Below, one piece after another: positions 1 to 64,000 of a stretch of DNA of 64,000 nt. A program made the translations under genes and the position numbers. Below the pieces are notes generated by a model. That model worked only from the letters and a program-made list of their open reading frames with translations. It searched no databases and was not told where the DNA came from. The stretch spans positions 831,430 through 895,429 of the forward strand of contig CBDBKC010000038.1 in assembly GCA_965206655.1 (NCBI GenBank), written 5' to 3'. Origin of the DNA: Bryobacterales bacterium (GTDB lineage: Bacteria; Acidobacteriota; Terriglobia; Bryobacterales; UBA6623). Position 1 is the stretch's first letter, and each line of letters starts with the position of its first letter.

Positions 1-240
1 TAGAGCGTCCTGCCAGCGGTCGTGATAGACGAGGTCGTTCCAGTCGGGAATGATGTTGTTGAGCGGGCAACCGGTGTGGCAGAAGGGGATTCCGCAATCC
101 ATGCAGCGAGCGCCTTGCGTTTTTAGGACGGACTCGTCGGCGGGGATGTAGACCTCGCGGTAGTCTTTGATGCGCTCCTCGACCGGACGGCCTTTTGGGC
201 CCTCGCGAGTGTATTCCTTGAATCCGGTTACTTTACCCAT
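1..240 (-). CDS. gltD: Glutamate synthase small subunit, N-terminal part (partial; continues beyond window start)
   Basis: Minus-strand translation from ATG at 240 gives [80 protein letters not shown]; the Cys-rich 4Fe-4S motif is typical of GltD. It lies downstream of gltB. Absent from the ORF track because it has no stop inside the window. Confidence 0.75.
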
Positions 241-251
241 GTGATTGCGGT

Positions 252-366
252 TGTATCGCCCTTCCAGGGCTCACTCTTTTTCAAACTTGTTACCCACGGC
301 TGAAGCCGTGGGCTATGATCTGTGGGCCCCTCCGGGGCCTCTTGCCGCGCTGCTGCGCGGATGATC
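252..366. repeat. REP-like repeat copy A, with hairpins cccacggc-tgaa-gccgtggg and gggcccctccggggcc
   Basis: Near-identical ~115 bp sequence recurs at 1043-1157 and inverted at 477-566. It contains perfect short palindromes. Confidence 0.7.
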
Positions 367-476
367 TTGTGCTACTGCGCTGCAAGCCTTTGGGATCTGA
401 CGCCCATGGGCGTTCGCGATCCGCCGTCTGTAGTCTACGCCGAAACGAGCACTCGGTCTTCGATTTGGCGCCCAAC

Positions 477-566
477 CGCCCCGGAGGGGCGATAGAATAT
501 AGCCGACGGCTTCAGCCGTGGGTATGGGACTCAAAAGGGCTGAGCCCTGGAAGGGCGATACAAGCC
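477..566. repeat. REP-like repeat, inverted copy
   Basis: Its reverse complement matches copy A/B (tgtatcgcccttccagggct...cccacggctgaagccgt...). Confidence 0.65.
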
Positions 567-567
567 G

Positions 568-1020
568 ATGCCCCATAGTCTCTCGGATATTCTGCTCCAC
601 ATTATCTTCTCGACGAAAGAGCGTCGCCCGACGATCACCGATGATCTCAAAGAGCGGCTCTTTCCGTATATGAGCACGATTGTGAAGGAGCGCGGGGGAG
701 TGGCACACATTGTGAACGGGACGGCGGACCACGTTCATATGTTGATCTCGATGCCGAACACGTTGTCCGTTGCGGAGATGATGCGGTTTGTCAAAGGCAG
801 TTCGTCGCGATGGGTGCACCAGGAGTTCACGGATAAGCGCGGATTCGGCTGGCAGACGGGGTATTCGGTGTTCAGTGTGAGCCGGTCGATGTTTGATCAG
901 GTTCATCGATATATTGTGCGTCAGGAGGAGCATCACCGTAAGGTTTCGTTTAAGGAAGAGTTGATCACGTTTCTCAAGAAGCATGAGGTGGAGTATGACG
1001 AGAAGTATCTTTGGTTGTAA
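568..1020 (+). CDS. REP-associated tyrosine transposase (RAYT), IS200/IS605 TnpA-like Y1 HUH enzyme
   Basis: 150 aa. Has an HxH motif (HVHMLIS) and a catalytic Tyr region (GYSVFSVS). Flanked on both sides by REP copies, a REPtron arrangement. Confidence 0.8.
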   Translation: MPHSLSDILLHIIFSTKERRPTITDDLKERLFPYMSTIVKERGGVAHIVNGTADHVHMLISMPNTLSVAEMMRFVKGSSSRWVHQEFTDKRGFGWQTGYSVFSVSRSMFDQVHRYIVRQEEHHRKVSFKEELITFLKKHEVEYDEKYLWL

Positions 1021-1042
1021 GGTCGTCGTTCCACGGATATTT

Positions 1043-1157
1043 TGTATCGCCCTTCCAGGGCTCCTCTTTTTTTGACTCGTTACCCACGGCTGAAGCCGTG
1101 GGCTATGATCTGTGGGCCCCTCCGGGGCCTTTTGCCGCGCTGCTGCGCGGACGATCG
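1043..1157. repeat. REP-like repeat copy B
   Basis: About 95% identical to 252-366. A partial fourth copy lies at 1228-1258. Confidence 0.7.
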
Positions 1158-1259
1158 TTTACTACTGAGTTGCCGATCTAGTATCGTTGCTCCTTATGCT
1201 CCTTGGACCCGACTCTCATGAGCATCTATCTATGGGCCCTTCCGGGGCCGAAACCGCGC

Positions 1260-4200
1260 CTACGCTGAGACTAGCGCTCGTTCTTCTTCGTAGCGATCGG
1301 CTAGGGCGCGCTTGAGTTCCTTCGGGAAGACCTTGATGAACTTGGGAAGCATCTCTTCCCAGTGATCCAGGACCCATCGGCCCTTCGGACTGTTGGTATA
1401 GCCGACGTGGCGCTCGATCAGGCCCTTCACGAACTGAATGTCTTCGGGTGCGTCGAGCGGTTCGAGGTCGACCATGGAATGGTTACAGGCTCGGTCGGCG
1501 AAGTCGCCGGCTTCATCGAGTACGAAGGCGAAGCCGCCGCTCATACCCGCACCGAAATTGCGGCCGGCTCCGCCCAGAATGACGACGCGTCCATTCGTCA
1601 TGTACTCGCAGCCGTGGTCGCCGATGCCTTCGACGACGACCGTCGCGCCGCTATTACGGATACAGAAGCGCTCGCCGGCCATGCCGTTGACGAATGCTTC
1701 TCCGGCCGTCGCGCCGTAGAACGTGACGTTGCCGATGATGATGTTTTCTTCGAAGACGAAGTTCGAACCGGTGGGCGGGAAGACGATCAGGCGTCCACCG
1801 GAAAGTCCCTTGCCGAAGTAGTCGTTGGCGTCGCCTTCGAGGGTCATCGTCATGCCGGGTGATGCCCATGCGCCAAAGCTCTGTCCGGCGGAACCCTTGA
1901 AGCCGATTCGGATCGTGTTGTCCGGCAGGCCTTCGTTGCCGTAGCGGCGCGCGATCTCGGCGCTCAACATCGTGCCGACGGTGCGGTTGATGTTGCGGAT
2001 CGGCATTTCGATCTCGACAGGCCGCTTGTTCTCCAGCGCCTGCTGTGATCGCTCGATGAGCTCGTTGTCGAGCTGCACCTCGAGTCCGTGGTCCTGTTTG
2101 GTCGTGCAGTAGCGCGGCACGCCGCGATCCACCGGCGGATCGAAGAAGACGCGGCTGAAGTCGAGTCCGCGCGCCTTCCAATGATCGATAGCTTTCTTGA
2201 CATCGAGCTTGTCGACCTGCCCGATCATCTCGTTGAAAGTGCGGAAGCCGATCTCGGCCATGATCTGGCGCGCTTCTTCGGCGATGAAGAAGAAGAAGTT
2301 GATGACGTTCTCCGGCTTGCCGTCGAACTTCTTGCGCAGCTCGGGGTCCTGCGTCGCGATGCCTACCGGACAGGTGTTGAGGTGACACTTGCGCATCATG
2401 ATGCAGCCCACCGAAATGAGCGGCAGCGTGGAGAAGCCGAATTCCTCGGCCCCGAGCAACGCGCCGATCACGACATCGCGGCCGCTCATGAGCTTACCGT
2501 CGACCTGGACCTTGATGCGGCTGCGCAGGTCATTCATCACGAGGACTTGCTGGGTTTCGGAGAGGCCGAGTTCCCAAGGCGTTCCCGCGTGGCGGATTGA
2601 ACTCATCGGTGACGCACCGGTACCGCCATCATGTCCGCTGATGAGGACGAGGTCGGCATGCGCTTTCGAAACGCCCGCGGCGACGGTACCGACACCGACT
2701 TCGGAGACGAGCTTCACGGAGACGTTGGCGCGGTTGTTGGAGTTCTTCAGATCGAAGATGAGCTGCGCGAGGTCTTCGATCGAATAGATGTCGTGGTGCG
2801 GCGGCGGCGAGATGAGCCCAACGCCGGGGGTCGAGTGCCGCAGCCGGGCGATGGTCTCGTCGACCTTGTGGCCGGGAAGCTGTCCGCCTTCGCCGGGTTT
2901 GGCGCCCTGGGCTACTTTGATCTGGAGCTCGTCGGCGTTGACGAGGTATTCGGCTGTCACACCGAACCGCGCGGATGCGACCTGCTTGATCGCGCTACGG
3001 CGCCAATCGCCATTCGGATCGCGAGTGAAGCGATCCGGGTCTTCCCCGCCCTCGCCGGTGTTACTGCGGCCGCCGATGCGGTTCATGGCGATAGCCAATG
3101 TTTCGTGGGCTTCACGGCTAATCGACCCGAATGACATGGCGCCGGTGCAGAAGCGCTTGACGATGTCTTTAGCCGGCTCGACCTCTTCAATCGGGATCGG
3201 GTGCTCGACCTTCTTGAACTCAAAGAGTCCACGCAATGTGCAAAGACTCTTGCTGAGATCGTTGACGGTGGAGGTGAATTCCTTGAAGCTGCTGAAGTTG
3301 CCGCGTTGGACGGAGTGCTGCAGTTTCGAGACGGTATCAGGGTTCAGCAGATGCTGTTCGCCACGAACGCGGAACTGGTATTCGCCGCCGACGTCGAGTT
3401 TTGTAACGTCGTCGGTGAGCGGCTGGTAGGCGTAGCGGTGTCGCCGAACGGATTCCTGCGCTAGGACATCGAGACCGACGCCTTCGATCTGGGATGTGGT
3501 CCCCGTCAGATACTTGTCGACGATGGACTGACTCAGGCCGACTGCCTCGAAAATCTGTGCGCCGTGATAGCTGCGGACAGTCGAGATACCCATTTTCGAC
3601 ATGACCTTGAGGACGCCTTTGCGGAGGGCTTTGATGTAGTTCTTCGATGCGTCCTCGATGCTCAGCCCGGGCGCAAGCAGCTCGAGCCGGTGCATGTCCT
3701 CGAGGGTTTCGAAGGCCAGGTAAGGGTTGATGGCGGTCGCGCCGTAGCCGAGCAGCAGGCAGAAGTGCATCACTTCGCGCGGCTCGCCGGATTCGACGAT
3801 CAAACCGACATCACCTCGGGTTGTAGCGCGGATGAGGTGGTGGTGTACGGCGCCGAGAGCCAACAGGCTGGGAATGGGGGCCCACTCCTCGTTGACGCCG
3901 CGATCGGAGAGGATGAGGACGCTGTAACCTTGGCGCGCGGCAGCTTCAGCGTTTTCGCAGAGCTCATCCAAGGATTTCTGGAGGCCATCGGCGCCGTCGC
4001 TCGCGCGGAACAGCGTCTTGAGCGTGTGAGCACCGAAACGGATTTTCCCACCGGCCCCATCGAGCGCGCCATTGCCGTACTCAGCCGAGCCGGGTTCGCC
4101 GACGCCCCGGAGCTTCTCCAACTCGTGATTCGTCAGGATCGGTAGGGGCAGCTTCAACTGATGGGCGTGTTCGGCGGATTCCGCGAGCAGATTGCCGTCC

Positions 4201-5846
4201 GCGCCGGCGTAGACGGTCGTCGACATCACGAGCTCTTCGCGGATCGGATCGATGGCGGGGTTCGTGACCTGCGCGAATAGTTGCTTGAAATAATTGAAGA
4301 GCAGTTGCGGGCGGTCCGATAGGCAGGCGAGCGGCGTGTCGATGCCCATCGAGCCGAGCGGCTCCTGGCCCTTGACAGCCATCGGGCCCAGAATCAAGCG
4401 CTCGTCTTCGAGGGTGTAGCCGAAGATGCGCTGACGCTGCAGAAGCGTGTCCCAATTCGTGCCGTGGACCTGCATCGGCTCGGGAAGCTTATCGATGTGG
4501 ATCAGATTCTCATCGAGCCACTGGCGGTAGGGCCTGCGCTTCGCAATGGTCTCTTTGACCTCTTGGTCTTCAACGATGCGGCCTTCTTCGGTGTCGACGA
4601 GAAAGATGCGGCCGGGCTGCAAGCGGCCCTTGAGACGCACATTCTCGGGCGGGATGTCGAGCACGCCGGCTTCGGAAGCCATCACGACAAGATCGTCGTG
4701 AGTGACCCAGTAGCGGTTGGGTCGCAGGCCGTTGCGGTCGAGGACGCCTCCGACGTAGCGCCCGTCGGTGAAAACAACGGACGCCGGACCGTCCCAGGGT
4801 TCCATCATGGAAGCGTGGAACTCATAGAAGGCTTTCTTGTAGTCCTCCATATGAGTATGCGCGTCCCAGGCTTCGGGGATGAGCATCATCATCGAGTGCG
4901 CCGTCGAGCGGCCCGCTTGGATGAGTAGTTCCAAAGCGTTGTCGATCATCGTCGAGTCGCTGCCGGCCTCGTCGATGACAGGCAGGATCTTCTTGATGTC
5001 GTCGCCGAAGAGCGGCGAGGTGAGCGTGGCCTCGCGCGCACGCATCCAATTGATGTTGCCGCGCAAGGTGTTGATTTCGCCGTTGTGCGCCAAGTAACGA
5101 AAAGGTTGAGCGCGCTCCCAGGTCGGAAAGGTGTTGGTTGAGAACCGTTGGTGAACGAGCGCGATGGCCGACTGGAAATCGGAATCGCCCAGGTCGGGAT
5201 AGAAGTTGGGGATCTGGGGGGCGATGAGAAGACCCTTGTAGCAGACAGTGCGCGAAGAAAGGCTGCAGGGGTAGAAGCGCGGGATCTCTTGCTTGAGCGC
5301 CGCCGACTCCATTCGCTTGCGTAGAACGTAAAGTTTACGCTCGAAGCTATCGCCCTCGAGGTGTGCCGTGTCCGCCCCCTTGCCTATGAAAACCTGTTCG
5401 ATCTTGGGTTCGGATTCACGAGCCAGCCAACCAATCGCGCTGCTATCAACCGGCACTTCGCGCCAGCCGAGTAATGTGAGGTCCTCTTCCTCGACGACCT
5501 GAGCGACCATCTGGCGTGCGGCGGTCTGGTCGGCAGGCTTCTTCGAGAAGAAGAGCATGCCGACACCGTATTGACCCTCGACCGGCAGCGTGACTTGGAG
5601 CGACGCCGCCTCACGCCGGAAGAATTGATCTGGGATCTGTAACAACAAGCCCGCGCCGTCGCCTGTATCCGGGTCGCAGCCGCAGGCGCCGCGGTGGGTC
5701 AGATTCACGAGGACTTCAATACCCTGCTGGACGATCTGATGGGAACGGCGGCCCCGAATATCGGCGACGAAGCCGATGCCGCAAGCGTCGTGCTCGCGTT
5801 GAGGGTCGTAGAGACCTTGGCGTTTCGGTAGACCGAACGTACTCAT
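1260..5846 (-). CDS. gltB: Glutamate synthase large subunit
   Basis: 1528 aa. N-terminal amidotransferase Cys (…[12 protein letters not shown]…), FMN/Fe-S central domain and C-terminal GXGXG region; classic GltB architecture. Confidence 0.95.
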
Positions 5847-6104
5847 AGAAAACCTGGGCCTTGCCTATTGCCGGATGCCGATCCCGTCAAACCGTGGGAC
5901 GCGACTACACTTGCTTGCTTAAGCTCGGAGGGACCGAGCCACCTCGTTCCGAAACAAGGTACTCCTCACCGAGGGGTTCTAGCAGAATAACACTCGGCCT
6001 TTATAATAGCAAGCGAAATATGGCTAGATCTTTATTAGACTTTCTAATACAGTAAACCCCGGAAAACAGATCTTATACCATTGCAGACAAATGGTTTACG
6101 GGTG
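5847..6104 (-). promoter_or_regulatory. AT-rich upstream region of the gltBD operon (putative promoter/leader)
   Basis: The only markedly AT-rich stretch for several kb, immediately 5' of the gltB start. Confidence 0.3.
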
Positions 6105-6659
6105 CTAATAGGCTTCTCGATCGGGAGTGAATCTTTTGAGAATCAGTGCGGCGAGGACCCATGAGGCGACGTGATAGCAGGCCATGTGGAGCTTCCAGCC
6201 CCAGGAGATGTGCCACCAGACCGAGTCGCCCAGATCGATCATGACCGCGGCCGCGAGTCCACCCAGCGCGGCGAACTTGAGGACCGCTCCATAGGTGGGA
6301 AGCGCCGGGCCGACGAGTTTCAGCAGGAGGGCGATCAGTGCCGTCGTGATGAGGGTGAGGAGAAAGCCCTTGGCCATGACGTCGGACTGCATGACGGGTT
6401 TCCCTTCCCGCGTGATATGCACGAAGCCGATGGGGCCGGCTTCATGGAGACGGGTGAGGGTCGCCTCGTCATTGTCGTGGCTGGGGATGTAGTAGGTGCC
6501 GCTCTTCGGAAAGTGCTCGAGCAGGGCGCGGCCGGCGGCCTCGTCGTCGGGTGTTCGTTCCCAACTGGTGTAGGGCAGCGGGTTGAGCCCCCAGTAGAGG
6601 AAGCCGAAGAAGTAGCAGGCGATGGTGGCGAGAATGATGCCGAGAATGGTTCGCTTCAC
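6105..6659 (-). CDS. Hypothetical integral membrane protein
   Basis: 184 aa ORF with 3-4 hydrophobic helices; no recognisable motif. Confidence 0.45.
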   Translation of the reverse strand: MKRTILGIILATIACYFFGFLYWGLNPLPYTSWERTPDDEAAGRALLEHFPKSGTYYIPSHDNDEATLTRLHEAGPIGFVHITREGKPVMQSDVMAKGFLLTLITTALIALLLKLVGPALPTYGAVLKFAALGGLAAAVMIDLGDSVWWHISWGWKLHMACYHVASWVLAALILKRFTPDREAY

Positions 6660-6669
6660 GGGGCGGCTC

Positions 6670-6788
6670 CTGAGGGTCTGTGAAAAAACTGGGGACAGTC
6701 CGCGGCGCGCCGCGTGTGAGCGCTGCGAACAAGGGAGTTACGCGGGCGGCGCTTGGTACAGTCCCCGTTTTTTCACAGACCCTGAGCG
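6670..6788. repeat. MITE-like palindromic element, copy 1 (core GGGGACAGTCC … GGTACAGTCCCC flanked by ctgtgaaaaaa / ttttttcacag)
   Basis: Same ~100 bp element recurs at 32620-32722, 32951-33050, 34210-34318 and 34737-34833. Confidence 0.7.
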
Positions 6789-6969
6789 TGCAGTAGCGCT
6801 ATCGATTAACAACTTTGTTAAATGTTAGGCGACTGGGCCGGGGGCTGTCAACGGCTCAGCAACGATCGGTGGATGCGCGGACCTGGATCGCGGAGACTCG
6901 CGACCCGGCAAAGCTGGAGCCTTGCGCCACATCGATCACACGCAAGGTTCTTACGTAGCCTCCCGCTAC

Positions 6970-7458
6970 TCAATCCACTCGCGCCGCGAAGTCCCGAGCC
7001 ACCATGTCGGCATCTTCCTGGGGCAAACCGACGATCCCTAACACCCAACGCGCCTTTTGCATGACCAGAACGTCCTGCACGCCGTCTTTGCCAAAGTAGC
7101 CGCCCATGTGGGCCAAGTACTTCGGCCCCTCCATTTGCGCCCGATACTCATTCAGCAGCAGAGCCGCCGAGGTCGGTGAGTCGACTTGAACCAGGAACTG
7201 TTGCCACCTCTTGCCGTTGTCATCGTACTGGGCGATGTTGCCGCCCGGCAGAAAGTCCTTTCCCAATACATGGTTGTCGACGATTTCAACGGAAACACGG
7301 TTTTGAGATGGAAAGCGGCGCGTCTCTTCGCGCGGCTTTTTGAGCAGGGGCGGAGCCGCCTCGGCTTTCGGTTCCTCGGGTTGATCGCTGGGAATGCTGC
7401 AACCGGAAGAGGCGCCGATGATCACCGACACGGTCGAGACTAAGAGCACTTTGCTCAT
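6970..7458 (-). CDS. Putative lipoprotein (signal peptide + Cys)
   Basis: MSKVLLVSTVSVIIGASSGC… lipobox-like; GGGAGGA Shine-Dalgarno upstream of ATG at 7458. The longer ORF start at 7536 is less likely. Confidence 0.45.
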   Translation of the reverse strand: MSKVLLVSTVSVIIGASSGCSIPSDQPEEPKAEAAPPLLKKPREETRRFPSQNRVSVEIVDNHVLGKDFLPGGNIAQYDDNGKRWQQFLVQVDSPTSAALLLNEYRAQMEGPKYLAHMGGYFGKDGVQDVLVMQKARWVLGIVGLPQEDADMVARDFAARVD

Positions 7459-7569
7459 ACATCCTCCCAGGAAAACCCTCTTTCGTTCGTTCACTCGCGT
7501 TGCGTTGACGCAGCTTAGGCAGGCGGATCGGTACAATGAACGGACCCGCGCGCTCGCCTCTGCCCATCC

Positions 7570-8982
7570 ATGTTCAATCCCGTCATCCTTAGCTTTGTCG
7601 GCTTTCTCATTGCGTTCATTCTCATCGGGGCCTACGCCTCGCGGCGCAAGACAGACACCACCGAGGACTACCTGCTCGCCAGCCGCAGCATCGGCCCCTG
7701 GTTCACGGCGCTATCGGCCGTGTCGACGAACAACAGCGGATTCATGTTCATCGGCCTTATCGGAACAACATACACCATGGGCCTGTCGGCCGTGTGGATT
7801 ATGTTCGGCTGGATTTTCGGCGACTATCTGATGTGGTTTTGGATTCATCGGCGTCTCCGTGAAGGGAGCGAAGCGCGGCACGCGCGCACGATCCCTTCAT
7901 TCCTGGCGGCGGAGATGCCTGGCGGACGGCGGTTGGTGCAGGGGACCGCGGCCGTGATTACGCTTACTTTTCTCGGAACTTACTCGGCGGCCCAGTTGAA
8001 TGCGGGTAGCAAGGCTCTGAACGTCCTGTTTGGCTGGCCTTACTCCACGGGCGCTATCGTAGGGGCGGTCATCGTTGTTATCTACTGCTTCGCCGGCGGC
8101 ATTCGAGCCTCGATCTGGACCGACGTTGTGCAATCGATCAACATGCTCTTCGCGGTCTGGCTGCTTTTCGGCCTCGCGCTCTACGAAGTGGGGGGATTCA
8201 GCTCGTTGTGGTCGCAGCTTGAAGCGATCGATCCGCAGCTCATCAATTGGAGCCCGCCGAACCCCAGATTCGGATTGGCGCTGTTTGTCTTCGGTTGGTT
8301 CGGCGCGGGGATTGGGGTCGTTGGGCAGCCGCATATCATGGTTCGCGCGATGTCAATTCGCTCAGGCCAGGACATTGCGAAGGCGCGTGACATTTACTTG
8401 ATCTGGTACCTGCTTTTCACGATCGCTTGCTATGGAGTTGCGCTGGCCTGCCGCATCCTGATCCCGGATGTTGGTGCGTTCGATGCCGAGTTAGCACTTC
8501 CAACGTTAGCGATCGAGTACCTTCCCGGCGTGCTGGTCGGACTCGTGCTCGCGGGACTTTTCGCGGCGACGATGTCGACGGCCGACTCGCAGGTGCTGTC
8601 GTGTTCGGCGGCGCTCACCCAGGACCTGTTTCCTGAATGGAGTGAGTCGTACGCGAAATCGAAATTGGCAACCCTGTTCGTGATGGCCGCAGTTCTGGGT
8701 ATCGCGCTTTTTGCGAGCCAGAATGTTTTTGCGCTCGTTACGCTGTCTTGGTCCGCGCTGGGCGCTTCGCTCGGCCCGCTGTTGATTGTGCGGGCGATGC
8801 GTTGGCCGGTGAATGCCCGGACCGGCTTCGGCATGATGGTCGGCGGCTTGGCGGGCGCGATCGTGTGGGGTAAAGTGCTCGGCTACGGCAACGACCTGTT
8901 TGAAGCGATGCCCGGCTTCCTACTTAGTTTCGCCGTCTATTTGCTGTTGCGCCCGCGTGGCGGACCGCCGACACCTCACTAG
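7570..8982 (+). CDS. Sodium:solute symporter (SSS family) transporter
   Basis: 470 aa with 12-13 TM segments; N-terminal region resembles PutP/SSS family. Confidence 0.75.
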   Translation: MFNPVILSFVGFLIAFILIGAYASRRKTDTTEDYLLASRSIGPWFTALSAVSTNNSGFMFIGLIGTTYTMGLSAVWIMFGWIFGDYLMWFWIHRRLREGSEARHARTIPSFLAAEMPGGRRLVQGTAAVITLTFLGTYSAAQLNAGSKALNVLFGWPYSTGAIVGAVIVVIYCFAGGIRASIWTDVVQSINMLFAVWLLFGLALYEVGGFSSLWSQLEAIDPQLINWSPPNPRFGLALFVFGWFGAGIGVVGQPHIMVRAMSIRSGQDIAKARDIYLIWYLLFTIACYGVALACRILIPDVGAFDAELALPTLAIEYLPGVLVGLVLAGLFAATMSTADSQVLSCSAALTQDLFPEWSESYAKSKLATLFVMAAVLGIALFASQNVFALVTLSWSALGASLGPLLIVRAMRWPVNARTGFGMMVGGLAGAIVWGKVLGYGNDLFEAMPGFLLSFAVYLLLRPRGGPPTPH

Positions 8983-9129
8983 CTTGGTGGATTTGCCTGG
9001 AAGTCCGGCGTCAAACACCGGCGACGCAGGGGTTTCGCAGCTCGCCAAGGCTCTCAACCGAACGCGGCCTCGTAATCGACTTCGTTCGAAAAGGATGAGA
9101 TCTCGATGTTGACGCCGGGCGGGGGCGAC

Positions 9130-10584
9130 CTACCCGCCGGGATAGCGTCGATCAAGCCATGTTTGGAGGTCTTCCATGGATGACCAGTCCGGCTCGTCGG
9201 CGACACCGTAGCCTGGGCGTTGGAGGCTGGCGCAGTTGACCGAGCCGTCTCGTACGTTCAGAAACCACTCATCCCCTCGTTTCGCGTAGAGGTCGGTGTG
9301 GTGGCGGGCGACGGACGCCTTGTCGCCCTCGGACAGCATGGAGAGCCCGTAGTTGTAGTGGTGGCCGTTTCGCTCGCAGTGGTCGATCCCGAGGACGGCG
9401 AGCGAGGCGAAATCTTGATGGAGCGGCACGATCGGCAAATTCTGAAGATCCTCACCGCTCATGAAAGCGGGTTCGCCGAGCCGGTTGTAGTGGGTTACGA
9501 GCGCCCGGTTGAGGAGCGACTTGAAGAAGCCCTTGCAGTTTTTGTGCGATACGCCGCGATAGCCGATCCGATAGGCGTCGCGGTAGCTCGTCAGGCTGCC
9601 GTCGGCCTCGTCGATGAGGAGCGGCTTGCGTTCGGCGATGCGGCGGATGGCCGGCGTGGTTTCCGGATCGAGGGTCAGCGCGCGCGGCAATGGTTGTTCG
9701 ATCCAGAGTAGGTGTTGAAAGAGGCCGAGCTGTTGCTTCTCGAGATCGCCGACAAAGGCCTCGAACTCGGCCAGGTCGTAGTAGGCCTCGTTCGCATCCA
9801 TCGTGACGTGGGCGCCTCGGTTCGCGGGTAGGATTTCCCAGATGCGCGTCATACGCCGCAGGTCTTTCTTCCGGTCGCCGGACAATTTGAGTTTGAAGTA
9901 ACGAAGTCCGTCTTCGCGGATGTACTCTTGCAGGGTTTCGGGCAGGCCGTCGTTCACTCGATCTGACGCGGGCAAATCGTCGCCGGTGAGAGGGTCGGAG
10001 TTGCCCACAGTGTGCCGGATGTGAAATGCCGTGAGCGGTTCGGGGGAGGTGTAGTCGGCGGCTCGCAGTTCCTCTGTTTCCCGGTGGATCTTCTCTGGTT
10101 GGAAACCCAGGCGACCGGCACGGACCATCTCAAAAATCGACTTGCCGGCGAGTCGGCAGACGGCATCGAGCAGTGCCCGCTCAAAAAGAGCGGACGCAAA
10201 GGCTGACGTTAGGGCTTCCTGCTTTCTCTCTTTCCCGGCCTGGGTGATTTTCGGATGCCGGGACCGCCACTCCGCGAATGGTGTTTCAAACTCGTTCGCG
10301 TCCGATAGGTAGATGCCGCGCGCCGCGTAGATCAAGTCCACTAATTCACGAAGCTTCTGACCCTTCTCGCGGCCGGGGCGCTTGTCGAGCCAGCGTACAG
10401 ACAGGCGGTCGGCCGCGCAGCCGAAGGTTTCGTTGCCCTCGGTGTCGCGGATGACCATGCGCACGTGGGCGATGGGGCTCGTCGCGTGGGTGCCCTCGCT
10501 GCCCATGCGGCCGATCGACATCGATACGCGATTGGGCAACGTCTCGCGCATATACAGCTCGATGGTTCGAATGCGATAGGCCAT
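9130..10584 (-). CDS. Enolase-superfamily (mandelate racemase/muconate lactonizing enzyme-like) protein
   Basis: 484 aa. Metal-ligand motifs in order: VTMDANEAY (D), WIEQP (E), LLIDEAD (D). Confidence 0.5.
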   Translation of the reverse strand: MAYRIRTIELYMRETLPNRVSMSIGRMGSEGTHATSPIAHVRMVIRDTEGNETFGCAADRLSVRWLDKRPGREKGQKLRELVDLIYAARGIYLSDANEFETPFAEWRSRHPKITQAGKERKQEALTSAFASALFERALLDAVCRLAGKSIFEMVRAGRLGFQPEKIHRETEELRAADYTSPEPLTAFHIRHTVGNSDPLTGDDLPASDRVNDGLPETLQEYIREDGLRYFKLKLSGDRKKDLRRMTRIWEILPANRGAHVTMDANEAYYDLAEFEAFVGDLEKQQLGLFQHLLWIEQPLPRALTLDPETTPAIRRIAERKPLLIDEADGSLTSYRDAYRIGYRGVSHKNCKGFFKSLLNRALVTHYNRLGEPAFMSGEDLQNLPIVPLHQDFASLAVLGIDHCERNGHHYNYGLSMLSEGDKASVARHHTDLYAKRGDEWFLNVRDGSVNCASLQRPGYGVADEPDWSSMEDLQTWLDRRYPGG

Positions 10585-10596
10585 GACTTGTGATCT

Positions 10597-11433
10597 CTAT
10601 TGTCCGCCAAGAGGTGCGACCAGACGGCGGAAAGTTTCGCCGGCCTCGAATGGGTCGTCTTGTGCGGCGGCGGCTGCCCTATTGAGCAGCCAGTGTTTCG
10701 GGTCGGGTCCGCATGGCAAACCTGGGAGTTGTGTTTCGTGGCAACTCAGGGCCGCCGCCTGAGTGTCGAGATAGCCGCTCACGTCGACAATCGTTCCCGG
10801 TTCATCGGAATCCCACAGAAGAAGCTCATGAACCTTGTGTGGCTCGAGCCCTTGCCGGATGTGTTCGGGGAAATGCAGGCGGTCGCGGACATAGGGGTAG
10901 GTCGCGTCCTGCACAACGATGCCGGCGATGCGATGGTCGCGATGAGAGAACCCGCGGCGGCGGTAGGGGTCGTGGGTGAGAACGGTCTCGGGGCGATGCC
11001 TGCGGATGAGCTCGACGATGCGGCCTCGAAATTCGACCGTGTCGTCGAGGCCGCCATCGGGCAAGCCCAGCATGACAAGCTCGCGAACACCGAGCCGGCA
11101 GGCGGCGGTTTGCTGCTCGGCGAGCCGAATGCGAGCAACGTTGGCGGGCGTGAGTGCCGGTTGGGCTGTGCCGGCGGCGCCATTGGTGCAGACGACAAGG
11201 GTCACTTCACATCCGGCGGTGATCCACTTCGCCAGCGTGGCGCCGGCGTTGAGTTCGGCGTCGTCGGGATGAGCCGACACGGCCATAGCGCGCTGCGGGA
11301 TAGAGTCGAGATGTTCGAAACGGGGCATGTCCAGAACAAAGTACCCTGAAGCTTTCCCATGGTAGATTGTTTGTCCGAACTCCATGATGACAGCCCCGCG
11401 GTGAAAGACGTTAAACCCCCCACCGATGCGCAC
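10597..11433 (-). CDS. PIG-L/LmbE-family N-acetylglucosaminyl deacetylase (MshB/BshB-like); true start likely internal
   Basis: AHPDDAE signature (MAVSAHPDDAELNAGATL…). Divergent from the GT4 gene. Confidence 0.7.
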   Translation of the reverse strand: MRIGGGFNVFHRGAVIMEFGQTIYHGKASGYFVLDMPRFEHLDSIPQRAMAVSAHPDDAELNAGATLAKWITAGCEVTLVVCTNGAAGTAQPALTPANVARIRLAEQQTAACRLGVRELVMLGLPDGGLDDTVEFRGRIVELIRRHRPETVLTHDPYRRRGFSHRDHRIAGIVVQDATYPYVRDRLHFPEHIRQGLEPHKVHELLLWDSDEPGTIVDVSGYLDTQAAALSCHETQLPGLPCGPDPKHWLLNRAAAAAQDDPFEAGETFRRLVAPLGGQ

Positions 11434-12667
11434 ACCTTTACGAATCGCTGTCCTCAGTCTTCATACCTGTCCACTTTCACGGCCCGGTACGCGGGATTCG
11501 GGCGGCATGAATGTGTATGTTCGGGAAACGGTGCGCGTGATGGCGTCAAAAGGCGTACTGGTGGACATATTCACCCGCAGGCATGGCGGCGCGGATGAGG
11601 ACGTCGCCCTCGGAGTCGGTTGCCGACTGGTGCATATCGAAGCGGGCCCGCCGGATATAGCCAAGGGCGATCTGGCCCCCTGGCTGGCGAGTTTCGTGCA
11701 AGGTGTGGAGGAGTTTGCTCGGCGCACCGGCGGCGCCTATGACGGGGTGGTGAGTCACTATTGGCTTTCGGGGCTGGCGGGGATTCGTCTGCGGGATTTG
11801 TGGGGCGGCCGGCATGTAGCGGGTTTGCACACCTTGGCCGTGCCGAAGTCACGGGCGTTCCCCCACGATGCTGTGATGCCGGCACGCGTCGCCGGCGAAC
11901 GGCTCGTTGTGAAAGAGGCGGACGCACTATTGGCAGCAACCACACACGACCACGAAGCGCTGGTGGTGGACTATGGGGCGGACGAAAAACGCATCGTGGT
12001 TGCTCCGCCGGCTGTGGATACGGCACGGTTCCGTCCGCGGGATCGAGAGACTTGCTGCCGCCGGTTGAGACTCTCGGCGGAGGGCCACCGGCTTCTCTTC
12101 GTCGGCCGGACGATTCCACTGAAGGGTATTGAAGTGCTTTTCGAGGCTCTATCGCTGATGACGCCCGACACGTCGGCGGTTGTTGTCGGGGGAGAATTAA
12201 ACGGCCATGAGCACGAGTTATTGGCGGCCGCGGCACGGCGACTCCGCGTGGTTGAGCGTGTCACGTTTGCGGGCAGTGTTCCTCACCAGCACTTGCCGTT
12301 GTACTACGGGGCGTCCGATGTTTGTGTTCTGCCTTCGTATTACGAGAGCTACGGACTGGCGGCGTTGGAGGCTCTGGCTTGCGGCCGGCCGGTCGTCGCT
12401 TCAAAGGTGGGGGGACTAGAGTCGGTGGTGAACCACGGTGTCAATGGATTCCTGGCGTCACCCGGTTCGCCGGAAGAATTTGCGAAGGCGATTACGACTC
12501 TACTCAGCGACCAGGACCTTTGTCGTTCACTGGGCCTGGCGGGCGTCAAGAGCGCACGGCATCGCGGTTGGGCACAAACGGCCGAGAGGATTCTCGGATG
12601 CTTGGTGGACCCGGCCCCGGCCGCTCGTTCGGCGCTCGATGCATCGGTGGCCATCGCTCGGTCATGA
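11426..12667 (+). CDS. GT4 glycosyltransferase, MshA-like (D-inositol-3-phosphate GlcNAc transferase-like)
   Basis: N-terminus …RIAVLSLHTCPLSRPGTRDSGGMNVYV… matches the MshA signature; C-terminal GT-B EX7E region. Confidence 0.75.
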   Translation: MRTPLRIAVLSLHTCPLSRPGTRDSGGMNVYVRETVRVMASKGVLVDIFTRRHGGADEDVALGVGCRLVHIEAGPPDIAKGDLAPWLASFVQGVEEFARRTGGAYDGVVSHYWLSGLAGIRLRDLWGGRHVAGLHTLAVPKSRAFPHDAVMPARVAGERLVVKEADALLAATTHDHEALVVDYGADEKRIVVAPPAVDTARFRPRDRETCCRRLRLSAEGHRLLFVGRTIPLKGIEVLFEALSLMTPDTSAVVVGGELNGHEHELLAAAARRLRVVERVTFAGSVPHQHLPLYYGASDVCVLPSYYESYGLAALEALACGRPVVASKVGGLESVVNHGVNGFLASPGSPEEFAKAITTLLSDQDLCRSLGLAGVKSARHRGWAQTAERILGCLVDPAPAARSALDASVAIARS

Positions 12668-13506
12668 TCGAGGTCATCTTTCTTGATCTTGACGAGACGC
12701 TCGTCGCCCAGGAGCAAGCTTTCGAACGCGCCTACCAGGCGGTGGCGCGTTTGGCCGCGGACCTTTCCGGAATTGATGCCTTCTCGTTCGCGCAAGCGGT
12801 TCCGGCGGCGGCGGATGCTTGTTTCAACGGGTTGGGAACGGCCGAATTTGTACGGCGTTGCCGGTTTGGGGGACGAGATGTGCTCTGGGGCGATACGAGA
12901 GTGGGGGAAGCACCGGGAGAAGCGGGGGCGGATGCCGCGGAATCGCTGCGCAAGCTCGACGAGGAGGTCGGAGGATATCGTCTGGCGGCTTGGTCGCATT
13001 TGCTGGAAGAGTTCGGGGTTCGCCCCGGCTCGCAACAAGAGGAGATACGCGGTTCGCTTGATGCATGCTTCCGGCGGGAGATGGACGCGGGGATTGAGGC
13101 GTTCCCCGACGTCGTTCCAGCGCTTGAGCGGTTGAGCAGGAGCTACCGTTTGGGAGTCATCACGAACGGTTTGCCGCTGGGTCAGCGGAGGAAACTCGAG
13201 CGATTGGGGATAGCTCGGTATTTCGAAACGCTGGTGGCTTCAGCCGAGGTGGGAGTCGGCAAACCGGATCGCGAAATCTTTTGTAGGGCGCTGAGCCGAA
13301 TGCGAGTTGCCGCCGGTGACGCCTTGATGGTCGGAGATAGTCTGGAGGGGGATGTGCTTGGCCCGCAACGGGCGGGGATGAAAGCTGTTTGGCTGCGGCG
13401 CGGAGATTACAGCGGGGCAGGGTGCGCGAACGAGGTTCCAGTCGCGGCGGATCTTCAGGAGTTGGAGGCTGTGCTGAACTCGGTTTCACTCAGTTCGGCG
13501 CTGTGA
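12664..13506 (+). CDS. HAD-superfamily hydrolase (phosphatase)
   Basis: Motif I FLDLDETL at N-terminus; …VGDSLEGD… motif IV. ATGA start/stop overlap with the GT4 gene. Confidence 0.7.
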   Translation: MIEVIFLDLDETLVAQEQAFERAYQAVARLAADLSGIDAFSFAQAVPAAADACFNGLGTAEFVRRCRFGGRDVLWGDTRVGEAPGEAGADAAESLRKLDEEVGGYRLAAWSHLLEEFGVRPGSQQEEIRGSLDACFRREMDAGIEAFPDVVPALERLSRSYRLGVITNGLPLGQRRKLERLGIARYFETLVASAEVGVGKPDREIFCRALSRMRVAAGDALMVGDSLEGDVLGPQRAGMKAVWLRRGDYSGAGCANEVPVAADLQELEAVLNSVSLSSAL

Positions 13507-14840
13507 ATACGCGAGCGGTGGTACGGGGCTTGTGGGGTCTGGCGGTTAGCGCGGACCGACCGGAGGCGGAGATCGTGGCCTACCAGGAGGCTTGCCTGCG
13601 TCAGTCGGTCCGGCACGCCCACGCGAAGGTTCCCTATTATCGGCGGTTGTTGGATGAGGCGGGCGTCGATCCCCGCGGGATTCGCCGGCTGCGCGACCTC
13701 GCATTGATTCCCGTGACGTCGCGCGAAGACATTCAGTTGTTGTCCGCCCCTGACCTTTGTGCTCGGGACGTCGATGTCAACACATTACGGATGCTTCAAA
13801 CCAGCGGATCGACGGGAGCGCCTCTTACTGTTCGCCGCACACCTTGGGAGGAGCAGTTGATGCTCGCCTATCGGGTTCGAACGTACGTCGACCTTGGCTG
13901 GGATCTCCACTGGCGGAGGGCCGCCATCGACTACTACACACCGGAGACGTTGCGGGCGGAGGGCGGTGTCCAGGTGCATGATCGGCTTGGGATTTTGCCC
14001 CGGCTCTTGATTGACTGGCGAACCCCGAAGAGCCGCATCATCGACAAATTGGCGAAGTTTCGTCCTCACGCTGTGAGTGGACCTCCGTCGATTCTTTCGT
14101 GGCTCGCGGATGAGTGGACGGAAGAAGACCGGCGGCGGGTTCCCCTGCGAATGGTGATAGCGGGGGCCGAGACCCTCACTCGGGATATGCGTCGGCGGAT
14201 CGAGCGGGGTTTCGACGCGCCCGTTGGGGATGTCTACGGTTGCCATGAAACGGTCTTCATAGCGATGCGGGGACCGTCGCAAACTGCCCATCGGGTGTGC
14301 CGGGACGCGGCGATCGTCGAAGTGCTTAGGGATGGCAAGCCGGTGGGGCCCGGGGAATCCGGTGAGATCTTCGTGACAGCTTTGCATCTTTTTGCGATGC
14401 CATTTATTCGATACCGAGTGGGGGACACCGTGAGGGTGGGGGCGGTAGCGGGCGAAGGGGATTCGGTATCGGAGTTGACATCGATTGACGGACGGGTGAT
14501 GGACCGCTTCTTCCTTCCGGGGGGACGGGAGCTACATCCGTACGCGTTAGGTGACGCGATTCAGGACAGCGGTTTAGCCGTTCGGCGCTTCCAGATCGTG
14601 CAAGAGAGGCGCGATTTGTTTCTGGTGCGGATTGTGTTGCCCGAGGATGCCTGCGACGAGACGGCTCGAGTGGAATGTTTGGAAAGGCGGGTTCAGGAGA
14701 TTCTGGAAGGCGGCACGAGCGTGCGGCTGGAAGTTGTGAGGTCCCTGGCGCCGAGCGAGGGGCGTAAGTTTCGGCCGTATGTTCCCGTGGAGTCTTTATG
14801 CGGAGAAGATAGCTTTTCTGTCCCCTCATCTCATGGCTAG
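13503..14840 (+). CDS. Adenylate-forming enzyme, phenylacetate-CoA ligase (PaaK)/F390 synthetase family
   Basis: TSGSTGAPL P-loop-like AMP-binding motif. GTG start overlaps the HAD stop (GTGA). Confidence 0.6.
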   Translation: MNTRAVVRGLWGLAVSADRPEAEIVAYQEACLRQSVRHAHAKVPYYRRLLDEAGVDPRGIRRLRDLALIPVTSREDIQLLSAPDLCARDVDVNTLRMLQTSGSTGAPLTVRRTPWEEQLMLAYRVRTYVDLGWDLHWRRAAIDYYTPETLRAEGGVQVHDRLGILPRLLIDWRTPKSRIIDKLAKFRPHAVSGPPSILSWLADEWTEEDRRRVPLRMVIAGAETLTRDMRRRIERGFDAPVGDVYGCHETVFIAMRGPSQTAHRVCRDAAIVEVLRDGKPVGPGESGEIFVTALHLFAMPFIRYRVGDTVRVGAVAGEGDSVSELTSIDGRVMDRFFLPGGRELHPYALGDAIQDSGLAVRRFQIVQERRDLFLVRIVLPEDACDETARVECLERRVQEILEGGTSVRLEVVRSLAPSEGRKFRPYVPVESLCGEDSFSVPSSHG

Positions 14841-14939
14841 ATGGCAGCACGGATAGTTCCATTTGTTTGACGATTTGCAATCCGCCGGGCTTACACCTAC
14901 GCTGAACCCTGAAAGCAGTGCAAGTTTGGGGGTCGCATT

Positions 14940-16554
14940 ATGACCAAATCTCGTCAGCCTAAGAATCGCGCCCGCCTCAGCCGCCGTGATGTTTTTCGGG
15001 GGAGCAGCGTGGCCGCGGCCGGCCTTCTCGCCGGCTCCACCCCAGCCGGGGCCGCGCGTATGCCCGCTTCGCCCGATGTTTATACGCGCATCGGCGTTAA
15101 GCCTTTCATTAATCTCACCGCCGCCGTCACGATCAACGGTGGCTTGCTAACGTTGCCGAACGTCAAGGAGGCGATGGAGGAGGCGTCGCATTTTTCCGTC
15201 AATATGGATGAGCTTCTCGAGGCGGTGGGCAAGCGGCTGGCTGAACTCTTTCAATGTGAAGGAGCGATGGTCGCCTCCGGTGCGGCGGGGGCGTTGACCC
15301 ATGCCACGTCGGCCTGTCTAGCCGGCGGCAACCCCGAGCGCATCCGGCAACTCCCCGACCTGACGGGCCTGCGCAGCGAAGTCATCATGCCTCGTCCTTC
15401 ACGGAACATGTACGACCACGCTATCCAAGCGCTGGGCATCACCATGACTACCGTCGACACGCGCGAGGAATTCCACCGCGCCCTGAGCCATGACACCGCC
15501 TTGATCGCCGTCCTCGGCAACGCCGAATCGCGCAGCGAGATTCGTCTCGAAGAAATGGCGGAGGCGGGACGCAAGTATGGTGCGCCTGTCGTTGTCGATG
15601 CCTCGCCGGAATGGCCTCAATCGCCGGACCCCTACCTGGAGCGAGGCGCCGATTTGGTTGCCTACTCGGGCGGCAAAATTTGCGCCGGGCCTCAGTGCAG
15701 CGGATTCCTAATCGGCCGCAAAGACCTTATCTACGCCGCGCGGATGAACAGCGCGCCGCATCATTCCTTCGGTCGCATGATGAAAGTCGGCAAAGAAGAA
15801 ATCATGGGCGCACTCGTGGCCGCCGAATATACGTTGGGCGAGCGCAGCCACGCGAACGAAGTCGCGAAGTGGACCGGCTGGCTGCGCCGTGTGGATGCCA
15901 AAGTCAAGCAGGTTCCCGGTGTCAAGACCACACTGAAGCCGCCCCCCGGCAAGAACCCTCATCCCGTACTCGACGTCGAATGGGACGCTGAGCGCATTGG
16001 CTACACGGCAGGCGAACTGCACGACCTATCTCATGTCGACCGAGCCGCGCATCCAGACCCATGCCGCGGGAGAGGGGAATTCTTTCCCGATTCGGATCGG
16101 TAATTGCCGCGAGGATCAAATCGACGTCGTCGCCAACCGCCTTGCCGAGGTCCTTCGCAATGCACCGAAGCCGAAGCCGAAACGCGAAGCGCCGCCCGCG
16201 GCTGATATCTCGGGACGCTGGGACGCGGAACTCACGTTTACTCCGGGGTCTGCCCGGCACACTCTGCACTTTGAAGCCAAGGGCAATAAGCTCAACGGGA
16301 CGCATGGCGGCCAACGCGGCAGCGGTGAACTTTCCGGCACGATCAACGGCGATCGCGTGCGGTTCCGAAGCCAACTGATCCACGATGCCGAGCGCACCGG
16401 CTACAGTTTCCACGGGCGGCTCAACGGCAACGAAATCACGGGCGATCTCCACTTGGGAGAATACGGTAAGGCGCGCTTCAAAGCGTGGCGTCACGAGTAT
16501 GGCCGCCCGGTGCGGGAAGATCCGTCCGTTTCGGGAAAGACGGGAAAGGTCTGA
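14940..16554 (+). pseudogene. Tat-exported SelA-like (fold-type I PLP) enzyme, paralog 1, interrupted by a single-nucleotide frameshift near 16030
   Basis: RRDVFR Tat motif. Homology to paralog 2 continues from frame 1 (…GYTAGELHDL) into ORF 15997..16554 (…TEPRIQTHAAGEGNSF…DISGRWD…). Confidence 0.6.
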
Positions 16555-16588
16555 AGCACATTCCAGGAGCATCAAGAAAGGTTTTGAA

Positions 16589-18142
16589 ATGAAGAGTCAC
16601 CTCAGTCGTCGGCGCTGGATGCAGTCCGGCGGTATTGCGAGCGCCACTGCCCTTCTCCAAGCCGCGGGGGCGACGCCGTTGTCTGCTGCCCCGGTGGAAG
16701 AGCCGCCGCCCGACGTCTACACGAAGCTCGGCGCCAAGCCGTTTATCAATTGCACGGCGACTATCACGCGCAACGGCGGTTCGCGCCAGCTTCCCGAGGT
16801 GATCGAGGCCATTCATCACGCCGGCCACTATCACGTGAACCTTGACCAGCTGATGGAGTCCGCGGGCAAGCGCATCTCCGAGTTGCTCAAGGTGGACTGG
16901 GCGATCGTCACTTCCGGCGCCGCTGCCGCTCTCGCCCACGCCACGGCTGCGTGTGTCGCCGGAACCGACCCCGAGCGGATGCAACAGCTTCCGGACCTGA
17001 CGGGCCTCAAGAACGAGGTCATCATACCGAAGTCGTCGCGCAATGTTTACGACCATGCAGTCCGCATGGTGGGTGTAAAGATTGTCGAAGTCGATTCCGC
17101 GGAGGAACTTCGCGACGCCATCAACCACCGCACCGCGATGATCGCCGTTCTCGGCGACCGCTTCAACAACAACGTCCGCCTACCGCTGAAGGAAGTTGGA
17201 CCGATAGCGAAGCAGGCCGGCATTCCGGTTCTCGTGGATGCCGCCGCGGACTATCTTGTCGTTCCCAATCCCTACATCGCACAGGGGGCGACCCTCGTTG
17301 CCTCTTCGGGCGGAAAAATCCTGCGCGGTCCGCAGACGGCCGGGCTGCTCGTCGGAGACGAAAAACTGATCCGCGCCGCGTTCGCGAACGCCGCCCACCA
17401 TCACGCATTCGGACGGCCGATGAAGGTGAGCAAGGAAGAGATTGTCGGCATGACCACGGCCGTTGACGTTTTCATCAACAAACGCGACATCCAGGCTGAG
17501 TACCGTGAGTGGGAAAGTTGGTACGACTACATCGACAGGGAAATCACGAAGGTTGACGGCGTTTCGACAACGCGTTCGGGCCCCTCGCGGGGCGGTCCCT
17601 TTCCTGTCCTATCGATCGAGTGGAACCCAAAGAAGATTGCTTTGACAGCGGGCGAAGTCGGTGAACTCTTGCTTAACGGTGAGCCCAGCATTGGCTCACA
17701 TGCCGAGGGAGATGGTCACTCCTTCCGTCTACGCCCCGTCGCCATGAAGCCCAACGAATACCAAGTGGTCGCCGAGCGTCTTCACTCCCTCTTCCGTAAC
17801 GCACCCAGCAGCGCGGACAAGCCGAAGATCCGCCCGCCGGCGACGGATATTTCGGGCCGCTGGGATGTCGAAATCTCGTTCCAGCTTGGCGCCTCCGAGC
17901 ATTTGCTGTTTCTTGAAGCCGACGGAAATGACGTGCGGGGAACCCACTTCGGCACAGTCAAGAGAGGGCAAGTCGAGGGAACGATCGACGGCAACAAAGT
18001 CCGTCTCAAAACGAGCTTGCCTTTTGAGGGCGCGAACCTCAGCTACATCTTCGAAGGCCGTGTCAACGGTAATCAGATGGAGGGCAGCTTGGACTTGGGC
18101 GAATATCCCAATGGAACATGGAAAGCCCGCCGCCACGTTTAG
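16589..18142 (+). CDS. Tat-exported SelA-like PLP-dependent enzyme, paralog 2, with a ~100 aa C-terminal extension domain
   Basis: MKSHLSRRRWMQSGG Tat signal; …GAKPFINCTATITRNGG… SelA/DgaE-like core; C-terminal DISGRWDVE…G..G..G domain shared with paralog 1. Confidence 0.7.
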   Translation: MKSHLSRRRWMQSGGIASATALLQAAGATPLSAAPVEEPPPDVYTKLGAKPFINCTATITRNGGSRQLPEVIEAIHHAGHYHVNLDQLMESAGKRISELLKVDWAIVTSGAAAALAHATAACVAGTDPERMQQLPDLTGLKNEVIIPKSSRNVYDHAVRMVGVKIVEVDSAEELRDAINHRTAMIAVLGDRFNNNVRLPLKEVGPIAKQAGIPVLVDAAADYLVVPNPYIAQGATLVASSGGKILRGPQTAGLLVGDEKLIRAAFANAAHHHAFGRPMKVSKEEIVGMTTAVDVFINKRDIQAEYREWESWYDYIDREITKVDGVSTTRSGPSRGGPFPVLSIEWNPKKIALTAGEVGELLLNGEPSIGSHAEGDGHSFRLRPVAMKPNEYQVVAERLHSLFRNAPSSADKPKIRPPATDISGRWDVEISFQLGASEHLLFLEADGNDVRGTHFGTVKRGQVEGTIDGNKVRLKTSLPFEGANLSYIFEGRVNGNQMEGSLDLGEYPNGTWKARRHV

Positions 18143-18532
18143 TACATCGTTTCAAAAGTTCGGCAACATATCCCTCCACGATTTCGGCGAGGTGAGGAGA
18201 TCGCGATTTCTCTTGCTTGCCGACTACGTGTCCACGTGGTCCAGTTGGGTAAACACGCCGCCGCTAGTGCAGATTTGGCGACCTGTGAGCGATCGGACGC
18301 AGGCCCTCGTACGGCTCGACCGCGCTAGAATGTTGGGCGCAAGGGCGTAGCAGTCAGATTGATGTCGAGAAATAATTTCGCATCGAGAGATCAGGACTCA
18401 GAGCCTGCCGTAGCCCGGCGTGGAGCAGACCCAAACCGAGCCCTCTCAGGCGGCTAGCGGGGACGTGGGCGGATAGCGAGTGACATCGGTTGTTCGCGAC
18501 AGTAAACCGTAAAGAGGTAGAATCGGACCGGC

Positions 18533-21214
18533 ATGGTCGGCCAAACCATCTCGCATTACCGCATCACCGAGAAGCTCGGCGAAGGCGGGATGGGCGTTGT
18601 CTATAAAGCTGAAGACACCAAGCTGGAACGCCCCGTTGCCCTCAAGTTCCTCGCCCCGCACGCCATCGAAGACCCCGAACACAAAGCTCGCTTCGTCCGG
18701 GAAGCCAAGGCCGCGGCGCGCCTGGATCACCAGAACATCTGCTCGGTGTACGAAATCGACGAGGCCGACGGGCAAACCTTCCTCGCCATGGCCTTCCTCG
18801 AAGGCCAAACCGTCAAGGAAAAAATCGCCGAGCGGCCCTTGAAGCTGGAAGAGGCCCTGGACATCGCCATCCAAACGGGGCAAGGACTCGAGGCCGCACA
18901 CGAAAAGGCCATCGTCCATCGCGACATCAAGAGCGCCAATTTGATGCTGACCTCGCAGGGTCAGGTCAAGATCATGGACTTCGGCCTGGCGCAGCTTGCC
19001 GACCGCAGCAAGCTCACCAAGACGACAACCATGCTGGGGACCCCCGCCTACATGTCCCCCGAGCAAGCCCTCCGCGAGCCCACGGACCATCGTACCGACA
19101 TCTGGCCTCTTGGGGTGATGCTCTACGAGATGCTGACGGGACATCTGCCCTTCGAGGGTGAGCGCGAGCAAGCGGTGCTCTATGCGATCACCAACGAGGA
19201 GCCGGAGCCGGTCACCGCTCTGCGCAGCCGCCTGCCGACCGAGCTCGATCGCGTACTGGGCAAGGCGTTAGCGAAGGATCGAGACGAGCGCTATCAGCAC
19301 GCGGATGAGCTATTAGTGGATCTCAGGGTGCTGCAGAAGCAGAGCGGTGAGACGAAGCCTTCCCGAGCGGTCGCCGCGGTTGATGCGCCAGGGCCTAGCG
19401 TCGCGCCGAAAGTGGAACCATCTTTGCCAGAGCCGACACAAGCGCCCGCGAAGCCTTGGACCCGCTTCGCCCTCCCCGTCGCAGTCGGCGCAGCGACGGT
19501 CTTCTTCGCCCTCTGGGTGATGGAGCGGGCCGAGCCCGAGCCGGAGCGGCCGGTGCGCAAGTTTACGCTCGAAGTCACCAACGCCGAGACGCCGGAGATC
19601 TCGCCCGACGGCCGGAGCATCGTGTATGCCGCGGGAGACGGTCTCTACGTCCGCAAGCTGGCGGACTCCGAGCCGCGACTGCTGGTTGACAACCTAGTCC
19701 GCCAAGGCTTCGGCGCCCGCCCGTTCTGGTCTCCCGACAGTCGCTCGATTGGCTTTGCGTCGGACGGGGTTCTTTTCCGCATCGATGCCGATGGCGGGAC
19801 TCCCAGGCGCCTGTGCTCGGTCGGCGTCTTCGGGGGAGGAAGCTGGAGCCCCGACGGCGAATCGATCGTTTTCACCAACTTTCGGGTACTATACGAAGTT
19901 TCCGCCGGTGGCGGGCGTCCCAAAGTCATCGTACGCGGGTCCGATGTCGATTTACCGGACCGCCGGGTCCTGACTCGTCCCCGCTTTTTGCCGACGACAC
20001 CCGACCGCAGGATTCTCGCTTACCAGATCGGCCAAGGGGCCACGGGACTGACGCTCGTCGTTCACGACCTCGATGATGGCGAGCCCGTGGCTCTCGGCAA
20101 GTGCCATCTCACCTTCGGTTACTCTCCTCCCGGACTCTTTCTGTATCCGGGCATGGAAGGGAGTTCGAGGCTCTGGGCGCTGTCGTTTTCGTTGGAGGAC
20201 CTGACGGCCAAAGGCGAGCCGTTTCCCGTCTACCCCGAAGGCGCATGGCCGTCCGTCTCGACCGATGGGACCGCCGTCTTCGTCACCGGGAACGCACAGG
20301 TGCTCAGTCCACGGCAGCTCATTTGGCGTTCTCGCGACGGAGTCAGGCTGGAGGCGGCCGGGCCCCCGTCGCCGATCCTAGACGCCCCTGAGCTATCCCC
20401 CGACGGCCGCCTCGCACTTGTCAACGACGGAATGCGTCCCGCCGTCGTTGACCTGAAACGCAACGTTATGAGCCGGCTGACGTCTGACGATGTTCGAGCC
20501 AACTCCAAACAGTGGACGTCTTCCGGGGTCGTTTTGGACCATCAATCGTCTCCCGCGAATCCCCAGACGGGCTTGTACCTGGTTCCTCACGATCAAAGCG
20601 CCACCCGCAAGCTCCTCGCGAAACTCGACCGAAACGCGATGGTGATCGACGCTACCAACGACGGGTCCATCGTGTACGCCTTTGAACACGAGGACTCCCC
20701 GGGGGTGGCCGATGAGATCTACCTGTTGGAGGTGCGCGCCGACGGAAGCTTCAACGAGGCGAGGAGGATTTTGAGTACGGTTCCGGGGGTGAGCGAGCTT
20801 CAAGTCTCCCCTGACGGTGAGCTGGCCGCGCTTGTAAGGGTCACGGACTACCAGGGCCGGGTCTACGTCCAAGCCTTTCCGGAAGGCGGTGCGAGCGTTC
20901 TCGTTTCAGCGAGTGGCGGCGAGGACGTCCGGTGGAATCCCCTCGGCGGAGAGCTCTTCTACATCGAGGGCGAGACGCTGATGTCTGTCGAGATCAAGCG
21001 GGGCGAGGATGGGAGCGTCGAGGTCTCGATTCCCCGACCGCTTTTCAGCGACCGCAACTTTCTCAACAGCCGCGTGACGCACAGCGCCATGTATGACGTC
21101 GCCCCCGACGGCTTGAAGTTTCTTGTCGTCGAGGCGGCGGAACCCGATCCCGAGGCCAGGTCTCAGATCCGTGTCGTCGAAAACTGGTACGAAGAGTTCC
21201 GCGACCGCGAGTAG
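18533..21214 (+). CDS. Hanks-type Ser/Thr protein kinase with TM segment and C-terminal TolB-like (PD40/WD40) beta-propeller
   Basis: GEGGMGVVYKA…ALK, HRDIKSANL, DFG, APE motifs; C-terminal repeats SPDGRSIV/SPDSRSIG/SPDGES. Confidence 0.85.
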   Translation: MVGQTISHYRITEKLGEGGMGVVYKAEDTKLERPVALKFLAPHAIEDPEHKARFVREAKAAARLDHQNICSVYEIDEADGQTFLAMAFLEGQTVKEKIAERPLKLEEALDIAIQTGQGLEAAHEKAIVHRDIKSANLMLTSQGQVKIMDFGLAQLADRSKLTKTTTMLGTPAYMSPEQALREPTDHRTDIWPLGVMLYEMLTGHLPFEGEREQAVLYAITNEEPEPVTALRSRLPTELDRVLGKALAKDRDERYQHADELLVDLRVLQKQSGETKPSRAVAAVDAPGPSVAPKVEPSLPEPTQAPAKPWTRFALPVAVGAATVFFALWVMERAEPEPERPVRKFTLEVTNAETPEISPDGRSIVYAAGDGLYVRKLADSEPRLLVDNLVRQGFGARPFWSPDSRSIGFASDGVLFRIDADGGTPRRLCSVGVFGGGSWSPDGESIVFTNFRVLYEVSAGGGRPKVIVRGSDVDLPDRRVLTRPRFLPTTPDRRILAYQIGQGATGLTLVVHDLDDGEPVALGKCHLTFGYSPPGLFLYPGMEGSSRLWALSFSLEDLTAKGEPFPVYPEGAWPSVSTDGTAVFVTGNAQVLSPRQLIWRSRDGVRLEAAGPPSPILDAPELSPDGRLALVNDGMRPAVVDLKRNVMSRLTSDDVRANSKQWTSSGVVLDHQSSPANPQTGLYLVPHDQSATRKLLAKLDRNAMVIDATNDGSIVYAFEHEDSPGVADEIYLLEVRADGSFNEARRILSTVPGVSELQVSPDGELAALVRVTDYQGRVYVQAFPEGGASVLVSASGGEDVRWNPLGGELFYIEGETLMSVEIKRGEDGSVEVSIPRPLFSDRNFLNSRVTHSAMYDVAPDGLKFLVVEAAEPDPEARSQIRVVENWYEEFRDRE

Positions 21215-21625
21215 GACTGAGGCTCTAACTCATACACGGCGCACGACATAGTGCCCTTTTGCAGCATTACTGTCGCGATATCTAAGTGTTGTAACGCAAG
21301 CGACCCGAGCAGAGGGGGCCGCGAGACGGCAGAGGGAGTCGCTTGCGTTACAACGATATGAAGGGAGCCGTTCGAGGAGGGCTGGGGGTCTATGGGTTTT
21401 GAATCGGATTGGTTAGAGGCGGTGAGGAGAGGCTGGTAGCGGTTCGAGGGCGATCGAGGGGTTGGAGAGCTGTCTGGGGAGCGGTGAGGAGACAAGGAAC
21501 GGAGCGTTTTTGCTTCTGCCCGAGCAGCCGGAGTGAGCCGAACAGGTCGCGAGAGCTCGACCAGGCGCACGAGGACGGTTCGCGCCGAAGCGGCCAGAGT
21601 CGTCGAGCTTGGGTGCGGCGTAGCA

Positions 21626-22810
21626 TCAGGCGGCGAGAGAGGGCGGCGAGTGGATGCGCAGCTCCGCGGCACTGAAGAGCTTGGCGAGCCGCATAGGCTC
21701 GCCGCAACGAGGACAGACCCAGCCACTGCGAGAGGGTTCGGCATCCGAGTAGGAGATGGTGCGCGAGGGGTTGACGCGGGCGATGAGCCGGCGGCACAGC
21801 GGTAATAGGTCGCCGCGTTTCGAGTTTGTCAAGAAGCCGAAGTAGCGAATGCGGTGGAAGCCGCTGGGCAGCACATGCAACAGGAAGCGGCGCAAGAACT
21901 CGTAAAGCGTGAGCGTCAGCAGCCGTTGTTGGTTGCCATGTGCCGAATCACGCCAACGGAAGGTGACCTGGCCTTGCTCGAACGAGACCAAACGCTGGTT
22001 CGAGATCGCCACACGGTGGGTGTAGCGGCTCAGATACTCAAGCGCCCGCCCCGCTCCACCGAAGGGCGGCCGGACTTCGACCACCCACTTGTCGCGGTAC
22101 AAGGTCCGCACAAAGGCCTTGAAGTTGCGCGGTTGATTCAGCGGCGCGAAGCGCCCGTGGAAGCGTAGCTCGCCTGCGGCGAAGGCTTTCTTGAGACCGT
22201 CGATGAACTTACCGCGAAAGACCTCGGCGAGGACGTCCTTGGGCAGGAAGAAGTTCTTCGAGGGTGCGTCGATCCAACGGCTGTGGTCAAGTGCGAGGCC
22301 ACCGGCGGGAACGACCGTATGGACGTGGGCGTGTTCTTGGAGGCGCTGATTCCAGGTGTGCAGGATTGAGAGGAAGCCGATCTTGGCGCCAAGATGGCGG
22401 GGATCACGAGCGACTTCGAGCAGCGTCTGTGCGCTCGCTGTGAGCAGCAGCGAGTAGATCGCATCCTTGTTCTGTAAGGCCAGCTGCGAGAGCACGCGCG
22501 GCAGCGTGAAGACGACGTGCAGATAGCGCACCGGCAGCAGTTCTTTGCGGCGAGCCTCCAGCCAATGCTTCCGTGTGCCGGCCTGGCACTTGGGACAATG
22601 CCGATTGCGACAGGAGTTGTAAGAGATGGCGGTCTGATAGCCGCAATCGCTGCACTCGTCGAGATGAGCACCGAGCTCGGCGGTGCGGCAACGGGTGATC
22701 GCCAACAGCACTTTCAGATGCTGCCGGTTCAGCCAGCCGCGACTTGTCTCGACGAAACGCTCTCCGGCGGCGCGAACCAGATCGGCCACCTCCAGCGGCG
22801 GCCGTGGCAT
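21626..22810 (-). CDS. tnpA: IS91-family transposase (HUH Y2)
   Basis: Zn-finger CxxC…CxxC N-terminus, HTWNQRLQEHAHVH (HUH), YLSRYTHR tyrosine motif. Confidence 0.85.
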   Translation of the reverse strand: MPRPPLEVADLVRAAGERFVETSRGWLNRQHLKVLLAITRCRTAELGAHLDECSDCGYQTAISYNSCRNRHCPKCQAGTRKHWLEARRKELLPVRYLHVVFTLPRVLSQLALQNKDAIYSLLLTASAQTLLEVARDPRHLGAKIGFLSILHTWNQRLQEHAHVHTVVPAGGLALDHSRWIDAPSKNFFLPKDVLAEVFRGKFIDGLKKAFAAGELRFHGRFAPLNQPRNFKAFVRTLYRDKWVVEVRPPFGGAGRALEYLSRYTHRVAISNQRLVSFEQGQVTFRWRDSAHGNQQRLLTLTLYEFLRRFLLHVLPSGFHRIRYFGFLTNSKRGDLLPLCRRLIARVNPSRTISYSDAEPSRSGWVCPRCGEPMRLAKLFSAAELRIHSPPSLAA

Positions 22811-23737
22811 CTAGCTCGTCCCGGGATCGTCGGGTGACAGGTCTTCTCGAGAGAAGGAGGCCAACCCCAACGAGTCCAGGGGGCTGGCGACCCCGCTGAA
22901 GTGGCGCGCCGACAAGTGCAGATAGACCGCCGTCTGCTCCAGATCGCGATGCCCCAGCAGCATCTGGATGGTACGCAAATCGGCGCCGGCTTCGAGCAGA
23001 TGCGTGGCGAAGCAATGACGCAGGATGTGAGGGTGGGCGGGTTTCGTGATGCCGGCCCTGTGGGCGGCGTGGCTGCAAGCGAGCCAGGGCACGTTGCTCG
23101 TGATCGGATCATCGCCGTTGTGCCCCTTCCCTCCGGGGAACAGCCACTGCTTGGGCCTGCGCCGCAGTCGGCGCATGTGCTCGCGCAAGTGGACCAGCAA
23201 ATGCTCGGAGAGCATCACGTCGCGGTCTTTACGGCCCTTGCCGCCGCGAATGTGGACCGCCATGCGTTCCGAATCGATGTCGTTGAGCCGGAGCTGCGTC
23301 AGCTCGGCTCGGCGCACCCCGGTGGCGTACAGCGTCATCAAGATCGTGCGGTGGAAGACGCTGTCGGCGGCGTCAATCAACCGCGCCACTTCCTGTTGGG
23401 ACAGAATGCTCGGCAGTCGGCGCGGCTTCTTCGGGTAGGGCGTCAGGCTGAGGTCCCAACTCCTCCGCAGCGTCTTGAAGTAGAAGAACCGCAGCCCCGT
23501 CAGGCGTTGTGCCACGCTGTTGGCGGCCAGCTTGCGGTCGCGAAACAGGTGGGCTTGGTACTGGCGGATGTGCTCGGGCCCCAACCGGTCGGGCGACCGT
23601 CGGTGGTAGAGCGCGAAGTCTTCGACCGCGTCGATGTAGCAGCGAATCGTACTGACCGCGTAGTTGCGACGCTCGAGCTCTTCGAGCATCTGTCGGCGTA
23701 AACGTGTCATGGGACACCTCCTTGAGTGGTGTCCCAA
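22811..23737 (-). CDS. Tyrosine recombinase (phage-integrase/XerD-like) associated with the IS91 element
   Basis: R…HxxR…Y catalytic pattern (…HILRHCFATHLLEAGADLRTIQMLLGH…AVYLH). Confidence 0.85.
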   Translation of the reverse strand: MGHHSRRCPMTRLRRQMLEELERRNYAVSTIRCYIDAVEDFALYHRRSPDRLGPEHIRQYQAHLFRDRKLAANSVAQRLTGLRFFYFKTLRRSWDLSLTPYPKKPRRLPSILSQQEVARLIDAADSVFHRTILMTLYATGVRRAELTQLRLNDIDSERMAVHIRGGKGRKDRDVMLSEHLLVHLREHMRRLRRRPKQWLFPGGKGHNGDDPITSNVPWLACSHAAHRAGITKPAHPHILRHCFATHLLEAGADLRTIQMLLGHRDLEQTAVYLHLSARHFSGVASPLDSLGLASFSREDLSPDDPGTS

Positions 23738-24079
23738 CTTACTCCCGACCCTACCTCCTCATCTCACATACGCCCACGCGAAGCGTCTGCCGTAAGGCTT
23801 CGTTCATATCGCGTTCCGTCCACCTTTCCGTCAGCCGACGTCCGGCTGGGCCGCTCGGCGGACTAGATCCGCCCTCGTCGGCTAGTGTTTTCCAGTCTGC
23901 CACGACCGCCCACTTAGCCGTCCAAACGCCCTTCTTGGGAACTTGGCGGACCAAACTCGGGGTCAGCCGGGGGCAGATGTCTTGCCGTCTCCCGGATGCG
24001 CTGCGCAATTCGTGAGTGAACTATGAAGCGCCGTACCTAGTAAGTAAGCCCGTTCTTCGGAAGTGCCGCTTTGGACGGT

Positions 24080-25222
<1,143 letters not shown>

Positions 25223-25234
<12 letters not shown>

Positions 25235-25270
25235 CTCGTTTCTTCATCTCGTTTCTTCATCTCGTTTCTT
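25223..25270. repeat. Tandem 13-bp repeat (tcgtttcttcatc x ~3.7) spanning the coaE stop and the htrA start codon
   Basis: Seen directly. Each unit carries CAT (ATG on the minus strand); the coaE TGA lies in unit 3. Confidence 0.8.
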
Positions 25271-25859
25271 GCTTTAGGTTTCGGTAGACGTTCTGGACCT
25301 GGGTGTCGGTTTCTTCAAACGTTCCGGAAGTGTCGATCACGAAATCCGCAAACTTTCGTTTCTCAGCCAGCGGGAGTTGGCGCGCGAGTCGGTCTCGCGC
25401 TTCGGTTTCGGTTCCACCACGCTCCACAAAGCGCTGTATCTGCATCTGCTCCGGGCACACCACGAGGATCAAGCGGTCGTAGCGCTTGTAGCTGCCGCTT
25501 TCAATCATGATAGCCGCCTCCGCGACGGCGATTCCGTCCGGATCGTCGCGAGCCATCTGCTCGAAAAATGCCTCTTGACGCTGGAATACGTGTGGATGCA
25601 CGAGGGAGTTCAATTTCGCCAAGCGTTCGGGAGCGGGAAACACGATAGCTCCCAAGGCCTTGCGGTCGATCTCGCCGTCCGCCGCGAGAATTCCCGGGCC
25701 GAATTCGGCGATGACGTCCTCGAAAGCTTCGCCGCCGCGGCGTAAGACCTCGTGTCCCAGCTTGTCGGCTTGGATGACGTGACAACCCAGTTCCGCTAAG
25801 CGGGCGGACGCGTAACTCTTTCCGGTTGCCAGCCCCCCTGTGAGTCCTACCTTCAGCAT
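25257..25859 (-). CDS. coaE: Dephospho-CoA kinase
   Basis: MLKVGLTGGLATGKSY P-loop at the N-terminus; ~200 aa. Confidence 0.8.
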   Translation of the reverse strand: MLKVGLTGGLATGKSYASARLAELGCHVIQADKLGHEVLRRGGEAFEDVIAEFGPGILAADGEIDRKALGAIVFPAPERLAKLNSLVHPHVFQRQEAFFEQMARDDPDGIAVAEAAIMIESGSYKRYDRLILVVCPEQMQIQRFVERGGTETEARDRLARQLPLAEKRKFADFVIDTSGTFEETDTQVQNVYRNLKQETR

Positions 25860-25972
25860 CGCCGCACAAGTCATTATGCCTGACGGCCCGTACCGGATCG
25901 GATCGGTCAATCGGTACGCCCCTGCCCGTAGGCCGGCTCGGATACAATTGCTCTCACAAGGGAGACTTAGCG

Positions 25973-27265
25973 ATGTCGTTACGATCTACTCGCAGACGAT
26001 TTTTTCAGCAGGCCCACGGGTACGCACTGTTGGGGTATCTCTCGCTCTCGGGAACCCTCTCGCGAGCTACGGCCAAACCAAAGAGGCACTCCCTTCGAGC
26101 GAACGTTTACACGAGACTCGGTGTCGAGCCTTTCATCATGGCCAACATTCCGTTCACGTTTCTCAGCGCCACACTGGTCTGGCCTGAGGTTCGAGAGGCT
26201 ATGGACGAAGCATCCCAATACTTTGTTGATATCGTGCAGTTGCAACGCGCGGTCGGACGCAGGTTGGCTGAGATTTCGGGCGCCGAGGCGGGGATCATTA
26301 CGTCGGGCGCGGCGGGCGCGATCGCGGTTGCCACGGCGGCCTGCATCGCCGGTACCAATCCTGAGAGAATCCGGGCTTTGCCCGATTCCGAGGGAATGAA
26401 GAACGAAGTATTGATGTGGGGTGGCCGTAGTGTTTTCGACAACGCCATCCGGCTCGCGGGAGGCAAGATCAAGGTGGTTCTCGGGCTGGACGAGCTTCGC
26501 GATGCTATTTCGGACAAGACGGTCATGCTTTACATGGGATATCCGGCCGACCCGGACCCTAAGAAAGCACCGCCGCTGGAGAGCATCGTTGCGATCTGCA
26601 AGCAAAAGGGCGTGGCGGTCTTCGTCGATGCGGCCGGCGGCATCCCGCCGATCGAAAACCTCAAGCGCTACGCGAAGATGGGCGTCGACCTCTATGCGTT
26701 CAGCGGAGGCAAGGGGATGAAGGGACCCCAGTGTTCCGGGCTGCTGCTTGGGCGCAAAGATCTCATTGAGGCGGCCCTCATGAACTCCAGCCCGATGGAG
26801 GGGGCGGTGTGCCGGCCGATGAAGGTGGGCAAGGAGGAGATCATTGGCTGCCTTACCGCCGTCGAGAAGTGGCTCACAATAGACTTGGAGGCGCTCTATC
26901 GGCAGCAGGACAAGAAGCTCCAGCGGATCGACGCGATGATCTCGACGATCCCGGGAGTGGATACGCAAATGGAAACGCGCCGCGGCAGCAACCGCTTCCG
27001 CCAGCTCGTCGTCGAGTGGGACGAAAGCAAGCTTGGCATCACTCACAATGAATGTGGCCGCAGGTTGCGCGAAGGCAGTCCGTCGATTCAGGTGCTGTAT
27101 GGCTATAACCCTTATGTCATTCGAGACCCTGTCCCGGAGCCGGCCGCCGATGCAAAGAAACGGGGTGGGCCGTTGACGGTCTACTCGTTGGGGCTTCAGA
27201 AGGGCGAGGAATTGATCGTGGGCCGCCGCCTGCGGGATGTTCTCTTGCAAGCGCGCCGCGGATAG
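25973..27265 (+). CDS. Tat-exported SelA-like PLP-dependent enzyme, paralog 3 (no C-terminal extension)
   Basis: TRRRFFQQ Tat motif; …LGVEPFIMANIPFTFLSA…GAAGAIAVATAACIAG… conserved with paralogs 1 and 2. Confidence 0.7.
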   Translation: MSLRSTRRRFFQQAHGYALLGYLSLSGTLSRATAKPKRHSLRANVYTRLGVEPFIMANIPFTFLSATLVWPEVREAMDEASQYFVDIVQLQRAVGRRLAEISGAEAGIITSGAAGAIAVATAACIAGTNPERIRALPDSEGMKNEVLMWGGRSVFDNAIRLAGGKIKVVLGLDELRDAISDKTVMLYMGYPADPDPKKAPPLESIVAICKQKGVAVFVDAAGGIPPIENLKRYAKMGVDLYAFSGGKGMKGPQCSGLLLGRKDLIEAALMNSSPMEGAVCRPMKVGKEEIIGCLTAVEKWLTIDLEALYRQQDKKLQRIDAMISTIPGVDTQMETRRGSNRFRQLVVEWDESKLGITHNECGRRLREGSPSIQVLYGYNPYVIRDPVPEPAADAKKRGGPLTVYSLGLQKGEELIVGRRLRDVLLQARRG

Positions 27266-27365
27266 GGGTTGTTCGCTGAGATTTTCCTCAGCCCGGTTAT
27301 CCCCGCGGTTTCGTGTAACCTTGGGGGCGGCAGGGTTGAGCGATTCACACAGACTGGAGGATTCA

Positions 27366-28517
27366 ATGTTGAAGAGTTCTGATTTCCGTACCGGGCAGAT
27401 TTGGCCGGCATTTTGCGTTTGCATGTGGATTGTCACCTTCCTTAGGCTCGCGGCACCCGTTCGAGCGGCCGACGGGCCTTTCTTCGAAACGGGCACGGTT
27501 GTGAAGTCCCAAGGGACTCGTCTCTACCACAACGCCTACCCGACGGTCGCTCGTCTCACCAGCGGCCGCTTGCTGGCGGTATTCGGCGCCTACTCGCCAG
27601 ATCAGAGCAGCGCTCGGGTGATGGCGGCTCTCTCCGACGACGGAGGCCGTACCTGGTCTAGCCCCAAGCAGATCGTCGACAATCCTGGCCTCTGGGACGG
27701 CGATCCTAACGTCATCGTCGACGGGCCACGAACGTTCGTCTATTGCACGACCCGCAAAGTCGACCTGACGACCATCGACAGGAGCACGGTGTTCATGGTC
27801 AAGACCGATGACGACGGAGAGAGCTGGTCGAGTCCGGTTGAGATATCGATGCCCAAGAAGTACGTCGCCGGCAAGCAGCACAAGGGCATGCGCCTCGGTG
27901 ACGGGACGCTGCTGATGGGCTACTCCTGGGACCTGTGGGCCGAGAAGGGCACGCCGGCGCGCACCGAAGGGGAGATGAACATCGCGGCCGGCGCCTTGCG
28001 ATCGACGGACGGCGTCCACTGGACACCCTTCGGCGCGCTCCACGTCTGGATTCCCAAGATGACCCCGTATTCCACCAACGGCCTCGACGAACCCTCGATC
28101 GTCCAGTTGGCCGACGGCGAGATTCTCATGCTGCTTCGGACCGGATCGAACCGTCACTACGAGAGTCGCAGCCGCGACGGCGGTCTCACCTGGGCGCCCC
28201 CGCGTCCGAGCTCGCTGACGGGACACAATACGCCCACGGGATTGTGGCGGCTGGACCGAAGCGAAGAGATCATCGCCATTTGGAACAATTCTCCCGTGAA
28301 CCGGCGGCCGTTGAGCGTGGCCATCTCGGCCGATGGCGGCCGCACCTGGAGCCCGCCGCGAAACGTCGCGGAGTCTGACGGGCCACAGGTGTCGTATCCC
28401 AGCATCACGCAAGCCGACGACGGCACCTTCGTCGCTCTCTGGCAGCAACAGCTTTCCGAGGGGGGCCGGGACATCCGCTGGGCACGGTTTAATCGGGCGT
28501 GGGTTTTGGGGCAGTGA
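27366..28517 (+). CDS. Secreted BNR/Asp-box sialidase-like glycoside hydrolase (GH33-like)
   Basis: Signal peptide; repeated SxDxGxTW Asp-boxes (SDDGGRTW, TDDDGESW, SRDGGLTW, SADGGRTW). Strong SD GGAGGA before ATG 27366. Confidence 0.7.
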   Translation: MLKSSDFRTGQIWPAFCVCMWIVTFLRLAAPVRAADGPFFETGTVVKSQGTRLYHNAYPTVARLTSGRLLAVFGAYSPDQSSARVMAALSDDGGRTWSSPKQIVDNPGLWDGDPNVIVDGPRTFVYCTTRKVDLTTIDRSTVFMVKTDDDGESWSSPVEISMPKKYVAGKQHKGMRLGDGTLLMGYSWDLWAEKGTPARTEGEMNIAAGALRSTDGVHWTPFGALHVWIPKMTPYSTNGLDEPSIVQLADGEILMLLRTGSNRHYESRSRDGGLTWAPPRPSSLTGHNTPTGLWRLDRSEEIIAIWNNSPVNRRPLSVAISADGGRTWSPPRNVAESDGPQVSYPSITQADDGTFVALWQQQLSEGGRDIRWARFNRAWVLGQ

Positions 28518-28540
28518 CGGGGCAGAGCCGCTGAGACCGA

Positions 28541-30070
28541 ATGAACATTGCGAACCACATGCTGCGAGCGGGCCGCGCCTTCGGCGACAGGCCGGCGGTG
28601 GCTCGAGGGGATGCGGTGCTACACAGCTATGCATCTCTCGCGGAGCGGGTGGCGCGGCTTGCCGGAGGACTCACTCTGCGTTTGGGCTTAGAGCCCGGCG
28701 ACCGAGTGGCCCTTGCGATGAAGAACTGTCCCGAATATTTGGAGATCCTGTATGCTTGCTGGCACGCCGGCCTGGTCGCTGTGCCGATCAATGCCAAACT
28801 GCACGCGAGCGAATTCGCCTACATCCTGGAAAACTGCGGCGCGCGCCTGTGTTTCGCGACTGCGGAGTCGGCGGAGGCAATCGGGCCGTTGGCAGGAGGA
28901 ATGCTCCAGAGGGTGATCGCCGTACCCGACCAGGAATACGAGACGCTGGTGACGACAAGCGAGCCGGTGGACCTTTGGCCCCGCGCACCGAACGACACGG
29001 CTTGGCTGTTCTACACGAGCGGGACCACGGGCCGGCCCAAAGGCGCGACGTTAACCCACCGCAACCTGCTGGCGATGTGCTTCTGCTACTTCGCCGATCT
29101 CGATCCGGGGGCGCCCTGGAAGGCTATGCTCCACGCTGCGCCTTTGAGCCACGGGTCCGGACTCTACAGCCTTGCCCACGTTACCCAGGCCTCTTGCCAC
29201 GTCATCCCGGAAAGCGGCGGGTTTGATGTAGGTGAGATCTACGCTCTGATCCGCCGGTGGCCGGCTATCTCGTTCTTCATGGCGCCCACCATGGTGAAAC
29301 GCCTGCTGGACCACCCCCGCGACGAAGACACGACTCATCTCAAGACTCTTATCTACGGTGGCGGACCGATGTACGTGGAGGACTGCCAGGCGGGGCTCGA
29401 TCGCTTTGGGCCGAAGCTCTCCCAGCTTTACGGCCAAGGCGAGAGCCCGATGACGATCACGGCGCTGAACGCGGCGCTCCACGCCGCGTCCGAACATCCC
29501 CGCTGGCTTGAGCGTCTGGCGTCGGTGGGCGTGCCTCAGAGCGTAGTCGAGGTGCGGGTGGCGGACTCCGACGACCGCCCCCTTCCCCCGGGTGAGCCGG
29601 GCGAGGTGTTGGTGCGGGGTGACTCGGTGATGGCCGGCTACTGGGGCGACCCGGAAGCCACTGCAGAAACTCTGCGAGGCGGGTGGCTCCACACGGGCGA
29701 TGTGGGTGTGTTCGACGACGACGGCTTCCTCACCCTCAAGGACCGATCCAAGGACGTGATCATCTCAGGGGGCGCGAACATCTACCCCCGCGAGGTGGAA
29801 GAAGTCCTGCTGCGTCATCCGCTTGTAGCGGAGGTGTCGGTGATAGGGCGGCCGGACCGGGAGTGGGGCGAGGTCGTGGTCGCTTATCTCGTGGCCGCTC
29901 AGGGAGCCGCGGTCAACCCGGATGACCTCGACAAGTTCTGCCTGAAACACATAGCGCGCTTCAAGCGGCCAAGAGACTATCTCTTCATCGAAAGCATTCC
30001 AAAGAACAACTACGGAAAAGCGCTGAAGACGACGTTGCGGCAATTAGATGAGCAGAACGCCTCTGGATGA
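28541..30070 (+). CDS. AMP-dependent synthetase/ligase (acyl-CoA synthetase family)
   Basis: YTSGTTGRPKG AMP-binding motif; …GYWGDPEAT…; 509 aa. Confidence 0.85.
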   Translation: MNIANHMLRAGRAFGDRPAVARGDAVLHSYASLAERVARLAGGLTLRLGLEPGDRVALAMKNCPEYLEILYACWHAGLVAVPINAKLHASEFAYILENCGARLCFATAESAEAIGPLAGGMLQRVIAVPDQEYETLVTTSEPVDLWPRAPNDTAWLFYTSGTTGRPKGATLTHRNLLAMCFCYFADLDPGAPWKAMLHAAPLSHGSGLYSLAHVTQASCHVIPESGGFDVGEIYALIRRWPAISFFMAPTMVKRLLDHPRDEDTTHLKTLIYGGGPMYVEDCQAGLDRFGPKLSQLYGQGESPMTITALNAALHAASEHPRWLERLASVGVPQSVVEVRVADSDDRPLPPGEPGEVLVRGDSVMAGYWGDPEATAETLRGGWLHTGDVGVFDDDGFLTLKDRSKDVIISGGANIYPREVEEVLLRHPLVAEVSVIGRPDREWGEVVVAYLVAAQGAAVNPDDLDKFCLKHIARFKRPRDYLFIESIPKNNYGKALKTTLRQLDEQNASG

Positions 30071-30888
30071 CCAAACAGCGTCCACAAATGAGTAAGCGAC
30101 TGAAAGATAAGATCGCGCTGGTGTCCGGCGCCGGCTCTGTGGGACCAGGCTGGGGCAACGGGAAGGCCACCGCAGTGCTGTTCGCCCGCGAGGGGGCCAC
30201 CGTACTGTGCGCCGATATCAACCGGGAGGCGGCCGAAGAAACCCGCGATATCATCCGCGGCGAGGGCGGCCGCGCCGAAGCATGGGAGTGCGACGTTTCC
30301 CAAGCCGATCAGGTCAAAGCCATGGCCGCCGGTTGTCTCGATCACTATGGCCGGATCGACGTGCTCCAGAACAACGTAGGAATCCTGACCGTAGGCGGGC
30401 CGGTCGACACCACCGAAGAAGACTGGGATCGGGTTCACGATGTGAACCTGAAGAGCATGTTTCTTACTTGCAAGTACGTCCTGCCGGTGATGGAGCGGCA
30501 GGGGAGCGGAGCTATCGTTAACATCTCGTCGATTGCGGGCCTGCGGCACCTGGGTGTCCCGTATCTCGCCTATAACACTTCGAAGGCGGCGGTAAGCCAC
30601 CTGACCCGAATGATCGCCGTGGAGTGGGCCCCGAAGGGAATTCGTTGCAACAGCGTGTCCCCTGGGTTCTTGCGCACACCGATGGTCGAGAAGTCGCTAG
30701 CGGACCACTATGCCGACGGTGATGTCGACGAGATGTTCCGCAAGCGCGCAGCGCTTGTCCCCATGGGACGAGGCGGTGACGCCTGGGACGTTGCCTACGC
30801 TTCGCTGTACCTTGCCTCGGACGAGGCGAAATACGTCACAGGCGCCGATCTCGTGGTCGACGGCGGGCTGACCGTGAAGTGCGTGTAA
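30067..30888 (+). CDS. Short-chain dehydrogenase/reductase (SDR); alternative start at 30088
   Basis: ALVSGAGSVG Rossmann motif, NNVG, Y-x3-K (YNTSKAA). Confidence 0.85.
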   Translation: MTKQRPQMSKRLKDKIALVSGAGSVGPGWGNGKATAVLFAREGATVLCADINREAAEETRDIIRGEGGRAEAWECDVSQADQVKAMAAGCLDHYGRIDVLQNNVGILTVGGPVDTTEEDWDRVHDVNLKSMFLTCKYVLPVMERQGSGAIVNISSIAGLRHLGVPYLAYNTSKAAVSHLTRMIAVEWAPKGIRCNSVSPGFLRTPMVEKSLADHYADGDVDEMFRKRAALVPMGRGGDAWDVAYASLYLASDEAKYVTGADLVVDGGLTVKCV

Positions 30889-31129
30889 GGGCCAACTCGT
30901 CAAAGCTGCGCACTTGGATTCGGCCGCGCCGATCATGTACGCTGAAATCACGCCGGGAGACAATTTTTTCTGATTTAGCTATTGACACCACTGCTAAGTG
31001 GTGTTACTATTCTCTTGTTCGGAGGAAACCATGTTGCTACACGCCTATAAATCGAGGTTCCACATGCCTCATTGGTGCGGTCTCTTTGAGTCACCGTATG
31101 CCGGCGTGAGCGGACGCTCCGGACTCCAC

Positions 31130-31202
31130 TCGGATATAGCTCAAATGGATAGAGCATCAGGCCATAACCTGACTGTCACGGGTTCGAATCCCGTTATCCG
31201 CC
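31130..31202 (+). pseudogene. Degenerate tRNA-like gene (canonical D- and T-arms, but 6-nt anticodon loop 'ccauaa' and U1·C72 mismatch); possibly a decayed tRNA-Met/Ile2
   Basis: Manual fold: GCUC-AAAUGGAUA-GAGC D-arm, ACGGG-UUCGAAU-CCCGU T-arm, no CCA; anticodon stem UCAGG/CCUGA closes only 6 nt. Confidence 0.35.
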
Positions 31203-31444
31203 TGACTCGAAATCAGGCTTAACCAAGAGTGAACCGGGCCGCGTTTCGGCCGCCTGTCCTCGCGGTTTGAGGACGGCCGGCAGCGCCGCCTCGGCTCTGT
31301 GCTTCCGTTGAAACTGCCGGCCGTGATGCGGGTGAAGTATGCCCGCGGCTCGTCCGGCTCTAGCTGAAGCCCGCCATAGGCTGCGTGAAGCGCGGTTCGG
31401 GGATCTCAATTCACAGAAAGACTTTGCTACGAGGAGGTGCTGTC

Positions 31445-32557
31445 ATGATTCGTCGAATTATTGTGGGGGACAACGAGCGCGCCGTGTTGATTCGCAAGCG
31501 GCGCTTCGAATCGATTCTCACGCCGGGATCTTACTGGGTTTTCGGCCCCGGCGTCGAAATCGAAGCCTTCAACATTCGGCATCCGGAGTTTTCGAGCGAG
31601 TGGGCTGACTTCGTTGCCACGCAGCGGCCGGATGTCGGGTCGGAGCACTTCACGGTGATCGAGACCGGCGACTCGGAAGTTGCGGTCGTTTACTTCGACG
31701 GCAAGCTTGCTCGTGTCGTTGGTCCCGGTACGCGGACTCTTTACTGGCGCGATTCGGCTGACGTGACGTTCGAGGTGATCGACGTTGTGGCCGAGCCCGA
31801 GGTGCCGACGAAACTGGTGGCGGCTCTTGCCCGCCGGGGCGGGGAGTCGTTCGCGAACTTCGTTCTGGTGGAAGACGGTATGCAAGCCCTCGTTCATCTC
31901 GATGGACAACTGATCCGCGAGTTGGGGCCGGGCGCGCACGCCTTCTGGACCGCGGTCGCTCAGCCGAAGGTGACGTTGAGCGATCTGCGGCGTCAGACGC
32001 TTGAAGTAACGGGTCAGGAAATCCTGACGGCCGACAAGGTTGGCGTTCGAGTCAACGTCTCGGTTGTATACGAGGTCGTGAACGCGGTTGCGGTGCGTGC
32101 TGGTGTGACCGATGTCCGGGAGCACCTGTATCGGACGGTACAGATCGCTGTTCGTCAGTACCTAGGCAAGCGGACGCTTGAAGAGATGCTGGCGGAGAAG
32201 ACGGACCTCGATGCGGCGGTTGCGGAGACGGTTCGGAGCGACATGGAACCCGTCGGCGTTCGAGTGCGAGTCATCGCCCTCAAGGATGTTGTTCTGCCGG
32301 GCGATGTCCGGGAGATCATGAACCAGGTCGTGACTGCGGAGAAGCAAGCGCAGGCCAACCTGATTCGACGTCGAGAGGAGGTGGCGTCGACGCGTTCGTT
32401 GCTCAACACGGCCAAGCTGATGGGTGAAAACCCCATTCTGGTGCGGCTCAAGGAGCTCGAGTCACTCGAGCGGATCGCCGAGAAGGTGGAGAAGATCACC
32501 GTTGTCGGCGGAATGAATGCGCTCCTGGAGCGCACGGTGAGTATCCGGCCTGAATGA
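31445..32557 (+). CDS. SPFH/band-7 (stomatin/prohibitin-like) domain protein with N-terminal extension
   Basis: C-terminal half (…QEILTADKVGVRVNVSVVYEV…DVREIMNQ…) is SPFH-like; SD GAGGAGG before ATG 31445. Confidence 0.65.
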   Translation: MIRRIIVGDNERAVLIRKRRFESILTPGSYWVFGPGVEIEAFNIRHPEFSSEWADFVATQRPDVGSEHFTVIETGDSEVAVVYFDGKLARVVGPGTRTLYWRDSADVTFEVIDVVAEPEVPTKLVAALARRGGESFANFVLVEDGMQALVHLDGQLIRELGPGAHAFWTAVAQPKVTLSDLRRQTLEVTGQEILTADKVGVRVNVSVVYEVVNAVAVRAGVTDVREHLYRTVQIAVRQYLGKRTLEEMLAEKTDLDAAVAETVRSDMEPVGVRVRVIALKDVVLPGDVREIMNQVVTAEKQAQANLIRRREEVASTRSLLNTAKLMGENPILVRLKELESLERIAEKVEKITVVGGMNALLERTVSIRPE

Positions 32558-32619
32558 GGCCGGTGAGCAAAGGGGGCCGGCGCGTTTGGCGCCGGCCCCG
32601 GATCGGGAAGCAAGCGCAG

Positions 32620-32722
32620 GCCGTGAAAAAACGGGGACTGTACCAAGCGCCGCCGCGTAACTGCTTTGTTCGCGGCGCTCACAAGCGGCGCGCCGTGGAC
32701 TGTCCCCAGTTTTTTCACAGCG
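32620..32722. repeat. MITE-like palindromic element, copy 2 (inverted orientation)
   Basis: About 90% identical to the reverse complement of copy 1. Confidence 0.7.
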
Positions 32723-32740
32723 CCTCAGGCGGAGTTACGC

Positions 32741-32816
32741 GCAGGGTTGGTGTAAGCGGGCAGCATGGCGGATTCCAAACCCGCCGGTGGAGGTTCGAGG
32801 CCTTCACCCTGTGCCA
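32741..32816 (+). tRNA. tRNA-Trp (anticodon CCA)
   Basis: Manual cloverleaf: acceptor GCAGGGU/ACCCUGU, G73, encoded CCA, T-loop UUCGAGG; anticodon stem has one mismatch. Confidence 0.65.
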
Positions 32817-32859
32817 GAAGTTTGTGGTCTTTGACAACCGAATAGCCGTAAGAATTCGT

Positions 32860-32934
32860 TGCGGGATAGCTGGAGTGGCTCCAGTCCGGTCTCATAAGCC
32901 GGTAAGGGCGGTTCGATTCCGCCTCCCGCAACCA
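32860..32934 (+). tRNA. tRNA-Met (anticodon CAT; elongator or Ile2-type)
   Basis: Acceptor UGCGGGA/UCCCGCA, anticodon loop CUCAUAA, T-arm GGCGG-UUCGAUU-CCGCC, CCA encoded. Confidence 0.75.
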
Positions 32935-32950
32935 TTTTCGGAACAGGAAG

Positions 32951-33050
32951 GTGTGAAGAAATCGGGACTGTCACAAGCGCGGGCCAAAGCACTCGCCGGT
33001 TCGCAAGCGCTGACTGAAGCGCGGTTGACTGTCCCAGCATTTTTTCGCAC
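32951..33050. repeat. MITE-like palindromic element, copy 3 (diverged)
   Basis: gggactgtc … gactgtccc with aaa/ttttt flanks. Confidence 0.55.
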
Positions 33051-33059
33051 CTTCAAAAT

Positions 33060-33134
33060 GCCGGAGTCGTTCAACAGATAGGACCCTGGGCTTCGAACCC
33101 AGTGATGCGGGTGCAACTCCTGTCTCCGGTTCCA
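33060..33134 (+). tRNA. tRNA-Arg (anticodon TCG), non-canonical D/T loops
   Basis: Acceptor GCCGGAG/CUCCGGU, anticodon arm CUGGG-CUUCGAA-CCCAG, D-loop AACAGAUA (no GG), T-loop UGCAACU (G55), CCA encoded. Confidence 0.6.
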
Positions 33135-33138
33135 GTTT

Positions 33139-33218
33139 GGCCGTGTAGCTCCAATTCGGTAGAGCGTCCGGTTGAAGCCCGGAGCCTTGTGCTGGTTCGA
33201 TTCCAGCCGCGGCCACCA
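33139..33218 (+). tRNA. tRNA-Phe (GAA)
   Basis: Anticodon loop UUGAAGC, canonical T-loop UUCGAUU, A73-CCA; slightly long D and variable loops. Confidence 0.75.
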
Positions 33219-33224
33219 GTTTTC

Positions 33225-33299
33225 CGGCAGGTAGCCCAATGGCAAGGCGCCTGACTGTTAATCAGACCGATGGAGGTTCGAGTCCTCCCCTGCCGGCCA
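33225..33299 (+). tRNA. tRNA-Asn (GTT)
   Basis: Anticodon loop CUGUUAA; T-arm GGAGG-UUCGAGU-CCUCC; CCA encoded. Confidence 0.85.
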
Positions 33300-33312
33300 A
33301 GCAAATTGTCGA

Positions 33313-33389
33313 GGACCTGTAGCCAAGTGGAAAGGCGGCCGGCTGCAACCCGGTCTATGCGTTGGGTTCGATTCCCACCGGGTCCTCCA
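33313..33389 (+). tRNA. tRNA-Cys (GCA)
   Basis: Anticodon arm GCCGG-CUGCAAC-CCGGU; U73; CCA encoded. Confidence 0.8.
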
Positions 33390-33409
33390 ACAGATGTAGA
33401 GAAGATCGT

Positions 33410-33484
33410 TCGGAGATGGTGCAACAGGGAGCACGGGTGGCTTTGACCCATCGAATCCTGGTTCGAGTCCAGGTCTCCGATCCA
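33410..33484 (+). tRNA. tRNA-Gln (TTG)
   Basis: Anticodon loop CUUUGAC; T-arm CCUGG-UUCGAGU-CCAGG; CCA encoded. Confidence 0.8.
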
Positions 33485-33500
33485 AAGTTCGAGGAATCGC

Positions 33501-33578
33501 GGACCGTTGGCGCAGTCCGGCAGTCGCGCTCGGTTGTCAGCCGAGAGGTCGTGGGTTCAAATCCCATACGGTCCGCCA
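33501..33578 (+). tRNA. tRNA-Asp (GTC)
   Basis: Anticodon arm CUCGG-UUGUCAG-CCGAG; G73; CCA encoded. Confidence 0.8.
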
Positions 33579-33779
33579 GAGCTTGGGTGACGGGGAGCGT
33601 GGAGGGGGATCCCAGAAATGCTCAGGGGACGTCGCCCAATTCGATCTGGCTTAGGCGGTCTGGCTGCAATCAACAGATCACCGGCATCATCGGCCTTCGG
33701 CCGAGCTTGGAGATCGCGCACAGCGCGACCCGGCACGGCACAGCCGCGCGCCACAAAGCTTGTCGCGTTTCAGAGTTGA

Positions 33780-33854
33780 GCGTCCTTGGTGTCAACGGCA
33801 GCATGAAAGCCTTCCAAGCTTAGGGTGTCGGTTCAAATCCGACAGGACGCTCCA
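33780..33854 (+). tRNA. tRNA-Gly (TCC)
   Basis: Anticodon loop CUUCCAA, U73, T-arm GUCGG-UUCAAAU-CCGAC, CCA encoded. Confidence 0.7.
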
Positions 33855-33855
33855 T

Positions 33856-33933
33856 CAGGGTGTAGCTCAGTTTGGCCAGAGTTCCCGCCTTGGAAGCGGG
33901 ATGGCGTTGGTTCGAATCCAACCACCCTGACCA
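33856..33933 (+). tRNA. tRNA-Pro (TGG)
   Basis: Anticodon arm CCCGC-CUUGGAA-GCGGG; A73; CCA encoded. Confidence 0.85.
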
Positions 33934-33954
33934 CTTTTGTGGATTCCTAATTGT

Positions 33955-34029
33955 GGGTTCGTAGTTCAACAGCAGAACGGGTGACTTTTAATCATCACAA
34001 TGAGGGTGCGAATCCTTCCGAGCCCACCA
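33955..34029 (+). tRNA. tRNA-Lys (TTT), non-canonical D/T loops
   Basis: D-arm GUUC-AACAGCA-GAAC (no GG), anticodon loop CUUUUAA, T-loop UGCGAAU (G55), CCA encoded. Confidence 0.65.
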
Positions 34030-34030
34030 T

Positions 34031-34106
34031 GGGCCTATAGCTCAATTAGCAGAGCGCCTGCCTTGCAAGCAGGAGGTCGCGAGTGCAACTCCCGCCAGGT
34101 CCACCA
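34031..34106 (+). tRNA. tRNA-Ala (TGC), non-canonical D/T loops
   Basis: G3·U70 present, anticodon arm CCUGC-CUUGCAA-GCAGG, variable AGGUC; D-loop AAUUAGCA (no GG), T-loop UGCAACU (G55). Confidence 0.6.
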
Positions 34107-34117
34107 ACTTTGTTTGT

Positions 34118-34193
34118 AGGTCTATAGCTCAACCGGCAGAGCACCCGGTTCTTACCCGGGAGGTTGGGGGTTCGACGCCCTCTGGGCCTACCA
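34118..34193 (+). tRNA. tRNA-Lys (CTT)
   Basis: Anticodon arm CCCGG-UUCUUAC-CCGGG; canonical UUCGACG T-loop; CCA encoded. Confidence 0.75.
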
Positions 34194-34209
34194 AGTTTCT
34201 TGGAGCTTG

Positions 34210-34318
34210 TGCGAGGGCGAAAAACTGGGGACAGTCCACGGCGCGCCGCTTGCGAATGCGGCAAGCAGAGAAGTGACAGGGGCGGCGCTTGGTACAGTCC
34301 CCGTTTTTCGCGGGTTCG
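34210..34318. repeat. MITE-like palindromic element, copy 4
   Basis: …gaaaaactggggacagtcc…ggtacagtccccgttttt…. Confidence 0.7.
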
Positions 34319-34338
34319 ACGCCCGGCCCACAAAGTTC

Positions 34339-34415
34339 GGCCTTGTAGCCCAACCGGCAGAGGCGGCCGTCTCAAAAGCGGCGCAGTGAAGGTTCGAATC
34401 CTTCCAGGGCCACCA
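34339..34415 (+). tRNA. Class-I (short variable loop) tRNA with anticodon CAA (Leu codon UUG); isotype uncertain
   Basis: Anticodon arm GCCGU-CUCAAAA-GCGGC (perfect), 5-nt variable loop, canonical GAAGG-UUCGAAU-CCUUC T-arm, A73-CCA. Confidence 0.5.
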
Positions 34416-34485
34416 AGGTTTTGGCTGTGATGAAGGGGAGCGGTTGACGGCGGGACCGCTCTCTGACGATTACGGCTCGGTTTTT

Positions 34486-34562
34486 GCCTCGCTGATGGAA
34501 TTGGCATACATACCTGTCTTAGAAACAGGGTCTTCCAGGTTCGACTCCTGGGCGAGGTACCA
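34486..34562 (+). tRNA. Class-I (short variable loop) tRNA with anticodon TAG (Leu codon CUA); isotype uncertain
   Basis: Anticodon arm CCUGU-CUUAGAA-ACAGG (perfect), variable GUCUU, T-arm CCAGG-UUCGACU-CCUGG, A73-CCA. Confidence 0.5.
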
Positions 34563-34571
34563 ATTTGAAGT

Positions 34572-34654
34572 GGGTCGTACCGCGTGGCGCGGAAGCGGGC
34601 TGTAACCCCGCGGCTCGACGAGCACCGCTGGTTCGATTCCAGCACGACCCACCA
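34572..34654 (+). tRNA. tRNA-Tyr (GTA), class II
   Basis: Anticodon arm GCGGG-CUGUAAC-CCCGC, long variable arm GGCUCGACGAGCAC, A73-CCA. Confidence 0.7.
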
Positions 34655-34661
34655 CAGTTTC

Positions 34662-34738
34662 GGGCGTGTAGCTCAACGGAGAAGAGCAGGCGGCTTCTAC
34701 CCGCCCGGCTGGGGGTTCGAATCCTCCCACGCTCGCCA
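34662..34738 (+). tRNA. tRNA-Arg (TCT)
   Basis: Anticodon arm GGCGG-CUUCUAC-CCGCC; G73; CCA encoded. Confidence 0.8.
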
Positions 34739-34833
34739 AGAAAAAAGGGGACAGTCCACTTCGCGCCTCTTGGGGGTCCGGAGACGACCGCTGAGCCTTT
34801 AGGTGGCGCTCGGTACAGTCCCCATTCTTCTTG
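34737..34833. repeat. MITE-like palindromic element, copy 5
   Basis: caagaaaaaaggggacagtcc…ggtacagtccccattcttcttg. Confidence 0.65.
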
Positions 34834-34845
34834 AAGCCAAGAGAT

Positions 34846-34920
34846 TCTGGGTTAGCGTAACGGCAGCGCGGGCCGGCTGTGAACCGGTCGGAGTCAGTTC
34901 GAGTCTGACACCCAGTACCA
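34846..34920 (+). tRNA. tRNA-His (GTG)
   Basis: Anticodon loop CUGUGAA; irregular 5' acceptor end (possible -1 nucleotide) as usual for tRNA-His; CCA encoded. Confidence 0.65.
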
Positions 34921-34921
34921 C

Positions 34922-34997
34922 GGGGCAGTAGTCCAAGCGGATAGGATGCAGGGCTTTCAACCCTGCGATGAGAGTTCGATTCTCTCCTGCCCTGCCA
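34922..34997 (+). tRNA. tRNA-Glu (TTC)
   Basis: Anticodon arm CAGGG-CUUUCAA-CCCUG; G73; CCA encoded. Confidence 0.8.
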
Positions 34998-35002
34998 AGT
35001 CC

Positions 35003-35078
35003 GGGAGCGTAGCTCAGTCAGCAGAGCGTACGTCTGATATGCGTGAGGCCGAAGGTGCAATTCCTTCCGCTCCCACCA
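35003..35078 (+). tRNA. tRNA-Ile (GAT), non-canonical D/T loops
   Basis: Anticodon loop CUGAUAU; D-loop AGUCAGCA (no GG); T-loop UGCAAUU (G55); A73-CCA. Confidence 0.65.
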
Positions 35079-35085
35079 AGTCTGT

Positions 35086-35163
35086 TGCGGGTTAACTCAG
35101 CCGGGTCAGAGTGCCTCTCTTACAAAGAGGAAGTCAGGGGTTCGAGTCCCCTACCCGCTACCA
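35086..35163 (+). tRNA. tRNA-Val (TAC)
   Basis: Anticodon arm CCUCU-CUUACAA-AGAGG; U1·U72 mismatch; CCA encoded. Confidence 0.75.
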
Positions 35164-35167
35164 ATTC

Positions 35168-35176
35168 GCCCTCTTA
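35168..35176 (+). pseudogene. 5' acceptor strand plus positions 8-9 (gccctct-ta) of a tRNA-Thr split by IS630 insertion
   Basis: Complementary to the 3' acceptor AGGGGGC at 36330-36336; TA at 35175-35176 is duplicated at 36273-36274. Confidence 0.5.
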
Positions 35177-36272
35177 CTGAGTCCCGCATAATATTCAGTT
35201 AATCGAACGACAAAGAAGATTGCTTCCAAAAGGCGGCGATCAAGCGCCGTTTGCGGCGCATGCGGCGCAAAGTCGTGCGTGCCCGCTCGTCGAGCTCCCA
35301 GTAGTCGTTGGGGCAGACGTTGGGCAACTCGTGCTGCTTCCAGTAGGCCCAGATGTATTCCACCGGATTCAGCTCCGGGGCGTAGCCCGGCAAGTACTCG
35401 GTCTCGATGTGGCCCTGCGACAACGCGATGAACTCGCGCACCAACGCGCTGCGATGCGCCGGCAAGCGATCCCACACGATCAGCAACGGACGTTGTATGT
35501 GGCGCAGCAGCGCCTTGAGGAAATCGATCACCTCGGGACCGCGGATGGCGTCGGGATAGAGACGGAAATAGAAGTTGTGGAAAGTGATTCCGGCCGCCGC
35601 CGAGAGCTTCTTCCAGTTGAAGTTGAACTGCAGTACGGGCGTCTGCCCGCGCGGCGCCCAAGTACGGCAGCGATGTGGCTTCTGGCTCAGTCCGCTTTCG
35701 TCGATGAAGACGATCGTGCGGCCCTGCTTTTGCGCTTTTTTTTAATGGCGGGCCAAGTCTTCTTCTGCCAAGTCTGAATCGCTTCCTCGTTGCGCTCGCG
35801 GGCCTTGCCGACCGGCCGTTGCGGGCTCCAATGCAGCGCCCGCAGTAGCTTCCAGACGTGGCCTTCGTGGTAGCGCACCCCGAAACGGTCGCGGATCAAC
35901 CGCGCCACCCGCGGACAGCTCCACAGCGGTGTCGGGAAGCCGTGCGCTTCGGGTCCTTCGAGCAGCAGCCCTTCCAGCTCGGCGAGCTGCGCGGCGCTCA
36001 GCAACGGCTTGCGGCCGGCGCGACCGGCTTTGGCTAGCCCGGCTCGGCCGTCTTCGCGGTAACGCTGCACCCAGCCGCTGACGCTTTGTTGGGCGGCTTG
36101 GACTCTACGCGCCGCCTCAGCTTGGCTCAGTCCTTTTTCCACGACCAGCCGCACCGCCTCGATGCACCGCTTCTCCAGCGCCGCAAAGTCTCGCTTCACG
36201 CCTTTTGGAAAACCCATATCCAAAAGACGTCGCTCCATTACAAAAGGTTACCCTATATTATGCGGGACTCAG
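35177..36272 (-). mobile_element. IS630-family insertion sequence (1096 bp) with ~22-bp terminal inverted repeats and a TA target-site duplication
   Basis: Left end ctgagtcccgcataatat… versus right end …atattatgcgggactcag; flanking TA/TA. Confidence 0.8.
35199..36238 (-). CDS. IS630-family DDE transposase encoded in two frames joined by a predicted -1 ribosomal frameshift at A_AAA_AAG (35735-35743)
   Basis: N-terminal HTH ORF 35687..36238 ends …WPAIKKKRKS*. The -1 frame continues …KKAQKQGRTIVFIDESGLSQKPH… into ORF 35199..35531 (DDE region …LPGYAPELNPVE…). Confidence 0.75.
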
Positions 36273-36340
36273 TAGTTCAATGGGAGAACCGCTGTCTTGT
36301 AAACAGCCAATGGGGGTTCGATTCCACCCAGGGGGCTCCA
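36273..36340 (+). pseudogene. 3' portion of tRNA-Thr (TGT) (D-arm through CCA) separated from its 5' acceptor strand by the IS630 insertion
   Basis: ta-GUUC-AAUGGGA-GAAC, anticodon arm GCUGU-CUUGUAA-ACAGC, irregular T-stem, …AGGGGGC-U-CCA. Confidence 0.6.
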
Positions 36341-36350
36341 AGTTCGACGC

Positions 36351-36442
36351 GGAAGGATGGCCGAGTCCGGGAAGGCATTGGCCTGCTACGCCAAGGTGGG
36401 GCCGAAAGGCCCTCGGGGGTTCAAATCCTCCTCCTTCCGCCA
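36351..36442 (+). tRNA. tRNA-Ser (GCT), class II
   Basis: Anticodon arm UUGGC-CUGCUAC-GCCAA, long variable arm, G73-CCA. Confidence 0.85.
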
Positions 36443-36464
36443 AGTTTTGAAACAGCAAGTCTCG

Positions 36465-36554
36465 GGAGAGTTGGCCGAGCGGGAAGGCTCCGGTTTTGAA
36501 AACCGGTGACGTGTCGAGACGCACGCGGGGGTTCGATTCCCTCACTCTCCTCCA
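36465..36554 (+). tRNA. tRNA-Ser (TGA), class II
   Basis: Anticodon arm CCGGU-UUUGAAA-ACCGG, long variable arm, CCA encoded. Confidence 0.8.
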
Positions 36555-36628
36555 AACACGACGGAGTGACTTGACTCCTCCAGGCGGGTACCCATTGGCG
36601 TATACTCCAGGCTCGGAGGTCCGCTGGC

Positions 36629-37639
36629 ATGAGCACGTTGGAGCGAAGACAATTTCTGAAGAGGTCCGCCGCCCTCGGGATCGGTCTCTCGATCGTTTCC
36701 TCTGAGGCATTTGGCGCGGGCTCCGACAGGGACGTGAATCAGGGTTTTGCCGCGCTGCGAAAGCGATTGCGCGGCGTCCACAACTTTTTGACGACGCCCT
36801 TCCGGTCTGACTACACGTTGGACACCGAGGGCTTGCGGCAAAATGTAGCTCACCACGCCCGCGGTGACGTCGGCGACATGACGATCGTTGTGGGCGGCGG
36901 GCTCGGTGAGTTGTTCACACTCAATGCGGACGAGCAGAAAGCCATGGCCGAGGCCGCTGTCGCCGGCGCACAAGATAAGCTGCCGGTCGTTGTCGGCGCC
37001 GGAGGCGGTTACGGAGCGGCGCTTCGCATGGCCCGTAACGCAGAGGACGCCGGGGCGGATGCGATTCTTCTGTTTTCGTCCCCCTACGGCAGCGGGGATG
37101 CGGAGGGCGCTTACCGCTACTTCAAAGACATCGCCGACGCTGTGAAGATCGGAGTTATCCTCTACCCCCGCGGGAAGGAAGAGCACTGGGCCGAGACGAT
37201 CCGCCGGCTCACGGAGACGCCCAATATCATCGGGTTCAAGGACGCCAGCGGAGGGATCGCGGTCGGGGAGTCACTAGGCGCGCTTGTCCCCGATAACTTT
37301 CTCTGGATCGCCGAAGGAGAGGAACACGCCGTCAAGGCGTTCCCGGCAGGCGCCAGGGCCTACACGAGCGCTGTCGCCGTTTTCGTTCCGGAACTCTGCC
37401 GGCAATTTTGGGAAGCCGGTGTCACCGGGCGTCTTGATGAGATGAACAGCACTCTTCGCGACAAGATCGACCCCGTCGTCGCCTTGCGTCGGGTGAGAAC
37501 GGGCTACGGAATCAGCGCCATAAAGGTTGGCCTCGAAGCACTGGGGCGCGCGGGCGGACCGGTTCGGCCGCCGGGCACGGTAGTCCTTCCAGAGGACCGA
37601 GAGAAAATAGCTGCAATCGCGCGGCGGTATTCGAAGTAG
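36629..37639 (+). CDS. Tat-exported DHDPS/N-acetylneuraminate-lyase-family (DapA-like) class I aldolase
   Basis: RRQFLKRSAALGIGL Tat motif; GGGLGELFTLNADEQ and IIGFKDASGG (Schiff-base Lys) motifs. Confidence 0.7.
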   Translation: MSTLERRQFLKRSAALGIGLSIVSSEAFGAGSDRDVNQGFAALRKRLRGVHNFLTTPFRSDYTLDTEGLRQNVAHHARGDVGDMTIVVGGGLGELFTLNADEQKAMAEAAVAGAQDKLPVVVGAGGGYGAALRMARNAEDAGADAILLFSSPYGSGDAEGAYRYFKDIADAVKIGVILYPRGKEEHWAETIRRLTETPNIIGFKDASGGIAVGESLGALVPDNFLWIAEGEEHAVKAFPAGARAYTSAVAVFVPELCRQFWEAGVTGRLDEMNSTLRDKIDPVVALRRVRTGYGISAIKVGLEALGRAGGPVRPPGTVVLPEDREKIAAIARRYSK

Positions 37640-37681
37640 ACTCTACGTCCCAGCGCCGAACGAACCCGGGTCCATCGGCTG

Positions 37682-38947
37682 TCAGCGAACGGCTACGACC
37701 GCGACTTGCTCGAACTGATCTTGGATGACCTGGACGGTCGTTCGAGCGGGCGGGTTCCGTGGGAAGTTCCTTTGGAACACTGCGTCCATACGGGCCATGT
37801 CACGCTCAACGTCCTTCAAGTAGACGTGGATCTGAACGACGTGGTCCAGGTCCATGCCGGCGAGTTGGAGGGTGTCACGAATCTTCTCGAGTGAATCCTG
37901 CATCTGTTCTTCCAGTGTTTCACCCCGGCCGGACTTTCCCGATGTCCACAACGTATCGCCGTCGAGCACTCCACCCCCGGAACTTGTGGCGCTGGTTCCC
38001 ATGTACTGGGGGATGACGCGGCCTTTCGTTTGAACTTCGCTTGTAGCGACCAGCGCGAACTGCACCCGACTTTCAGGTCCCGGCAAGCGGGAGATACAGA
38101 AGCTGGCGCGGCTCGGGGCTGTTCCCAATTCAAAGAACGTCTTCCATATGGAGTTGAGCTTGGGGTAGCTTTCTCGCGTCAGAAAGTAGGGATTGGCGAA
38201 GACAACGTGCTCGAAGCTCAAGCCCGCGTCGGCTAAGGTCGAAGCGGCTTTCTCCATGGCGGTCTGGGTCTGCGCCTCGATGGTTTCGGCAAACTTTCCG
38301 GTGTCATCGCGGCCGCCCCGGCCGGCCAGATAGAGTCGGTTTCCCGCCCAGACTGCTTGGCTGAGGGGGTTCTTCGTCACCGGCGCTGAACGATCTCGCG
38401 GTGTCACGACTCGGATCCGAGATCGGTCCGCGTAAGCAATGCAACTGACCTCGATCCCAGCCCCGGCCGGCAGTCCTGGCATCTCAAGCGTCGTGCGCGC
38501 CGGGTAGGAGCCCGCTTCAAAGTAGCCCCCATAGACCTTGTTCATCGTCTGATAGTTGCCCATGTCGGCAAGGTAAACGTGACATGTGACCACGTTGCCA
38601 TAGTCCATTCCGGCTTCGTTTAGAACGTAGCCCATTCTGTCCATAGCCATTCTCACCTGGGCTTCGACCTCGCTTGGTGGGTCGCCCGTTTTGGGATCCA
38701 GATCCGTCTGCCCGGCGATGTAGAGCGTCTCTCCCACCAGCACGCCGGGGCTATAGGGTCCGCCAGGCGGGAACTCACCCGGGTAGACGATTCGGCGCGG
38801 AACTTTATGCGCTGAGGCAATCGGTGTGGACTTGGAGGGACCCTCCCCCTCGCAGGCCCAGGGTAGCAGCGGCAACGACGCGACTACAAACAGCCTTGCG
38901 AGCAGCGTCGATAGGGCCTTCGGGACGTAGCGATACTCTTGGCTCAT
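37682..38947 (-). CDS. Secreted protein made of three tandem RidA/YjgF/L-PSP (Rid-family) domains
   Basis: 421 aa: signal peptide/lipobox-like LPLLPWAC followed by three ~125-aa repeats, each with Rid-like …GETLYIAGQ…/…GNRLYLAGR…/…GDTLWTSGK… and …V.V.VYL.D… elements. Confidence 0.65.
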   Translation of the reverse strand: MSQEYRYVPKALSTLLARLFVVASLPLLPWACEGEGPSKSTPIASAHKVPRRIVYPGEFPPGGPYSPGVLVGETLYIAGQTDLDPKTGDPPSEVEAQVRMAMDRMGYVLNEAGMDYGNVVTCHVYLADMGNYQTMNKVYGGYFEAGSYPARTTLEMPGLPAGAGIEVSCIAYADRSRIRVVTPRDRSAPVTKNPLSQAVWAGNRLYLAGRGGRDDTGKFAETIEAQTQTAMEKAASTLADAGLSFEHVVFANPYFLTRESYPKLNSIWKTFFELGTAPSRASFCISRLPGPESRVQFALVATSEVQTKGRVIPQYMGTSATSSGGGVLDGDTLWTSGKSGRGETLEEQMQDSLEKIRDTLQLAGMDLDHVVQIHVYLKDVERDMARMDAVFQRNFPRNPPARTTVQVIQDQFEQVAVVAVR

Positions 38948-39048
38948 GGTATGTCTCGCATTTTCGAGGCTTCAACGGATGGGATCAAGTTAGATCAGAC
39001 CGCATGGTCGATTGTTCCTAACGACTCCCAGCGAAACGAGCGTGAATG

Positions 39049-40308
39049 CTACCGCTGTAAAGGCGCCGACCGCCCCAGTACTGAATAGACGTCCTCCACC
39101 TGGTGGCCCTTGCAGACAAAGATGCGGTCGAAGCAGTTGACGGTCATGTCGAGGTTCGACATGACGAGTTCGAGCTGATCACCCAGCTTAGGCTCCCGAT
39201 CCGTCTCGTCCCATTCGATGAGGCCGAACTCGGCCCCGGCTGGTCGTACGCGCAGGTCGGGACGGTCCTTGACGATGTCCGTCGGCTGTGTCATCGACTT
39301 CTTGCCGGCGTCGATGGAGGCCTGCTTCGGATAGTGTCTACTGACCACTGTGGTAAGCACGCTGAGAGCCAGCCCGAAGTCTTCAAAGGTCTCGCTGCCG
39401 CTCTTGCTGCCGATGGTCCGGTAGTGCGAATCCATCAGGGCATAGGAACCAGCCTGCAGCTCCGTCAGGCCGTCTAGGTGCAAGCTGTCGATGTCGTAGC
39501 TGCCGGTGCTGCCGCCGGTTACGATGTCGACCGGGATGCCTGCCTTGCGGCACAGGTGCACCGATTCCATGAGCTTGTCGATCTGGGTGTTCGAGACGGC
39601 CCGGCGGTGCTCCCAACCTTTGGCGTGTGACGCCGCGCCGGAATACCCCATCAGGCCGGCCAGCTTGAGGTGCTTGGCCTCCATCGCGCGCTGACTGAGT
39701 TCGAGCCCTTCCTTGCCGGGCGCTACGCCCTGCCGATGATTGACCCCAATGTCGTTGTCGACAACCACGTTGAACGTGACCTTCTCGGTCGCTGCGACTT
39801 TCTCGAGCTGGTCCACAATCGTTGGGTCTTCGACGACGAACATGAAGGTCGGGTCTCTCCGCGTCAGCGCGACAACGCGGCTCAGCTTATTGGGGCCGAC
39901 CGGCTGGCTGGTCCACAGAATACCCGGCGCGCCGGCGTCCATCATCGCCTCGCACTCTGAGATGGTGGCGCAACTGAGCCCGTGCGCCCCAGACTTGATC
40001 TGCAGCATGCCGATCTCGGGGCTCCGATGTACCTTCACGTGTGACCGCAAACCGATACCGGTCTTCACACAATGATCGGCGAGTGTCTTCAGGTTCTTAT
40101 CAAAGACGCCCTTGTCGAGGACGAGATTCGGCGTCGGCAGGTCGTTCTTAGTAAGCCCTGAGAGGTCGTGACGCTTGATTTTCCATTCGAGTTCCGCGTG
40201 CGAGTACGACTTCGTGCGCGCGGCGCTCATCGGCGCCGCAAAGGGACGGGAGCCGGCAAGTGCGCCACCTGCCGCCGCAACGGAAAGAAACAATCTTCGG
40301 GAAAGCAT
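39049..40308 (-). CDS. Tat-exported fold-type III PLP enzyme (alanine-racemase-like N-terminal domain; D-serine dehydratase-like/DSD1/D-threonine-aldolase family)
   Basis: MSLMLSRRLFLSVAAAGG Tat signal; …GIGLRSHVKVHRSPEIG… (PLP-Lys region) then C-terminal beta domain. Confidence 0.6.
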   Translation of the reverse strand: MLSRRLFLSVAAAGGALAGSRPFAAPMSAARTKSYSHAELEWKIKRHDLSGLTKNDLPTPNLVLDKGVFDKNLKTLADHCVKTGIGLRSHVKVHRSPEIGMLQIKSGAHGLSCATISECEAMMDAGAPGILWTSQPVGPNKLSRVVALTRRDPTFMFVVEDPTIVDQLEKVAATEKVTFNVVVDNDIGVNHRQGVAPGKEGLELSQRAMEAKHLKLAGLMGYSGAASHAKGWEHRRAVSNTQIDKLMESVHLCRKAGIPVDIVTGGSTGSYDIDSLHLDGLTELQAGSYALMDSHYRTIGSKSGSETFEDFGLALSVLTTVVSRHYPKQASIDAGKKSMTQPTDIVKDRPDLRVRPAGAEFGLIEWDETDREPKLGDQLELVMSNLDMTVNCFDRIFVCKGHQVEDVYSVLGRSAPLQR

Positions 40309-40587
40309 GAGAGACATCGGAGGGATGACCGGCTTGATTGTAGTGGATCGGCGGGGCGGGCGGCGCCGCAACCGGGCTGCAGTGCCGCGGCAGCTTCCGC
40401 CCCGCGGCGTCCCAGATGCACGACGCCGCACCAAAGCGTAGAAGCACCGCACCGGCGACCTCCCGTGCGCGCCTCGCCACCAAGCCTTTTCGTGACCGTG
40501 GGCGCATGTTGTCTATCGTAGCTTCGTGGGGTCAGCACCCTTCGGTTAGGCTTCCGCGCAATCTATCTTCATGGGCCGGTCTCCCGC

Positions 40588-42768
40588 CTACGGGGAATCC
40601 GCAAGACGGTCCTTTTTCTGCCGGGAAACGACCATAGTAATCGGCGCTGTTGCTGCCCAGCGGCCGTCCACCTCGGCTTCAATGCTGATCTTCGTCGTAC
40701 TCGGTTCCGCTTGCTCCCCAGCCTCAAGCGCCAAAATGATTTGGTCTGACTCCCGGGATATGACCTGATAGCCAATCCCTTTGGGCGCGTTGGCGATGCG
40801 GAGCTTTGCGTGGTGGGGTACTTGTTCCGCAACGATCTTGATTTCCTTCACTTCGCCCTGCTCGAGTCCGATACCTTTTGTTTCGGTCGAAAGCCTGGCA
40901 TCGAAAGGCTCGACGACGTTCATCGCGATACCGGGAATCGGACGGCGAATGTCGTTCCTTTGGCGTGGCGGGCCGATCCAGAGCGACGCGTGTGCCTCGA
41001 CGACGGGGCCGCCGGTTCCGGCGCGGCCTCGAACTTGAAACGGGTATACACCCGCCGTGAGAGACTCTGGTGCTTCGACGCGAAACGTCAACGCGGGGAT
41101 GATGATGTTGTCGCCGTCCGCGGAGGGGCCAAAAAACTGGTCAGCGCGAAACTTGCCGGAGAGCGCTTCTCTCTGGGACGGCAGACCGTCAGCCCAAACC
41201 TCAACCTCGTCTTCGAATCCCGGCTGGCGGATCAAGAACACGGTAAGCTCGGCCACACCGCCGCGCGGAACGGTGAAGTTTTCCGGTTCCACCAGTAGCT
41301 GAAAACCCGGGCGGGCGCTCCTAACCTTTAGTCGGTACTGGAATGTTGGGCCGCCCCGGCCGACCCGGTCACGTACGACGAGCTTCAAGGACCCATTTCG
41401 TTTTGGAATATAGGACAAGCTGCTGTCGGGGTTGCCGATGACCGTCCCTTGTCCCGTCATCACGTCGTCGTGCTCCGCGACGAGTTTGCCTTGGCTGTCG
41501 AAGAGCTCCAGCACGGTGTCGATGTAGGGCAGGCCAAGCTGCGAGGCCAGCGTCAGGATTTGCAATGGCTCGCCCGCAACCCCTTGGATTTCGTAGATGT
41601 CGTCCTCTCCATCGGAGTCCAAAGCGCCGTTGATGATGACCTCGCCTTGCCGCCAGTCCGCGAGCCGGCTATTCGCTTCCGAGAACTCGCGGACGTCGCT
41701 GATCTCGAAGCTGATCCCATCAGCGGCGCCTTGAGGCCCTGTCGCCCAGAGCCGCCAAAGGCCTGTCTCAACCCCTTCGGGGATCTCCAGCCTGGCTTCC
41801 AATCGGTGAGCCGACCGGCTTACGACTTCGGCGTCGATTCTCGGAACGTCCACGGCTCTTGTCGGGTCTGGGCGAAAATCAATCGGGATCGTAAACGGAT
41901 AGGTCATACGGTAGTGTTCCGCTCCCCGAATCCGCGACAGATGTACCGACTGGATGGAATCGAGAGCCGTTCCCACAACCGTGATATGGGCCGTTGAACC
42001 GCGTGCCGCACCCAGAGGGGAAACGGCTTCCATCAGCGGCAACTGGGAAACGCGCAACATGTAGCCGCAGTTCCGGCCGCAGTTAACGTTCTGAGGGCCG
42101 CGATACTGGTCGAGCTGCAGGTAGTAGTCGCCGCTGTCCGCGAAGGTGTGCTCGATGAACGGCGTCTCATCGACGTCGTTGCGGTCATCGTTATACGCGA
42201 CACGGTTCCCTTCGGCATCGAACAAGGTCAGTTCGCACTCGAGGTATGAACCATACTCCATCGAACGGACATCGAAGGTCCAACGCTCGCCCGCTTGTGC
42301 TTTGAAGGCGTAGGTGTCAATGTCCACACGCCCGGCCATGTAGCCGTCAACAATCTGGGGCGCGAGCTCCATCGGCTGGGCTTGATCAAGTCGATCATTG
42401 GGCTCGGCTTCAGCCACGGCTGGGAACTGTGTGACGTTGAACAGCCTGGAGTTCGACGGCCCGTCTTGGGAGAAAAGCTGCAACCGATGTGGTCCCAACG
42501 CGGCTTTTCCGCCTACCTCGACCAGGCCCACGACGTGTCCGGAGTCGGCCTGCTTCGTTTGCACCCAGCGCAAGTCCGTGCTGTCGAAGCGTACGCCGGT
42601 TACATTCGATAGAAACTGTCCGTGCAACTCAACCGTAACGGTCGAGCCCAATCGCGCGCCGAGTGGCAGGACACGATCGATCCAGGGTTGGGGTAGGTCG
42701 GAGCCAGGAAGCTGTGATGCCGCGAGGAGTGCGAGGGCCGCCGTTGTCATCTGGCGCCTCGCCGTCAA
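40588..42768 (-). CDS. Secreted protein with multiple pre-peptidase C-terminal (PPC)-type beta-sandwich domains
   Basis: Signal peptide; …DIDTYAFKAQAGERWTFDVRS… and …DIYEIQGVAGEPLQI… PPC-like motifs. Confidence 0.5.
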   Translation of the reverse strand: MTARRQMTTAALALLAASQLPGSDLPQPWIDRVLPLGARLGSTVTVELHGQFLSNVTGVRFDSTDLRWVQTKQADSGHVVGLVEVGGKAALGPHRLQLFSQDGPSNSRLFNVTQFPAVAEAEPNDRLDQAQPMELAPQIVDGYMAGRVDIDTYAFKAQAGERWTFDVRSMEYGSYLECELTLFDAEGNRVAYNDDRNDVDETPFIEHTFADSGDYYLQLDQYRGPQNVNCGRNCGYMLRVSQLPLMEAVSPLGAARGSTAHITVVGTALDSIQSVHLSRIRGAEHYRMTYPFTIPIDFRPDPTRAVDVPRIDAEVVSRSAHRLEARLEIPEGVETGLWRLWATGPQGAADGISFEISDVREFSEANSRLADWRQGEVIINGALDSDGEDDIYEIQGVAGEPLQILTLASQLGLPYIDTVLELFDSQGKLVAEHDDVMTGQGTVIGNPDSSLSYIPKRNGSLKLVVRDRVGRGGPTFQYRLKVRSARPGFQLLVEPENFTVPRGGVAELTVFLIRQPGFEDEVEVWADGLPSQREALSGKFRADQFFGPSADGDNIIIPALTFRVEAPESLTAGVYPFQVRGRAGTGGPVVEAHASLWIGPPRQRNDIRRPIPGIAMNVVEPFDARLSTETKGIGLEQGEVKEIKIVAEQVPHHAKLRIANAPKGIGYQVISRESDQIILALEAGEQAEPSTTKISIEAEVDGRWAATAPITMVVSRQKKDRLADSP

Positions 42769-44039
42769 ACAAACAGCTCCTTGATAGGTGTACCGTCTTT
42801 GTTGATTCTGACGGGCCGCCCGTTGGCGTGATAGTCCTTCGTGTAGTCGATGCCGAGCTTTTTGAAAATAGTCGCGCCGAGATCTTCCACCGAGATGGGA
42901 CGGTCTTTCGGCTCGGCGGCACGTTCGTCGGAGCTGCCGATGACTTGCCCGCCCGGAGTCCCGGCACCCGCCATGGCCACGGGGAACACGCCCGGCCAGT
43001 GGTCGCGGCCCGCCGAGTAGTTGATCTTGGGCGTTCTGCCAAATTCGCCCATCGCGATGACCAGGGTGGTATCGAGCAGGCCCCGCTGCTTCAGGTCGTC
43101 GAGCAACGCGACGAAGGCTTGGTCGAAAATCGGATACAGCGTTTTGTTGGTCTTCTCGTTGTCGGTATGGGTATCGTAGCCGCCGTGAAACACGGTGACG
43201 AGCCGCACGCCTGACTCGATCAGCCGACGCGCCAGCAGCGCCCCTTGGCCCGCGGTGTTTCGCCCGTAGAGATCGCGCAACGTTGCGGGCTCTTGGCTGA
43301 TATCAAACGCTTTCTTGGCGATGGGCGATGACACCAGATCGATTGCTTTTTGATAGAAGTAGTCCATGCTGTCGATCAGCGGCGACGTCTCGAGCGCTTC
43401 CAACTCGGCATCGAGAGCCCCCAGGAGTCGCGCTCGCCCTTGGGCCTCTTCCAGAGCCACTCCCGTGGGCAGCGTCAGGTCCTTGACCGAAAAATTCTCC
43501 TGGTTTGGGTCGCCCGTGATAAACGGATCGTAGGCCGAGCCAATAAAGCCCGCTTCGGCTGAAATATCCTTGCGCGGAATCACAACAAACGGCGGCATCC
43601 CGTTGCGCGCCCCTTGTTCCTTCGCCACGACCGACCCGTACACAGGGTGTTTCAAGTCATTCCCGGGCTTGCTACCGCTGTAGATATACTGCTTCGCCTT
43701 TTCGTGGATGGCCTGATCGGAGTGAACGGAGCGGATGAGCGTGAATTCGTTCAGCGCCTTGGTACAGCGCGGCAGGAGCTCGCTGAAGTGTATGCCGGGG
43801 ACGGCGGTCGGAATCGTGCCGAAGCTGCCGCGAATCTCAAGAGGCGCGTCCGGCTTCGGATCGAAACCATCAAGCTGGCTCATGCCGCCGCTCTGGAAGA
43901 AGATGATGCACGAGATGTCCTCTCGCCCGTGCGGCGAGCCGAGCAGGGTCGGCAGGTCCAGACCGAACGCCAGCGTGCCAACCCGAAGGAAATCCCTGCG
44001 GCTGAATCCACTTCGGTCAAACCTCGCTGTGCTACTCAC
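42765..44039 (-). CDS. DUF1501-family protein (sulfatase-like), Tat signal
   Basis: SRRDFLRVG Tat motif; …GGMSQLDGFDPKPDAP…DTHTDN… typical of DUF1501. Overlaps the next gene's start. Confidence 0.8.
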   Translation of the reverse strand: MSSTARFDRSGFSRRDFLRVGTLAFGLDLPTLLGSPHGREDISCIIFFQSGGMSQLDGFDPKPDAPLEIRGSFGTIPTAVPGIHFSELLPRCTKALNEFTLIRSVHSDQAIHEKAKQYIYSGSKPGNDLKHPVYGSVVAKEQGARNGMPPFVVIPRKDISAEAGFIGSAYDPFITGDPNQENFSVKDLTLPTGVALEEAQGRARLLGALDAELEALETSPLIDSMDYFYQKAIDLVSSPIAKKAFDISQEPATLRDLYGRNTAGQGALLARRLIESGVRLVTVFHGGYDTHTDNEKTNKTLYPIFDQAFVALLDDLKQRGLLDTTLVIAMGEFGRTPKINYSAGRDHWPGVFPVAMAGAGTPGGQVIGSSDERAAEPKDRPISVEDLGATIFKKLGIDYTKDYHANGRPVRINKDGTPIKELFV

Positions 44040-44052
44040 GACGGGCCTCTCG

Positions 44053-46539
44053 TCATTGGTTTAACTGAAACTCCTTTGAGTTCAGAACAGCCCACAGCAT
44101 GTTCTCCAGGGCGCGACGCCTGGTTCGGCCGGCGTCTTTTTCATCAGCGATGAATTTCGAGATTGAGTCCCACTGGCCGGTGGTCGGCTCCCGTGCGTAC
44201 GCCCGCTCGAAAACTCGGTCGACAATCGCTTGGTCGTCGAGGCCTTGCTCAAGCAAATCCGTCAATATGTTCTCCTCGGCTTCTACCTTGTCACGAATCG
44301 TCTCGCTGTTCATCATGTGGAGCGCCTGGCTCAGCGACGGGCTCTTGTCCCGGGGGGCAAGAATGTCGCGGCGGGGGAAACCGAACACGGTCAGGAAGTA
44401 GTCGGGTCCGTTCGTGGCGACAACGTCCTTGGGTGAGGTTCCTGGCGGGTAATTGCCGAACCTGTGAGGCGCGGCGGTGACTTGCACAATCGAATCGAGC
44501 ATGACCTCCGCCGGCAACTTGCGCGGGACGTAGCGGCCGTACAGCATTTCACCCAGGTTGTCGGCTTCGCCTTTGCGCGAAGGGTCGCGGCTGCTCAACT
44601 GGTAGGTACGGGAACTCAGGATGGTTCGGTGCAGCTCCTTAAAGCGAAATCCGCTCTCGATGAAATACCGCGCCAATTCGTCGAGCAGGTCCGGATGGGT
44701 CGGCATGTTCGTTGAACGGAAGTCATCCGGTGGCTCGACCAGTCCACGACCGAAGTACTCCGACCAGATGCGGTTCACCGTCGCGCGGGCGAATTGAAGC
44801 TGCTGCGTCCGCGTGATCCAGTTGGCCAGAGCCTCGCGGCGGTCGCTTCCCTCTGGGATCGCGGGGGTTGTACCGTCGAGGAATCGCGGCGCTACCGGTT
44901 GTTTCGTCACCGGATGCAACAAGTCGCCGTTACGCTCGCTGTACCATATACGCCGATACTGCCCGTAGCCGTGCTTAACCTTGAGCCGGGCGAAGAAGGC
45001 GGCCATTCCGTAGAAGTCGTCCTGGGTCAGGTTCTCAAGCGGATGGTTGTGACATTCCGCGCAATCGAGCCGAACCCCAAGAAAGAGCCGGGAGACAGTG
45101 GGCGTGATCTTTCGCGGCTCGAAAGTGCGGAGCATGAAATCCATCGCGGGGTGCCAGAAGTTACCCGCCGGGCGGACCGTCGTATCTCCCGTGCTCGTGA
45201 GCATTTGGCGCACGGTCTCGTCGTAGGGCCAGTCCTCTTCAACCATCAGCCGGATCCATTTCTTGAAGCTGGCGTTGGTTCGGCCTTGCGAGTTGTACTG
45301 TGCGTTGCGGAACCAGTCTTCGAACTTGACGAGCCACTGGCTTGCATAGTCCCTGCTTTCGAGCAGGTGGTCGATCAAGCGGCCGCGCTTATCGGCCCTG
45401 GGGTCGTCGAGGAATTCCTCGACCTCGCCGGGTGTAGGTAGCCGTCCGGCGGCATCCAAGAAAACTCGTCGAATGAACATGCGGTCGGAAGCGAGGGGAT
45501 AGGCGGTAATATTGACCTCCCGCAGTTTCTTGAAGACGTGGCGGTCGATGAAGTTGTTCTCGGCTGTGGCTCTGTATTCCAAACCCGAAGAGGAATCGAT
45601 CACGATCATCTGTGAAGTGGCGACCTTGCCGACGGCACGCGCCATGATAGTCGTAAGACCTCGCCCCGCGGCCGTCACGATCCCGGCCAAATCAGGCGAA
45701 GAGACGACCGCCTCGTCGGCGACTGAGTAGCGTACTTCGCCGCTCATGTCGCGGGTGGAGCCGTCAGAAAATCGCCCGATCACAACAAGTGGCTGACGTC
45801 GCTCGCGGCCGATCAAAATCCGCTCGCGGGGGTACATTTCAAGACGCTCCATGCGGGGGCCCTGAGTGTCGAGAGGCGCTCGTTGCTGGAGCCAAGTGTG
45901 CAGAGTGCGGTAGGCGTCCGACTCAGGGGTCATCAACTTGCCGCCGCCATGAGCGAGTTGGAACGAGGGCTTCCGCAGGAGGAGTGAATCTTCCGCCTTG
46001 TCGAAATCCACCCGGCGGCCGTCATCTTCGTACACCACCATCTTGTGATCGGCGGCGACATCGTACCCGAACAGCGAAAGCTTGAAGCCGTTCTGTCCCG
46101 CCGGCGAGCCGTGGCAGGCAGAACCGTTACAGCCCTTGGTTGTCAGGATCGACATCACATCGCGGGAAAAGCTCACCGTCATCTCCTGCGATTGATTCCG
46201 CACTTCTACGGGCATAGATGTCTTCAGACTCCCGAACGAAACCTCAATCGTTGCCCGTCCCGGTGAATGTCCCACGACGATTCCTCCGTCGGGGTCGACG
46301 GTGAGCACCTTTGGGTCTGATGAGAGAAGACGGCACGATCGGCTCACATCCGCTTCGTGCGCTTGGCCGTCACGCGCCGTGACGATGAACTTCTGCGAGG
46401 CCCCGGCCCCCTGGAGAACGATTCCGGGCGGTTCCAACTCAATGGCGGTCCACCCATCGCCCGCGAAAACGGGAACTCCGGCACCGGCCAGAAGGGCGGC
46501 GATGGCCCCCGCAACGTTCCGCAAAGTCCGCCCCCGCAT
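44053..46539 (-). CDS. DUF1549/DUF1553 (PSCyt/PSD) protein with N-terminal Big_2-like domain
   Basis: 828 aa; …TKGCNGSACHG… (PSCyt2 CxxCH-like) and C-terminal DUF1553 region; canonical partner of DUF1501. Confidence 0.8.
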   Translation of the reverse strand: MRGRTLRNVAGAIAALLAGAGVPVFAGDGWTAIELEPPGIVLQGAGASQKFIVTARDGQAHEADVSRSCRLLSSDPKVLTVDPDGGIVVGHSPGRATIEVSFGSLKTSMPVEVRNQSQEMTVSFSRDVMSILTTKGCNGSACHGSPAGQNGFKLSLFGYDVAADHKMVVYEDDGRRVDFDKAEDSLLLRKPSFQLAHGGGKLMTPESDAYRTLHTWLQQRAPLDTQGPRMERLEMYPRERILIGRERRQPLVVIGRFSDGSTRDMSGEVRYSVADEAVVSSPDLAGIVTAAGRGLTTIMARAVGKVATSQMIVIDSSSGLEYRATAENNFIDRHVFKKLREVNITAYPLASDRMFIRRVFLDAAGRLPTPGEVEEFLDDPRADKRGRLIDHLLESRDYASQWLVKFEDWFRNAQYNSQGRTNASFKKWIRLMVEEDWPYDETVRQMLTSTGDTTVRPAGNFWHPAMDFMLRTFEPRKITPTVSRLFLGVRLDCAECHNHPLENLTQDDFYGMAAFFARLKVKHGYGQYRRIWYSERNGDLLHPVTKQPVAPRFLDGTTPAIPEGSDRREALANWITRTQQLQFARATVNRIWSEYFGRGLVEPPDDFRSTNMPTHPDLLDELARYFIESGFRFKELHRTILSSRTYQLSSRDPSRKGEADNLGEMLYGRYVPRKLPAEVMLDSIVQVTAAPHRFGNYPPGTSPKDVVATNGPDYFLTVFGFPRRDILAPRDKSPSLSQALHMMNSETIRDKVEAEENILTDLLEQGLDDQAIVDRVFERAYAREPTTGQWDSISKFIADEKDAGRTRRRALENMLWAVLNSKEFQLNQ

Positions 46540-46650
46540 ACTCGCCAGAATACACCACGCAAACCATTAGCAGGGCCGGGAAACAGCGGGGAGGGTAGCG
46601 AATGCTTGCCCGAGGGCGAAAACCGAGGCCCAATCCCTCTCTTGGCGCCC

Positions 46651-48045
46651 TTAATCCCGGCGTAGCACTCCGGCTACAACCCGTTTCGGGACCGCTCCGA
46701 CCCGGATGCGATCGACGACCTTCAGTGTCCTGTTATCCACGACCACAGTGGTATCGTCTCCCGCCGTAGCGATATAGGTGCTGTTACCGTCCGGGGTGAT
46801 GGCGATCCAGTCTGGGTGCTCCCCGACTTCCACAACTTTCAGCAGTTTGTAGTCCGGCAGAGAGTAAGCCACAACGCTGTGATACCACTTGCTGGTTGAC
46901 CACAGGATCTTCTCGTCTGGAGTGATCGCCAAACCGTGGGCGGGAGATCCCTGCAGAGTCCGCTCCTCTTTTTCGTGCCCCGGCGGGTCGGGCATCGTGA
47001 TTCGCCGCACCACCTTCCGTGTCGCAAAATCAACGACCGCGAAACCGTGAAAATTGGAGAGTTGGACGACAATCTCTTTGGTCGACCCGTCCGCATTTGT
47101 TGTGAAGGCCATTGGCCGGATGCCGGCGTCCAGTGTTAGGGTCCACGTAACGGTGTCGGTCGAAGTATCGACGACGCTGATAGTCTTCGCGGGGATTGCG
47201 CCGGCTACGGCAAACTTGCCGTCCGGCGTGACGTAGACGTTGTGGAGCCGTCCATTGACTGGAATACTCTTTACGTTCTTCATCGACACGGTATCGATGA
47301 CGTCCACATAGCCAGGGTCCTCGGCGATTGCCACATAGACCTTGGAGCCATCCTTCGCCGCGGCGCAGTTGTTCGGACGTCCGCTGAGCGGAACTCGCTT
47401 GATGACCTTGAACGTCTTCGAGCTCACGAAGTCCAAGGTCACCAGCGATTCATTGGTCACGTAGATGCGGCGCCCATCGGGAGCAATCGTGATGCCGTGT
47501 GGGACCTCAATGCCCTCAATCATCGCGACGACCCCGTTGGTCGCGGGGTCGATCACGTGAATGTTGTCGCCGGCGGCGTTCGTTTGGAGAACGCGAACTA
47601 CGCCGTCGCCTGACTTTGCCGCCTCGGAATCGGTCTCTCCGTTGACCCAAGCCGCCAGCGTCCGCCATTCCGGATCACTCTGTGATGTCCAGTGTTTGCC
47701 GCCGGCATGGTAGTTGTCGCCACCCGCGGTCTTCGCCAGCGGGTGCAGTAGCATGCGGCTCTCCGTCGGCCGGCCCGGCACGACGAACTGACTCCAGACT
47801 TCAAAGTTCCGGCGTGACTGCTCGTCGTCCCAAGCGGTCGCCCCGTGTTTCAGCTCTTGCAGGGGAGGGCTGCGATGTCCGTGGCAGGTAATGCAGCGAG
47901 CATGCCCGGGGCGCTTCTTCAGAAAGATGGGCTGTACTTGCTCCTTGAAGAAGGGGTAGTCCAGCGACGGTGCTGAAGACGACTGGGCGGAGAGAGTCCC
48001 CGCCGCCAGCACGAAAAGGCTCGCGCGGTTCAGGAATGAATACAT
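46651..48045 (-). CDS. Secreted cytochrome-c-domain (CITCHG) protein fused to a YVTN-type beta-propeller
   Basis: Signal peptide; single CxxCH; repeated …YVTN…/…YVAI… propeller blades. Confidence 0.6.
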   Translation of the reverse strand: MYSFLNRASLFVLAAGTLSAQSSSAPSLDYPFFKEQVQPIFLKKRPGHARCITCHGHRSPPLQELKHGATAWDDEQSRRNFEVWSQFVVPGRPTESRMLLHPLAKTAGGDNYHAGGKHWTSQSDPEWRTLAAWVNGETDSEAAKSGDGVVRVLQTNAAGDNIHVIDPATNGVVAMIEGIEVPHGITIAPDGRRIYVTNESLVTLDFVSSKTFKVIKRVPLSGRPNNCAAAKDGSKVYVAIAEDPGYVDVIDTVSMKNVKSIPVNGRLHNVYVTPDGKFAVAGAIPAKTISVVDTSTDTVTWTLTLDAGIRPMAFTTNADGSTKEIVVQLSNFHGFAVVDFATRKVVRRITMPDPPGHEKEERTLQGSPAHGLAITPDEKILWSTSKWYHSVVAYSLPDYKLLKVVEVGEHPDWIAITPDGNSTYIATAGDDTTVVVDNRTLKVVDRIRVGAVPKRVVAGVLRRD

Positions 48046-48243
48046 AGCATCTACTCCTTGGCGTGGTTATTGTATACCCGCCGGATCGCCGCCGGGACCT
48101 TCGAAAACGGCAGGCGCGCGGCCTCCGGAACGAAAGAGCCGCCTCAAGACGGAGATCGAGATCCAGCGCCTCGACGCCATGACAGACAGGCCCTGGCGAT
48201 AGCCCGGCAACTGTTGATCGTTTATTATTATTCGTCTAGGTTG

Positions 48244-48738
48244 ATGCTTTCGTCCCAACAGCAACTGCCCGAGAACGGCGTCGTCTCGTATGCGGCAACG
48301 GTTAAGCCCGACTGGCTTGACTACAACGATCACATGAATGTCGCGTACTACGTTATGGCATTCGATCGTGCGATCGACGCCTTCACGGATGTGATCGGTC
48401 TTTCCCGCGAGTACGTCGAACGCAAGCATCGCTCGACGGTCGCACTCGAGTCGCATATCTCCTACCTACGAGAGGCATCGCTGGGTGACGAATTGCGCAT
48501 CGACACCCGTGTCATCGATTTCGATGGCAAGCGAGCGCATCTTTACCAAGAGATGTATCGCGGGGATCAGTTGCTCGCTACGCAGGAAACGCTATCGATC
48601 AGCTTCGATACGGCTGCGCGAAAGTCCTGCATATTCGACGAGGCGATCGTCCAGGGCTACGAACGCATGGTCGCGGCCCAGCGCGGACTGCCCTTACCGG
48701 AGCGGCGACGACGCTCCGTGGGTATCCGTCGAAAGTGA
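48244..48738 (+). CDS. Hotdog-fold acyl-CoA thioesterase-like protein
   Basis: ~165 aa; …DYNDHMNVAYYV… resembles the 4HBT/YbgC family. Confidence 0.5.
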   Translation: MLSSQQQLPENGVVSYAATVKPDWLDYNDHMNVAYYVMAFDRAIDAFTDVIGLSREYVERKHRSTVALESHISYLREASLGDELRIDTRVIDFDGKRAHLYQEMYRGDQLLATQETLSISFDTAARKSCIFDEAIVQGYERMVAAQRGLPLPERRRRSVGIRRK

Positions 48739-48911
48739 CCTGCTTTTCGCGATTGTTCCGCGGGAGCCTCCACCTACGCGCGGTGGCTTGCGCCGCGGAT
48801 TCGCAGTGACACGCATATATCCCGTTATCTACTTGTGCGAGCGCGATGAACTCTCTTCGGCCGGCGACTGGGCACGGCTTCCGGGTACAGCGAGGATTGC
48901 ACAGGGATGTT

Positions 48912-49889
48912 CTATTCCTCGAACTCCACTTTGGCTAGATATATGCTCGTCTTCTCTTCGTGTGACGAGTAGTAGCTGAACCACAGCATCCCTTGGTGGT
49001 ACACCATGCCCGGATAGCTCGTGTCCCCTCCACTCGGAAACTCCAACACCGGTTCGTACGACGTCGGCGTCATCCGCCACAGCACCGTACGCCGGGACCC
49101 ATCATCGAGATACTTCCGGCTCCCGGCCCACATCCGCCCGTTCGGCAGCAGTATGAAGTTCGGCCCGCCCGGCCGTTCCGTCATCCGGTCCCAAGCCCAG
49201 TCGCGATAGGGTGGGCGGCTCGTCCCGATCCAGCCCGCATGTCGGCCATCGTCACACCGGCCCAGCATGATGGCCTCTCCGTCGGGGCGGAACCGAATCG
49301 CTGTCTCGTTGATGCACGGTACGTCGAGTTCCCGGATCCGTTTGTACCGCACACCGTCAACTGTTTCATAGAGCACACCTTTGTCTACGTCCCCACCAAC
49401 GCCACGGTAGGTGACCCCGTAACCCTTCCGGCCGTGCCAGCTCACTCGCCAAAGCCACTCTCCGGGCCCGACGACGCGCGACCAGGGCGTCCACCGGCGG
49501 CCGTCTTCGGAGAACGCCACGCGCGAATGAAGCTTGGTCGCGGCCCCCGGCGCCTTGACCGCCACGCCGATCAGCAGCATCAGGCGTCCATCGGGCGCGC
49601 GGGAGATCTTCGGGTCCCGCAAATCAAAGCCCGCGTCGGCCAGCAGCGCCGCCGACTGCCAACGCTCTCCGTCTTCGGACACGATCACCCGAATCTTGCC
49701 GCCGGGACTCACATGATCACCTGCCTCACGGAAGGTGCAGAACCACTTGTCTTGATGGCGAATCAGATCCGTGAAGGCGTTATGCTCGCCCCGGTCCCAG
49801 ATCTTCTTTACCGACACCAGCGTCGCACCCTGCCCAAAGCAGAACACGGCACAACCCAGTGCTATCAGAGCCAAACGAAGTAAGCGCAT
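48912..49889 (-). CDS. Secreted BNR/Asp-box repeat protein (sialidase-like)
   Basis: Signal peptide; SEDGERW and SEDGRRW Asp-boxes. Confidence 0.5.
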   Translation of the reverse strand: MRLLRLALIALGCAVFCFGQGATLVSVKKIWDRGEHNAFTDLIRHQDKWFCTFREAGDHVSPGGKIRVIVSEDGERWQSAALLADAGFDLRDPKISRAPDGRLMLLIGVAVKAPGAATKLHSRVAFSEDGRRWTPWSRVVGPGEWLWRVSWHGRKGYGVTYRGVGGDVDKGVLYETVDGVRYKRIRELDVPCINETAIRFRPDGEAIMLGRCDDGRHAGWIGTSRPPYRDWAWDRMTERPGGPNFILLPNGRMWAGSRKYLDDGSRRTVLWRMTPTSYEPVLEFPSGGDTSYPGMVYHQGMLWFSYYSSHEEKTSIYLAKVEFEE

Positions 49890-50200
49890 GTGAACCTCTC
49901 GTGATCAGTCCCTTCCCGGCGATGCAGAGCTATAGCCACCGCTATCCCAAAGGCGTAGGCGATGATCGAGACGGGATCTCCCATACTTTAGGAATTCCTG
50001 GGGAGTGGACGCCGCGAAGTAGCAGGACCCGGATATCTTATCACCAGCAGGACACCCCACCCACAGGGACCTGAAAGATAACTGGCGATCACGACCGAAC
50101 GTACCAGCCAACAGATCGTTTTCGCCCAGGCAGTTACGCCGGCTGGGAGCGCACCCAGACCAGCGTTCGTCAACCTGATTGCTACTCAATCGTCGCCGAC

Positions 50201-51001
50201 TTGGACTACGCACCGCGCCGATGTTATAAACTCGATTACTCCGTTTCCGTGGAAGACAAGCCGCATACCTCCGTCGTTGTTCCGTGTTGGAACGAATGTG
50301 AATCGCTGCCGGAAGCATTCGAGCGCCTGGAAGCGATGGTTCGGACTCGCCCTGGGTGGGAGGTTCTGTTCGTAGACGACGGGAGTACGGACGGGACGCG
50401 AGAGCTGCTCGAAGACCTTGTGGCTGACTCGCGTTGGGCGGGCCTCCTCACGCACGCTGAGAACCTTGGGCTTGGCGCCGCACTAAAAACCGGGTTCTCG
50501 GCGGCTCGGGGCGATATCGTCTGCACGATGGACTCGGATTGCACTTACCCCCCGGAGCGCATGGACGAACTTGTCGATGTCGTCAAACGCGGAGCCGACA
50601 TCGCCACGGCTTCCCCATGGCACCCTGACGCGAAGCAATCGGGGGAATCCGGGCTTCGCTTCTTCGTTTCGCGCTGCGCTTCTCGTGTACATAGCCTAGC
50701 GTTGGGCCGCCGGATCTACACGCTTACGTCCCTGTTTCGAGCCTACTCAGCGCCGGTTCTCGCGAATATCACGCCTCGCGCGAACGGCTTTGGGGCCGTT
50801 GCCGAAACTCTCGTCAAGGCTGCCCTGGCCGGCTACCGAATACACGAAGTTCCGATGCCCGTCACAACGCGCCGCCATGGGGTTTCAAAAATGAACTCGG
50901 TCGACGCGGTCGGGCAACACGTGCTGCTTTTAACGCAAACCATCGCTTGGCGGCTGCATCCCCAGAACCTCGCTCCCGAAAGGAGCGGCCGTGGAGTCTG
51001 A
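50201..51001 (+). CDS. GT2-family glycosyltransferase (dolichyl/polyprenyl-phosphate sugar transferase-like)
   Basis: …VVVPCWNE…VDDGSTDGT…MDSD… GT2 DxD context. Confidence 0.75.
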   Translation: MDYAPRRCYKLDYSVSVEDKPHTSVVVPCWNECESLPEAFERLEAMVRTRPGWEVLFVDDGSTDGTRELLEDLVADSRWAGLLTHAENLGLGAALKTGFSAARGDIVCTMDSDCTYPPERMDELVDVVKRGADIATASPWHPDAKQSGESGLRFFVSRCASRVHSLALGRRIYTLTSLFRAYSAPVLANITPRANGFGAVAETLVKAALAGYRIHEVPMPVTTRRHGVSKMNSVDAVGQHVLLLTQTIAWRLHPQNLAPERSGRGV

Positions 51002-52010
51002 TCTCCGAGTCGGCATCGTCGGCGCGGGCCGCATTGGCCGGTTTCATTTGGAAACGTGCCGTGAAACCCCGGGCTTCAACATTCGCGCAGTCTGTGATCC
51101 TTCCGACTCGATTCGGAAGTCCTTTGGCACTCACGATGTCGCCCTATACTCGTCCGCTGACGACATGTTGGCTCGCGAGGAACTCGACGCGATCTTCGTT
51201 TGCACCCCTCCGGCTCACCATGTCCCGGTTGCATCGCTCTGCCTGGAGAACGCCATCCCCGTCTTGTGCGAGAAGCCCTTTGGGACCGACCTCGCGGATG
51301 CGGGTACGCTTCTCGACCTGTCGGTCCGGCACCAAACGCCGATCCTGCTCGCCAGTAAGTTCCGTCACGTTCCAGCTATTGCACGAGCACGTGAATTGTT
51401 GCGCGAGAGGGCTATTGGCTCGTTGGTTCACGTTGAAATCGAGTTCTGTGACTACGTCGACATGGCGGGGCGGTGGAATTCCATACCATCTCAATCCGGC
51501 GGCGGAGTCATCGTCGACAGCGGCTCCCACGCATTCGACATGCTACAGTTTGTCGCCGGGCCCCTCCACTGCATACAGGCAATACGAATGAGACAGGTGC
51601 AACCCTTCGCGGTGGAAGATGGAGTCGTCGTTCACGTCGAGACCCAAGAAGGCGCCACTGCCTCTATCACGTTGAGTTGGAGCCTGCCAGCGGTGGGTAC
51701 TCCGTTGCTGCGCCTCAGAGGGGAACGAGGAGAGATCGCGGTCGGATGGCGGGAATCTTGGCTGCGTGTCCAAGGAAACGACCCCGTCCGATTCGGCGCC
51801 GGTTACGACAAAGTCGAGGCTCACCGCGGCATGTATCAGCAGCTCCGGCGGGTCCTCCGATCGGGTACGGCGGCGTGGATCACCAGTGAAGAAATCCTCG
51901 CTGTGTCACGAGCCATCGAATCCGCCTATGCTTCACTCGACAGCGAGAGCCGGGTTACCCTTCCCTCACGCCACGATGAGGCGATAAGTGACTTGGCTGG
52001 GCGGCAATGA
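50991..52010 (+). CDS. Gfo/Idh/MocA-family NAD(P)-dependent oxidoreductase
   Basis: VGIVGAGRIGRFH Rossmann motif; EKP motif (CEKPFG). Confidence 0.85.
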   Translation: MESDLRVGIVGAGRIGRFHLETCRETPGFNIRAVCDPSDSIRKSFGTHDVALYSSADDMLAREELDAIFVCTPPAHHVPVASLCLENAIPVLCEKPFGTDLADAGTLLDLSVRHQTPILLASKFRHVPAIARARELLRERAIGSLVHVEIEFCDYVDMAGRWNSIPSQSGGGVIVDSGSHAFDMLQFVAGPLHCIQAIRMRQVQPFAVEDGVVVHVETQEGATASITLSWSLPAVGTPLLRLRGERGEIAVGWRESWLRVQGNDPVRFGAGYDKVEAHRGMYQQLRRVLRSGTAAWITSEEILAVSRAIESAYASLDSESRVTLPSRHDEAISDLAGRQ

Positions 52011-52666
52011 GCCAGCCCCCCCTTCACAGCGAAGCCCGAATCCATCGTACGGCTCTCATCGAAGCTGACGTGATTGTTGGTCCGGGCACCGCGGTCTGGG
52101 ACCATGTCCATCTGCGCAGCGGTGCGCGTGTTGGCCGGAAGTGCATTATCGGAGAGAAGACTTATATCGCCGGTGGCGTGATGATTGGCGATCGAGTAAA
52201 GATCAACGGCTTCGTCTATCTCTGCGCTGGTGTCACCATAGAGCGTGGCGCAATGGTCAGCGCGGGAACGGTTTTCACTAACGACCGGAATCCCCGAGCG
52301 ACCACGCCCGACCTGCGGGAACTGCTGGGTTCCGAGATGAACGAAGAAACGGGGCGGACGATCGTGCGCGAAGGCGCCACGATCGGCGCCAATGCCACGA
52401 TCGGGGTCAACGTCGAAATCGGCCGATTCGCAATGGTCGGCATGGGGTCGGTTGTGACGCGCTCGGTACTCGATTTCCACCTCGTCGTTGGAAATCCCGC
52501 CCGCCATATCGGGTTTGTCTGTCGCTGTGGCCTTCGGCTGGCACAGGGTGACGGACCGAACCCTTCGGGAACCGGCCTTTGCTGCCGTCGCTGCGAAAGG
52601 AACTATCTGCTGACGGAAAGGGTTGTCACCGAGCTCGAGGCCGGCGATTTTGGAGACAACGGCTGA
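52007..52666 (+). CDS. Left-handed beta-helix (hexapeptide-repeat) sugar N-acetyltransferase-like protein
   Basis: Repeated [LIV]G.... hexapeptides (IGDRVKINGFVYL, IGANATIGVNVEIG). Confidence 0.75.
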   Translation: MSQPPLHSEARIHRTALIEADVIVGPGTAVWDHVHLRSGARVGRKCIIGEKTYIAGGVMIGDRVKINGFVYLCAGVTIERGAMVSAGTVFTNDRNPRATTPDLRELLGSEMNEETGRTIVREGATIGANATIGVNVEIGRFAMVGMGSVVTRSVLDFHLVVGNPARHIGFVCRCGLRLAQGDGPNPSGTGLCCRRCERNYLLTERVVTELEAGDFGDNG

Positions 52667-52667
52667 A

Positions 52668-53351
52668 GTGACGCCGCGAGGACGGAGCTGGGCGGTCATC
52701 GGTGGCGGCATGCTCGGCATGACGCTTGCCACAAAGCTTGCCCGCCTCGGTGCGCGAGTGGAGATCTTCGAATCCGCGCCTCATCTCGGCGGCTTGGCGG
52801 ATGCCTGGACACTCGGCGACATCACCTGGGACCGCCACTATCACGTCATCACGCCGTCTGACACTCAATTGCTGGCGCTTCTCGATGAGATCGGACTGAC
52901 CGCAGAGATCGAGTGGTCTCAGACGCGTACCGGCTTCTATGCCGGTGGCAAGCTCTATCCGATGTCAACCGCCGCCGACTTCCTGCGCTTCCCGCTCCTC
53001 GGTATCGCGAGCAAAGTTCGGCTCGCCGCCACGATGGCGTATGCATCCCGTATACGCGACTGGAAACGTCTCGAACAGATTCCTGTTGACGAATGGCTTC
53101 GCCGCTGCTCCGGCCGCGCCGCCTTCGATACGGTTTGGAAGCCGCTGCTCACGGCGAAGCTCGGCGAGAGCTATCACGACACCTCCGCCGCTTTCATCTG
53201 GGCTACGATCGTGCGCTTATACAAGGGCCGGACGGGCGGCAAGAACCGCGGCTCCTTCGGGTACGTTGGTGGCGGCTATGCACGCATTATCGAGAAACTG
53301 GAAAGCAACCTAAGGGAACGGGGTGTCTCAATCTCACTACTGTCCGGCTGA
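52668..53351 (+). pseudogene. FAD/NAD(P)-binding oxidoreductase (amine-oxidase/UDP-galactopyranose-mutase-like), 3'-truncated by IS insertion
   Basis: VIGGGMLGMTLATKLARLG…E dinucleotide fold; reading frame ends …SLLSG* inside the IS inverted repeat. Confidence 0.5.
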
Positions 53352-54661
53352 TAAGCGGTGGGCGGCCTGCAACTGGTTGTAGAAAAGTGGGTTAGGTGTT
53401 GTTTTTTCTTGCCGCGATTTGAGCGGCGGTGCGCCGTTTGAGCGTCATCCGTCCTGAGCCGACAATGGCTCATGAATCTGGGCCGCACCGTATTCGCGCA
53501 GTTGATCAGCTTTCTTCCGGATCGCGAGTTCCGGCGCTGTGTGGCCCGCTACGATGGCGACCGGGGCTCGCGCAGCTTCTCCTGCTGGGATCAGTTCCTC
53601 TCGATGTCCTTCGCCCAGTTGACCTACCGCGAAAGCCTCCGCGATATCGAAGCGTGCCTGCGTTCGCTTGGCGGCAAGCTCTACCACATGGGATTCCGCG
53701 GCAACGTCGCGCGCTCGACACTGGCCGACGCTAACGAGTCGCGCGACTGGCGGATCTATGCCGATTTCGCTCAGGCCTTGATTCGCATCGCGCGGCCCTT
53801 GTATGCCCGCGATCCGATCGGCGTGGATCTCAATCAAAGTCTCTACGCTCTGGACTCGACCACCATCGACCTGTGCCTCTCGCTGTTCCCGTGGGCCAAG
53901 TTCCGCCGGCGCAAGGCCGCCGTGAAGATGCACACGCTGTTGGACCTGCACGGTAACATCCCCACGTTTATCCGCATTACCGACGGCAAAACGCACGACG
54001 TCAACATCCTCGACGAGTTCCTACCCGAGCCCGGCGCCTTCTACGTTATGGATCGGGCCTACGTGGATTTCGAACGCCTCTTCGTGTTCACCCTCTGCTC
54101 GTCGTTCTTCGTCGTGCGAACCAAGAAGAACATCTTGCTCCAACGGCGCTACTCGCATCCCGTCGACAAATCTACGGGCGTGCGCTCGGATCAGACCGTC
54201 ATACTGACTGCCATCGAATCGGCCAAAGTCTATCCGGACCCGTTGAGGCGCGTCAGCTACGTCGACGCCGCGACGAACAAGCGGCTGAAGTTCCTGACCA
54301 ACAACTTCGCGCTCCCGGCACTGACCATCGCCGAGATCTACCGTTCGCGCTGGCAGGTGGAGCTGTTCTTCAAGTGGGTCAAGCAGCACTTGCGGATCAA
54401 GAAGTTCTACGGCGCCAGCGAGAACGCCGTGAAGACCCAGATTTGGATCGCCGTCTCGGTGTACGTGCTGGTGGCGATCGTGCGGAAGAGGTTGGGCCTG
54501 GAGGCGAGTCTCTACCAAATCCTACAGATTCTCAGCGTTACCCTATTTGAGAAAACGCCCATTTTACAGGCCTTGCAGCCATCAGACTCCCATGAAAACT
54601 TACTCGATCACCCCAACCAGCTGATTCTATTCGACTTCTAACCGGACAGTAGTGACATCAC
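53333..54661 (+). mobile_element. IS4-family insertion sequence (~1.33 kb) with terminal inverted repeats tcactactgtccgg / ccggacagtagtga
   Basis: Inverted repeats seen directly; flanking genes on both sides are truncated. Confidence 0.75.
53472..54641 (+). CDS. IS4-family DDE transposase
   Basis: 389 aa; DDE region with the Y-(2)-R-(3)-E-(6)-K signature ([20 protein letters not shown]). Confidence 0.8.
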
Positions 54662-56494
54662 ATAGTCAGCGGACTCCGGGACCTGTTCGTAGGTGTGACG
54701 AATCGCCTCTGTGTAGCCGTCACCCAGCGACTGTCTCATGTATTTGTTTCCGATGAAGGGCGGGTTGCCCACAACGAAATCGGTCTCGGGCCATTCGGCT
54801 TTGCGGGGGTTGATGTAGCGGAACTCGGGGACCTGCGCGTTTTCGTCGGGGACTTCCTCGCCGGTGACGGGGTGGGGCTTGGTGGTGCGTCCGTCCCAGT
54901 GGGTGACGGGGCGGCCGTGCTCGTCGTTGACGATATCGACGCGGTCCCAGGCGAGGACGGCGTCGCGGGCTTCGATGGTTTTGTAGTCCTTGATGACGGG
55001 TTCGGGCGGCTTGACGTTGCCGCGCGTGCGGAAGTGCCACTGGAGGTAGCCGATCCAGAGAACGGCTTCGGTGATGCGGGCGGCGCGCGGGTTGGATTCG
55101 AGCCCGAGCATCTGATGGGGGTCGACGGTGACGCCGGCGGTTTCGAGACGGCCTTGGGAGTGGCCGAGGTCGTCGAGGGTGTTGAAGACTTCGCCTTCGA
55201 GACGCTTCATGTGTTCGAGCGTGACGTAGAGGAAGTTGCCGGAGCCGCAAGCAGGGTCGAGCACGCGGACGGAGGCGAGGCGGTGCTGGAAGTCGAGGAC
55301 CTCTTTGACGGCGTCTTTGTGCTTGCCCTGGCGGTCGAGCGTGAGGGCGGCGGCTTGGACGGCGGTCCACTCCTCGCGCAGGGGCTCGATGACGGTGGGC
55401 ATGACGAGGCGCTCGACGTAGGAACGGGGCGTGTAGTGCGCGCCGAGCTTGTGGCGTTCGACGGGGTCGAGGGCGCGTTCGAGCAGGGTGCCGAAGATGG
55501 CGGGCTCGACGTCGCGCCAGTCGGCGTTGGATGCGAAGCGGAGTAGGTCGAGCTGATCACGGTTGAGCGGCAAGGCTTGGTGATCGGCGAAGATGCCGCC
55601 GTTAAAGCGCAGCAGGTCGGTGCGGATTTCGGGTGAGAAGCCGCCGCGGTCCATGGTTTTCCAGAGGCCGGGAATGAGGCGCGGGAAGTTTTCCGGCTGC
55701 TCGCGGCATTCATCGAGCAGGCCGGTGAAGCTGCGTTCGGGGAGGAGTCCGACGTCCTCGGCGAACATGGTGAACAGGCAACGCATGAGGAAGGCGGCGA
55801 CGGTGTCGGCGTCGTAGCCCTGCTTTTCAAGGGCCTCGGCGAGGCGGGCGAGATCGTTGGCGATGGATTTCGTGACGCGGGCGGATTCGAGGGACGGGGC
55901 GAGGCTGAGCGGGTCGGTCCAGACGGCGCGGAGTTTTTGTTGGACGGCGGGGTCGGCGAGATCCTCAAGGCGGATGCGGTGCGAGCGGGGATCGGGGAAC
56001 GGAACGTAGGTGGCGCCGGAGCGGGTGAATTCGGAGTAAAGCTCGATGGAGCGGGGCACGTCGGTGACGATCAAGAAGGGCGGACGGCCTTCGGAGGCGG
56101 GGAGGGCGCGGGCGTATTGCTGGGCTTGCCCGTGGGCGCGGAGCATGGCGTTGCCCCAGACCTGGCTGCCGAGGGCTTGATCGGTTTTCTTGGCTTCGAG
56201 GACGAACGAGCCGCGCTTATAGAGGTCGATGAAGCCGCGGCTTTCGGTGCCGTCGGCGTGATGGAAGATGACTTTGCGCTCGAAGACGTAGGTGTTGTCT
56301 TCGAGGCGTTGGGAGGCGGGTTCGGGTTGGGGTAGGTCGAGTAGGGTGCAAAGTTCGGTGAGGAAGAGTTGGTAGTTCTGTCGCTCGGTGCCGCCGGTTT
56401 CGGACCAGCGTTGGATGAACGGGGCGGCGTCTTTCGCGGGCGTGGCGGGGGATTCGGACACGGTTTTCCGGGCGGCGTTCCAGATTAGCATCAC
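54638..56494 (-). pseudogene. MmeI-like type IIL restriction-modification enzyme (N-terminal PD-ExK nuclease + gamma-class N6-adenine methyltransferase), C-terminally truncated by the IS4-family element
   Basis: [16 protein letters not shown] (D…ExK), [10 protein letters not shown] (SAM motif I), VVGNPPFIG (motif IV). Ends …SLLSG* within the IS inverted repeat; helical/target-recognition domains missing. Confidence 0.65.
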
Positions 56495-56768
56495 CAGGCT
56501 TCAATCGGGCATTCTGATGGATGTTCATTCGGTTCTCCAAGGTTGCAGTTGTGGGATAACTCCCGCTTCCCTGGTCCGGGGCCGAATGAACAACCTATTG
56601 AAGATCACATCCAGCGCCCGCAGGTGCGCGGAGTGACATCTCCGATGATTTTATGTTACTCTTTTTGTTTCAGTTAGATAGGGTCCGTATTGAGCGACCT
56701 AGGAAGGGCTTGGCGGGGGGAGAATGTGCGGAAAAGCCCCTCTTGGTTCTCAGATATGGAATTTTGTC

Positions 56769-56797
56769 TTGCCAAAACCTATGAAGTTTGGTATATT
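56769..56797 (+). promoter_or_regulatory. Candidate sigma70-like promoter (TTGCCA-17 bp-TATATT) in an AT-rich island
   Basis: Seen directly; region 56560-56900 is far more AT-rich than its surroundings. Confidence 0.25.
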
Positions 56798-57016
56798 GTA
56801 TTCAAGCCGGGGAGGCAACCCCACCAAAGCGAGACTAACCTCAACCAAAAGACCCCTGAAACTCAACACCTCCCCGGCCCCCCCTTTCTCTCCTCTAGAC
56901 TAGTTGGTTCGAGCACGCATCGCACGTAACGCGTGCTCGTTCGTCAAGTTCACCGTACCGCCGTCTACAGCCGGGGGGCTGTGATACGGTTGATTGAGGC
57001 TTGTGCAACGTAGGTC

Positions 57017-58204
57017 ATGCGGCTGGCGATACTAGGTTCGACGGGGTCCATCGGCGTCAACACCCTTCAAGTCGTTCGAGAGATGGGCCCCGGGAACGAG
57101 GTCTTGTCACTGGCGGCCGGCCGGAATGTCGAGGAGTTGCTCGGCCAAGCGTTGGAATTCCGGCCGCAAGTCATATCCCTCGCCGATGAAGTAGCCCGCG
57201 ACCGTTTTCGAGCCTTGCTTCGAGAGCAGCCCGGCGTTTCGACATACCGTCCCGAGCTTCTGTGTGGAAGCGAAGGCAACCTGGCCGCCGTACAGGCTGT
57301 CGCGTGCGATGTGGTCGTCTCTGCCGCCGTGGGCGTCGCGGGTTTGGAAGCTACCTTCGAGGCCGTGCGTCAGGGCAAACGTGTCGCGCTCGCGAATAAG
57401 GAAGTTATGGTCGCGGCGGGAGATCTCGTCATGCAAGAGGCGGCCCGGACGGGGGCCGAGGTGCTGCCTGTCGACAGTGAACACAACGCCCTGCACCAAT
57501 GCCTGCGGACAGGCGCGCGCAAAGAGGTGCGGAAAGTGATTTTGACTGCCTCCGGCGGGCCGTTCCGTACCACGCCGCAGGCCGAGTTGGAGCAGGTCAC
57601 GCCCGAGGCGGCCCTCAATCACCCCACCTGGAAAATGGGGCCGCGCATTACGATCGATTCGGCGACACTGATGAACAAGGGCTTCGAAGTCATCGAGGCC
57701 TGCCGGCTTTTCGATCTGCGGCCGGACGAGATTGAAGTCGTTGTTCACCCGCAATCGATCGTCCACGCACTGGTTGAGTTCGTCGACGGTTCCGTGATCG
57801 CGCAACTCGCGCCCCCGGACATGAAACTCCCGATTCGCTACGCTCTGACTTATCCGGAACGACAGACCGGCGCCTTGGACCGGCTGCGGTGGGATCGTGT
57901 GAGACAATTAGACTTTGAGCCGCCGGACCGGCGCAAGTTTCCCCTTTTGGGACTGGCCTACCGGGCGCTCGAAGTCGGTGGTACGGCGGGCTGCATCCTG
58001 AATGCAGCCGATGAGATTGCGGTGGAGGCGTTTCTGGATTCGCGAATTCCTTTCCCCGCGATCCCGCGTATCGTAGAAAGCGTTTTGGAACAATCCCGCA
58101 TCGATCAACCTGCTTCAGTCGAAGAGGTTTTGGCCGCGGATCGGGCGGCGCGAGAACGGGCGCGGACAGCCGTTCGCGAGTCGTCCGTCGGGGTTGGCTC
58201 TTGA
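57017..58204 (+). CDS. dxr: 1-deoxy-D-xylulose 5-phosphate reductoisomerase
   Basis: MRLAILGSTGSIG NADPH motif; LANKE; full-length 395 aa. Confidence 0.9.
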   Translation: MRLAILGSTGSIGVNTLQVVREMGPGNEVLSLAAGRNVEELLGQALEFRPQVISLADEVARDRFRALLREQPGVSTYRPELLCGSEGNLAAVQAVACDVVVSAAVGVAGLEATFEAVRQGKRVALANKEVMVAAGDLVMQEAARTGAEVLPVDSEHNALHQCLRTGARKEVRKVILTASGGPFRTTPQAELEQVTPEAALNHPTWKMGPRITIDSATLMNKGFEVIEACRLFDLRPDEIEVVVHPQSIVHALVEFVDGSVIAQLAPPDMKLPIRYALTYPERQTGALDRLRWDRVRQLDFEPPDRRKFPLLGLAYRALEVGGTAGCILNAADEIAVEAFLDSRIPFPAIPRIVESVLEQSRIDQPASVEEVLAADRAARERARTAVRESSVGVGS

Positions 58205-58224
58205 GAAGAGGCTGGTAATTCCGC

Positions 58225-59550
58225 ATGGGACTGATTTGGAACATCGGCGCGTTCATCTTCGTTCTGGGCGTGATGGTGTTGGTCCACGAGATGGGCCACT
58301 TCTTGGCGGCCCGCTACTTCGATGTGAAGGTTGACGCCTTCGCGATCGGCTTTGGACCACGGCTGTTCGGCTTCCGGGGAAAAGAAACCGACTACAAGAT
58401 TTGCATCCTTCCGATTGGCGGTTTCGTCAAGATGGCCGGCGAGAACCCCGGCGAGCCCCCGGAGAGTCCGCGCGACTTCATGGCGAAACCGCGTTGGCAG
58501 CGGATCATCATCGCGCTCGGCGGCCCGGTTTTTAACTTTATCCTCGCGATCGTTCTTCTCGTTGGCCTGTTCATGGTGCGTTACGAGAAGATGGCGTTCC
58601 TTGATGAGCCGGCGCGAGTTGGTTTCGTCGGGGCAGAGTCGGCCGCTGAAAAAGCAGGCATCCAAAGCGGCGACCTGATCGTCGCGATTGACGGGCAGCA
58701 GACGCCTACCTGGGAGAGCGTTAAGCTCAACGAAATCGCCGCGGCGCACTCGACGGTGCAAGTGACCATCGAGCGCAATGGGGGCCGCCTCGACATCCCT
58801 GTCACAATTGACGCCGACGAACAATCGGGCATCGGCAATGCCGGCTGGGCCGAAGAGTCACAAGTTCGCCTCGGCAACACGATGCCCGACATGCCCGCCG
58901 GGAAAGCAGGGATTTTACCGGGCGACCTGCTGATCGCCATCAACGGGCAGGAGATCAACTCGGTTCGGCAAGTGCCGGAAGAGATCCAGAGGATCAAAAG
59001 CGCCGAGGCCGAATTCGAGATCGAACGAGGGACGGAGCGGTTGATGATCCGCATCGCGCCCGTGTTTCACGAATCAGCGATCTCGGGCGATGCCTGGCGC
59101 ATCGGTGTCGATCTGAAGCCGACTCACGAAATCATCAAAACCAGTCTCGCCTTCCCCGACGCCGTCAAGGAAGCGGTCAACTACAGCGTCAACAATGTCA
59201 CATTGACGTTCAAGGTTCTGCGCGGCTTGGTCGAGCAGCGCATGTCCCCTAAATCGATCGAGGGCCCGATCGGGATTGCGCGCATTTCAGGCGACGCCGC
59301 CCGGTCAGGAGTCCCGCAACTGGTGACGATCATGGCCTTGATCAGTTTGCAACTGGGGATCTTCAACCTGTTGCCGATTCCGATTCTCGACGGCGGTGTC
59401 ATTACCATGCTTCTGGTCGAGTCGCTAATCCGCCGCGACCTGAGCCTCGTGGTCAAGGAACGAGTTGCTCAAGTCGGCTTCCTGTTCCTGATTATCTTGT
59501 TCGCGTTCGTCATGTATAACGACATCGTCAAGAGCCTGGGACCCGGCTAA
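58225..59550 (+). CDS. rseP: RIP metalloprotease RseP (site-2 protease) with PDZ domains
   Basis: HEMGHFLAARYF zinc motif; two PDZ; C-terminal LDG motif (PIPILDGG). Confidence 0.9.
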   Translation: MGLIWNIGAFIFVLGVMVLVHEMGHFLAARYFDVKVDAFAIGFGPRLFGFRGKETDYKICILPIGGFVKMAGENPGEPPESPRDFMAKPRWQRIIIALGGPVFNFILAIVLLVGLFMVRYEKMAFLDEPARVGFVGAESAAEKAGIQSGDLIVAIDGQQTPTWESVKLNEIAAAHSTVQVTIERNGGRLDIPVTIDADEQSGIGNAGWAEESQVRLGNTMPDMPAGKAGILPGDLLIAINGQEINSVRQVPEEIQRIKSAEAEFEIERGTERLMIRIAPVFHESAISGDAWRIGVDLKPTHEIIKTSLAFPDAVKEAVNYSVNNVTLTFKVLRGLVEQRMSPKSIEGPIGIARISGDAARSGVPQLVTIMALISLQLGIFNLLPIPILDGGVITMLLVESLIRRDLSLVVKERVAQVGFLFLIILFAFVMYNDIVKSLGPG

Positions 59551-59690
59551 GATAGCGGCTGCAACCAAGCGCCTGGAAATCTAAATGTTCGGAAGCTCAC
59601 TCAGGCGTGATTTGAATCCGCCGTCCGTGTCAAAATAGGAAAGAGTCTGTGGCAGGAAGCTGACCGCCGACTAGAGGAGTCAACGGTTTT

Positions 59691-60233
59691 ATGAGAATGA
59701 CGCGAACAAGAACAGTGTTTTCGACCCTGGTGTTGGTAGGCGCGCTTTGGCTGCCCTCGATGGCGCCCGCGCAGTCAAAGATCGGTATCGTCGATTTTCG
59801 CGGGGCGCTCCAGAACACCGCGGAGTTCAAAAAGAAGCTTGAGGCGCTCGAAGCTGAGTTTAAGCCGCGTCAGGACGAGCTGCAGCGGCTCAGCCGGGAG
59901 CTCCAGGAGATTCAGACCCAGTTGCAGAGCGCTCAGCCGCAGGATGGAGCGCGGCTGCAGGCCGATGGCCAGGCTAAACAGCGCGAAGCCCAGCGGTTAA
60001 ACGAAGACCTGCAAGCGGACGTGCGCTATGAGCAAGAAGATATGTTGCGTGGGGCCGCACAAAGAATGCGCGACGTGATCGCCAAGATCGCCGGCGAGAA
60101 GAGCCTCGAAGCAGTGATCAGCGCGGAGGCTCTCATCGATCCTTTCGAAGGCCGCGTGATGTATGTCGACGCGGCGATCGACCTGACGAACGCCGCGACA
60201 GCCGCCTACGATCTGGCTCACCCGCTTCAGTAG
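59691..60233 (+). CDS. skp: OmpH/Skp-family periplasmic chaperone
   Basis: Signal peptide then coiled-coil Lys/Glu/Gln-rich helices; position after rseP as in other bacteria. Confidence 0.65.
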   Translation: MRMTRTRTVFSTLVLVGALWLPSMAPAQSKIGIVDFRGALQNTAEFKKKLEALEAEFKPRQDELQRLSRELQEIQTQLQSAQPQDGARLQADGQAKQREAQRLNEDLQADVRYEQEDMLRGAAQRMRDVIAKIAGEKSLEAVISAEALIDPFEGRVMYVDAAIDLTNAATAAYDLAHPLQ

Positions 60234-60254
60234 CACCCATGGTCGGGCCGCGCT

Positions 60255-60671
60255 ATGTATCTCGATGAATACGGCCAGGGCGACATCCGGCGGGAGCGTT
60301 TCTTTAAGACACTCGTCGCGCTCCTACTCATCGCTATAGCGCTCGGCCTCATCTACTACGTTTTCTTCCGTAACTGGGTCGAAGAGCGACAGGCCCGGCT
60401 GTTCCTTTCCGCTCTCGATGAGCGACGCTATGAGCAGGCCTACGAATACTGGGGTTGCTCGATCAACGAGCCCTGTCGATTTTACTCGTACGAGAAGTTC
60501 CTCATCGATTGGGGCCCCGAAAGCGAACTGGGCGTCGTCAAGAGCTTTCGGTTAGGCAGGTCGTACAACCAGAAAACGGGCGTGATCGTAGAGATCACCG
60601 TCAACGGAGAGACTCGCGAGAACCTTTGGGTGGAGAGAGAGACGAAGTACGTGAGCTTTTTCCCGTACTAA
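60255..60671 (+). CDS. Hypothetical single-pass membrane protein
   Basis: 138 aa with one TM segment (LVALLLIAIALGLIYYVFF). Confidence 0.4.
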   Translation: MYLDEYGQGDIRRERFFKTLVALLLIAIALGLIYYVFFRNWVEERQARLFLSALDERRYEQAYEYWGCSINEPCRFYSYEKFLIDWGPESELGVVKSFRLGRSYNQKTGVIVEITVNGETRENLWVERETKYVSFFPY

Positions 60672-60737
60672 CCTGTTCTCGTCACCAGACGAGGCAGGCG
60701 TCCACATTGTGTATCATCACACGGAGCCAACCGCGCC

Positions 60738-61334
60738 GTGACGGTACAGCAATTTTCCTGGATCTCCTGCCGACTCCTCGCGGTGTACGCGGCTATTCGC
60801 GCCATCGCCCACCTCCCGCAAACAGCGGGTGCGGTCCGCTACGCCCTGGCCGCTCCAGCACAAGGACAGTTCGACGCTGCTTGGGTCACCCTCGCCGCCG
60901 GCCTGGCTACGGTGGTTTGGAACTGCACCGTGGCTTTGTTGTTGTGGCATCCGGGCCGATTCTTATCCGGGATCGTCTTTCGAGGGCTAGGCGCCGGACG
61001 GCCGACAAACAATAACTCTTCTTCAGCCGTCCCAGCCCTCGGAATCTCGCTACTCGGATCATTCGTACTGTTGTCCGCCGTACCGGAGCTGATCACGTCA
61101 CTGGTTTCCTACCTAACTGCCATCCAGTACATCAAGACGCAGTCCGGCACGACAAACATACTTGACGCCTCAAAATACCTACCGACCCTTCTCGCAGCAG
61201 TGAGTCAAGTCGTGTGTGGAGTCTTGCTTGTATCCATGGCCGGTAGCCTGGCTTCGGTCGTTCAGCGCTCTGGGGCAGGGACGCTTTCCGAAGAAAATGG
61301 CGCTCAAGGCTCTGATACAGGCGCGTCACTCTAA
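60738..61334 (+). CDS. Hypothetical 4-TM membrane protein (tandem paralog 1 of 3)
   Basis: 198 aa; four hydrophobic segments; similar size and topology to the next two ORFs. Confidence 0.4.
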   Translation: MTVQQFSWISCRLLAVYAAIRAIAHLPQTAGAVRYALAAPAQGQFDAAWVTLAAGLATVVWNCTVALLLWHPGRFLSGIVFRGLGAGRPTNNNSSSAVPALGISLLGSFVLLSAVPELITSLVSYLTAIQYIKTQSGTTNILDASKYLPTLLAAVSQVVCGVLLVSMAGSLASVVQRSGAGTLSEENGAQGSDTGASL

Positions 61335-61339
61335 GAGCG

Positions 61340-61906
61340 ATGACCGCCCGACTCGTCGCCGAACTCATTCTCCGATTCGTCGCGGTCAACCTCGCGGCTG
61401 GGGCGTTGAGAGGTCTGGCTAACATTGCTTCTACGCAGCTCATGGCGGAGCAGTGGTCCCGGGTTGTGCCGGGCATAGGATCCGTAGCGCCTCTCTTCTT
61501 CCTCCTTCCGCCGCTCTTCATCGCGGCCCTCGTCTGGCGCAACGCCGATGTGCTTTCAGAGATCGTCCTAAAGGAGTCTCCTCGCGAGACCTACGACTCT
61601 GGCAGACCGGATCCGGTGCTGCTCGAGACCGGGACCGTTTTGATCGGCGTTTGGGTCCTCGTGCAAGCGGCCCCGCTCGTTGTTGCGCAGGCCGTCGAAT
61701 ACGGAGCGACCGTCTACATCGACCACCCAGGGGCGGATCCCTGGACGGCGGCGCGCCTTCAGACGGCCTTGGGCGCGCTGGGGCAGTTTCTACTAGCAGC
61801 TTGGCTTGCGCTCGGAACACAGGGAGTAGGTGGGATCATCCGAGGGCTGCGCTCGGCCGGGGTGGCCCACCATTCCCGCGACTCGATCGACGAGGAGCAA
61901 GAATGA
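61340..61906 (+). CDS. Hypothetical 4-TM membrane protein (tandem paralog 2 of 3)
   Basis: 188 aa; acidic C-terminus; 6-bp spacing from the previous ORF. Confidence 0.4.
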   Translation: MTARLVAELILRFVAVNLAAGALRGLANIASTQLMAEQWSRVVPGIGSVAPLFFLLPPLFIAALVWRNADVLSEIVLKESPRETYDSGRPDPVLLETGTVLIGVWVLVQAAPLVVAQAVEYGATVYIDHPGADPWTAARLQTALGALGQFLLAAWLALGTQGVGGIIRGLRSAGVAHHSRDSIDEEQE

Positions 61907-62451
61907 CTCCGGCCCGCCTGGTGTGGCTTTGCTATCGCAGCGCGGCGCTACTGATCGCGAGTGCGGCCATTGCGATGTATTTCTCCGCGATCGGCTTCGC
62001 TCCGGCCTGGCCGAAGATGGGAGGTACCCTTCTCTGGCTTGCGAACTACCTTGTGACACTGATCGGGGGCCTGCTCATCGCCGCCGGCCTGTGGCGTGCG
62101 ACTGGCTGGCTGACGAACAAGACGGTACGCGGTCTTCCGTCAGAGAACGGGCACGACAGGATGGCCGTCACGGACTTTCTCGATATCGGCCTTGCCCTCA
62201 TCGGAATCTATACGGTCGTCTCTGCGCTGCCCGATTTAATCGAATCGTGCAATGCCTTGTATTCTTCCGCGCCCAATGACGAGTTCACCGCACGCCGCGA
62301 CCCCGCTACATTCGGCGGGATGGCCGGCGCGGTTATTCGGTTCCTGGCCGGCCTGTGGCTTGTTTTCGGCAGACGAGGAATCGTGGATGGGTTGACTCGA
62401 TTCCGAACCGCCCGCATGACAGATGAGGGACCAGGACCGGACGAGTCCTGA
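61903..62451 (+). CDS. Hypothetical 4-TM membrane protein (tandem paralog 3 of 3)
   Basis: ATGA overlap with the previous ORF; 182 aa; acidic C-terminus. Confidence 0.4.
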   Translation: MTPARLVWLCYRSAALLIASAAIAMYFSAIGFAPAWPKMGGTLLWLANYLVTLIGGLLIAAGLWRATGWLTNKTVRGLPSENGHDRMAVTDFLDIGLALIGIYTVVSALPDLIESCNALYSSAPNDEFTARRDPATFGGMAGAVIRFLAGLWLVFGRRGIVDGLTRFRTARMTDEGPGPDES

Positions 62452-62510
62452 TCCAGCCAAAGTGAAGAGTGTTGAGTCCGCGACAGCGCACATCAGCCAT
62501 TTCTGGGAAA

Positions 62511-64000
62511 ATGGGCGCCACGCGTCAAGCGTTTGGCATCGTCTTCGTTCTTGCTACTACGATTGGCGCGGCACTCGCCCAGCAGCCACCCTATCAGCCG
62601 ACGCCTCGAGAGCGGCAGGCGATTCAAGCGAAAGCGGAAGAGTTGGCGGAGCGGATATCCACCCTAAAAAATGGAAACGCGCACGCACGATTGTTAGCCG
62701 ACATAGAGATCCACCACAAAGCGGCTGAGTGGATACTGCGCTACCCGGAAGAGTTCTATCGGCGAGAGTACGTTCAGCACACGCTGGATTCCCTTGATAT
62801 CGGCCTGGCACGTGCCGCCGAACTAGCGCGCGGCAACCACGCCTGGACGTCACAAAAAGGCAGACTGGCGCGCGGCTATCGCTCCGAAGTGGACGGCAGT
62901 GTGCAGCCCTACGCCCTGTTGATTCCCGATTCGTACGACGGCTGGCGACCTGTGCGGCTGGACGTGATTCTGCATGGGCGCAATTCGCGCCTTACCGAAG
63001 CCTGGTTTATCGCTACTCATACGTCCGATGAACCGCTGCCGGAATCGCAAAATTACATTCAGCTCGAAGTGTTCGGACGCTTGAACAATGCCTTCCGTTG
63101 GGCGGGCGAGACGGATGTCTGGGAAGCGATCGCGGCGGTTGAGCGCGACTACAAGATCGACCCCGACCGTATCGTCGTGCGCGGCTTCTCGATGGGCGGG
63201 GCGGGCGCTTTTCACATGGGGTTGCATCATCCCGACCGCTGGGCGGCGGTCGAGGCGGGTGCTGGATTCACCGATACGATTCGCTATGCGCGATTGCAGA
63301 ATCTGCCGGAGCATCAGCGCCGAGCCCTGCGGATCTATGACGCGGACGACTATGCACTCAATGCGTTCAACGTTCCGCTCGTGGGGTATGGGGGAGACGA
63401 TGACCCGCAGATCCTGGCGGCGGACAATGTCCGGCAGCAACTGATGCGCGAGGGATTCCGGTTCGAGCCTGATGGGCTGAACTGGACCACGAAGGATTTG
63501 CGCGCAGTGTTTCTTGTCGCGCCGCGCACACCGCATCGCTTTCATCCCGATAGCAAGGTAGAGTCCAACGCATTCATGGATCCGATTGTGAAGAAGGGAC
63601 GGGTTGTTCCCGATCACATTCGATTTGTGACCTACACCCTTCGTTATCCGAAGAGCTTCTGGTTGGAGCTGGAGGCGCTGGAGAAACACTATGAACGCGC
63701 TGAGGTCGACGCACGGCGGAACACGGAAGCTTCACTAGTTACCCGCGTGACGGTGAAGACGCGGAACGTCACGATGTTCGCCCTCCGGGATTTGGAGGTA
63801 TCAACAAAAGTTGAAGTCGATGGCCAACTCGTACAGTTCCCGTCGGGTCTTGCGGCAAAGCCGGATCGAGTTCAGTTCGCGAAGGTCGGCGAGCGTTGGC
63901 AGGCAGTGAGCGCATTCGATAGTCCAAGCCGTCGCGGCCTCCGCAAGAAACCGGGGCTACAAGGGCCGATAGACGATGCGTTTCGGGAGGCGTTTCTTGG
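62511..64000 (+). CDS. Secreted alpha/beta-hydrolase (esterase/peptidase-like), partial (runs off the 3' end of the window)
   Basis: Open frame from ATG 62511 to the window end with no stop (hence absent from the ORF track); signal peptide MGATRQAFGIVFVLATTIGAALAQ; GFSMGGAG nucleophile elbow. Confidence 0.6.
   Translation, partial: MGATRQAFGIVFVLATTIGAALAQQPPYQPTPRERQAIQAKAEELAERISTLKNGNAHARLLADIEIHHKAAEWILRYPEEFYRREYVQHTLDSLDIGLARAAELARGNHAWTSQKGRLARGYRSEVDGSVQPYALLIPDSYDGWRPVRLDVILHGRNSRLTEAWFIATHTSDEPLPESQNYIQLEVFGRLNNAFRWAGETDVWEAIAAVERDYKIDPDRIVVRGFSMGGAGAFHMGLHHPDRWAAVEAGAGFTDTIRYARLQNLPEHQRRALRIYDADDYALNAFNVPLVGYGGDDDPQILAADNVRQQLMREGFRFEPDGLNWTTKDLRAVFLVAPRTPHRFHPDSKVESNAFMDPIVKKGRVVPDHIRFVTYTLRYPKSFWLELEALEKHYERAEVDARRNTEASLVTRVTVKTRNVTMFALRDLEVSTKVEVDGQLVQFPSGLAAKPDRVQFAKVGERWQAVSAFDSPSRRGLRKKPGLQGPIDDAFREAFL

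Follow-up and report, generated by a model that had tools for sequence, protein, structure and literature searches.

The five repeats that we have investigated in a 64,000-nucleotide stretch of DNA from a Bryobacterales bacterium (the window, in what follows) are MITEs, non-coding and non-autonomous DNA transposons. The explanation as a whole, in which mobile MITEs duplicate 3 bp of their target, would be mobilised in trans by an IS5-type transposase and form a terminator-like hairpin that is tolerated, has in our estimation a probability of about 0.85. A five-copy family had been proposed from the letters alone (the sequence-only reading), and its coordinates were about right, as judged by alignment (A1), by the repeat families (D7/D8/D11, I1/I3/I5) and by a covariance model. 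This model, built from 42 family members and run over the whole window with filters off, recovered the following five copies and no others, the next-best match scoring 15 bits.

c1, 6674-6782, plus strand: full-length MITE with ends GGGTCTGTGAAAAAAC...GTTTTTTCACAGACCC; 98.9 bits (match 6677-6780)
c2, 32619-32724, minus strand: 92.5 bits (match 32619-32721)
c3, 32947-33054, minus strand: sister subfamily; 42.9 bits (match 32949-33051)
c4, 34218-34311, plus strand: outer ends eroded; 89.9 bits (match 34213-34316)
c5, 34737-34834, plus strand: interior divergent; 72.3 bits (match 34733-34838)

The elements are 94-109 bp long and are all hairpin, with no coding capacity. The sequence-only reading had allowed that they might fail to align or be restricted to this locus; instead, alignment and covariance model join them in one family, and this family is dispersed genome-wide in Bryobacterales. 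Three subfamilies are represented in the window (c1, c2 and c4; c5; c3). While c2 is 94% identical to c1, c3 is about 70% identical to c1 and 86% identical to metagenome copies. Some details of the original description have to be corrected. Copy c3, described as a direct copy at 32951-33050, is inverted like c2, and it does not contain the quoted core, its boxes being GGGACAGTCA...GTGACAGTCCC. The outer repeat ctgtgaaaaaa/ttttttcacag, ascribed to every copy, is found in c1 and c2 and is missing from c3, c4 and c5; likewise, the GC-rich gcggcgcgccgc is present in c1, c2 and c4 only, and it sits in the left arm rather than in the centre.

How widespread is the family? An exact 23-base pattern of its boxes was matched at at least 96 loci, compared with about 0.5 expected by chance, and three Bryobacterales assemblies contributed at least 20, 15 and 15 loci among the matches listed. 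In about 750 kb of related DNA (753 kb of fetched loci) the covariance model gave 181 matches at E<=0.001, both strands counted, and unrelated loci carry copies which are 84-94% identical. This MITE family is common in Bryobacterales soil bacteria. A blastn search of a plasmid collection with the consensus gave no match, and viral contigs contained none of the long forms and two short forms.

Mobility and the likely source of transposase

Transposon-derived MITEs were one of the options offered by the sequence-only reading, and empty orthologous sites and 3-bp target-site duplications show this directly. Copy c1 is missing at three orthologous loci (L115, L116 and L117), whose neighbour proteins are 90%, 81% and 73% identical to those of the window. 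At these loci there is one triplet (CCA/CAA, reverse complement) where the window reads TCA-element-TCA on that strand. The duplication around c1 is as follows.

6671-6673, no strand assigned: left target-site duplication of c1, TGA, read from the sequence; a single triplet at the empty sites
6783-6785, no strand assigned: right target-site duplication of c1, TGA, read from the sequence and from the empty-site comparison

A syntenic relative (L097) lacks c2 and c3 and has an ortholog of c4 at 8600-8703, with 82% identity; c4 is an old insertion. The same tRNA array of this relative holds an additional copy between tRNA-Asn and tRNA-Cys. We have shown that insertion duplicates 3 bp of the target. 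Among 40 non-redundant copies with both termini, exact 3-nt direct repeats lie directly outside 16, compared with a mean of 2.5 and a maximum of 10 in 2000 permutations, and the signal is specific for a length of three, since a length of four gives 0. In the c3 subfamily, four independent copies among six complete ones have such repeats. The exact duplication is missing in 24 of the 40 intact copies, and in seven the triplets are inverted, not direct. The flanking triplets of c2 are imperfect (GCA/TCA), and no recognisable duplication was seen in the flanks of c3, c4 and c5.

In each intact copy the terminal inverted repeat is GGGGCTGTGAAAAAAT (main subfamily) or GAAGGTGYGAAAAAAT (c3 subfamily); repeats of both the c1 and c3 types recur in dozens of loci. 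Inside the terminal repeat is an inner box, GGGGACAGTCC on the left and GGTACAGTCCCC on the right. The outer ends of c4 are reduced to GCGAAAAAC/GTTTTTCGC and those of c5 (CAAGAAAAAA/ATTCTTCTTG) are similarly eroded, while those of c3 (GAAGGTGTGAAGAAAT / ATTTTTTCGCACCTTC) are IS5-like. The ends of these MITEs were also found on an element with another interior and a TGA duplication (L099, 8940-9090) and on an element of about 290 nt (L018).

The c3 end GAAGGTGYGAAAAAA, i.e. GAAGGTG(T/C)GAAAAAA, agrees at 13 of 15 positions with the inverted repeat of IS5, GAAGGTGCGAACAAG, the IS5 ends (GGAAGGTGCGAACAAG / CTTATTCGCACCTTCC) being those of the annotated E. coli record NZ_CP023845.1. The tip of the main subfamily agrees with IS5 at just about 9 of 15 positions, and nothing like the conserved inner box GGGGACAGTCC is present in the IS5 ends read here. 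The duplications made by IS5 itself are 4 bp long. The family has eukaryotic relatives (PIF/Harbinger), and the ends of their 'Tourist' MITEs (GGGGCTGTTTGG..., with a TWA duplication) resemble GGGGCTGTG.... For the IS1031 group of the IS5 family, a target of three nucleotides has been described (PMC2516522). Our elements resemble the IS5 family in the c3-type ends and its IS1031-like group in the 3-nt target. We hypothesize that a DDE transposase of the IS5 family, in which the IS1031-like group makes 3-bp duplications, moves the MITEs in trans; it would bind their ends over roughly 28 bp.

An autonomous element with these ends was found neither in the window nor in the approximately 750 kb of related loci nor in 11 metagenome contigs. 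A tblastn search with the E. coli IS5 transposase gave nothing in the window or in these loci, and distant members of the subgroup could escape such a search. Matches to the terminal repeat alone and pairs of terminal repeats more than 200 nt apart revealed no autonomous partner, and a metagenome scan with the c3-type end returned just MITEs and one truncated copy. Segments longer than 350 nt repeated among the loci were considered as a partner and were identified as IS1595, IS1380-like, an rve-type element and IS630. As no partner transposase or autonomous element was found in these sequences, it is the similarity of the ends and the length of the duplication that point to the IS5 family.

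Hairpin structure and genomic context

The long hairpin predicted by the sequence-only reading was borne out, each copy folding at -45 to -74 kcal/mol, with z-scores of -3.4 to -8.0 for the element strand (-73.8 kcal/mol and z -8.0 for c1). The core boxes, however, are not the simple inverted repeats they had been taken for: the two arms both have ACAGTC on one and the same strand, so that the stem contains an A.A mismatch, and this mismatch is kept in both subfamilies. A bulged T is also present in the stem of c1, c2, c4 and c5. On both strands GGGGAC.../...GTCCCC is followed by T5-7, the GC stem and U-tract of a terminator-like structure. With ends that are complementary to each other and contain an A-run and a T-run, the element would give, when transcribed from either strand, a long GC-based hairpin leading into a U-tract, a putative bidirectional terminator-like or RNA-processing structure. 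A simple terminator scan did not call the copies, since their stem is far longer than usual and their loops exceed what the scan allows.

Four of the five copies, c2 to c5, are embedded in the tRNA array, as had been noted, and they occur there in both orientations. Copy c2 lies between the terminator-like hairpin of a slipin (Band_7) gene and tRNA-Trp, c3 between tRNA-Met and tRNA-Arg(TCG), and c4 between tRNA-Lys(CTT) and tRNA-Leu(CAA). Copy c5 begins at the 3' end of tRNA-Arg(TCT) and fills the slot that in L097 is occupied, between the same neighbours, by tRNA-Arg(ACG) (9087-9162). Copy c1 lies outside the array, in a 5' leader. It precedes the GGAG Shine-Dalgarno sequence of a minus-strand gene (6105-6659) by 3 nt and separates a promoter-like site from the start codon of this gene, which presumably still needs to be expressed.

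Across the family, 59 copies could be placed in spacers, 23 of them convergent, 31 co-directional and 5 divergent, the corresponding intergenic DNA amounting to 29, 52 and 26 kb. Copies are therefore enriched in convergent spacers and depleted in divergent ones, which hold divergent promoters, and for many of them there is a stop codon no more than 60 nt away. With respect to transcription, 15 are oriented with it and 16 against it, i.e. there is no bias. We rejected a genome-wide association with tRNA genes (one tRNA in 60 loci) and a common neighbour gene, the recurrent neighbours being ordinary paralog families (GFO/IDH/MocA oxidoreductases, beta-propellers, DUF1501/1549/1553). The stop codon as a specific target was rejected too; some copies supply or abut stop codons, though not systematically. 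Given the structure of the hairpin, copies would persist chiefly in tRNA spacers and downstream of genes, places in which it is tolerated, and the tRNA array may be a safe haven which gathers independent insertions.

Alternative explanations

More questions are raised by the inner part of the element. In WOR-3, Hydrogenedentota, Planctomycetota and other phyla, the inner boxes GGGGACAGTCC...GGTACAGTCCCC are found again, flanked by A/T runs but enclosing interiors that are unrelated, and the module GAAAAN-GGGGACAGTCC...GGTACAGTCCCC-NTTTTC was also seen in Acidobacteriota, Planctomycetota (Kuenenia), Kiritimatiellia, where it forms a 1.1-kb tandem array, Prevotellaceae and two viral contigs. Across phyla the inner boxes are conserved and the outer tips are not. 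A plain MITE model predicts neither such cross-phylum boxes with variable outer tips nor the retained A.A mismatch. Could the inner module be an autonomous functional unit of its own, with the Bryobacterales MITEs as just one vehicle? It would then be either a hairpin with strand asymmetry, made of RNA or of single-stranded DNA, or two palindromes of 13 bp acting as putative protein-binding sites for a widespread factor. We regard this as rather unlikely. A 1.37-kb repeat around the WOR-3 copy (L013/L086) contains no obvious transposase ORF. The structure may also be dissected in another way, with a 13-bp palindrome that encloses an inner element and its 7-bp duplication (ACAGTCC/GACAGTC); the Kuenenia form, with just 6-9 nt between the boxes, speaks against a transposon insert.

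A different kind of mobility would be that of REPIN-like doublets, in which paired REP sequences move as single-stranded hairpins through the action of a RAYT (Y1 HUH) transposase and not of a DDE enzyme. Our elements are similarly long hairpins of about 100 nt made of two similar boxes, the same-strand ACAGTC in both arms resembles strand-specific recognition, and the 13-nt palindromes GGGGACNGTCCCC occur stand-alone and in tandem in other phyla, much as REPs are single, paired or clustered. REP/REPIN systems are alike, too, in being dispersed palindromes found downstream of genes. However, REP/REPIN insertion is not known to make a target duplication and REPINs carry a conserved GTAG-type tetranucleotide, whereas the Bryobacterales elements have exact 3-bp duplications and IS5-like terminal repeats and lack such a 5' tetranucleotide (alignment A6). 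Nor was a RAYT gene noticed in a non-exhaustive look at the loci. This origin appears improbable to us.

Is it possible that the copies are vertically inherited, as bidirectional intrinsic terminators, attenuators or RNase III sites of the tRNA operon which are repeated because they share a function? The GC-rich stem between A-run and T-run, the U-tract reached in both directions of transcription, and the preference for convergent over divergent spacers and for the vicinity of stop codons would all suit this role, even if the terminator scan did not call the copies. Still, insertion polymorphism already refutes a non-mobile origin: orthologous sites differ in whether they hold a copy, with boundaries that are precise and with duplications, and copies at unrelated loci are 84-94% identical. 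In addition, one tRNA array holds four copies in both orientations, the array of the relative works without c2, c3 and c5, and c1 precedes a ribosome-binding site. We consider inheritance of this kind very improbable. Terminator or attenuator action, another option of the sequence-only reading, is a plausible side-effect of the MITE hairpin, to judge from the shape of the sequence and from the depletion in divergent spacers.

The sequence-only reading had also suggested a structured small RNA, and we find this option disfavoured. A small RNA gene family or cis-regulatory RNA acting on one strand would explain why the hairpins are so stable, why the element strand is the more stable one in four of five copies, why G.U pairs exceed A.C in the lower stem (14 versus about 5) and why the bulged U and the A.A mismatch, which is conserved, give the stem the look of one that binds protein. 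On the other hand, orientation relative to flanking transcription is random, one tRNA operon holds both orientations, the apical half is variable and unconserved, and, among the pairs modelled for the lower stem, just the two outermost ones (A6 columns 6-7 with 99-100) show covariation. No promoter-like sites adjoin the copies, which have no Rfam match at gathering score or at E<=5; in the window and 18 loci from other phyla, gathering and permissive thresholds yielded just tRNAs and Acido-Lenti-1. The depletion in divergent spacers, the lack of orientation bias and the lack of an Rfam match argue against an sRNA gene, which we think highly improbable, and fit selfish DNA with a terminator-like hairpin.

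Within the tRNA array there is also an IS630-family element (HTH_32/33 and DDE_3, 35178-36273), less than 350 bp from c5. It is a recent insertion, absent from L097, which splits tRNA-Thr, and its end CTGAGTCCCGC has AGTCCC in common with the right box. Nevertheless, we reject it as the parent and mobiliser of the MITEs and give the idea hardly any credence, because IS630 duplicates TA, by which this copy is indeed flanked, while the repeats have variable 3-nt duplications, and because its ends (CTGAGTCCCGCATAATAT) are unlike the MITE tips. Lastly, integron attC-like sites, i.e. folded single-strand integrase substrates, share a superficial architecture with our elements (outer paired box, unpaired centre, extrahelical base, variable terminal structure, 55-110 nt, and AAC...GTT at the stem base in c1, c2 and c4), but the consensus of the attC boxes R''/R', RYYYAAC/GTTRRRY, does not fit the outer boxes, most copies having AAAAAAT[GC]...ATTTTTT, and the copies have target duplications, are dispersed in both orientations rather than in co-oriented cassette arrays, and have ordinary genes and no integrase nearby, so that we attach virtually no weight to this idea.

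Known relatives and significance

The mobile MITEs described here are like other bacterial MITEs (Correia/NEMIS of Neisseria, RUP, ERIC, Nezha, Chunjie, QMITEs) in being small (about 100-250 bp), non-coding and multi-copy, with terminal inverted repeats and target duplications. They differ from them in sequence family, in host phylum and in the 3-bp duplication; Correia duplicates TA. They are also similar to a known intrinsic-terminator-like repeat in size, in intergenic accumulation and in being sometimes clustered with other repeats; its sequence, however, is unrelated, and the Bryobacterales element is symmetrical, terminator-like both ways, and has demonstrable ends and duplications. Chunjie makes a 9-bp duplication, and known MITEs generally, like those described here, are long stem-loops, mostly intergenic, with many truncated copies without ends and with filled and empty sites between relatives (PMC10969869, PMC3184786). 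Acidobacteria are not mentioned in these two MITE reviews. A full-text literature search with the box sequences gave unrelated primer matches only, and one for acidobacterial MITEs gave nothing specific. While MITE-type selfish DNA is already well known, this family is a fresh example from the Acidobacteriota, and apparently no MITE family had been characterised in Bryobacterales/Acidobacteriota before.

The ends of the family and its target duplication are defined, and there is direct evidence that it has moved recently. Its elements are worth masking or annotating in acidobacterial genomes and MAGs, as they can create stop codons at gene ends and occupy 5' leaders and tRNA operons, and their insertions are strain-level markers. 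The box shared across phyla hints at a broad transposase lineage, or a binding factor, that has yet to be described. The tRNA array itself is a hot spot of structural change, with MITE insertions, an IS630 splitting tRNA-Thr and a MITE replacing tRNA-Arg(ACG). If transcripts are terminated or processed at the hairpins, expression of this operon of 22-26 tRNA genes would be rewired differently in each lineage.

Five copies of one hairpin family

The window was scanned in its entirety, with filters off, by a covariance model (R1) built from an alignment of 42 diverse family members (A6). The five best matches scored 98.9, 92.5, 89.9, 72.3 and 42.9 bits, each much higher on one strand:

6674–6782, plus strand: copy c1, main subfamily
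32619–32724, minus strand: copy c2, main subfamily
32947–33054, minus strand: copy c3, a separate subfamily
34218–34311, plus strand: copy c4, main subfamily
34737–34834, plus strand: copy c5, a separate subfamily

The next, unrelated match reached only 15 bits, so the window holds exactly five copies. Alignment A1 and the repeat families D7, D8, D11, I1, I3 and I5 establish the relatedness of the five stretches, c1 and c2 being 94% identical, and the sequence-only reading was thus right in naming five related repeats and also in predicting a long hairpin, since every copy folds on the element strand at -45 to -74 kcal/mol (z -3.4 to -8.0). Some of its details need correction: c3, listed as direct, is inverted and of a different subfamily; the outer repeat ascribed to all five copies is present in c1 and c2 only; and gcggcgcgccgc, described as the centre, sits in the left arm of c1, c2 and c4. 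The conserved inner sequences of the arms, the boxes, both carry ACAGTC on the same strand, which places an A.A mismatch in the stem, and a bulged T is also found in c1, c2, c4 and c5.

Target duplications and empty sites

Ends of the family are of the type GGGGCTGTGAAAAA / GAAGGTGYGAAAAA, and many Bryobacterales copies have the tips GGGGCTGTGAAAAAAT... and ...ATTTTTTCACAGCCCC. Identical triplets lie right outside the tips in 16 of 40 non-redundant two-tipped copies (TGA, TAA, TAG, GTA, TCG, CTC, TCA and others). When the right flanks are permuted 2000 times, the mean is 2.5 and the count never exceeds 10; the same 40 copies show no such excess at k=4. Scanning metagenomes with the c3-type end recovered a 110–111-nt family, GAAGGTGTGAAAAAATGCTGGGACAGTCAG...GTGACAGTCCCGATTTTTTCACACCTTC, to whose copies c3 is 86% identical; of its six complete members, four independent ones show 3-nt repeats (CCG, CAG, CGG, CCG). 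Family tips also enclose different or degenerate interiors, in a short element flanked by TGA/TGA (locus L099, 8940–9090) and in one of about 290 nt (locus L018), as expected if the transposase requires the ends.

Comparison with relatives gives direct evidence. The window is syntenic with JGI contig Ga0315335_000496 (loci L097 and L115); the two slipin proteins are 93% identical. L097 lacks c2 and c3 and has an ortholog of c4 (82% identity, similar to the flanks). Between its tRNA-Asn and tRNA-Cys, which are separated by a spacer of 13 nt in the window, it has an additional copy. The c1 site is empty in three relatives whose neighbouring proteins are 90%, 81% and 73% identical: they read ...CCA-GGAGC... 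or ...CAA-GGAGC..., and the window reads TCA-[109 nt]-TCA-GGAGC. This is a textbook filled-versus-empty pair with a 3-bp duplication, and the mobility of the family is directly demonstrated. Empty and filled sites together with the target duplications bear out the suggestion that the repeats are transposon-derived MITEs (small non-coding transposable elements), a reading to which we give a probability of about 0.85, only the partner being missing among the features of the class.

Nor is the family restricted to this locus. The exact box pattern GGGGACAGTCC-N40-68-GGTACAGTCCCC, searched in one genome per species, matches at least 96 loci, where about 0.5 would be expected by chance. At least 10 assemblies labelled Bryobacterales, Solibacteraceae or 'Acidobacteria' contain the element, three of them at no fewer than 20, 15 and 15 loci. 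At E<=0.001 and counting both strands, R1 gave 181 matches across 753 kb of fetched loci; among the matches listed, c1, c2 and c4 are nearest to copies of MAG JAQBUE01 (84–87% identity). A main-subfamily Bryobacterales copy (103 bits) on a 2.6-kb contig of a 'Gammaproteobacteria' MAG (L017, JAKZVH010000140.1) probably reflects a mis-binned acidobacterial contig and not transfer.

Surroundings of the copies and proposed effect after insertion

Four of the five copies lie, as first noticed, in a tRNA array (32741–36554, 22–24 genes) with a slipin/Band_7 gene on one side and a DHDPS gene on the other. Related Bryobacterales keep a co-oriented array downstream of the slipin gene, with 25 tRNA genes in L097 (7173–9788) and 15 in L099 (8401–10113); the arrays differ by MITE insertions, IS insertions and tRNA losses, and the insertion positions differ among those of three related genomes. 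Among 60 family loci only one tRNA was found; there is no genome-wide tRNA association, so the array is a local accumulation site. Copy c5 fills the slot between tRNA-Arg(TCT) and tRNA-His where L097 has tRNA-Arg(ACG) (9087–9162), and the window array therefore lacks that tRNA. The 9-mer CCGGAGACG common to c5 and the L097 gene may be a remnant of it or due to chance. The array also holds an insertion sequence:

35178–36273: IS630-family insertion sequence, ends TA-CTGAGTCCCGCATAATAT...ATATTATGCGGGACTCAG-TA
35687–36238, minus strand: its HTH_32/33 open reading frame
35199–35531, minus strand: its DDE_3 fragment, probably frameshifted

It divides tRNA-Thr(TGT) into a 5' piece ending at about 35177 and a 3' piece at 36272–36329; L097 has the tRNA intact, without the IS630. 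Could this IS630 have mobilised the repeats? Its TA duplications and unrelated ends rule it out as the mobiliser. The slipin gene is followed directly by a GC-rich hairpin, GGGGGCCGGCGCGTTTGGCGCCGGCCCC (32573–32600), conserved in L097; c2 is inserted beside it, and the window has about 17 further nt there that L097 lacks. A tRNA-like gene at 31130–31202 (Rfam tRNA, 49 bits), to which ARAGORN assigns no anticodon, has an anticodon loop of apparently 6 nt (CCATAA); L097, L099 and L100 have a counterpart in the same position relative to the slipin gene, upstream of it, and in L099 it is called tRNA-Leu(TAG).

The window has 61% G+C and proteins nearest to Bryobacterales. Two co-directional genes on the minus strand flank copy c1, which is located 3 nt upstream from the Shine-Dalgarno GGAG of gene 6105–6659. 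A promoter-like TTGACA-N18-TAACAT (6851–6822, minus strand), conserved in the orthologous L115, stands upstream of c1, which places the copy in the 5' leader of that gene. The window has further features:

477–522, minus strand: Acido-Lenti-1 RNA match, 43 bits
251–563 and 1042–1173: a second repeat set, unrelated, both direct and inverted (D3, D20, I2, I4, I6), around ORF 568–1020, with Acido-Lenti-1 embedded
25222–25270: perfect tandem repeat of the 13-nt unit CTCGTTTCTTCAT, at least 3.8 copies

A run of six A or T adjoins the GGGGAC/GTCCCC stem base, and the element ends are complementary, so that a transcript of either strand would form a GC-based hairpin followed by a U-tract. Judged from these ends, inserted copies would be shaped like terminators in both directions; the pneumococcal SPRITE repeat offers a parallel in concept. 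Placement was read with a crude GC3-based gene caller that mis-typed the copies in the tRNA array.

Spacer types of the 59 placed copies
Convergent: 23 copies, 29 kb intergenic DNA
Co-directional: 31 copies, 52 kb intergenic DNA
Divergent: 5 copies, 26 kb intergenic DNA

These counts give a chi-square near 9 and a p near 0.01, which becomes about 0.03 once the tRNA-array copies are taken out. Some copies adjoin genes or provide their stop codons. Selfish DNA that selection removes where it would disrupt promoters fits this pattern, and a use of the copies as terminators is compatible with it as well. The pattern speaks against an RNA gene read from one strand: in co-directional spacers 15 elements run with transcription and 16 against it, which disfavours the structured small RNA once proposed. 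Only the two pairs at the outer end of the modelled lower stem covary (A6 columns 6–7 with 99–100). The REPIN, attC, sRNA and IS630-derived readings each fail on points that were tested.

Proposed transposase family and the inner module in other phyla

The IS5 ends read from an annotated E. coli plasmid are GGAAGGTGCGAACAAG (left) and CTTATTCGCACCTTCC (right). The c3-type end GAAGGTG(T/C)GAAAAAA agrees with the IS5 end at 13 of 15 positions, the main subfamily at about 9. Plant Tourist/PIF-Harbinger MITEs are related to IS5, with ends of the GGGGCTGT type and duplications of 3 bp. In the IS1031 group of the IS5 family a three-nucleotide target is a common feature (PMC2516522). Further end-like sequences are absent from the window, and the fetched loci yielded neither an element with these tips nor, by tblastn, an IS5 homologue; their insertion sequences (IS630, IS1595, IS1380-like, rve-type) do not carry the family tips. 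As no autonomous partner was found, we infer the IS5 family from ends and duplication length, and with the transposase missing we hold this membership to be slightly better than an even bet. In the Bryobacterales MAG CBDDCY01 (L031 800–1060, L033, L072), an element of 1.6 kb that encodes an HTH plus rve-type transposase has as its end a 257-nt repeat with three motifs of the form GGGGACATTTCTA(Y)CG.

Eleven of 40 intact copies sit in the middle of a GC-rich palindrome, CCGCRYCGC-NNN-[element]-NNN-GCGRYGCGG. The element may be composite there, or it may have inserted into loops, either of terminator hairpins or of another repeat. The inner module (the paired boxes with their A/T-run flanks) also occurs in WOR-3, Hydrogenedentota, a betaproteobacterial MAG, several unclassified MAGs and Prevotellaceae, in a tandem minimal form in Kuenenia and in a minimal form of about 55 nt on two viral contigs. 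Interiors and outer tips there are quite different; GAAAAY/RTTTTC flanks and a GCGC/GCGC inner stem are mostly retained. The exactness of the boxes is partly forced by the search pattern, but the number of matches, the shared features that were not searched for and the A.A position kept in the independently found c3 subfamily show that the homology is real. A Kiritimatiellia MAG (L076 4040–5130, JBJEWF010000063.1) has a 1.1-kb intergenic array, with divergent genes on either side, of about 30 GAAA-GGGGACTGTCCCC-AT units, whose irregular period (21–35 nt) shows that it is not coding. In WOR-3 UBA2258 a 1.37-kb segment occurs twice in one MAG (L013 5539–6876 and L086 2772–4125, 91% identical), with the hairpin element in its middle and no obvious transposase ORF visible within it. 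The cross-phylum module may simply be that portion of the ends to which transposases of a widespread lineage bind; the chance that something less ordinary lies behind it is modest.

Follow-up and report, generated by a model that had tools for sequence, protein, structure and literature searches.

The question raised by this locus is what kind of metabolite is made by a compact set of genes encoding a glycosyltransferase, a phosphatase, a deacetylase and an adenylate-forming ligase, found in the 64-kb stretch of DNA analysed here (the window). The host is an uncultured acidobacterium, an assignment for which the Acido-Lenti-1 RNA is part of the basis. A first-pass annotation had proposed an amino-sugar conjugate cluster at 9130-14840; all of the genes that it named are present where it had placed them (Table 1), and the conserved unit is 10597-14840, the enolase-like part (9130-10584) falling outside. 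We consider that this unit probably encodes a soluble, cytoplasmic four-enzyme pathway leading to an N-acylated glucosaminyl-inositol, a pseudodisaccharide of the mycothiol type.

Table 1. Features of the module and its neighbours, in positions of the window.
Feature	Coordinates	Strand	Length and remarks
Sodium:solute symporter, PutP/PanF-like	7570..8982	+	470 aa
Divergent enolase-superfamily protein, MLE subgroup-like	9130..10584	-	484 aa
PIG-L/LmbE-family metal-dependent de-N-acetylase	10597..11385	-	262 aa from ATG at 11385
Divergent intergenic gap, deacetylase versus GT4 operon	11386..11425	.	40 bp, read from sequence
MshA-like GT4 retaining glycosyltransferase	11426..12667	+	413 aa
HAD-IA phosphatase	12664..13506	+	280 aa
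PaaK-fold (ANL superfamily) adenylate-forming ligase	13503..14840	+	445 aa

The stop codon of the GT4 gene overlaps the ATG of the HAD gene as ATGA, and the stop codon of the HAD gene overlaps the GTG of the ligase gene as GTGA (both checked in the sequence); through the first of these overlaps the HAD gene is predicted to be translationally coupled to the GT4 gene, and the second is predicted to couple the ligase gene in its turn. The GT4 carries ...PGTRDSGGMNVYV... at residues 20-32. In public gene calls it begins only at M28 (P0001, 386 aa), so that the first strand and the Gly-rich loop, both conserved, are lost; the start that we use, at 11426, agrees with the N-terminus of CgMshA. For the deacetylase, an alternative GTG start at 11433 would give 278 aa. 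The gap between the two divergent transcription units may serve to control both the deacetylase and the GT4 operon; as no sigma-70-type consensus was found, such regulation can only be inferred. Inspection of the four module proteins revealed no hydrophobic stretch suggesting a membrane span.

Deacetylase, GT4 and ligase genes occur in identical order in 13 distinct loci (the window, L010, L011, L003, L006, L007, L075, L076, L077, L078, L085, L087 and L160) whose flanks are unrelated, and a chance neighbourhood is therefore not a sufficient explanation. The GT4s of these loci are 44-84% identical to that of the window. The ligase gene and a divergent PIG-L gene upstream of the GT4 were found in all 13, the latter being frameshifted in appearance in L006, and the HAD gene is intact in 12, with a remnant in L160. 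Six further pairs of GT4 and ligase come from contigs of matching length and are therefore probably on the same contigs. We found no cultured carrier, the other carriers being uncultured, and no description of the four-gene module in the published literature. This synteny, together with an inositol-phosphate synthase gene in L075, supports the order of chemistry suggested at first pass, namely glycosyl transfer, dephosphorylation, deacetylation and ligation.

The enolase-superfamily gene and the symporter that had been described as adjacent are both there, but they lie outside the conserved unit and are lineage-specific neighbours, not core genes. The enolase-like ORF barely exceeds the cut-off of Pfam MR_MLE_C (32 bits) and matches the dipeptide epimerase 3rit with an E-value of 0.002; its motifs (KLK 231-233, D263, E296, D325 and K348/351) have a spacing that we take to be MLE-like, and among the loci examined the gene was present only in the window and L010. 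The symporter scores 205 bits against Pfam SSF and 276 bits against PutP (cut-off 515) and has an orthologue in L010 (89% identity). The SSF genes found near the module in L078 (29% identity) and L006 are distant ones, and a link between symporter and module is doubtful.

According to the NCBIfam profiles, the best curated family for the GT4 is MshA (TIGR03449, 324 bits, the next family reaching 115 bits). CgMshA (3c48/3c4q) is also its best match among solved structures, both by sequence (231 bits, against 180 bits for TeSPS, 6kih) and by fold, the AF2 model (pLDDT 93) matching 3c4q with TM 0.86/0.91 and then 6kih with TM 0.86/0.89. The resemblance to MshA noticed at first pass was thus upheld, and a grouping with cell-wall or lipid glycosyltransferases, named beforehand as counting against it, was not found. 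Of the profile comparison then proposed, with MshA and BshA, the BshA side fell away (96 bits) and the MshA side stood with a score below the equivalog cut-off of 462.5 bits; GT4 orthologues in other module loci reach 339-351 bits, and CgMshA, taken as a control, 711 bits. We conclude that the GT4 is, by profile, sequence and predicted fold, closest to MshA and is not an MshA equivalog.

Conserved residues of the GT4 are GGMN (26-29), K80, Y112, H135, T136, R154, R228, K233, E307 and E315, of which Y112, H135, T136, R228, K233, E307 and E315 are invariant or near-invariant. H135, R228, K233, E307 and E315 correspond to the UDP-binding and catalytic residues H133, R231, K236, E316 and E324 of CgMshA, and the enzyme, which has the GT-B fold of family GT4 in its model, keeps these residues. 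K80, Y112, T136 and R154 align with K78, Y110, T134 and R154 of CgMshA, which we take, after Vetting et al. 2008, to be its acceptor phosphate-binding residues. Two of the four, K80 and R154, align in addition with R105 and R178 of TeSPS, which bind sucrose-6-phosphate through its phosphate (PMC7264703). Being common to sucrose-phosphate synthase (SPS) and MshA, these positions do not discriminate between them and speak for an acceptor that carries a phosphate, without singling out inositol.

What points to inositol phosphate is the locus L075, in which an inositol-3-phosphate synthase gene directly adjoins the module; its product matches a single NCBIfam family, TIGR03450 'mycothiol_INO1', with 439 bits (below the cut-off of 638 bits). 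As L075 is the only one of the 13 loci with such a gene next to the module, and as the GT4 falls short of the MshA cut-off and is only 37% identical to CgMshA, against 33% to a sucrose-phosphate synthase (31% in the fold comparison with TeSPS), we also considered that the same enzyme logic might act on another phosphorylated acceptor (fructose-6-phosphate, glycerol-3-phosphate or 3-phosphoglycerate) and yield, in the manner of SPS and its phosphatase SPP, a compatible-solute-like N-acyl-glucosaminide of a sugar or glycerate. TeSPS is indeed the second-best structure match of the window GT4, nearly equal to MshA in fold, and a GT4 synthase working on a phosphorylated acceptor ahead of a HAD phosphatase is the classical sucrose scheme (PMC7264703). 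However, the window loop is GGMN, as in MshA, and not GGQN, as in TeSPS, the SPS model TIGR02472 gives 73 bits against 324 for that of MshA, the HAD is of type IA and not of the SPP type, and known SPS-type pathways give no role to a deacetylase, which the module adds along with a ligase. With the synthase gene of L075 also on the side of inositol, we regard another acceptor as improbable. Sucrose-phosphate synthase proper was rejected as the identity of the GT4, the 73 bits comparing with a cut-off of 576, and the loop and the phosphatase type both differing.

The phosphatase matches Pfam Hydrolase and HAD_2 and scores 52 bits against TIGR01549 (HAD-IA; cut-off 23.3), and its catalytic set is full (D8-x-D10-x-T12, T167, K200 and D225/D230), so that it is classed, from its sequence, in subfamily IA of the HAD superfamily. 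A subfamily-specific cap motif, RRCRFGGRD at 64-72, was found in 8 of the best 150 representatives drawn from a library of 1.84 billion proteins. The enzyme thus appears to belong to a tiny, dedicated HAD subfamily, for which the role on the present substrate is a predicted one.

The deacetylase scores 106 bits against Pfam PIG-L (PF02585, cut-off 28.2), and AHPDDAE (38-44) and HRDH (148-151) are kept in all orthologues. Its top NCBIfam match is BshB1 (TIGR04001, 101.6 bits, cut-off 182.5) and its top PDB match is LnmX (91 bits, against 36 bits for MshB); it would be a generic PIG-L enzyme that resembles MshB less than it does LnmX, Dac and BshB1. A divergent, MshB-like deacetylase had been annotated: the PIG-L/LmbE enzyme with its AHPDDAE motif stands, across the 40-bp gap, but the likeness to MshB does not. 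The one pointer to GlcNAc as the donor sugar is the co-occurrence of this deacetylase.

Bacillithiol synthesis (BshA, BshB, BshC) likewise has a GT4 working with a PIG-L deacetylase and ends in a ligation to GlcN, and its genes have been reported in Acidobacteria (PMC6282198). It differs in that the acceptor of BshA, malate, is unphosphorylated and no phosphatase is needed; the fold match of the module GT4 to BshA is weaker (TM about 0.77, 17-20% identity), and no BshC-type protein is present with the module. The bacillithiol pathway was rejected, the GT4 scoring 95.7 bits against BshA TIGR03999 (cut-off 273.7) and the deacetylase falling below the BshB1 cut-off as given above.

The ligase carries a P-loop, TSGSTGAP (100-107), YGCHE (245-249), RYRVGD (303-308) and the A10 lysine, K422. 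With its P-loop, A5, A8 and A10-lysine motifs and its fold, it belongs to the PaaK-fold branch of the ANL superfamily of adenylate-forming enzymes. A profile built from its family finds PaaK1 with 146 bits, and the best fold matches of its AF2 model (pLDDT 91) are PaaK1/2 (Foldseek E-value 1e-30), BT_0428, HCL, AjiA1, NatL2 and ClxA, with at most 24% identity to any solved member. It shares with the PaaK-family ligases, including the non-CoA enzymes NatL2, AjiA1 and ClxA, the fold, an N-terminal helical microdomain and the ANL motifs; NatL2 and AjiA1 depart from the usual CoA-ligase mechanism (PMC8388817). Phenylacetate-CoA ligase PaaK itself was ruled out (99 bits against TIGR02155, of which the equivalog cut-off is 646, and no paa genes in module loci). 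The window ligase differs from that family in lacking phenylacetate catabolic genes nearby and in its proposed nucleophile, the amine of an amino sugar. The module-linked ligases appear as a distinct subclade of a wider PaaK/CapK-like family, with C31, C86, R96, D143, W172 and K176 as subclade-specific residues (R96, D143 and K176 being charged). More distant relatives occur in gene contexts of quite another kind.

Since the fold and the top matches (PaaK1/2, BT_0428 and HCL) are those of CoA ligases, the enzyme could instead be a true acyl-CoA ligase, a separate acyltransferase (a GNAT, for example) then acylating GlcN-Ins, or it could serve an unrelated pathway, leaving a unit of just the first three enzymes. 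Close relatives (at least 50% identity) that also occur without GT4 or HAD genes (L012, L082 and L090) would suit this, as would a fusion of GNAT and methyltransferase that neighbours the ligase in L012 and in L075, where it directly adjoins the module. Set against it are the overlap of the ligase gene with the HAD stop codon and its presence in 13 of 13 loci, the conserved polar residues peculiar to the module-linked subclade, and the lack of paa or other acyl-CoA-consuming genes conserved near the module; among the 13 loci, just one has a GNAT gene next to the module. We think either version rather unlikely.

GPI-anchor synthesis, too, begins with a GT4 and then a PIG-L enzyme, and the module might be devoted to a cell-envelope glycan or glycolipid (capsule- or EPS-like, or a lipid of the GlcN-phosphatidylinositol type) with no soluble product. 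Some orthologous ligases match Pfam CapK_C, ligase homologues elsewhere adjoin sugar-nucleotide and polysaccharide genes, and in L075 the module has a Polysacc_synt gene 3.6 kb away. But no conserved flippase, polymerase, chain-length or priming-transferase genes surround the module, the four proteins are without membrane-like segments, the GT4 has retained residues for binding a free phosphate, its gene preceding that of a dedicated phosphatase, and no EPS/LPS GT4 model exceeds 98 bits, where the MshA model gives 324; this makes an envelope role highly improbable.

Each step of the preferred pathway, the one to N-acyl-glucosaminyl-inositol, is a prediction that draws on homology, on conserved residues and on gene context. 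The MshA-like GT4 would join UDP-GlcNAc and inositol phosphate to form GlcNAc-Ins-P, which the dedicated HAD-IA phosphatase would convert to GlcNAc-Ins; the PIG-L deacetylase would then give GlcN-Ins, exposing the 2-amino group, and the PaaK-fold ligase would adenylate a carboxylic acid, perhaps an amino acid, and join it to this amine.

[quoted passage not shown] Actinobacterial msh genes are dispersed and we know of no gene assigned to MshA2, whereas the module has an identifiable phosphatase and all four genes clustered. The host is acidobacterial, the deacetylase is not MshB-like, and the ligase has a PaaK/ANL fold where MshC has a CysRS-like one; neither MshC nor MshD was found across the 64 kb of the window and the other module loci. 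Published schemes name MshA2 just as 'a phosphatase' (PMC6178380, PMC13156731). The module looks like a combination of the first mycothiol steps with an unrelated ATP-dependent ligase, so that an undescribed N-acylated glucosaminyl-inositol is probably made.

An MshA-like GT4 and a PIG-L deacetylase also produce a glucosaminyl-cyclitol, as proposed for the module, in aminoglycoside pseudodisaccharide steps of the NeoM/NeoL type, in which a 2-deoxystreptamine GlcNAc transferase is paired with an LmbE-type deacetylase. The acceptors there carry no phosphate and call for no phosphatase, and the module has no cyclitol aminotransferase or dehydrogenase genes.

A more specific reading, possible though unlikely, is that the ligase uses cysteine or some other acid with a thiol, the product being Cys-GlcN-Ins or a derivative, a mycothiol-like low-molecular-weight thiol reached by a convergent route. 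The GNAT-methyltransferase fusion that accompanies the ligase in L075 and in L012 fits with such a thiol, and would then be a tailoring enzyme of the MshD/NmbA kind. So does a sister group, much larger, in which pairs of an MshA-like GT4 and a PIG-L protein come with a FemAB-like gene; it would represent a third variant of the theme. If the product is a thiol, it would be made in some Acidobacteria and in allied uncultured lineages with a phosphatase and a ligase that are both non-orthologous to the actinobacterial enzymes.

The window was mapped from an ORF listing combined with profile searches (see table), and the overlaps reported in the first-pass annotation, ATGA between the GT4 and HAD genes and GTGA between the HAD and ligase genes, were verified in the sequence, as were the peptide motifs it cited in the window proteins. 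The divergent deacetylase and GT4 starts lie 40 bp apart, and a scan for promoters and terminators gave no signal above shuffled expectation. In the public annotation, the GT4 starts at Met28 (11507; P0001, 386 aa), with the loss of 27 conserved N-terminal residues (11426-11506), and the public calls of two homologues, P0002 and P0004 (386 aa each), carry the same truncation. The upstream ATG at 11426 adds the segment MRTPLRIAVLSLHTCPL..., which lines up residue by residue with the N-terminus of Corynebacterium glutamicum MshA (CgMshA) and is also present in P0003, a homologue 70% identical; we therefore took 11426 as the start.

Features of the window and of the homologous loci compared with it (L handles; coordinates without a handle are window positions)
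Feature	Coordinates	Strand	Basis or remark
Acido-Lenti-1 small RNA	477-522	-	Rfam RF01687, 43 bits (gathering score 37)
Sodium:solute symporter	7570-8982	+	profile search
Enolase-superfamily protein, very divergent	9130-10584	-	profile search
PIG-L/LmbE deacetylase	10597-11385	-	profile search
Family-4 glycosyltransferase (GT4)	11426-12667	+	profile search
HAD-IA hydrolase	12664-13506	+	profile search
PaaK-like AMP-forming ligase	13503-14840	+	profile search
SelA/DgaE-like PLP enzyme, first	14940-16103	+	
SelA/DgaE-like PLP enzyme, second	16385-18142	+	
Ser/Thr-kinase/beta-propeller gene	18533-21214		
IS91-type transposase and tyrosine recombinase	21626-23737	-	Y2_Tnp + Zn_Tnp_IS91 (transposase)
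SelA/DgaE-like PLP enzyme, third	25973-27265	+	
tRNA array, about 23 genes	32741-36551 (and 31130-31202)	+	
HAD gene remnant	L160:7819-8004		61 codons
PIG-L gene, apparently frameshifted	L006:7587-8072		
Sister-group GT4 loci	L159:6993-9935; L158:3040-5333; L008:8001-9962		
GNAT-methyltransferase fusion, or methyltransferase alone	L075:4618-6066; L012:2158-3579; L047:11260-12114		beside ligase homologue
Sulfatases near module	L006:1998-4190; L085:5749-7182; L011:12406-14577; L078:15-2111; L087:1649-2977		
Sulfatase	L012:31-810		directly upstream of stand-alone ligase

Homologous loci were gathered by exact-protein look-ups of GT4 homologues and one ligase homologue, and by ligase-seeded scans of species-representative genomes and of metagenomes. 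A PIG-L gene divergent from GT4-HAD-ligase was found in 13 distinct loci including the window (L001, L010, L011, L003, L006, L007, L075, L076, L077, L078, L085, L087 and L160), with GT4 identities to the window from 84% down to about 44% and with flanks that vary between loci; six further GT4 matches come from contigs equal in length to those of ligase matches and probably lie on the same ones. The cluster had earlier been drawn as 9130-14840: its deacetylase, GT4, HAD and ligase genes are conserved, but the enolase-like gene and the symporter were rejected as pathway members, since the former, like the orthologue of the window symporter, recurs only in L010, the closest relative, and the conserved unit is thus 10597-14840 (hereafter the module). 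Sodium:solute symporter genes near the module in L078 and L006 are distant (29% identical or of another subtype). Both carriers with a name are MAGs of Acidobacteria, and the Acido-Lenti-1 RNA of the window is consistent with an acidobacterial source. Two modules show signs of decay, L160, where transposases flank the locus and the HAD gene is a remnant, and L006, where the reading frame of the PIG-L gene diverges beyond about residue 140.

Several neighbouring features were also recorded. The three SelA/DgaE-like paralogues belong to the D-glucosaminate-6-phosphate ammonia-lyase family, all far below its cut-off; the N-termini of the first two resemble twin-arginine motifs (SRRDVF, SRRRWM), and the first lies 100 bp beyond the ligase, a position conserved only in L010. 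The IS91-type transposase lies directly beside the tyrosine recombinase, both downstream of the kinase/beta-propeller gene, and the tRNA genes form a dense array in a stretch free of long ORFs. In 5 of 12 compared loci, sulfatase genes lie no more than 10 kb from the module, which may only reflect sulfatase-rich genomes.

The best NCBIfam match of the GT4 is the MshA model TIGR03449 (324 bits over the full length; next family 115 bits, BshA 96 bits, SPS 73 bits), and its closest solved relatives are CgMshA (231 bits) and then the sucrose-phosphate synthase of Thermosynechococcus (TeSPS, 180 bits). On superposition, its AlphaFold model (pLDDT 93) gives TM 0.86/0.91 with closed CgMshA and TM 0.86/0.89 with TeSPS, and it fits BshA less well. 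The resemblance to MshA proposed in the first-pass annotation is thus borne out by best profile, solved relative and fold, but the score remains under the MshA equivalog cut-off of 462.5, compared with 711 for the control CgMshA. A neighbour-joining tree of 122 GT4s, in which there is one actinobacterial reference only and the split is neither rooted nor dated, places the window GT4 in an MshA-like family, with CgMshA among environmental sequences; a hand-picked 11-member clade became monophyletic only once 10 more matches were added. A defence-system role, raised by a Pfam 'GT4-conflict' match, was set aside, as this match has only 43 bits and overlaps generic GT4 domains.

In the 122-sequence alignment GGMN 26-29, H135, T136, Y112, R154, R228, K233, E307 and E315 show little or no variation, and K80 is mostly kept. 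K80 and R154 align with CgMshA K78 and R154, which we take to be inositol-phosphate ligands, and with TeSPS R105 and R178, the acceptor residues having been cross-checked against the TeSPS paper. Given this match to phosphate-binding positions, presumed ones in the case of CgMshA, the GT4 almost certainly uses a phosphorylated acceptor, with which a HAD phosphatase encoded after it also fits. In TeSPS, R105 and R178 bind the phosphate of sucrose-6-phosphate (PMC7264703). Inositol phosphate is the favoured acceptor on account of the MshA-type loop, the ranking of profile matches and locus L075, where a gene whose sole family match is the inositol-3-phosphate synthase model TIGR03450 (439 bits, cut-off 638) directly adjoins the module. 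Another phosphorylated acceptor in its place is a rival reading, in favour of which such a synthase gene lies beside the module in only 1 of the 13 loci; the identity of the acceptor is among the weakest links of the proposal.

A larger group of MshA-like GT4s, sister to that of the module, shares 44-47% identity with the window GT4 and scores 375-392 bits with TIGR03449; its sources include Gemmatimonadota and Chloroflexota/SAR202. In these loci an Acetyltransf_6/FemAB-like gene precedes GT4 and PIG-L, without HAD or PaaK-like ligase, next to homoserine dehydrogenase, GTP cyclohydrolase I or ribosomal genes; the group may represent another non-orthologous way of N-acylating a glucosaminide.

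The HAD protein has the full phosphatase motif set (D8xD10xT, T167, K200, D225/D230) and a cap insertion that carries the conserved motif RRCRFGGRD, and N-acylneuraminate-9-phosphatase is among its nearest solved structures. Searched exhaustively with HMMER, 1.84 billion representatives yielded 30 proteins at E <= 1e-30, and the motif occurs in only 8 of the best 150 matches; judged by sequence, the module HAD belongs to a small, dedicated subfamily. The deacetylase, earlier described as MshB-like, is confirmed in the PIG-L/LmbE family by its AHPDD and HRDH motifs but is a generic member, with 91 bits to LnmX, 84 to an archaeal diacetylchitobiose deacetylase, 44 to BshB1 and only 36 to MshB. 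The GlcNAc donor, deduced from this deacetylase, is likewise among the weakest links.

The ligase has its P-loop, A5, A8 and A10 lysine motifs, and its family profile gives 146 bits with PaaK1; its own score is far under the PaaK equivalog cut-off, and no paa genes were found near it. Its model (pLDDT 91) matches PaaK1/2, BT_0428, 2-hydroxyisobutyryl-CoA ligase, AjiA1, NatL2 and ClxA, of which AjiA1 and NatL2 are PaaK-family enzymes of benzoxazole biosynthesis (PMC8388817). The CoA-ligase types among these matches (PaaK1/2, BT_0428 and 2-hydroxyisobutyryl-CoA ligase) speak for a rival in which the enzyme is a plain CoA ligase, and direct coupling to the amine, as against formation of a CoA thioester only, is also among the weakest links, as is the nature of the acid. 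Relatives that share 30-45% identity occur commonly in Acidobacteriota, Gemmatimonadota, deltaproteobacterial MAGs, Brocadiia and others. They lack GT4, HAD or PIG-L neighbours, and the genes next to them are often Mur-ligase-like, pre-ATP-grasp, methyltransferase or GNAT genes. The ligases linked to the module group in a subclade that has conserved residues of its own (C31, C86, R96, D143, W172, K176) and stand-alone members in L012, L082 and L090; a GNAT-methyltransferase fusion adjoins the module in L075 and one of the same kind follows the ligase in L012. From these contexts and this subclade, the whole family looks like one of tailoring enzymes that form amides or esters, with one branch recruited to the module. 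In many loci, whether or not the GT4 module is present, GNAT-methyltransferase fusions, or the methyltransferase alone, adjoin ligase homologues. Weak NCBIfam matches link the ligase to the DVU_1553 family and the methyltransferase to the DVU_1556 family, a pairing shared with an uncharacterised gene set of Desulfovibrio; literature searches on CapK-type ligase function and the DVU_1553-1556 system found nothing relevant.

The mechanism that we consider most likely has four steps: the GT4 would join UDP-GlcNAc and inositol phosphate into GlcNAc-Ins-P, the HAD would dephosphorylate this to GlcNAc-Ins, the PIG-L enzyme would deacetylate it to GlcN-Ins, and the ligase would form N-acyl-GlcN-Ins through an acyl-adenylate. 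As a rival, the module would instead serve envelope glycan or lipid synthesis.

Glucosaminyl-inositol chemistry, that of mycothiol, counts as a hallmark of Actinobacteria. In a genome survey, no group other than Actinobacteria had a complete msh pathway (PMC6282198). The proposed steps share the chemistry of the mycothiol pathway (PMC6178380), but the module has a ligase of another class and a phosphatase that can be identified, while two mycothiol papers name the enzyme of the GlcNAc-Ins-P step only as 'a phosphatase (MshA2)' (PMC6178380, PMC13156731). By membership tests, the module proteins fall outside MshA, BshA, BshB1, SPS and PaaK, and full-text literature searches found no account of the GT4/HAD/PIG-L/PaaK-like ligase combination. 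Acidobacteria and other uncultured bacteria carry a conserved compact operon for an MshA-like enzyme, a dedicated phosphatase, a deacetylase and an unrelated ligase, which predicts a family of inositol glycoside conjugates not known before. It is a four-gene set open to direct expression and assay, and offers a defined candidate phosphatase for the GlcNAc-Ins-P step. If the proposal is true, the PaaK fold would be extended to N-acylation of an amino sugar and, should the acid be cysteine, its product would be a new candidate for the major thiol of phyla with poorly known redox buffers.

Follow-up and report, generated by a model that had tools for sequence, protein, structure and literature searches.

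The tRNA genes packed together at this Bryobacterales locus raise the question of whether they form the organism's working tRNA set, the cargo of a mobile element, a decaying relic, a set of RNAs with a task other than decoding, or a long operon of supernumerary tRNAs, known as an L-array or tRNA array unit. In the window, by which we mean the whole 64-kb stretch of DNA analysed, ARAGORN identified 23 intact tRNA genes on the + strand at 32741-36554, and Rfam model RF00005 scored 22 tRNA genes above its gathering score (21 in a whole-window scan, Leu(UAG) in a more sensitive regional scan), with scores for the array of 43-66 bits. A further gene, tRNA-Thr(UGU), is split by an IS630-family element, which brings the total to 24 tRNA genes on one strand within 3.8 kb and bears out the estimate of an earlier note on this DNA. 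The intact genes are given below; labels such as L083 denote loci compared with the window, and each call rests on ARAGORN, Rfam and orthologues unless other support is given.

32741..32816, + strand: tRNA-Trp(CCA)
32860..32934, + strand: tRNA-Met(CAU), elongator-like (ARAGORN, orthologues)
33060..33134, + strand: tRNA-Arg(UCG)
33139..33218, + strand: tRNA-Phe(GAA), variable loop of 7 nt (ARAGORN, orthologues)
33225..33299, + strand: tRNA-Asn(GUU)
33313..33389, + strand: tRNA-Cys(GCA)
33410..33484, + strand: tRNA-Gln(UUG)
33501..33578, + strand: tRNA-Asp(GUC)
33579..33779, + strand: 201-nt spacer, about 80% identical to L083, missing from L088, without an Rfam match in the sensitive regional scan
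33780..33854, + strand: tRNA-Gly(UCC)
33856..33933, + strand: tRNA-Pro(UGG), with a CGG anticodon in orthologous arrays
33955..34029, + strand: tRNA-Lys(UUU)
34031..34106, + strand: tRNA-Ala(UGC), has G3:U70
34118..34193, + strand: tRNA-Lys(CUU)
34339..34415, + strand: 77-nt tRNA of class-I size carrying the Leu anticodon CAA, variable arm short, A73 (ARAGORN)
34486..34562, + strand: 77-nt tRNA of class-I size carrying the Leu anticodon UAG, variable arm short, A73 (ARAGORN, orthologues, Rfam regional scan)
34572..34654, + strand: tRNA-Tyr(GUA), aberrant, with long D-stem, tiny loop and short variable stem (ARAGORN)
34662..34738, + strand: tRNA-Arg(UCU)
34846..34920, + strand: tRNA-His(GUG), with U1.U72, A73 and U at -1 (no G-1:C73) (ARAGORN, orthologues)
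34922..34997, + strand: tRNA-Glu(UUC)
35003..35078, + strand: tRNA-Ile(GAU)
35086..35163, + strand: tRNA-Val(UAC)
36351..36442, + strand: tRNA-Ser(GCU), class II
36465..36554, + strand: tRNA-Ser(UGA), class II, with a CGA anticodon in orthologous arrays

All 24 genes have a cloverleaf structure and encode CCA, which the earlier note had granted to nearly all of them; the combination speaks for an L-array, although stand-alone canonical tRNAs in related loci encode CCA too, so CCA is not in itself distinctive of the array. Each of 20 amino-acid specificities is represented, 19 by intact genes, with one or two genes per amino acid, rather than the roughly 18 isotypes counted before. Discriminator bases and G3:U70 agree with the anticodons, again in favour of an L-array. 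Spacers of 1-43 nt account for 17 of 23, close to the 1-40 bp first described, but others measure 70, 107, 125, 145 and 201 nt, apart from the interruption of the Thr gene by the 1096-nt IS. The suggestion that the array could hold aberrant tRNAs was borne out by the two class-I-sized Leu tRNAs, by the His tRNA without G-1:C73 and by the Tyr tRNA, which fails the general tRNA model: the regional scan gave no RF00005 match for it, and its best Rfam clan match was tRNA-Sec at 35.6 bits, under the gathering score. The aberrant Tyr gene is kept in L083 and L088, and the Leu(CAA) gene in L083, L085 and L088 with compensatory changes.

Coverage of all 20 amino acids, encoded CCA and strong sequence conservation would suit a core housekeeping tRNA operon, yet no initiator tRNA occurs among the array's genes (the sole tRNA-Met has neither a 1:72 mismatch nor GGG/CCC in the anticodon stem). 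With standard wobble the array reads 43 of the 61 sense codons, which make up about 70% of the codons used locally; the 18 that it cannot read include the most frequent GC-ending codons, GGC, GCC, GTC, CTC and CGC being the most used among them. The array is not self-sufficient, and in L088 a tRNA(CAU) of canonical type stands alone at a distance of 6 kb from that locus's array, in keeping with an L-array. Since close relatives have the array reduced or absent, the disruption of Thr(UGU) is tolerated, and the Rfam scores and aberrant structures are unlike canonical tRNAs of related loci, we find a housekeeping role scarcely credible.

We next consider the elements that interrupt the array.

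32621..32722, - strand: copy 1 of a MITE-like hairpin repeat, found in the window lineage alone (orthologous site empty in L083 and L088)
32950..33052, - strand: copy 2, diverged, likewise private to this lineage (comparison with relatives, folding)
34212..34316, + strand: copy 3 (orthologous copy in L083)
34738..34836, + strand: copy 4, at the place of the L083 tRNA-Arg(ACG)
6676..6785, + strand: copy 5, intergenic, far from the array (repeat comparison, folding)
35168..35176, + strand: 5′ fragment of tRNA-Thr(UGU), 9 nt, ending in the TA target site (in silico IS excision, orthologues)
35177..36272, - strand: IS630-family insertion sequence, 1096 bp (Pfam, terminal repeats)
36273..36340, + strand: duplicated TA, then the 3′ remainder of tRNA-Thr(UGU), CCA included (Rfam partial match at 36272-36329)

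The four palindromic copies between tRNA blocks and the distant fifth were thus recovered as the earlier note had described them. Imperfect terminal inverted repeats bound the copies, which fold as long hairpins; four of the five in 64 kb fall inside the roughly 3-kb array, where each is flanked by A and U runs. The IS ends in 18-bp perfect terminal inverted repeats (CTGAGTCCCGCATAATAT) next to the duplicated TA, and its transposase gene spans a frameshift located at an A8 run, the joined frames matching Pfam DDE_3 (1.8e-25) and HTH_33/32/28. In silico excision of the IS yielded a full tRNA-Thr(UGU) call, 99% identical to the intact L083 orthologue. An independent assembly (GCA_047516085.1, L001, 99.7% identical) carries this insertion as well, and that the knock-out is tolerated speaks for an L-array. 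Several IS elements at the distal end had been proposed; there is a single IS, with no further IS630 copy in the 64-kb window, and it sits inside tRNA-Thr with the two tRNA-Ser genes beyond it. MITEs and IS are secondary, later and partly lineage-private invaders, not the vehicle of the array.

Gene order is common to five other Bryobacterales loci, L083 (25 tRNAs), L088/L089 (23), L092 (23), L090 (16) and L085 (15). In a slipin tree (the slipin gene adjoins the array) the array-bearing loci form one clade, which includes L086, with 2 tRNAs left, and L087, with none. In the synteny comparison that the earlier note had called for, some close relatives have the array, some a shortened form and some none, and with the missing initiator, the incomplete decoding and the IS knock-out this upholds its claim that the array is accessory; phylum-wide conservation, which would have marked a core operon, is not seen, the array being restricted to a sub-clade. 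The same comparison gave no sign of recent import. The array appears to be dispensable, as relatives have trimmed or lost it.

Where it persists, the array is well kept. Identity of the tRNAs to L083, L085 and L088 is 0.95, 0.87 and 0.89, as against 0.80, 0.57 and 0.50 at four-fold degenerate sites in slipin, the neighbouring gene. Relative to the window structures, 66 pair changes are double compensatory, 82 are one-sided but pair-keeping and 21 are pair-breaking, and anticodons of orthologues change only by U34/C34 switches that leave the amino acid unaltered. These patterns indicate that change in the array tRNAs is far slower than at neutral sites, apparently under purifying selection that maintains the array.

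Such constraint bears on the possibility that the array, functional in an ancestor, is here a relic, fragmented transcriptionally by terminator-like MITEs and the IS and heading for loss. Four hairpin/U-run elements and one IS within a 3-kb operon, three of the MITE insertions being lineage-private, would fit such decay, as would the disrupted Thr(UGU), the absence of the L083 tRNA-Arg(ACG) where MITE copy 4 sits, and progressive loss in L085, L090, L086 and L087. But the 23 other genes are intact, most are 93-100% identical to L083 against 0.80 at four-fold sites, and every MITE lies in a spacer, none inside a tRNA gene; we therefore consider decay unlikely.

Recent arrival as cargo of a prophage, ICE or IS-flanked transposon, as first implied, we judge more improbable still. 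Elsewhere, L-arrays are passed on horizontally (PMC8421152, PMC4758250), the module made up of the array, slipin and the b7a-tRNA described below has differing outer contexts in L085 and L088, and the anticodon arm of tRNA-Phe(GAA) is identical to that in phage-like tRNA arrays with ribonucleotide reductase, thymidylate synthase and tmRNA. However, L083 has the array at the same location between the same flanking metabolic genes, with a slipin 93% identical; no integrase or phage gene was found adjoining the array, and searches of viral contigs and a phage collection gave 0 matches. Because the IS is single and inserted inside a tRNA gene, it does not bound a unit. The GC check that had been proposed found array base composition no different from its surroundings, and the slipin tree fits an old gain. 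The distribution is best explained by one gain, in the ancestor of a Bryobacterales sub-clade, and later losses.

Directly upstream of the array lies the slipin gene, itself preceded by a tRNA-like RNA.

30982..31010, + strand: sigma-70-like promoter TTGACA-17-TACTAT, with the operator-like palindrome ACCAC-N6-GTGGT between the hexamers (motif scan, alignment)
31017..31129, + strand: conserved structured leader RNA preceding the tRNA-like gene (alignment, RNAalifold)
31130..31202, + strand: tRNA-like gene, predicted b7a-tRNA (ARAGORN, Rfam tRNA 49.4 bits)
31203..31444, + strand: conserved structured region from the tRNA-like gene to the slipin start codon (alignment)
31445..32557, + strand: slipin / Band-7 (SPFH) protein gene, 370 aa (Pfam PF01145, E = 2.6e-29)
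32572..32599, + strand: GC-rich hairpin just past the slipin stop, terminator or attenuator candidate, no U-tract (alignment, folding)

Homologues of this stomatin-like protein bear the name slipin family protein, and the name b7a-tRNA comes from Burroughs & Aravind 2016, as relayed in bioRxiv 10.1101/312249. The tRNA-like gene precedes slipin in 67 of 84 loci of this slipin subfamily, in at least three phyla, its copies having conserved arms and a hypervariable anticodon loop. RNAalifold on 15 loci predicted 41 pairs for the leader, tRNA-like part included, 24 of them with compensatory changes; the leader matched no Rfam family. The region ahead of slipin is predicted to form a long-range stem (39 predicted pairs in 10 loci, 13 with compensatory changes). 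The promoter, conserved among aligned Bryobacterales slipin loci, is the sole promoter-like site in 30800-36700, and its operator-bearing pattern occurs once per locus in 12 fetched loci, each time upstream of the tRNA-like gene.

The explanation that we favour and hold to be probable is a long supernumerary tRNA operon, gained once by a Bryobacterales ancestor downstream of slipin and kept although dispensable, for which we propose the role of a reserve tRNA pool. The ancestor of the sub-clade would have acquired the array directly 3′ of the b7a-tRNA-preceded slipin gene and passed both on together; in the window lineage a hairpin MITE family would then have colonised the spacers before IS630 split tRNA-Thr(UGU). 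A polycistronic precursor, most simply produced by read-through from the operator-bearing promoter, may be processed by RNase P and 3′ nucleases, CCA being already encoded. The redundancy of the array we infer.

Several observations weigh against this explanation. No second operator-promoter copy precedes any array in the fetched loci, and the strong hairpin after the slipin stop and the U-run MITE hairpins are expected to terminate read-through, so the array may be poorly or piecemeal transcribed in this genome. A GC-rich hairpin occupies the post-slipin position in 6 of 6 aligned loci (same sequence in L083, L085 and L088, different in L086 and L087), and in the window a 53-nt stretch that includes it folds at -33.9 kcal/mol. 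In L085 a gene on the opposite strand comes between slipin and the array, and L092 has no slipin within 1.5 kb upstream of its array; the linkage is frequent, not obligatory.

Across phyla the slipin/tRNA-like pair lies near RtcB ligase, RlaP, HNH endonucleases and other tRNA arrays: RtcB directly downstream of slipin in at least 17 loci, RlaP in 6, an HNH gene adjoining tRNA arrays in about 11, and at least four tRNAs in 18 of 86 loci. Slipin and the tRNA-like RNA are predicted to belong to an RNA-repair system. As a reserve for translational stress or tRNA damage, its likely role, the array would supply structurally atypical tRNAs when housekeeping tRNAs or the ribosome are compromised, candidate triggers being tRNA-cleaving toxins, phage or competitor nucleases and translation inhibitors, and would complement the repair predicted for linked Band-7/b7a-tRNA/RtcB systems.

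A sponge role has been proposed for the Anabaena operon (PMC8421152), and the array tRNAs could likewise be decoys for tRNA-cleaving toxins, or ligands or substrates of the Band-7/b7a-tRNA particle. The class-I-sized Leu tRNAs, the Sec-like D-arm of Tyr, the His tRNA without G-1 and the physical linkage to a tRNA-mimic RNA gene would suit this, but discriminator bases, G3:U70, long tRNA-Ser arms and anticodons are conserved, and U34/C34 switching is the pattern expected of decoding tRNAs; we regard a non-translational role as very unlikely.

Published work lends support to a reserve pool: phage tRNAs replace host tRNAs cut by defence nucleases (PMC10264068, PMC11555353), and L-arrays are supernumerary, patchily distributed and silent, those of Anabaena being induced by translational stress, co-regulated with rtcB and neighboured by HNH genes (PMC8421152). 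Counting against our explanation, neither the window nor the Bryobacterales loci contain RtcB, RlaP or HNH. The array is an operon of the known L-array type and the first such to be seen in an acidobacterial lineage.

Annotation of the window with ARAGORN revealed 24 tRNA-type genes, 23 of them on the + strand at 32741-36554 and one odd gene at 31130-31202. The Rfam tRNA model scored above its gathering score for 22 of the 23 array calls (21 in the whole-window scan, with Leu(UAG) added by a regional scan); the array tRNA-Tyr, the sole call that Rfam did not support as a tRNA, had its best clan match to tRNA-Sec at 35.6 bits, below the gathering score. Together with a gene split by an insertion sequence (IS), the array comprises 24 genes (23 intact and one split) that cover all 20 amino acids and all encode CCA. 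The dense tRNA array described in an earlier note is thus real, with 24 + strand genes in 3.81 kb. This corresponds to 6.3 genes per kb, or 8.8 per kb once the 1.1-kb IS is left out; for a tRNA array unit, the defining minimum is 20 tRNA genes within a region, at a density of 2 per kb. The genes share one orientation, stand at operon-like distances (1-43 nt in 17 of 23 spacers) and follow a gene pattern without repetition, as is characteristic of the non-periodic arrays known as L-arrays. The longer spacers (70, 107, 125, 145 and 201 nt) are explained by inserted elements, but for the 201-nt spacer between tRNA-Asp and tRNA-Gly (33579-33779) we found no tRNA, Rfam or MITE similarity. That spacer is common to the closest relative, L083, at approximately 80% identity, and measures only 7 nt in L088, another related locus.

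The split gene is a tRNA-Thr(UGU), first visible as a truncated Rfam tRNA match at 36272-36329 beside the IS. The insertion occupies 35177-36272 (1096 bp), has perfect 18-bp inverted ends (CTGAGTCCCGCATAATAT) and is flanked by TA on both sides (35175-35176 and 36273-36274). Its reading frames, joined at an A8 run, encode DDE_3 (PF13358, 1.8e-25) and HTH_33/32/28 domains; transposase, TA duplication, terminal repeats and a size of approximately 1.1 kb all identify it as an IS630-family element. Excision in silico, which joins GCCCTCTTA (35168-35176) to 36275-36340, restored a complete tRNA-Thr(UGU) with CCA, which matches the uninterrupted gene of a relative at 99% identity. An independent assembly, GCA_047516085.1 (L001; 99.7% identical to the window), carries this insertion too, its contig breaking inside the IS, so that the insertion is not an assembly artefact. 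The earlier note had the array ending in IS elements; instead, a single IS630 copy in the 64-kb window lies inside a tRNA gene.

The array is also interspersed with a hairpin repeat of approximately 100-110 nt, present in five copies:

6676-6785: copy 5, far from the array
32621-32722: copy 1
32950-33052: copy 2
34212-34316: copy 3
34738-34836: copy 4

The ends of the repeats are imperfectly inverted (GTGAAAAAAC(T)GGGGAC...GTCCCCGTTTTTTCAC), and the elements fold into long hairpins (-42 to -62 kcal/mol, z-scores -2.7 to -6.1) which, being bracketed by A-runs and U-runs, resemble two-way intrinsic terminators. They share with MITEs their short, non-coding, inverted-end and multicopy nature, as well as presence/absence polymorphism at orthologous sites: copies 1, 2 and 4 occur in the window lineage alone and are absent from L083, copy 3 is common to both, and a further copy, between Asn and Cys, is private to L083. 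Copy 4 occupies the place of tRNA-Arg(ACG) in L083. Comparison of filled with empty sites yielded no consistent target-site duplication, no parent (autonomous) element was found, and the repeats and the IS630 element have unrelated ends, so that the elements can fairly be called 'MITE-like' and equally well REP-like or terminator-like palindromes. Related intergenic hairpin repeats (GTGTGAAGAAATC..GGGAC ... GTCCC..GATTTCTTCACAC) occur in L086, another Bryobacterales genome (4370-4575), and the family therefore has sub-families across the clade. Another repeat-rich region of the window, at 251-1173, contains an Acido-Lenti-1 RNA match (477-522, - strand, 43.2 bits) amid direct and inverted repeats (274-383 with 1064-1173; 291-336 with 479-524; 251-281 with 533-563 and 1042-1072), and the motif seems to be present there in several adjacent copies.

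Homologues of the slipin gene that precedes the array assign the window to Bryobacterales, Acidobacteriota. We fetched loci around these homologues and scanned them for tRNAs:

Related loci, with slipin identity to the window gene
L083: 93%; 25 tRNAs; flanking genes as in the window
L090: 83%; 16 tRNAs
L085: 80%; 15 tRNAs; other flanks, with an opposite-strand Uma2 gene between slipin and array
L087: 80%; no tRNAs
L086: 78%; 2 tRNAs, Met and Asp alone being left
L088/L089: 73%; 23 tRNAs; other flanks
L092: no slipin within 1.5 kb upstream; 23 tRNAs in the gene order of the window array
L003-L013, L017, L023 (the 13 remaining Bryobacterales/Acidobacteriota slipin loci): 46-72%; no array within 10 kb

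The array is therefore sprinkled among relatives, as L-arrays are, being present, reduced (L086) or absent. In a slipin neighbour-joining tree the array-bearing loci form one clade, with L086 and L087 inside it, for which a single gain followed by losses is the simplest history. The earlier note pictured the array as horizontally mobile. The only hints of a foreign origin are a tRNA-Phe arm common to phage-like arrays and the outer context of the slipin-array module, which varies among loci (L085, L088). Against them stand the shared flanking genes in L083, a base composition that is not anomalous and a slipin tree that fits one gain and vertical descent, which make recent cargo unlikely. Viral contigs scanned with the tRNA-Phe and tRNA-Leu(CAA) patterns gave 0 matches, and a tblastn search of slipin against a phage collection gave none.

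Sequence comparison of the orthologous arrays revealed strong constraint. Most array tRNAs are 83-100% identical between loci, and overall tRNA identity to L083, L085 and L088 is 0.95, 0.87 and 0.89, compared with 0.80, 0.57 and 0.50 at four-fold degenerate sites of the adjacent slipin gene, indicating that the tRNA genes are under purifying selection. Relative to the window structures, we counted 66 double compensatory, 82 one-sided pair-keeping and 21 pair-breaking changes. Where anticodons differ among orthologous arrays (Pro, Ser, Gln), the change is a U34/C34 switch that leaves the amino acid the same. The two tRNA-Lys genes of L085 (13410-13484 and 13567-13642) have their UUU and CUU anticodons swapped with respect to their bodies in other arrays; this exchange and the U34/C34 switches show position 34 of the array tRNAs to be labile.

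The array set cannot sustain translation alone. By standard wobble, its 24 anticodons read 43 of the 61 sense codons, which make up approximately 70% of the codons used by 11 genes nearby, with GGC, GCC, GTC, CTC and CGC among the codons left unread, and its sole CAU tRNA lacks initiator features. A canonical tRNA(CAU) lies outside the array in L088; canonical stand-alone tRNAs in related loci also encode CCA, which is thus not special to the array. We infer that the array is supernumerary to the housekeeping tRNA set. Such an array can thus persist over long periods by vertical descent and purifying selection and still be dispensable, as relatives with a reduced or lost array show; a core operon is unlikely. 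These losses, together with the lack of self-sufficiency, uphold the accessory nature that the earlier note assigned to the array.

Several array tRNAs are conserved in non-canonical form. Bacterial tRNA-Leu is normally class II, but two genes with Leu anticodons (34339-34415 and 34486-34562) have a short variable arm of class-I size and A73, and are kept with compensatory changes in L083, L085 and L088. In the tRNA-Tyr (34572-34654), the D-stem is long, the D-loop tiny and the variable stem short, and the tRNA-His (34846-34920) has U-1, U1.U72 and A73 and lacks G-1:C73; both forms are kept in orthologous arrays. Similar 75-79-nt 'Leu' tRNAs occur in unrelated arrays (L014-L016, L028, L029, L036, L050 and L093-L096). 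A 24-nt stretch of tRNA-Phe, AGAGCGTCCGGTTGAAGCCCGGAG (33157-33184; D-stem 3′ side and anticodon arm), matches 11 metagenome contigs, and in every one of them tRNA genes are clustered, with between 2 and 31 at a locus (L091, L093-L100). Nine of the 11 are not orthologous to the array, and some of these carry ribonucleotide reductase, thymidylate synthase and tmRNA genes, which gives them a phage-like appearance. Deep common ancestry with these arrays was considered and rejected, because the tRNA-Phe arm alone is held in common, the rest of tRNA-Phe and the other tRNAs being dissimilar. Proteobacterial slipin-linked arrays lack this anticodon arm.

Upstream of the array lies a conserved unit:

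30982-31010: sigma-70-like promoter with internal palindrome, conserved
31017-31129: structured leader, 110-nt 5′ domain, conserved
[quoted passage not shown]
from there to the slipin start codon: further structured region, a 3′ domain of approximately 240 nt with a long-range stem
31445-32557, + strand: slipin gene with a Band-7 (SPFH) domain (PF01145, E = 2.6e-29)

Covariation supports an RNA region of approximately 430 nt (30982-31444), of which the tRNA-like gene is the middle part only, and the same region stands upstream of slipin in L003-L005, L007-L011, L017 and L083-L088. The acceptor, D and T arms of the tRNA-like gene are maintained, whereas its anticodon loop is hypervariable, differing in almost every genome and in some measuring 6 or 8 nt. 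In Rfam, no family besides tRNA matched the leader or the 3′ region. As a whole, the region may partner the Band-7 protein, either as a larger non-coding RNA or as a 5′ UTR. In L084, gene calling places a 63-aa gene across the leader and the tRNA-like gene, but a conserved small ORF was rejected on account of frame-shifting indels between loci and the covariation. PADLOC assigned no defence-system model to slipin, the IS ORF or DHDPS. The slipin protein of the window, looked up as an exact match with two alternative starts, returned nothing, and a look-up of DHDPS yielded short contigs only.

The pairing of slipin with a tRNA-like gene extends far beyond the clade. A same-strand tRNA-like gene lies at most 700 nt upstream of slipin in 67 of 84 fetched loci, across Acidobacteriota, Alpha-, Beta- and Gammaproteobacteria and Chloroflexota. 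Clustering of the ORFs of slipin loci identified an RtcB RNA ligase directly downstream of slipin in at least 17 proteobacterial loci, an RlaP nucleotidyltransferase in six loci (one in E. coli) and, in approximately 11, an HNH endonuclease that separates tRNA arrays from the tRNA-like gene; 18 of 86 slipin loci have at least four tRNAs, and eight have at least ten. The resulting cross-phylum neighbourhood (L014-L082) contains a tRNA array, HNH, the tRNA-like gene, Band-7/slipin, RtcB and sometimes RlaP; in a Stellaceae locus (L036), 26 tRNAs lie on the opposite strand. Some E. coli strains carry a two-gene slipin and RlaP cassette, located in strain STEC639 (L101, CP061233.1 611814-613738) between a DUF3811 gene, which adjoins rluF, and lysC; ARAGORN and Rfam detected no tRNA-like gene in the 530-nt gap upstream of it. 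By gene content, the slipin/tRNA-like/RtcB neighbourhood matches the Band-7/b7a-tRNA/RtcB RNA-repair systems predicted by Burroughs & Aravind 2016 (NAR 44:8525), as these are described in citing texts (bioRxiv 10.1101/312249, PMC6514570). In the window and the Bryobacterales loci, no RtcB was detected by tblastn, and neither RlaP nor HNH was found. Our literature search, in which Burroughs & Aravind 2016 was represented by citing texts alone, returned no paper linking tRNA arrays with Band-7/slipin.

The array would most likely be a reserve tRNA pool, expressed upon damage to translation or tRNAs. Its transcription could proceed by read-through from the operator-bearing promoter upstream of slipin: in L083, approximately 25 nt separate the slipin hairpin from tRNA-Trp, leaving no room for a separate promoter. 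A search in front of the arrays found no second operator promoter. Several features speak against simple read-through: a strong hairpin that follows the slipin stop codon, repeats in this genome that resemble terminators, the opposite-strand gene in L085 and the L092 array without slipin. These obstacles make it plausible, though less likely, that the array is a relic in this particular genome. For the reserve pool, we tentatively propose a wider role, possible rather than probable, as a working part of a 'repair-or-replace' island, spread across phyla, that would deal with translation RNAs after damage and in which Band-7, a b7a-tRNA within a larger structured RNA, RtcB/RlaP (repair) and L-type arrays with HNH (replacement) would be functionally coupled in a single, horizontally shared module. 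The Bryobacterales version would have its replacement arm immediately downstream of the Band-7 gene, with an operator controlling the promoter, and the array would supply nuclease-resistant non-canonical tRNAs (class-I tRNA-Leu, tRNA-Tyr with a Sec-like D-arm and tRNA-His lacking G-1). The physical tie between tRNA arrays and the Band-7/b7a-tRNA/RtcB neighbourhood in several phyla supports the view that spare tRNA operons are part of the cell's response to tRNA damage and translational stress, and the array offers testable cases of conserved non-canonical tRNAs.

Among known systems, the array most resembles the L-arrays, exemplified by the trn operon of Anabaena sp. PCC 7120 (PMC8421152), with which it shares more than 20 close-set, same-strand, non-periodic tRNA genes for nearly all amino acids, a probable supernumerary status, a patchy distribution among relatives and atypical tRNAs. 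The Anabaena array, normally silent, responds to antibiotics that target the ribosome, helps the cell to survive, shares its regulation with rtcB and has an HNH gene as neighbour (PMC8421152); the proteobacterial modules found here likewise have RtcB and HNH neighbours, whereas the Bryobacterales array adjoins neither and is instead fused downstream of a Band-7/b7a-tRNA unit. The promoters differ as well, with TrcR-type direct repeats in Anabaena and a palindromic operator in the window. L-arrays disseminate by horizontal transfer, and Acidobacteria are listed among the phyla with accretive arrays only (Santamaria-Gomez et al. 2021, PMC8421152), whereas the Bryobacterales array appears vertically inherited within its clade. 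A 2016 survey reported arrays in Firmicutes, Cyanobacteria, Actinobacteria and Gammaproteobacteria, with a few in other groups (PMC4758250); an acidobacterial L-array is thus new to these two surveys and extends L-type arrays to Acidobacteriota.

The array also agrees with the operational definition of the tRNA array units of Acidithiobacillus, Mycobacterium and Firmicutes (PMC4758250, PMC5966550, PMC12803027). It resembles them in structural differences concentrated in the D, anticodon and variable arms and, presumably, in redundancy with the chromosomal set (Tran et al. 2016; Morgado & Vicente 2018; Yano et al. 2026). Those units reside on ICEs, plasmids or phages or, in Firmicutes, beside rRNA operons, and mycobacterial arrays, in which an HNH gene is embedded, are considered potential anti-defence devices (PMC4758250, PMC5966550, PMC12803027). 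The window array, in contrast, stands in the chromosome among ordinary metabolic genes and lacks HNH. With the Band-7/b7a-tRNA/RtcB systems, as citing texts portray them, it has in common a slipin/Band-7 gene preceded by a same-strand tRNA-like gene, in loci whose proteobacterial homologues continue with RtcB and RlaP. It departs from them in that a 24-gene tRNA operon takes the downstream position in place of RtcB/RlaP, and the Bryobacterales tRNA-like gene is embedded in a structured RNA of approximately 430 nt with its own operator-bearing promoter. Finally, phage tRNA clusters, which substitute for host tRNAs that defence nucleases have cut (PMC10264068, PMC11555353, PMC11464382), likewise combine clustered tRNAs with altered anticodon-domain features, and the tRNA-Phe anticodon arm of the window is identical to that of phage-like metagenomic arrays. 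Unlike these clusters, the window array is chromosomal, has no phage genes around it and was not found in viral collections; if analogous in function, it would serve the cell rather than the phage.
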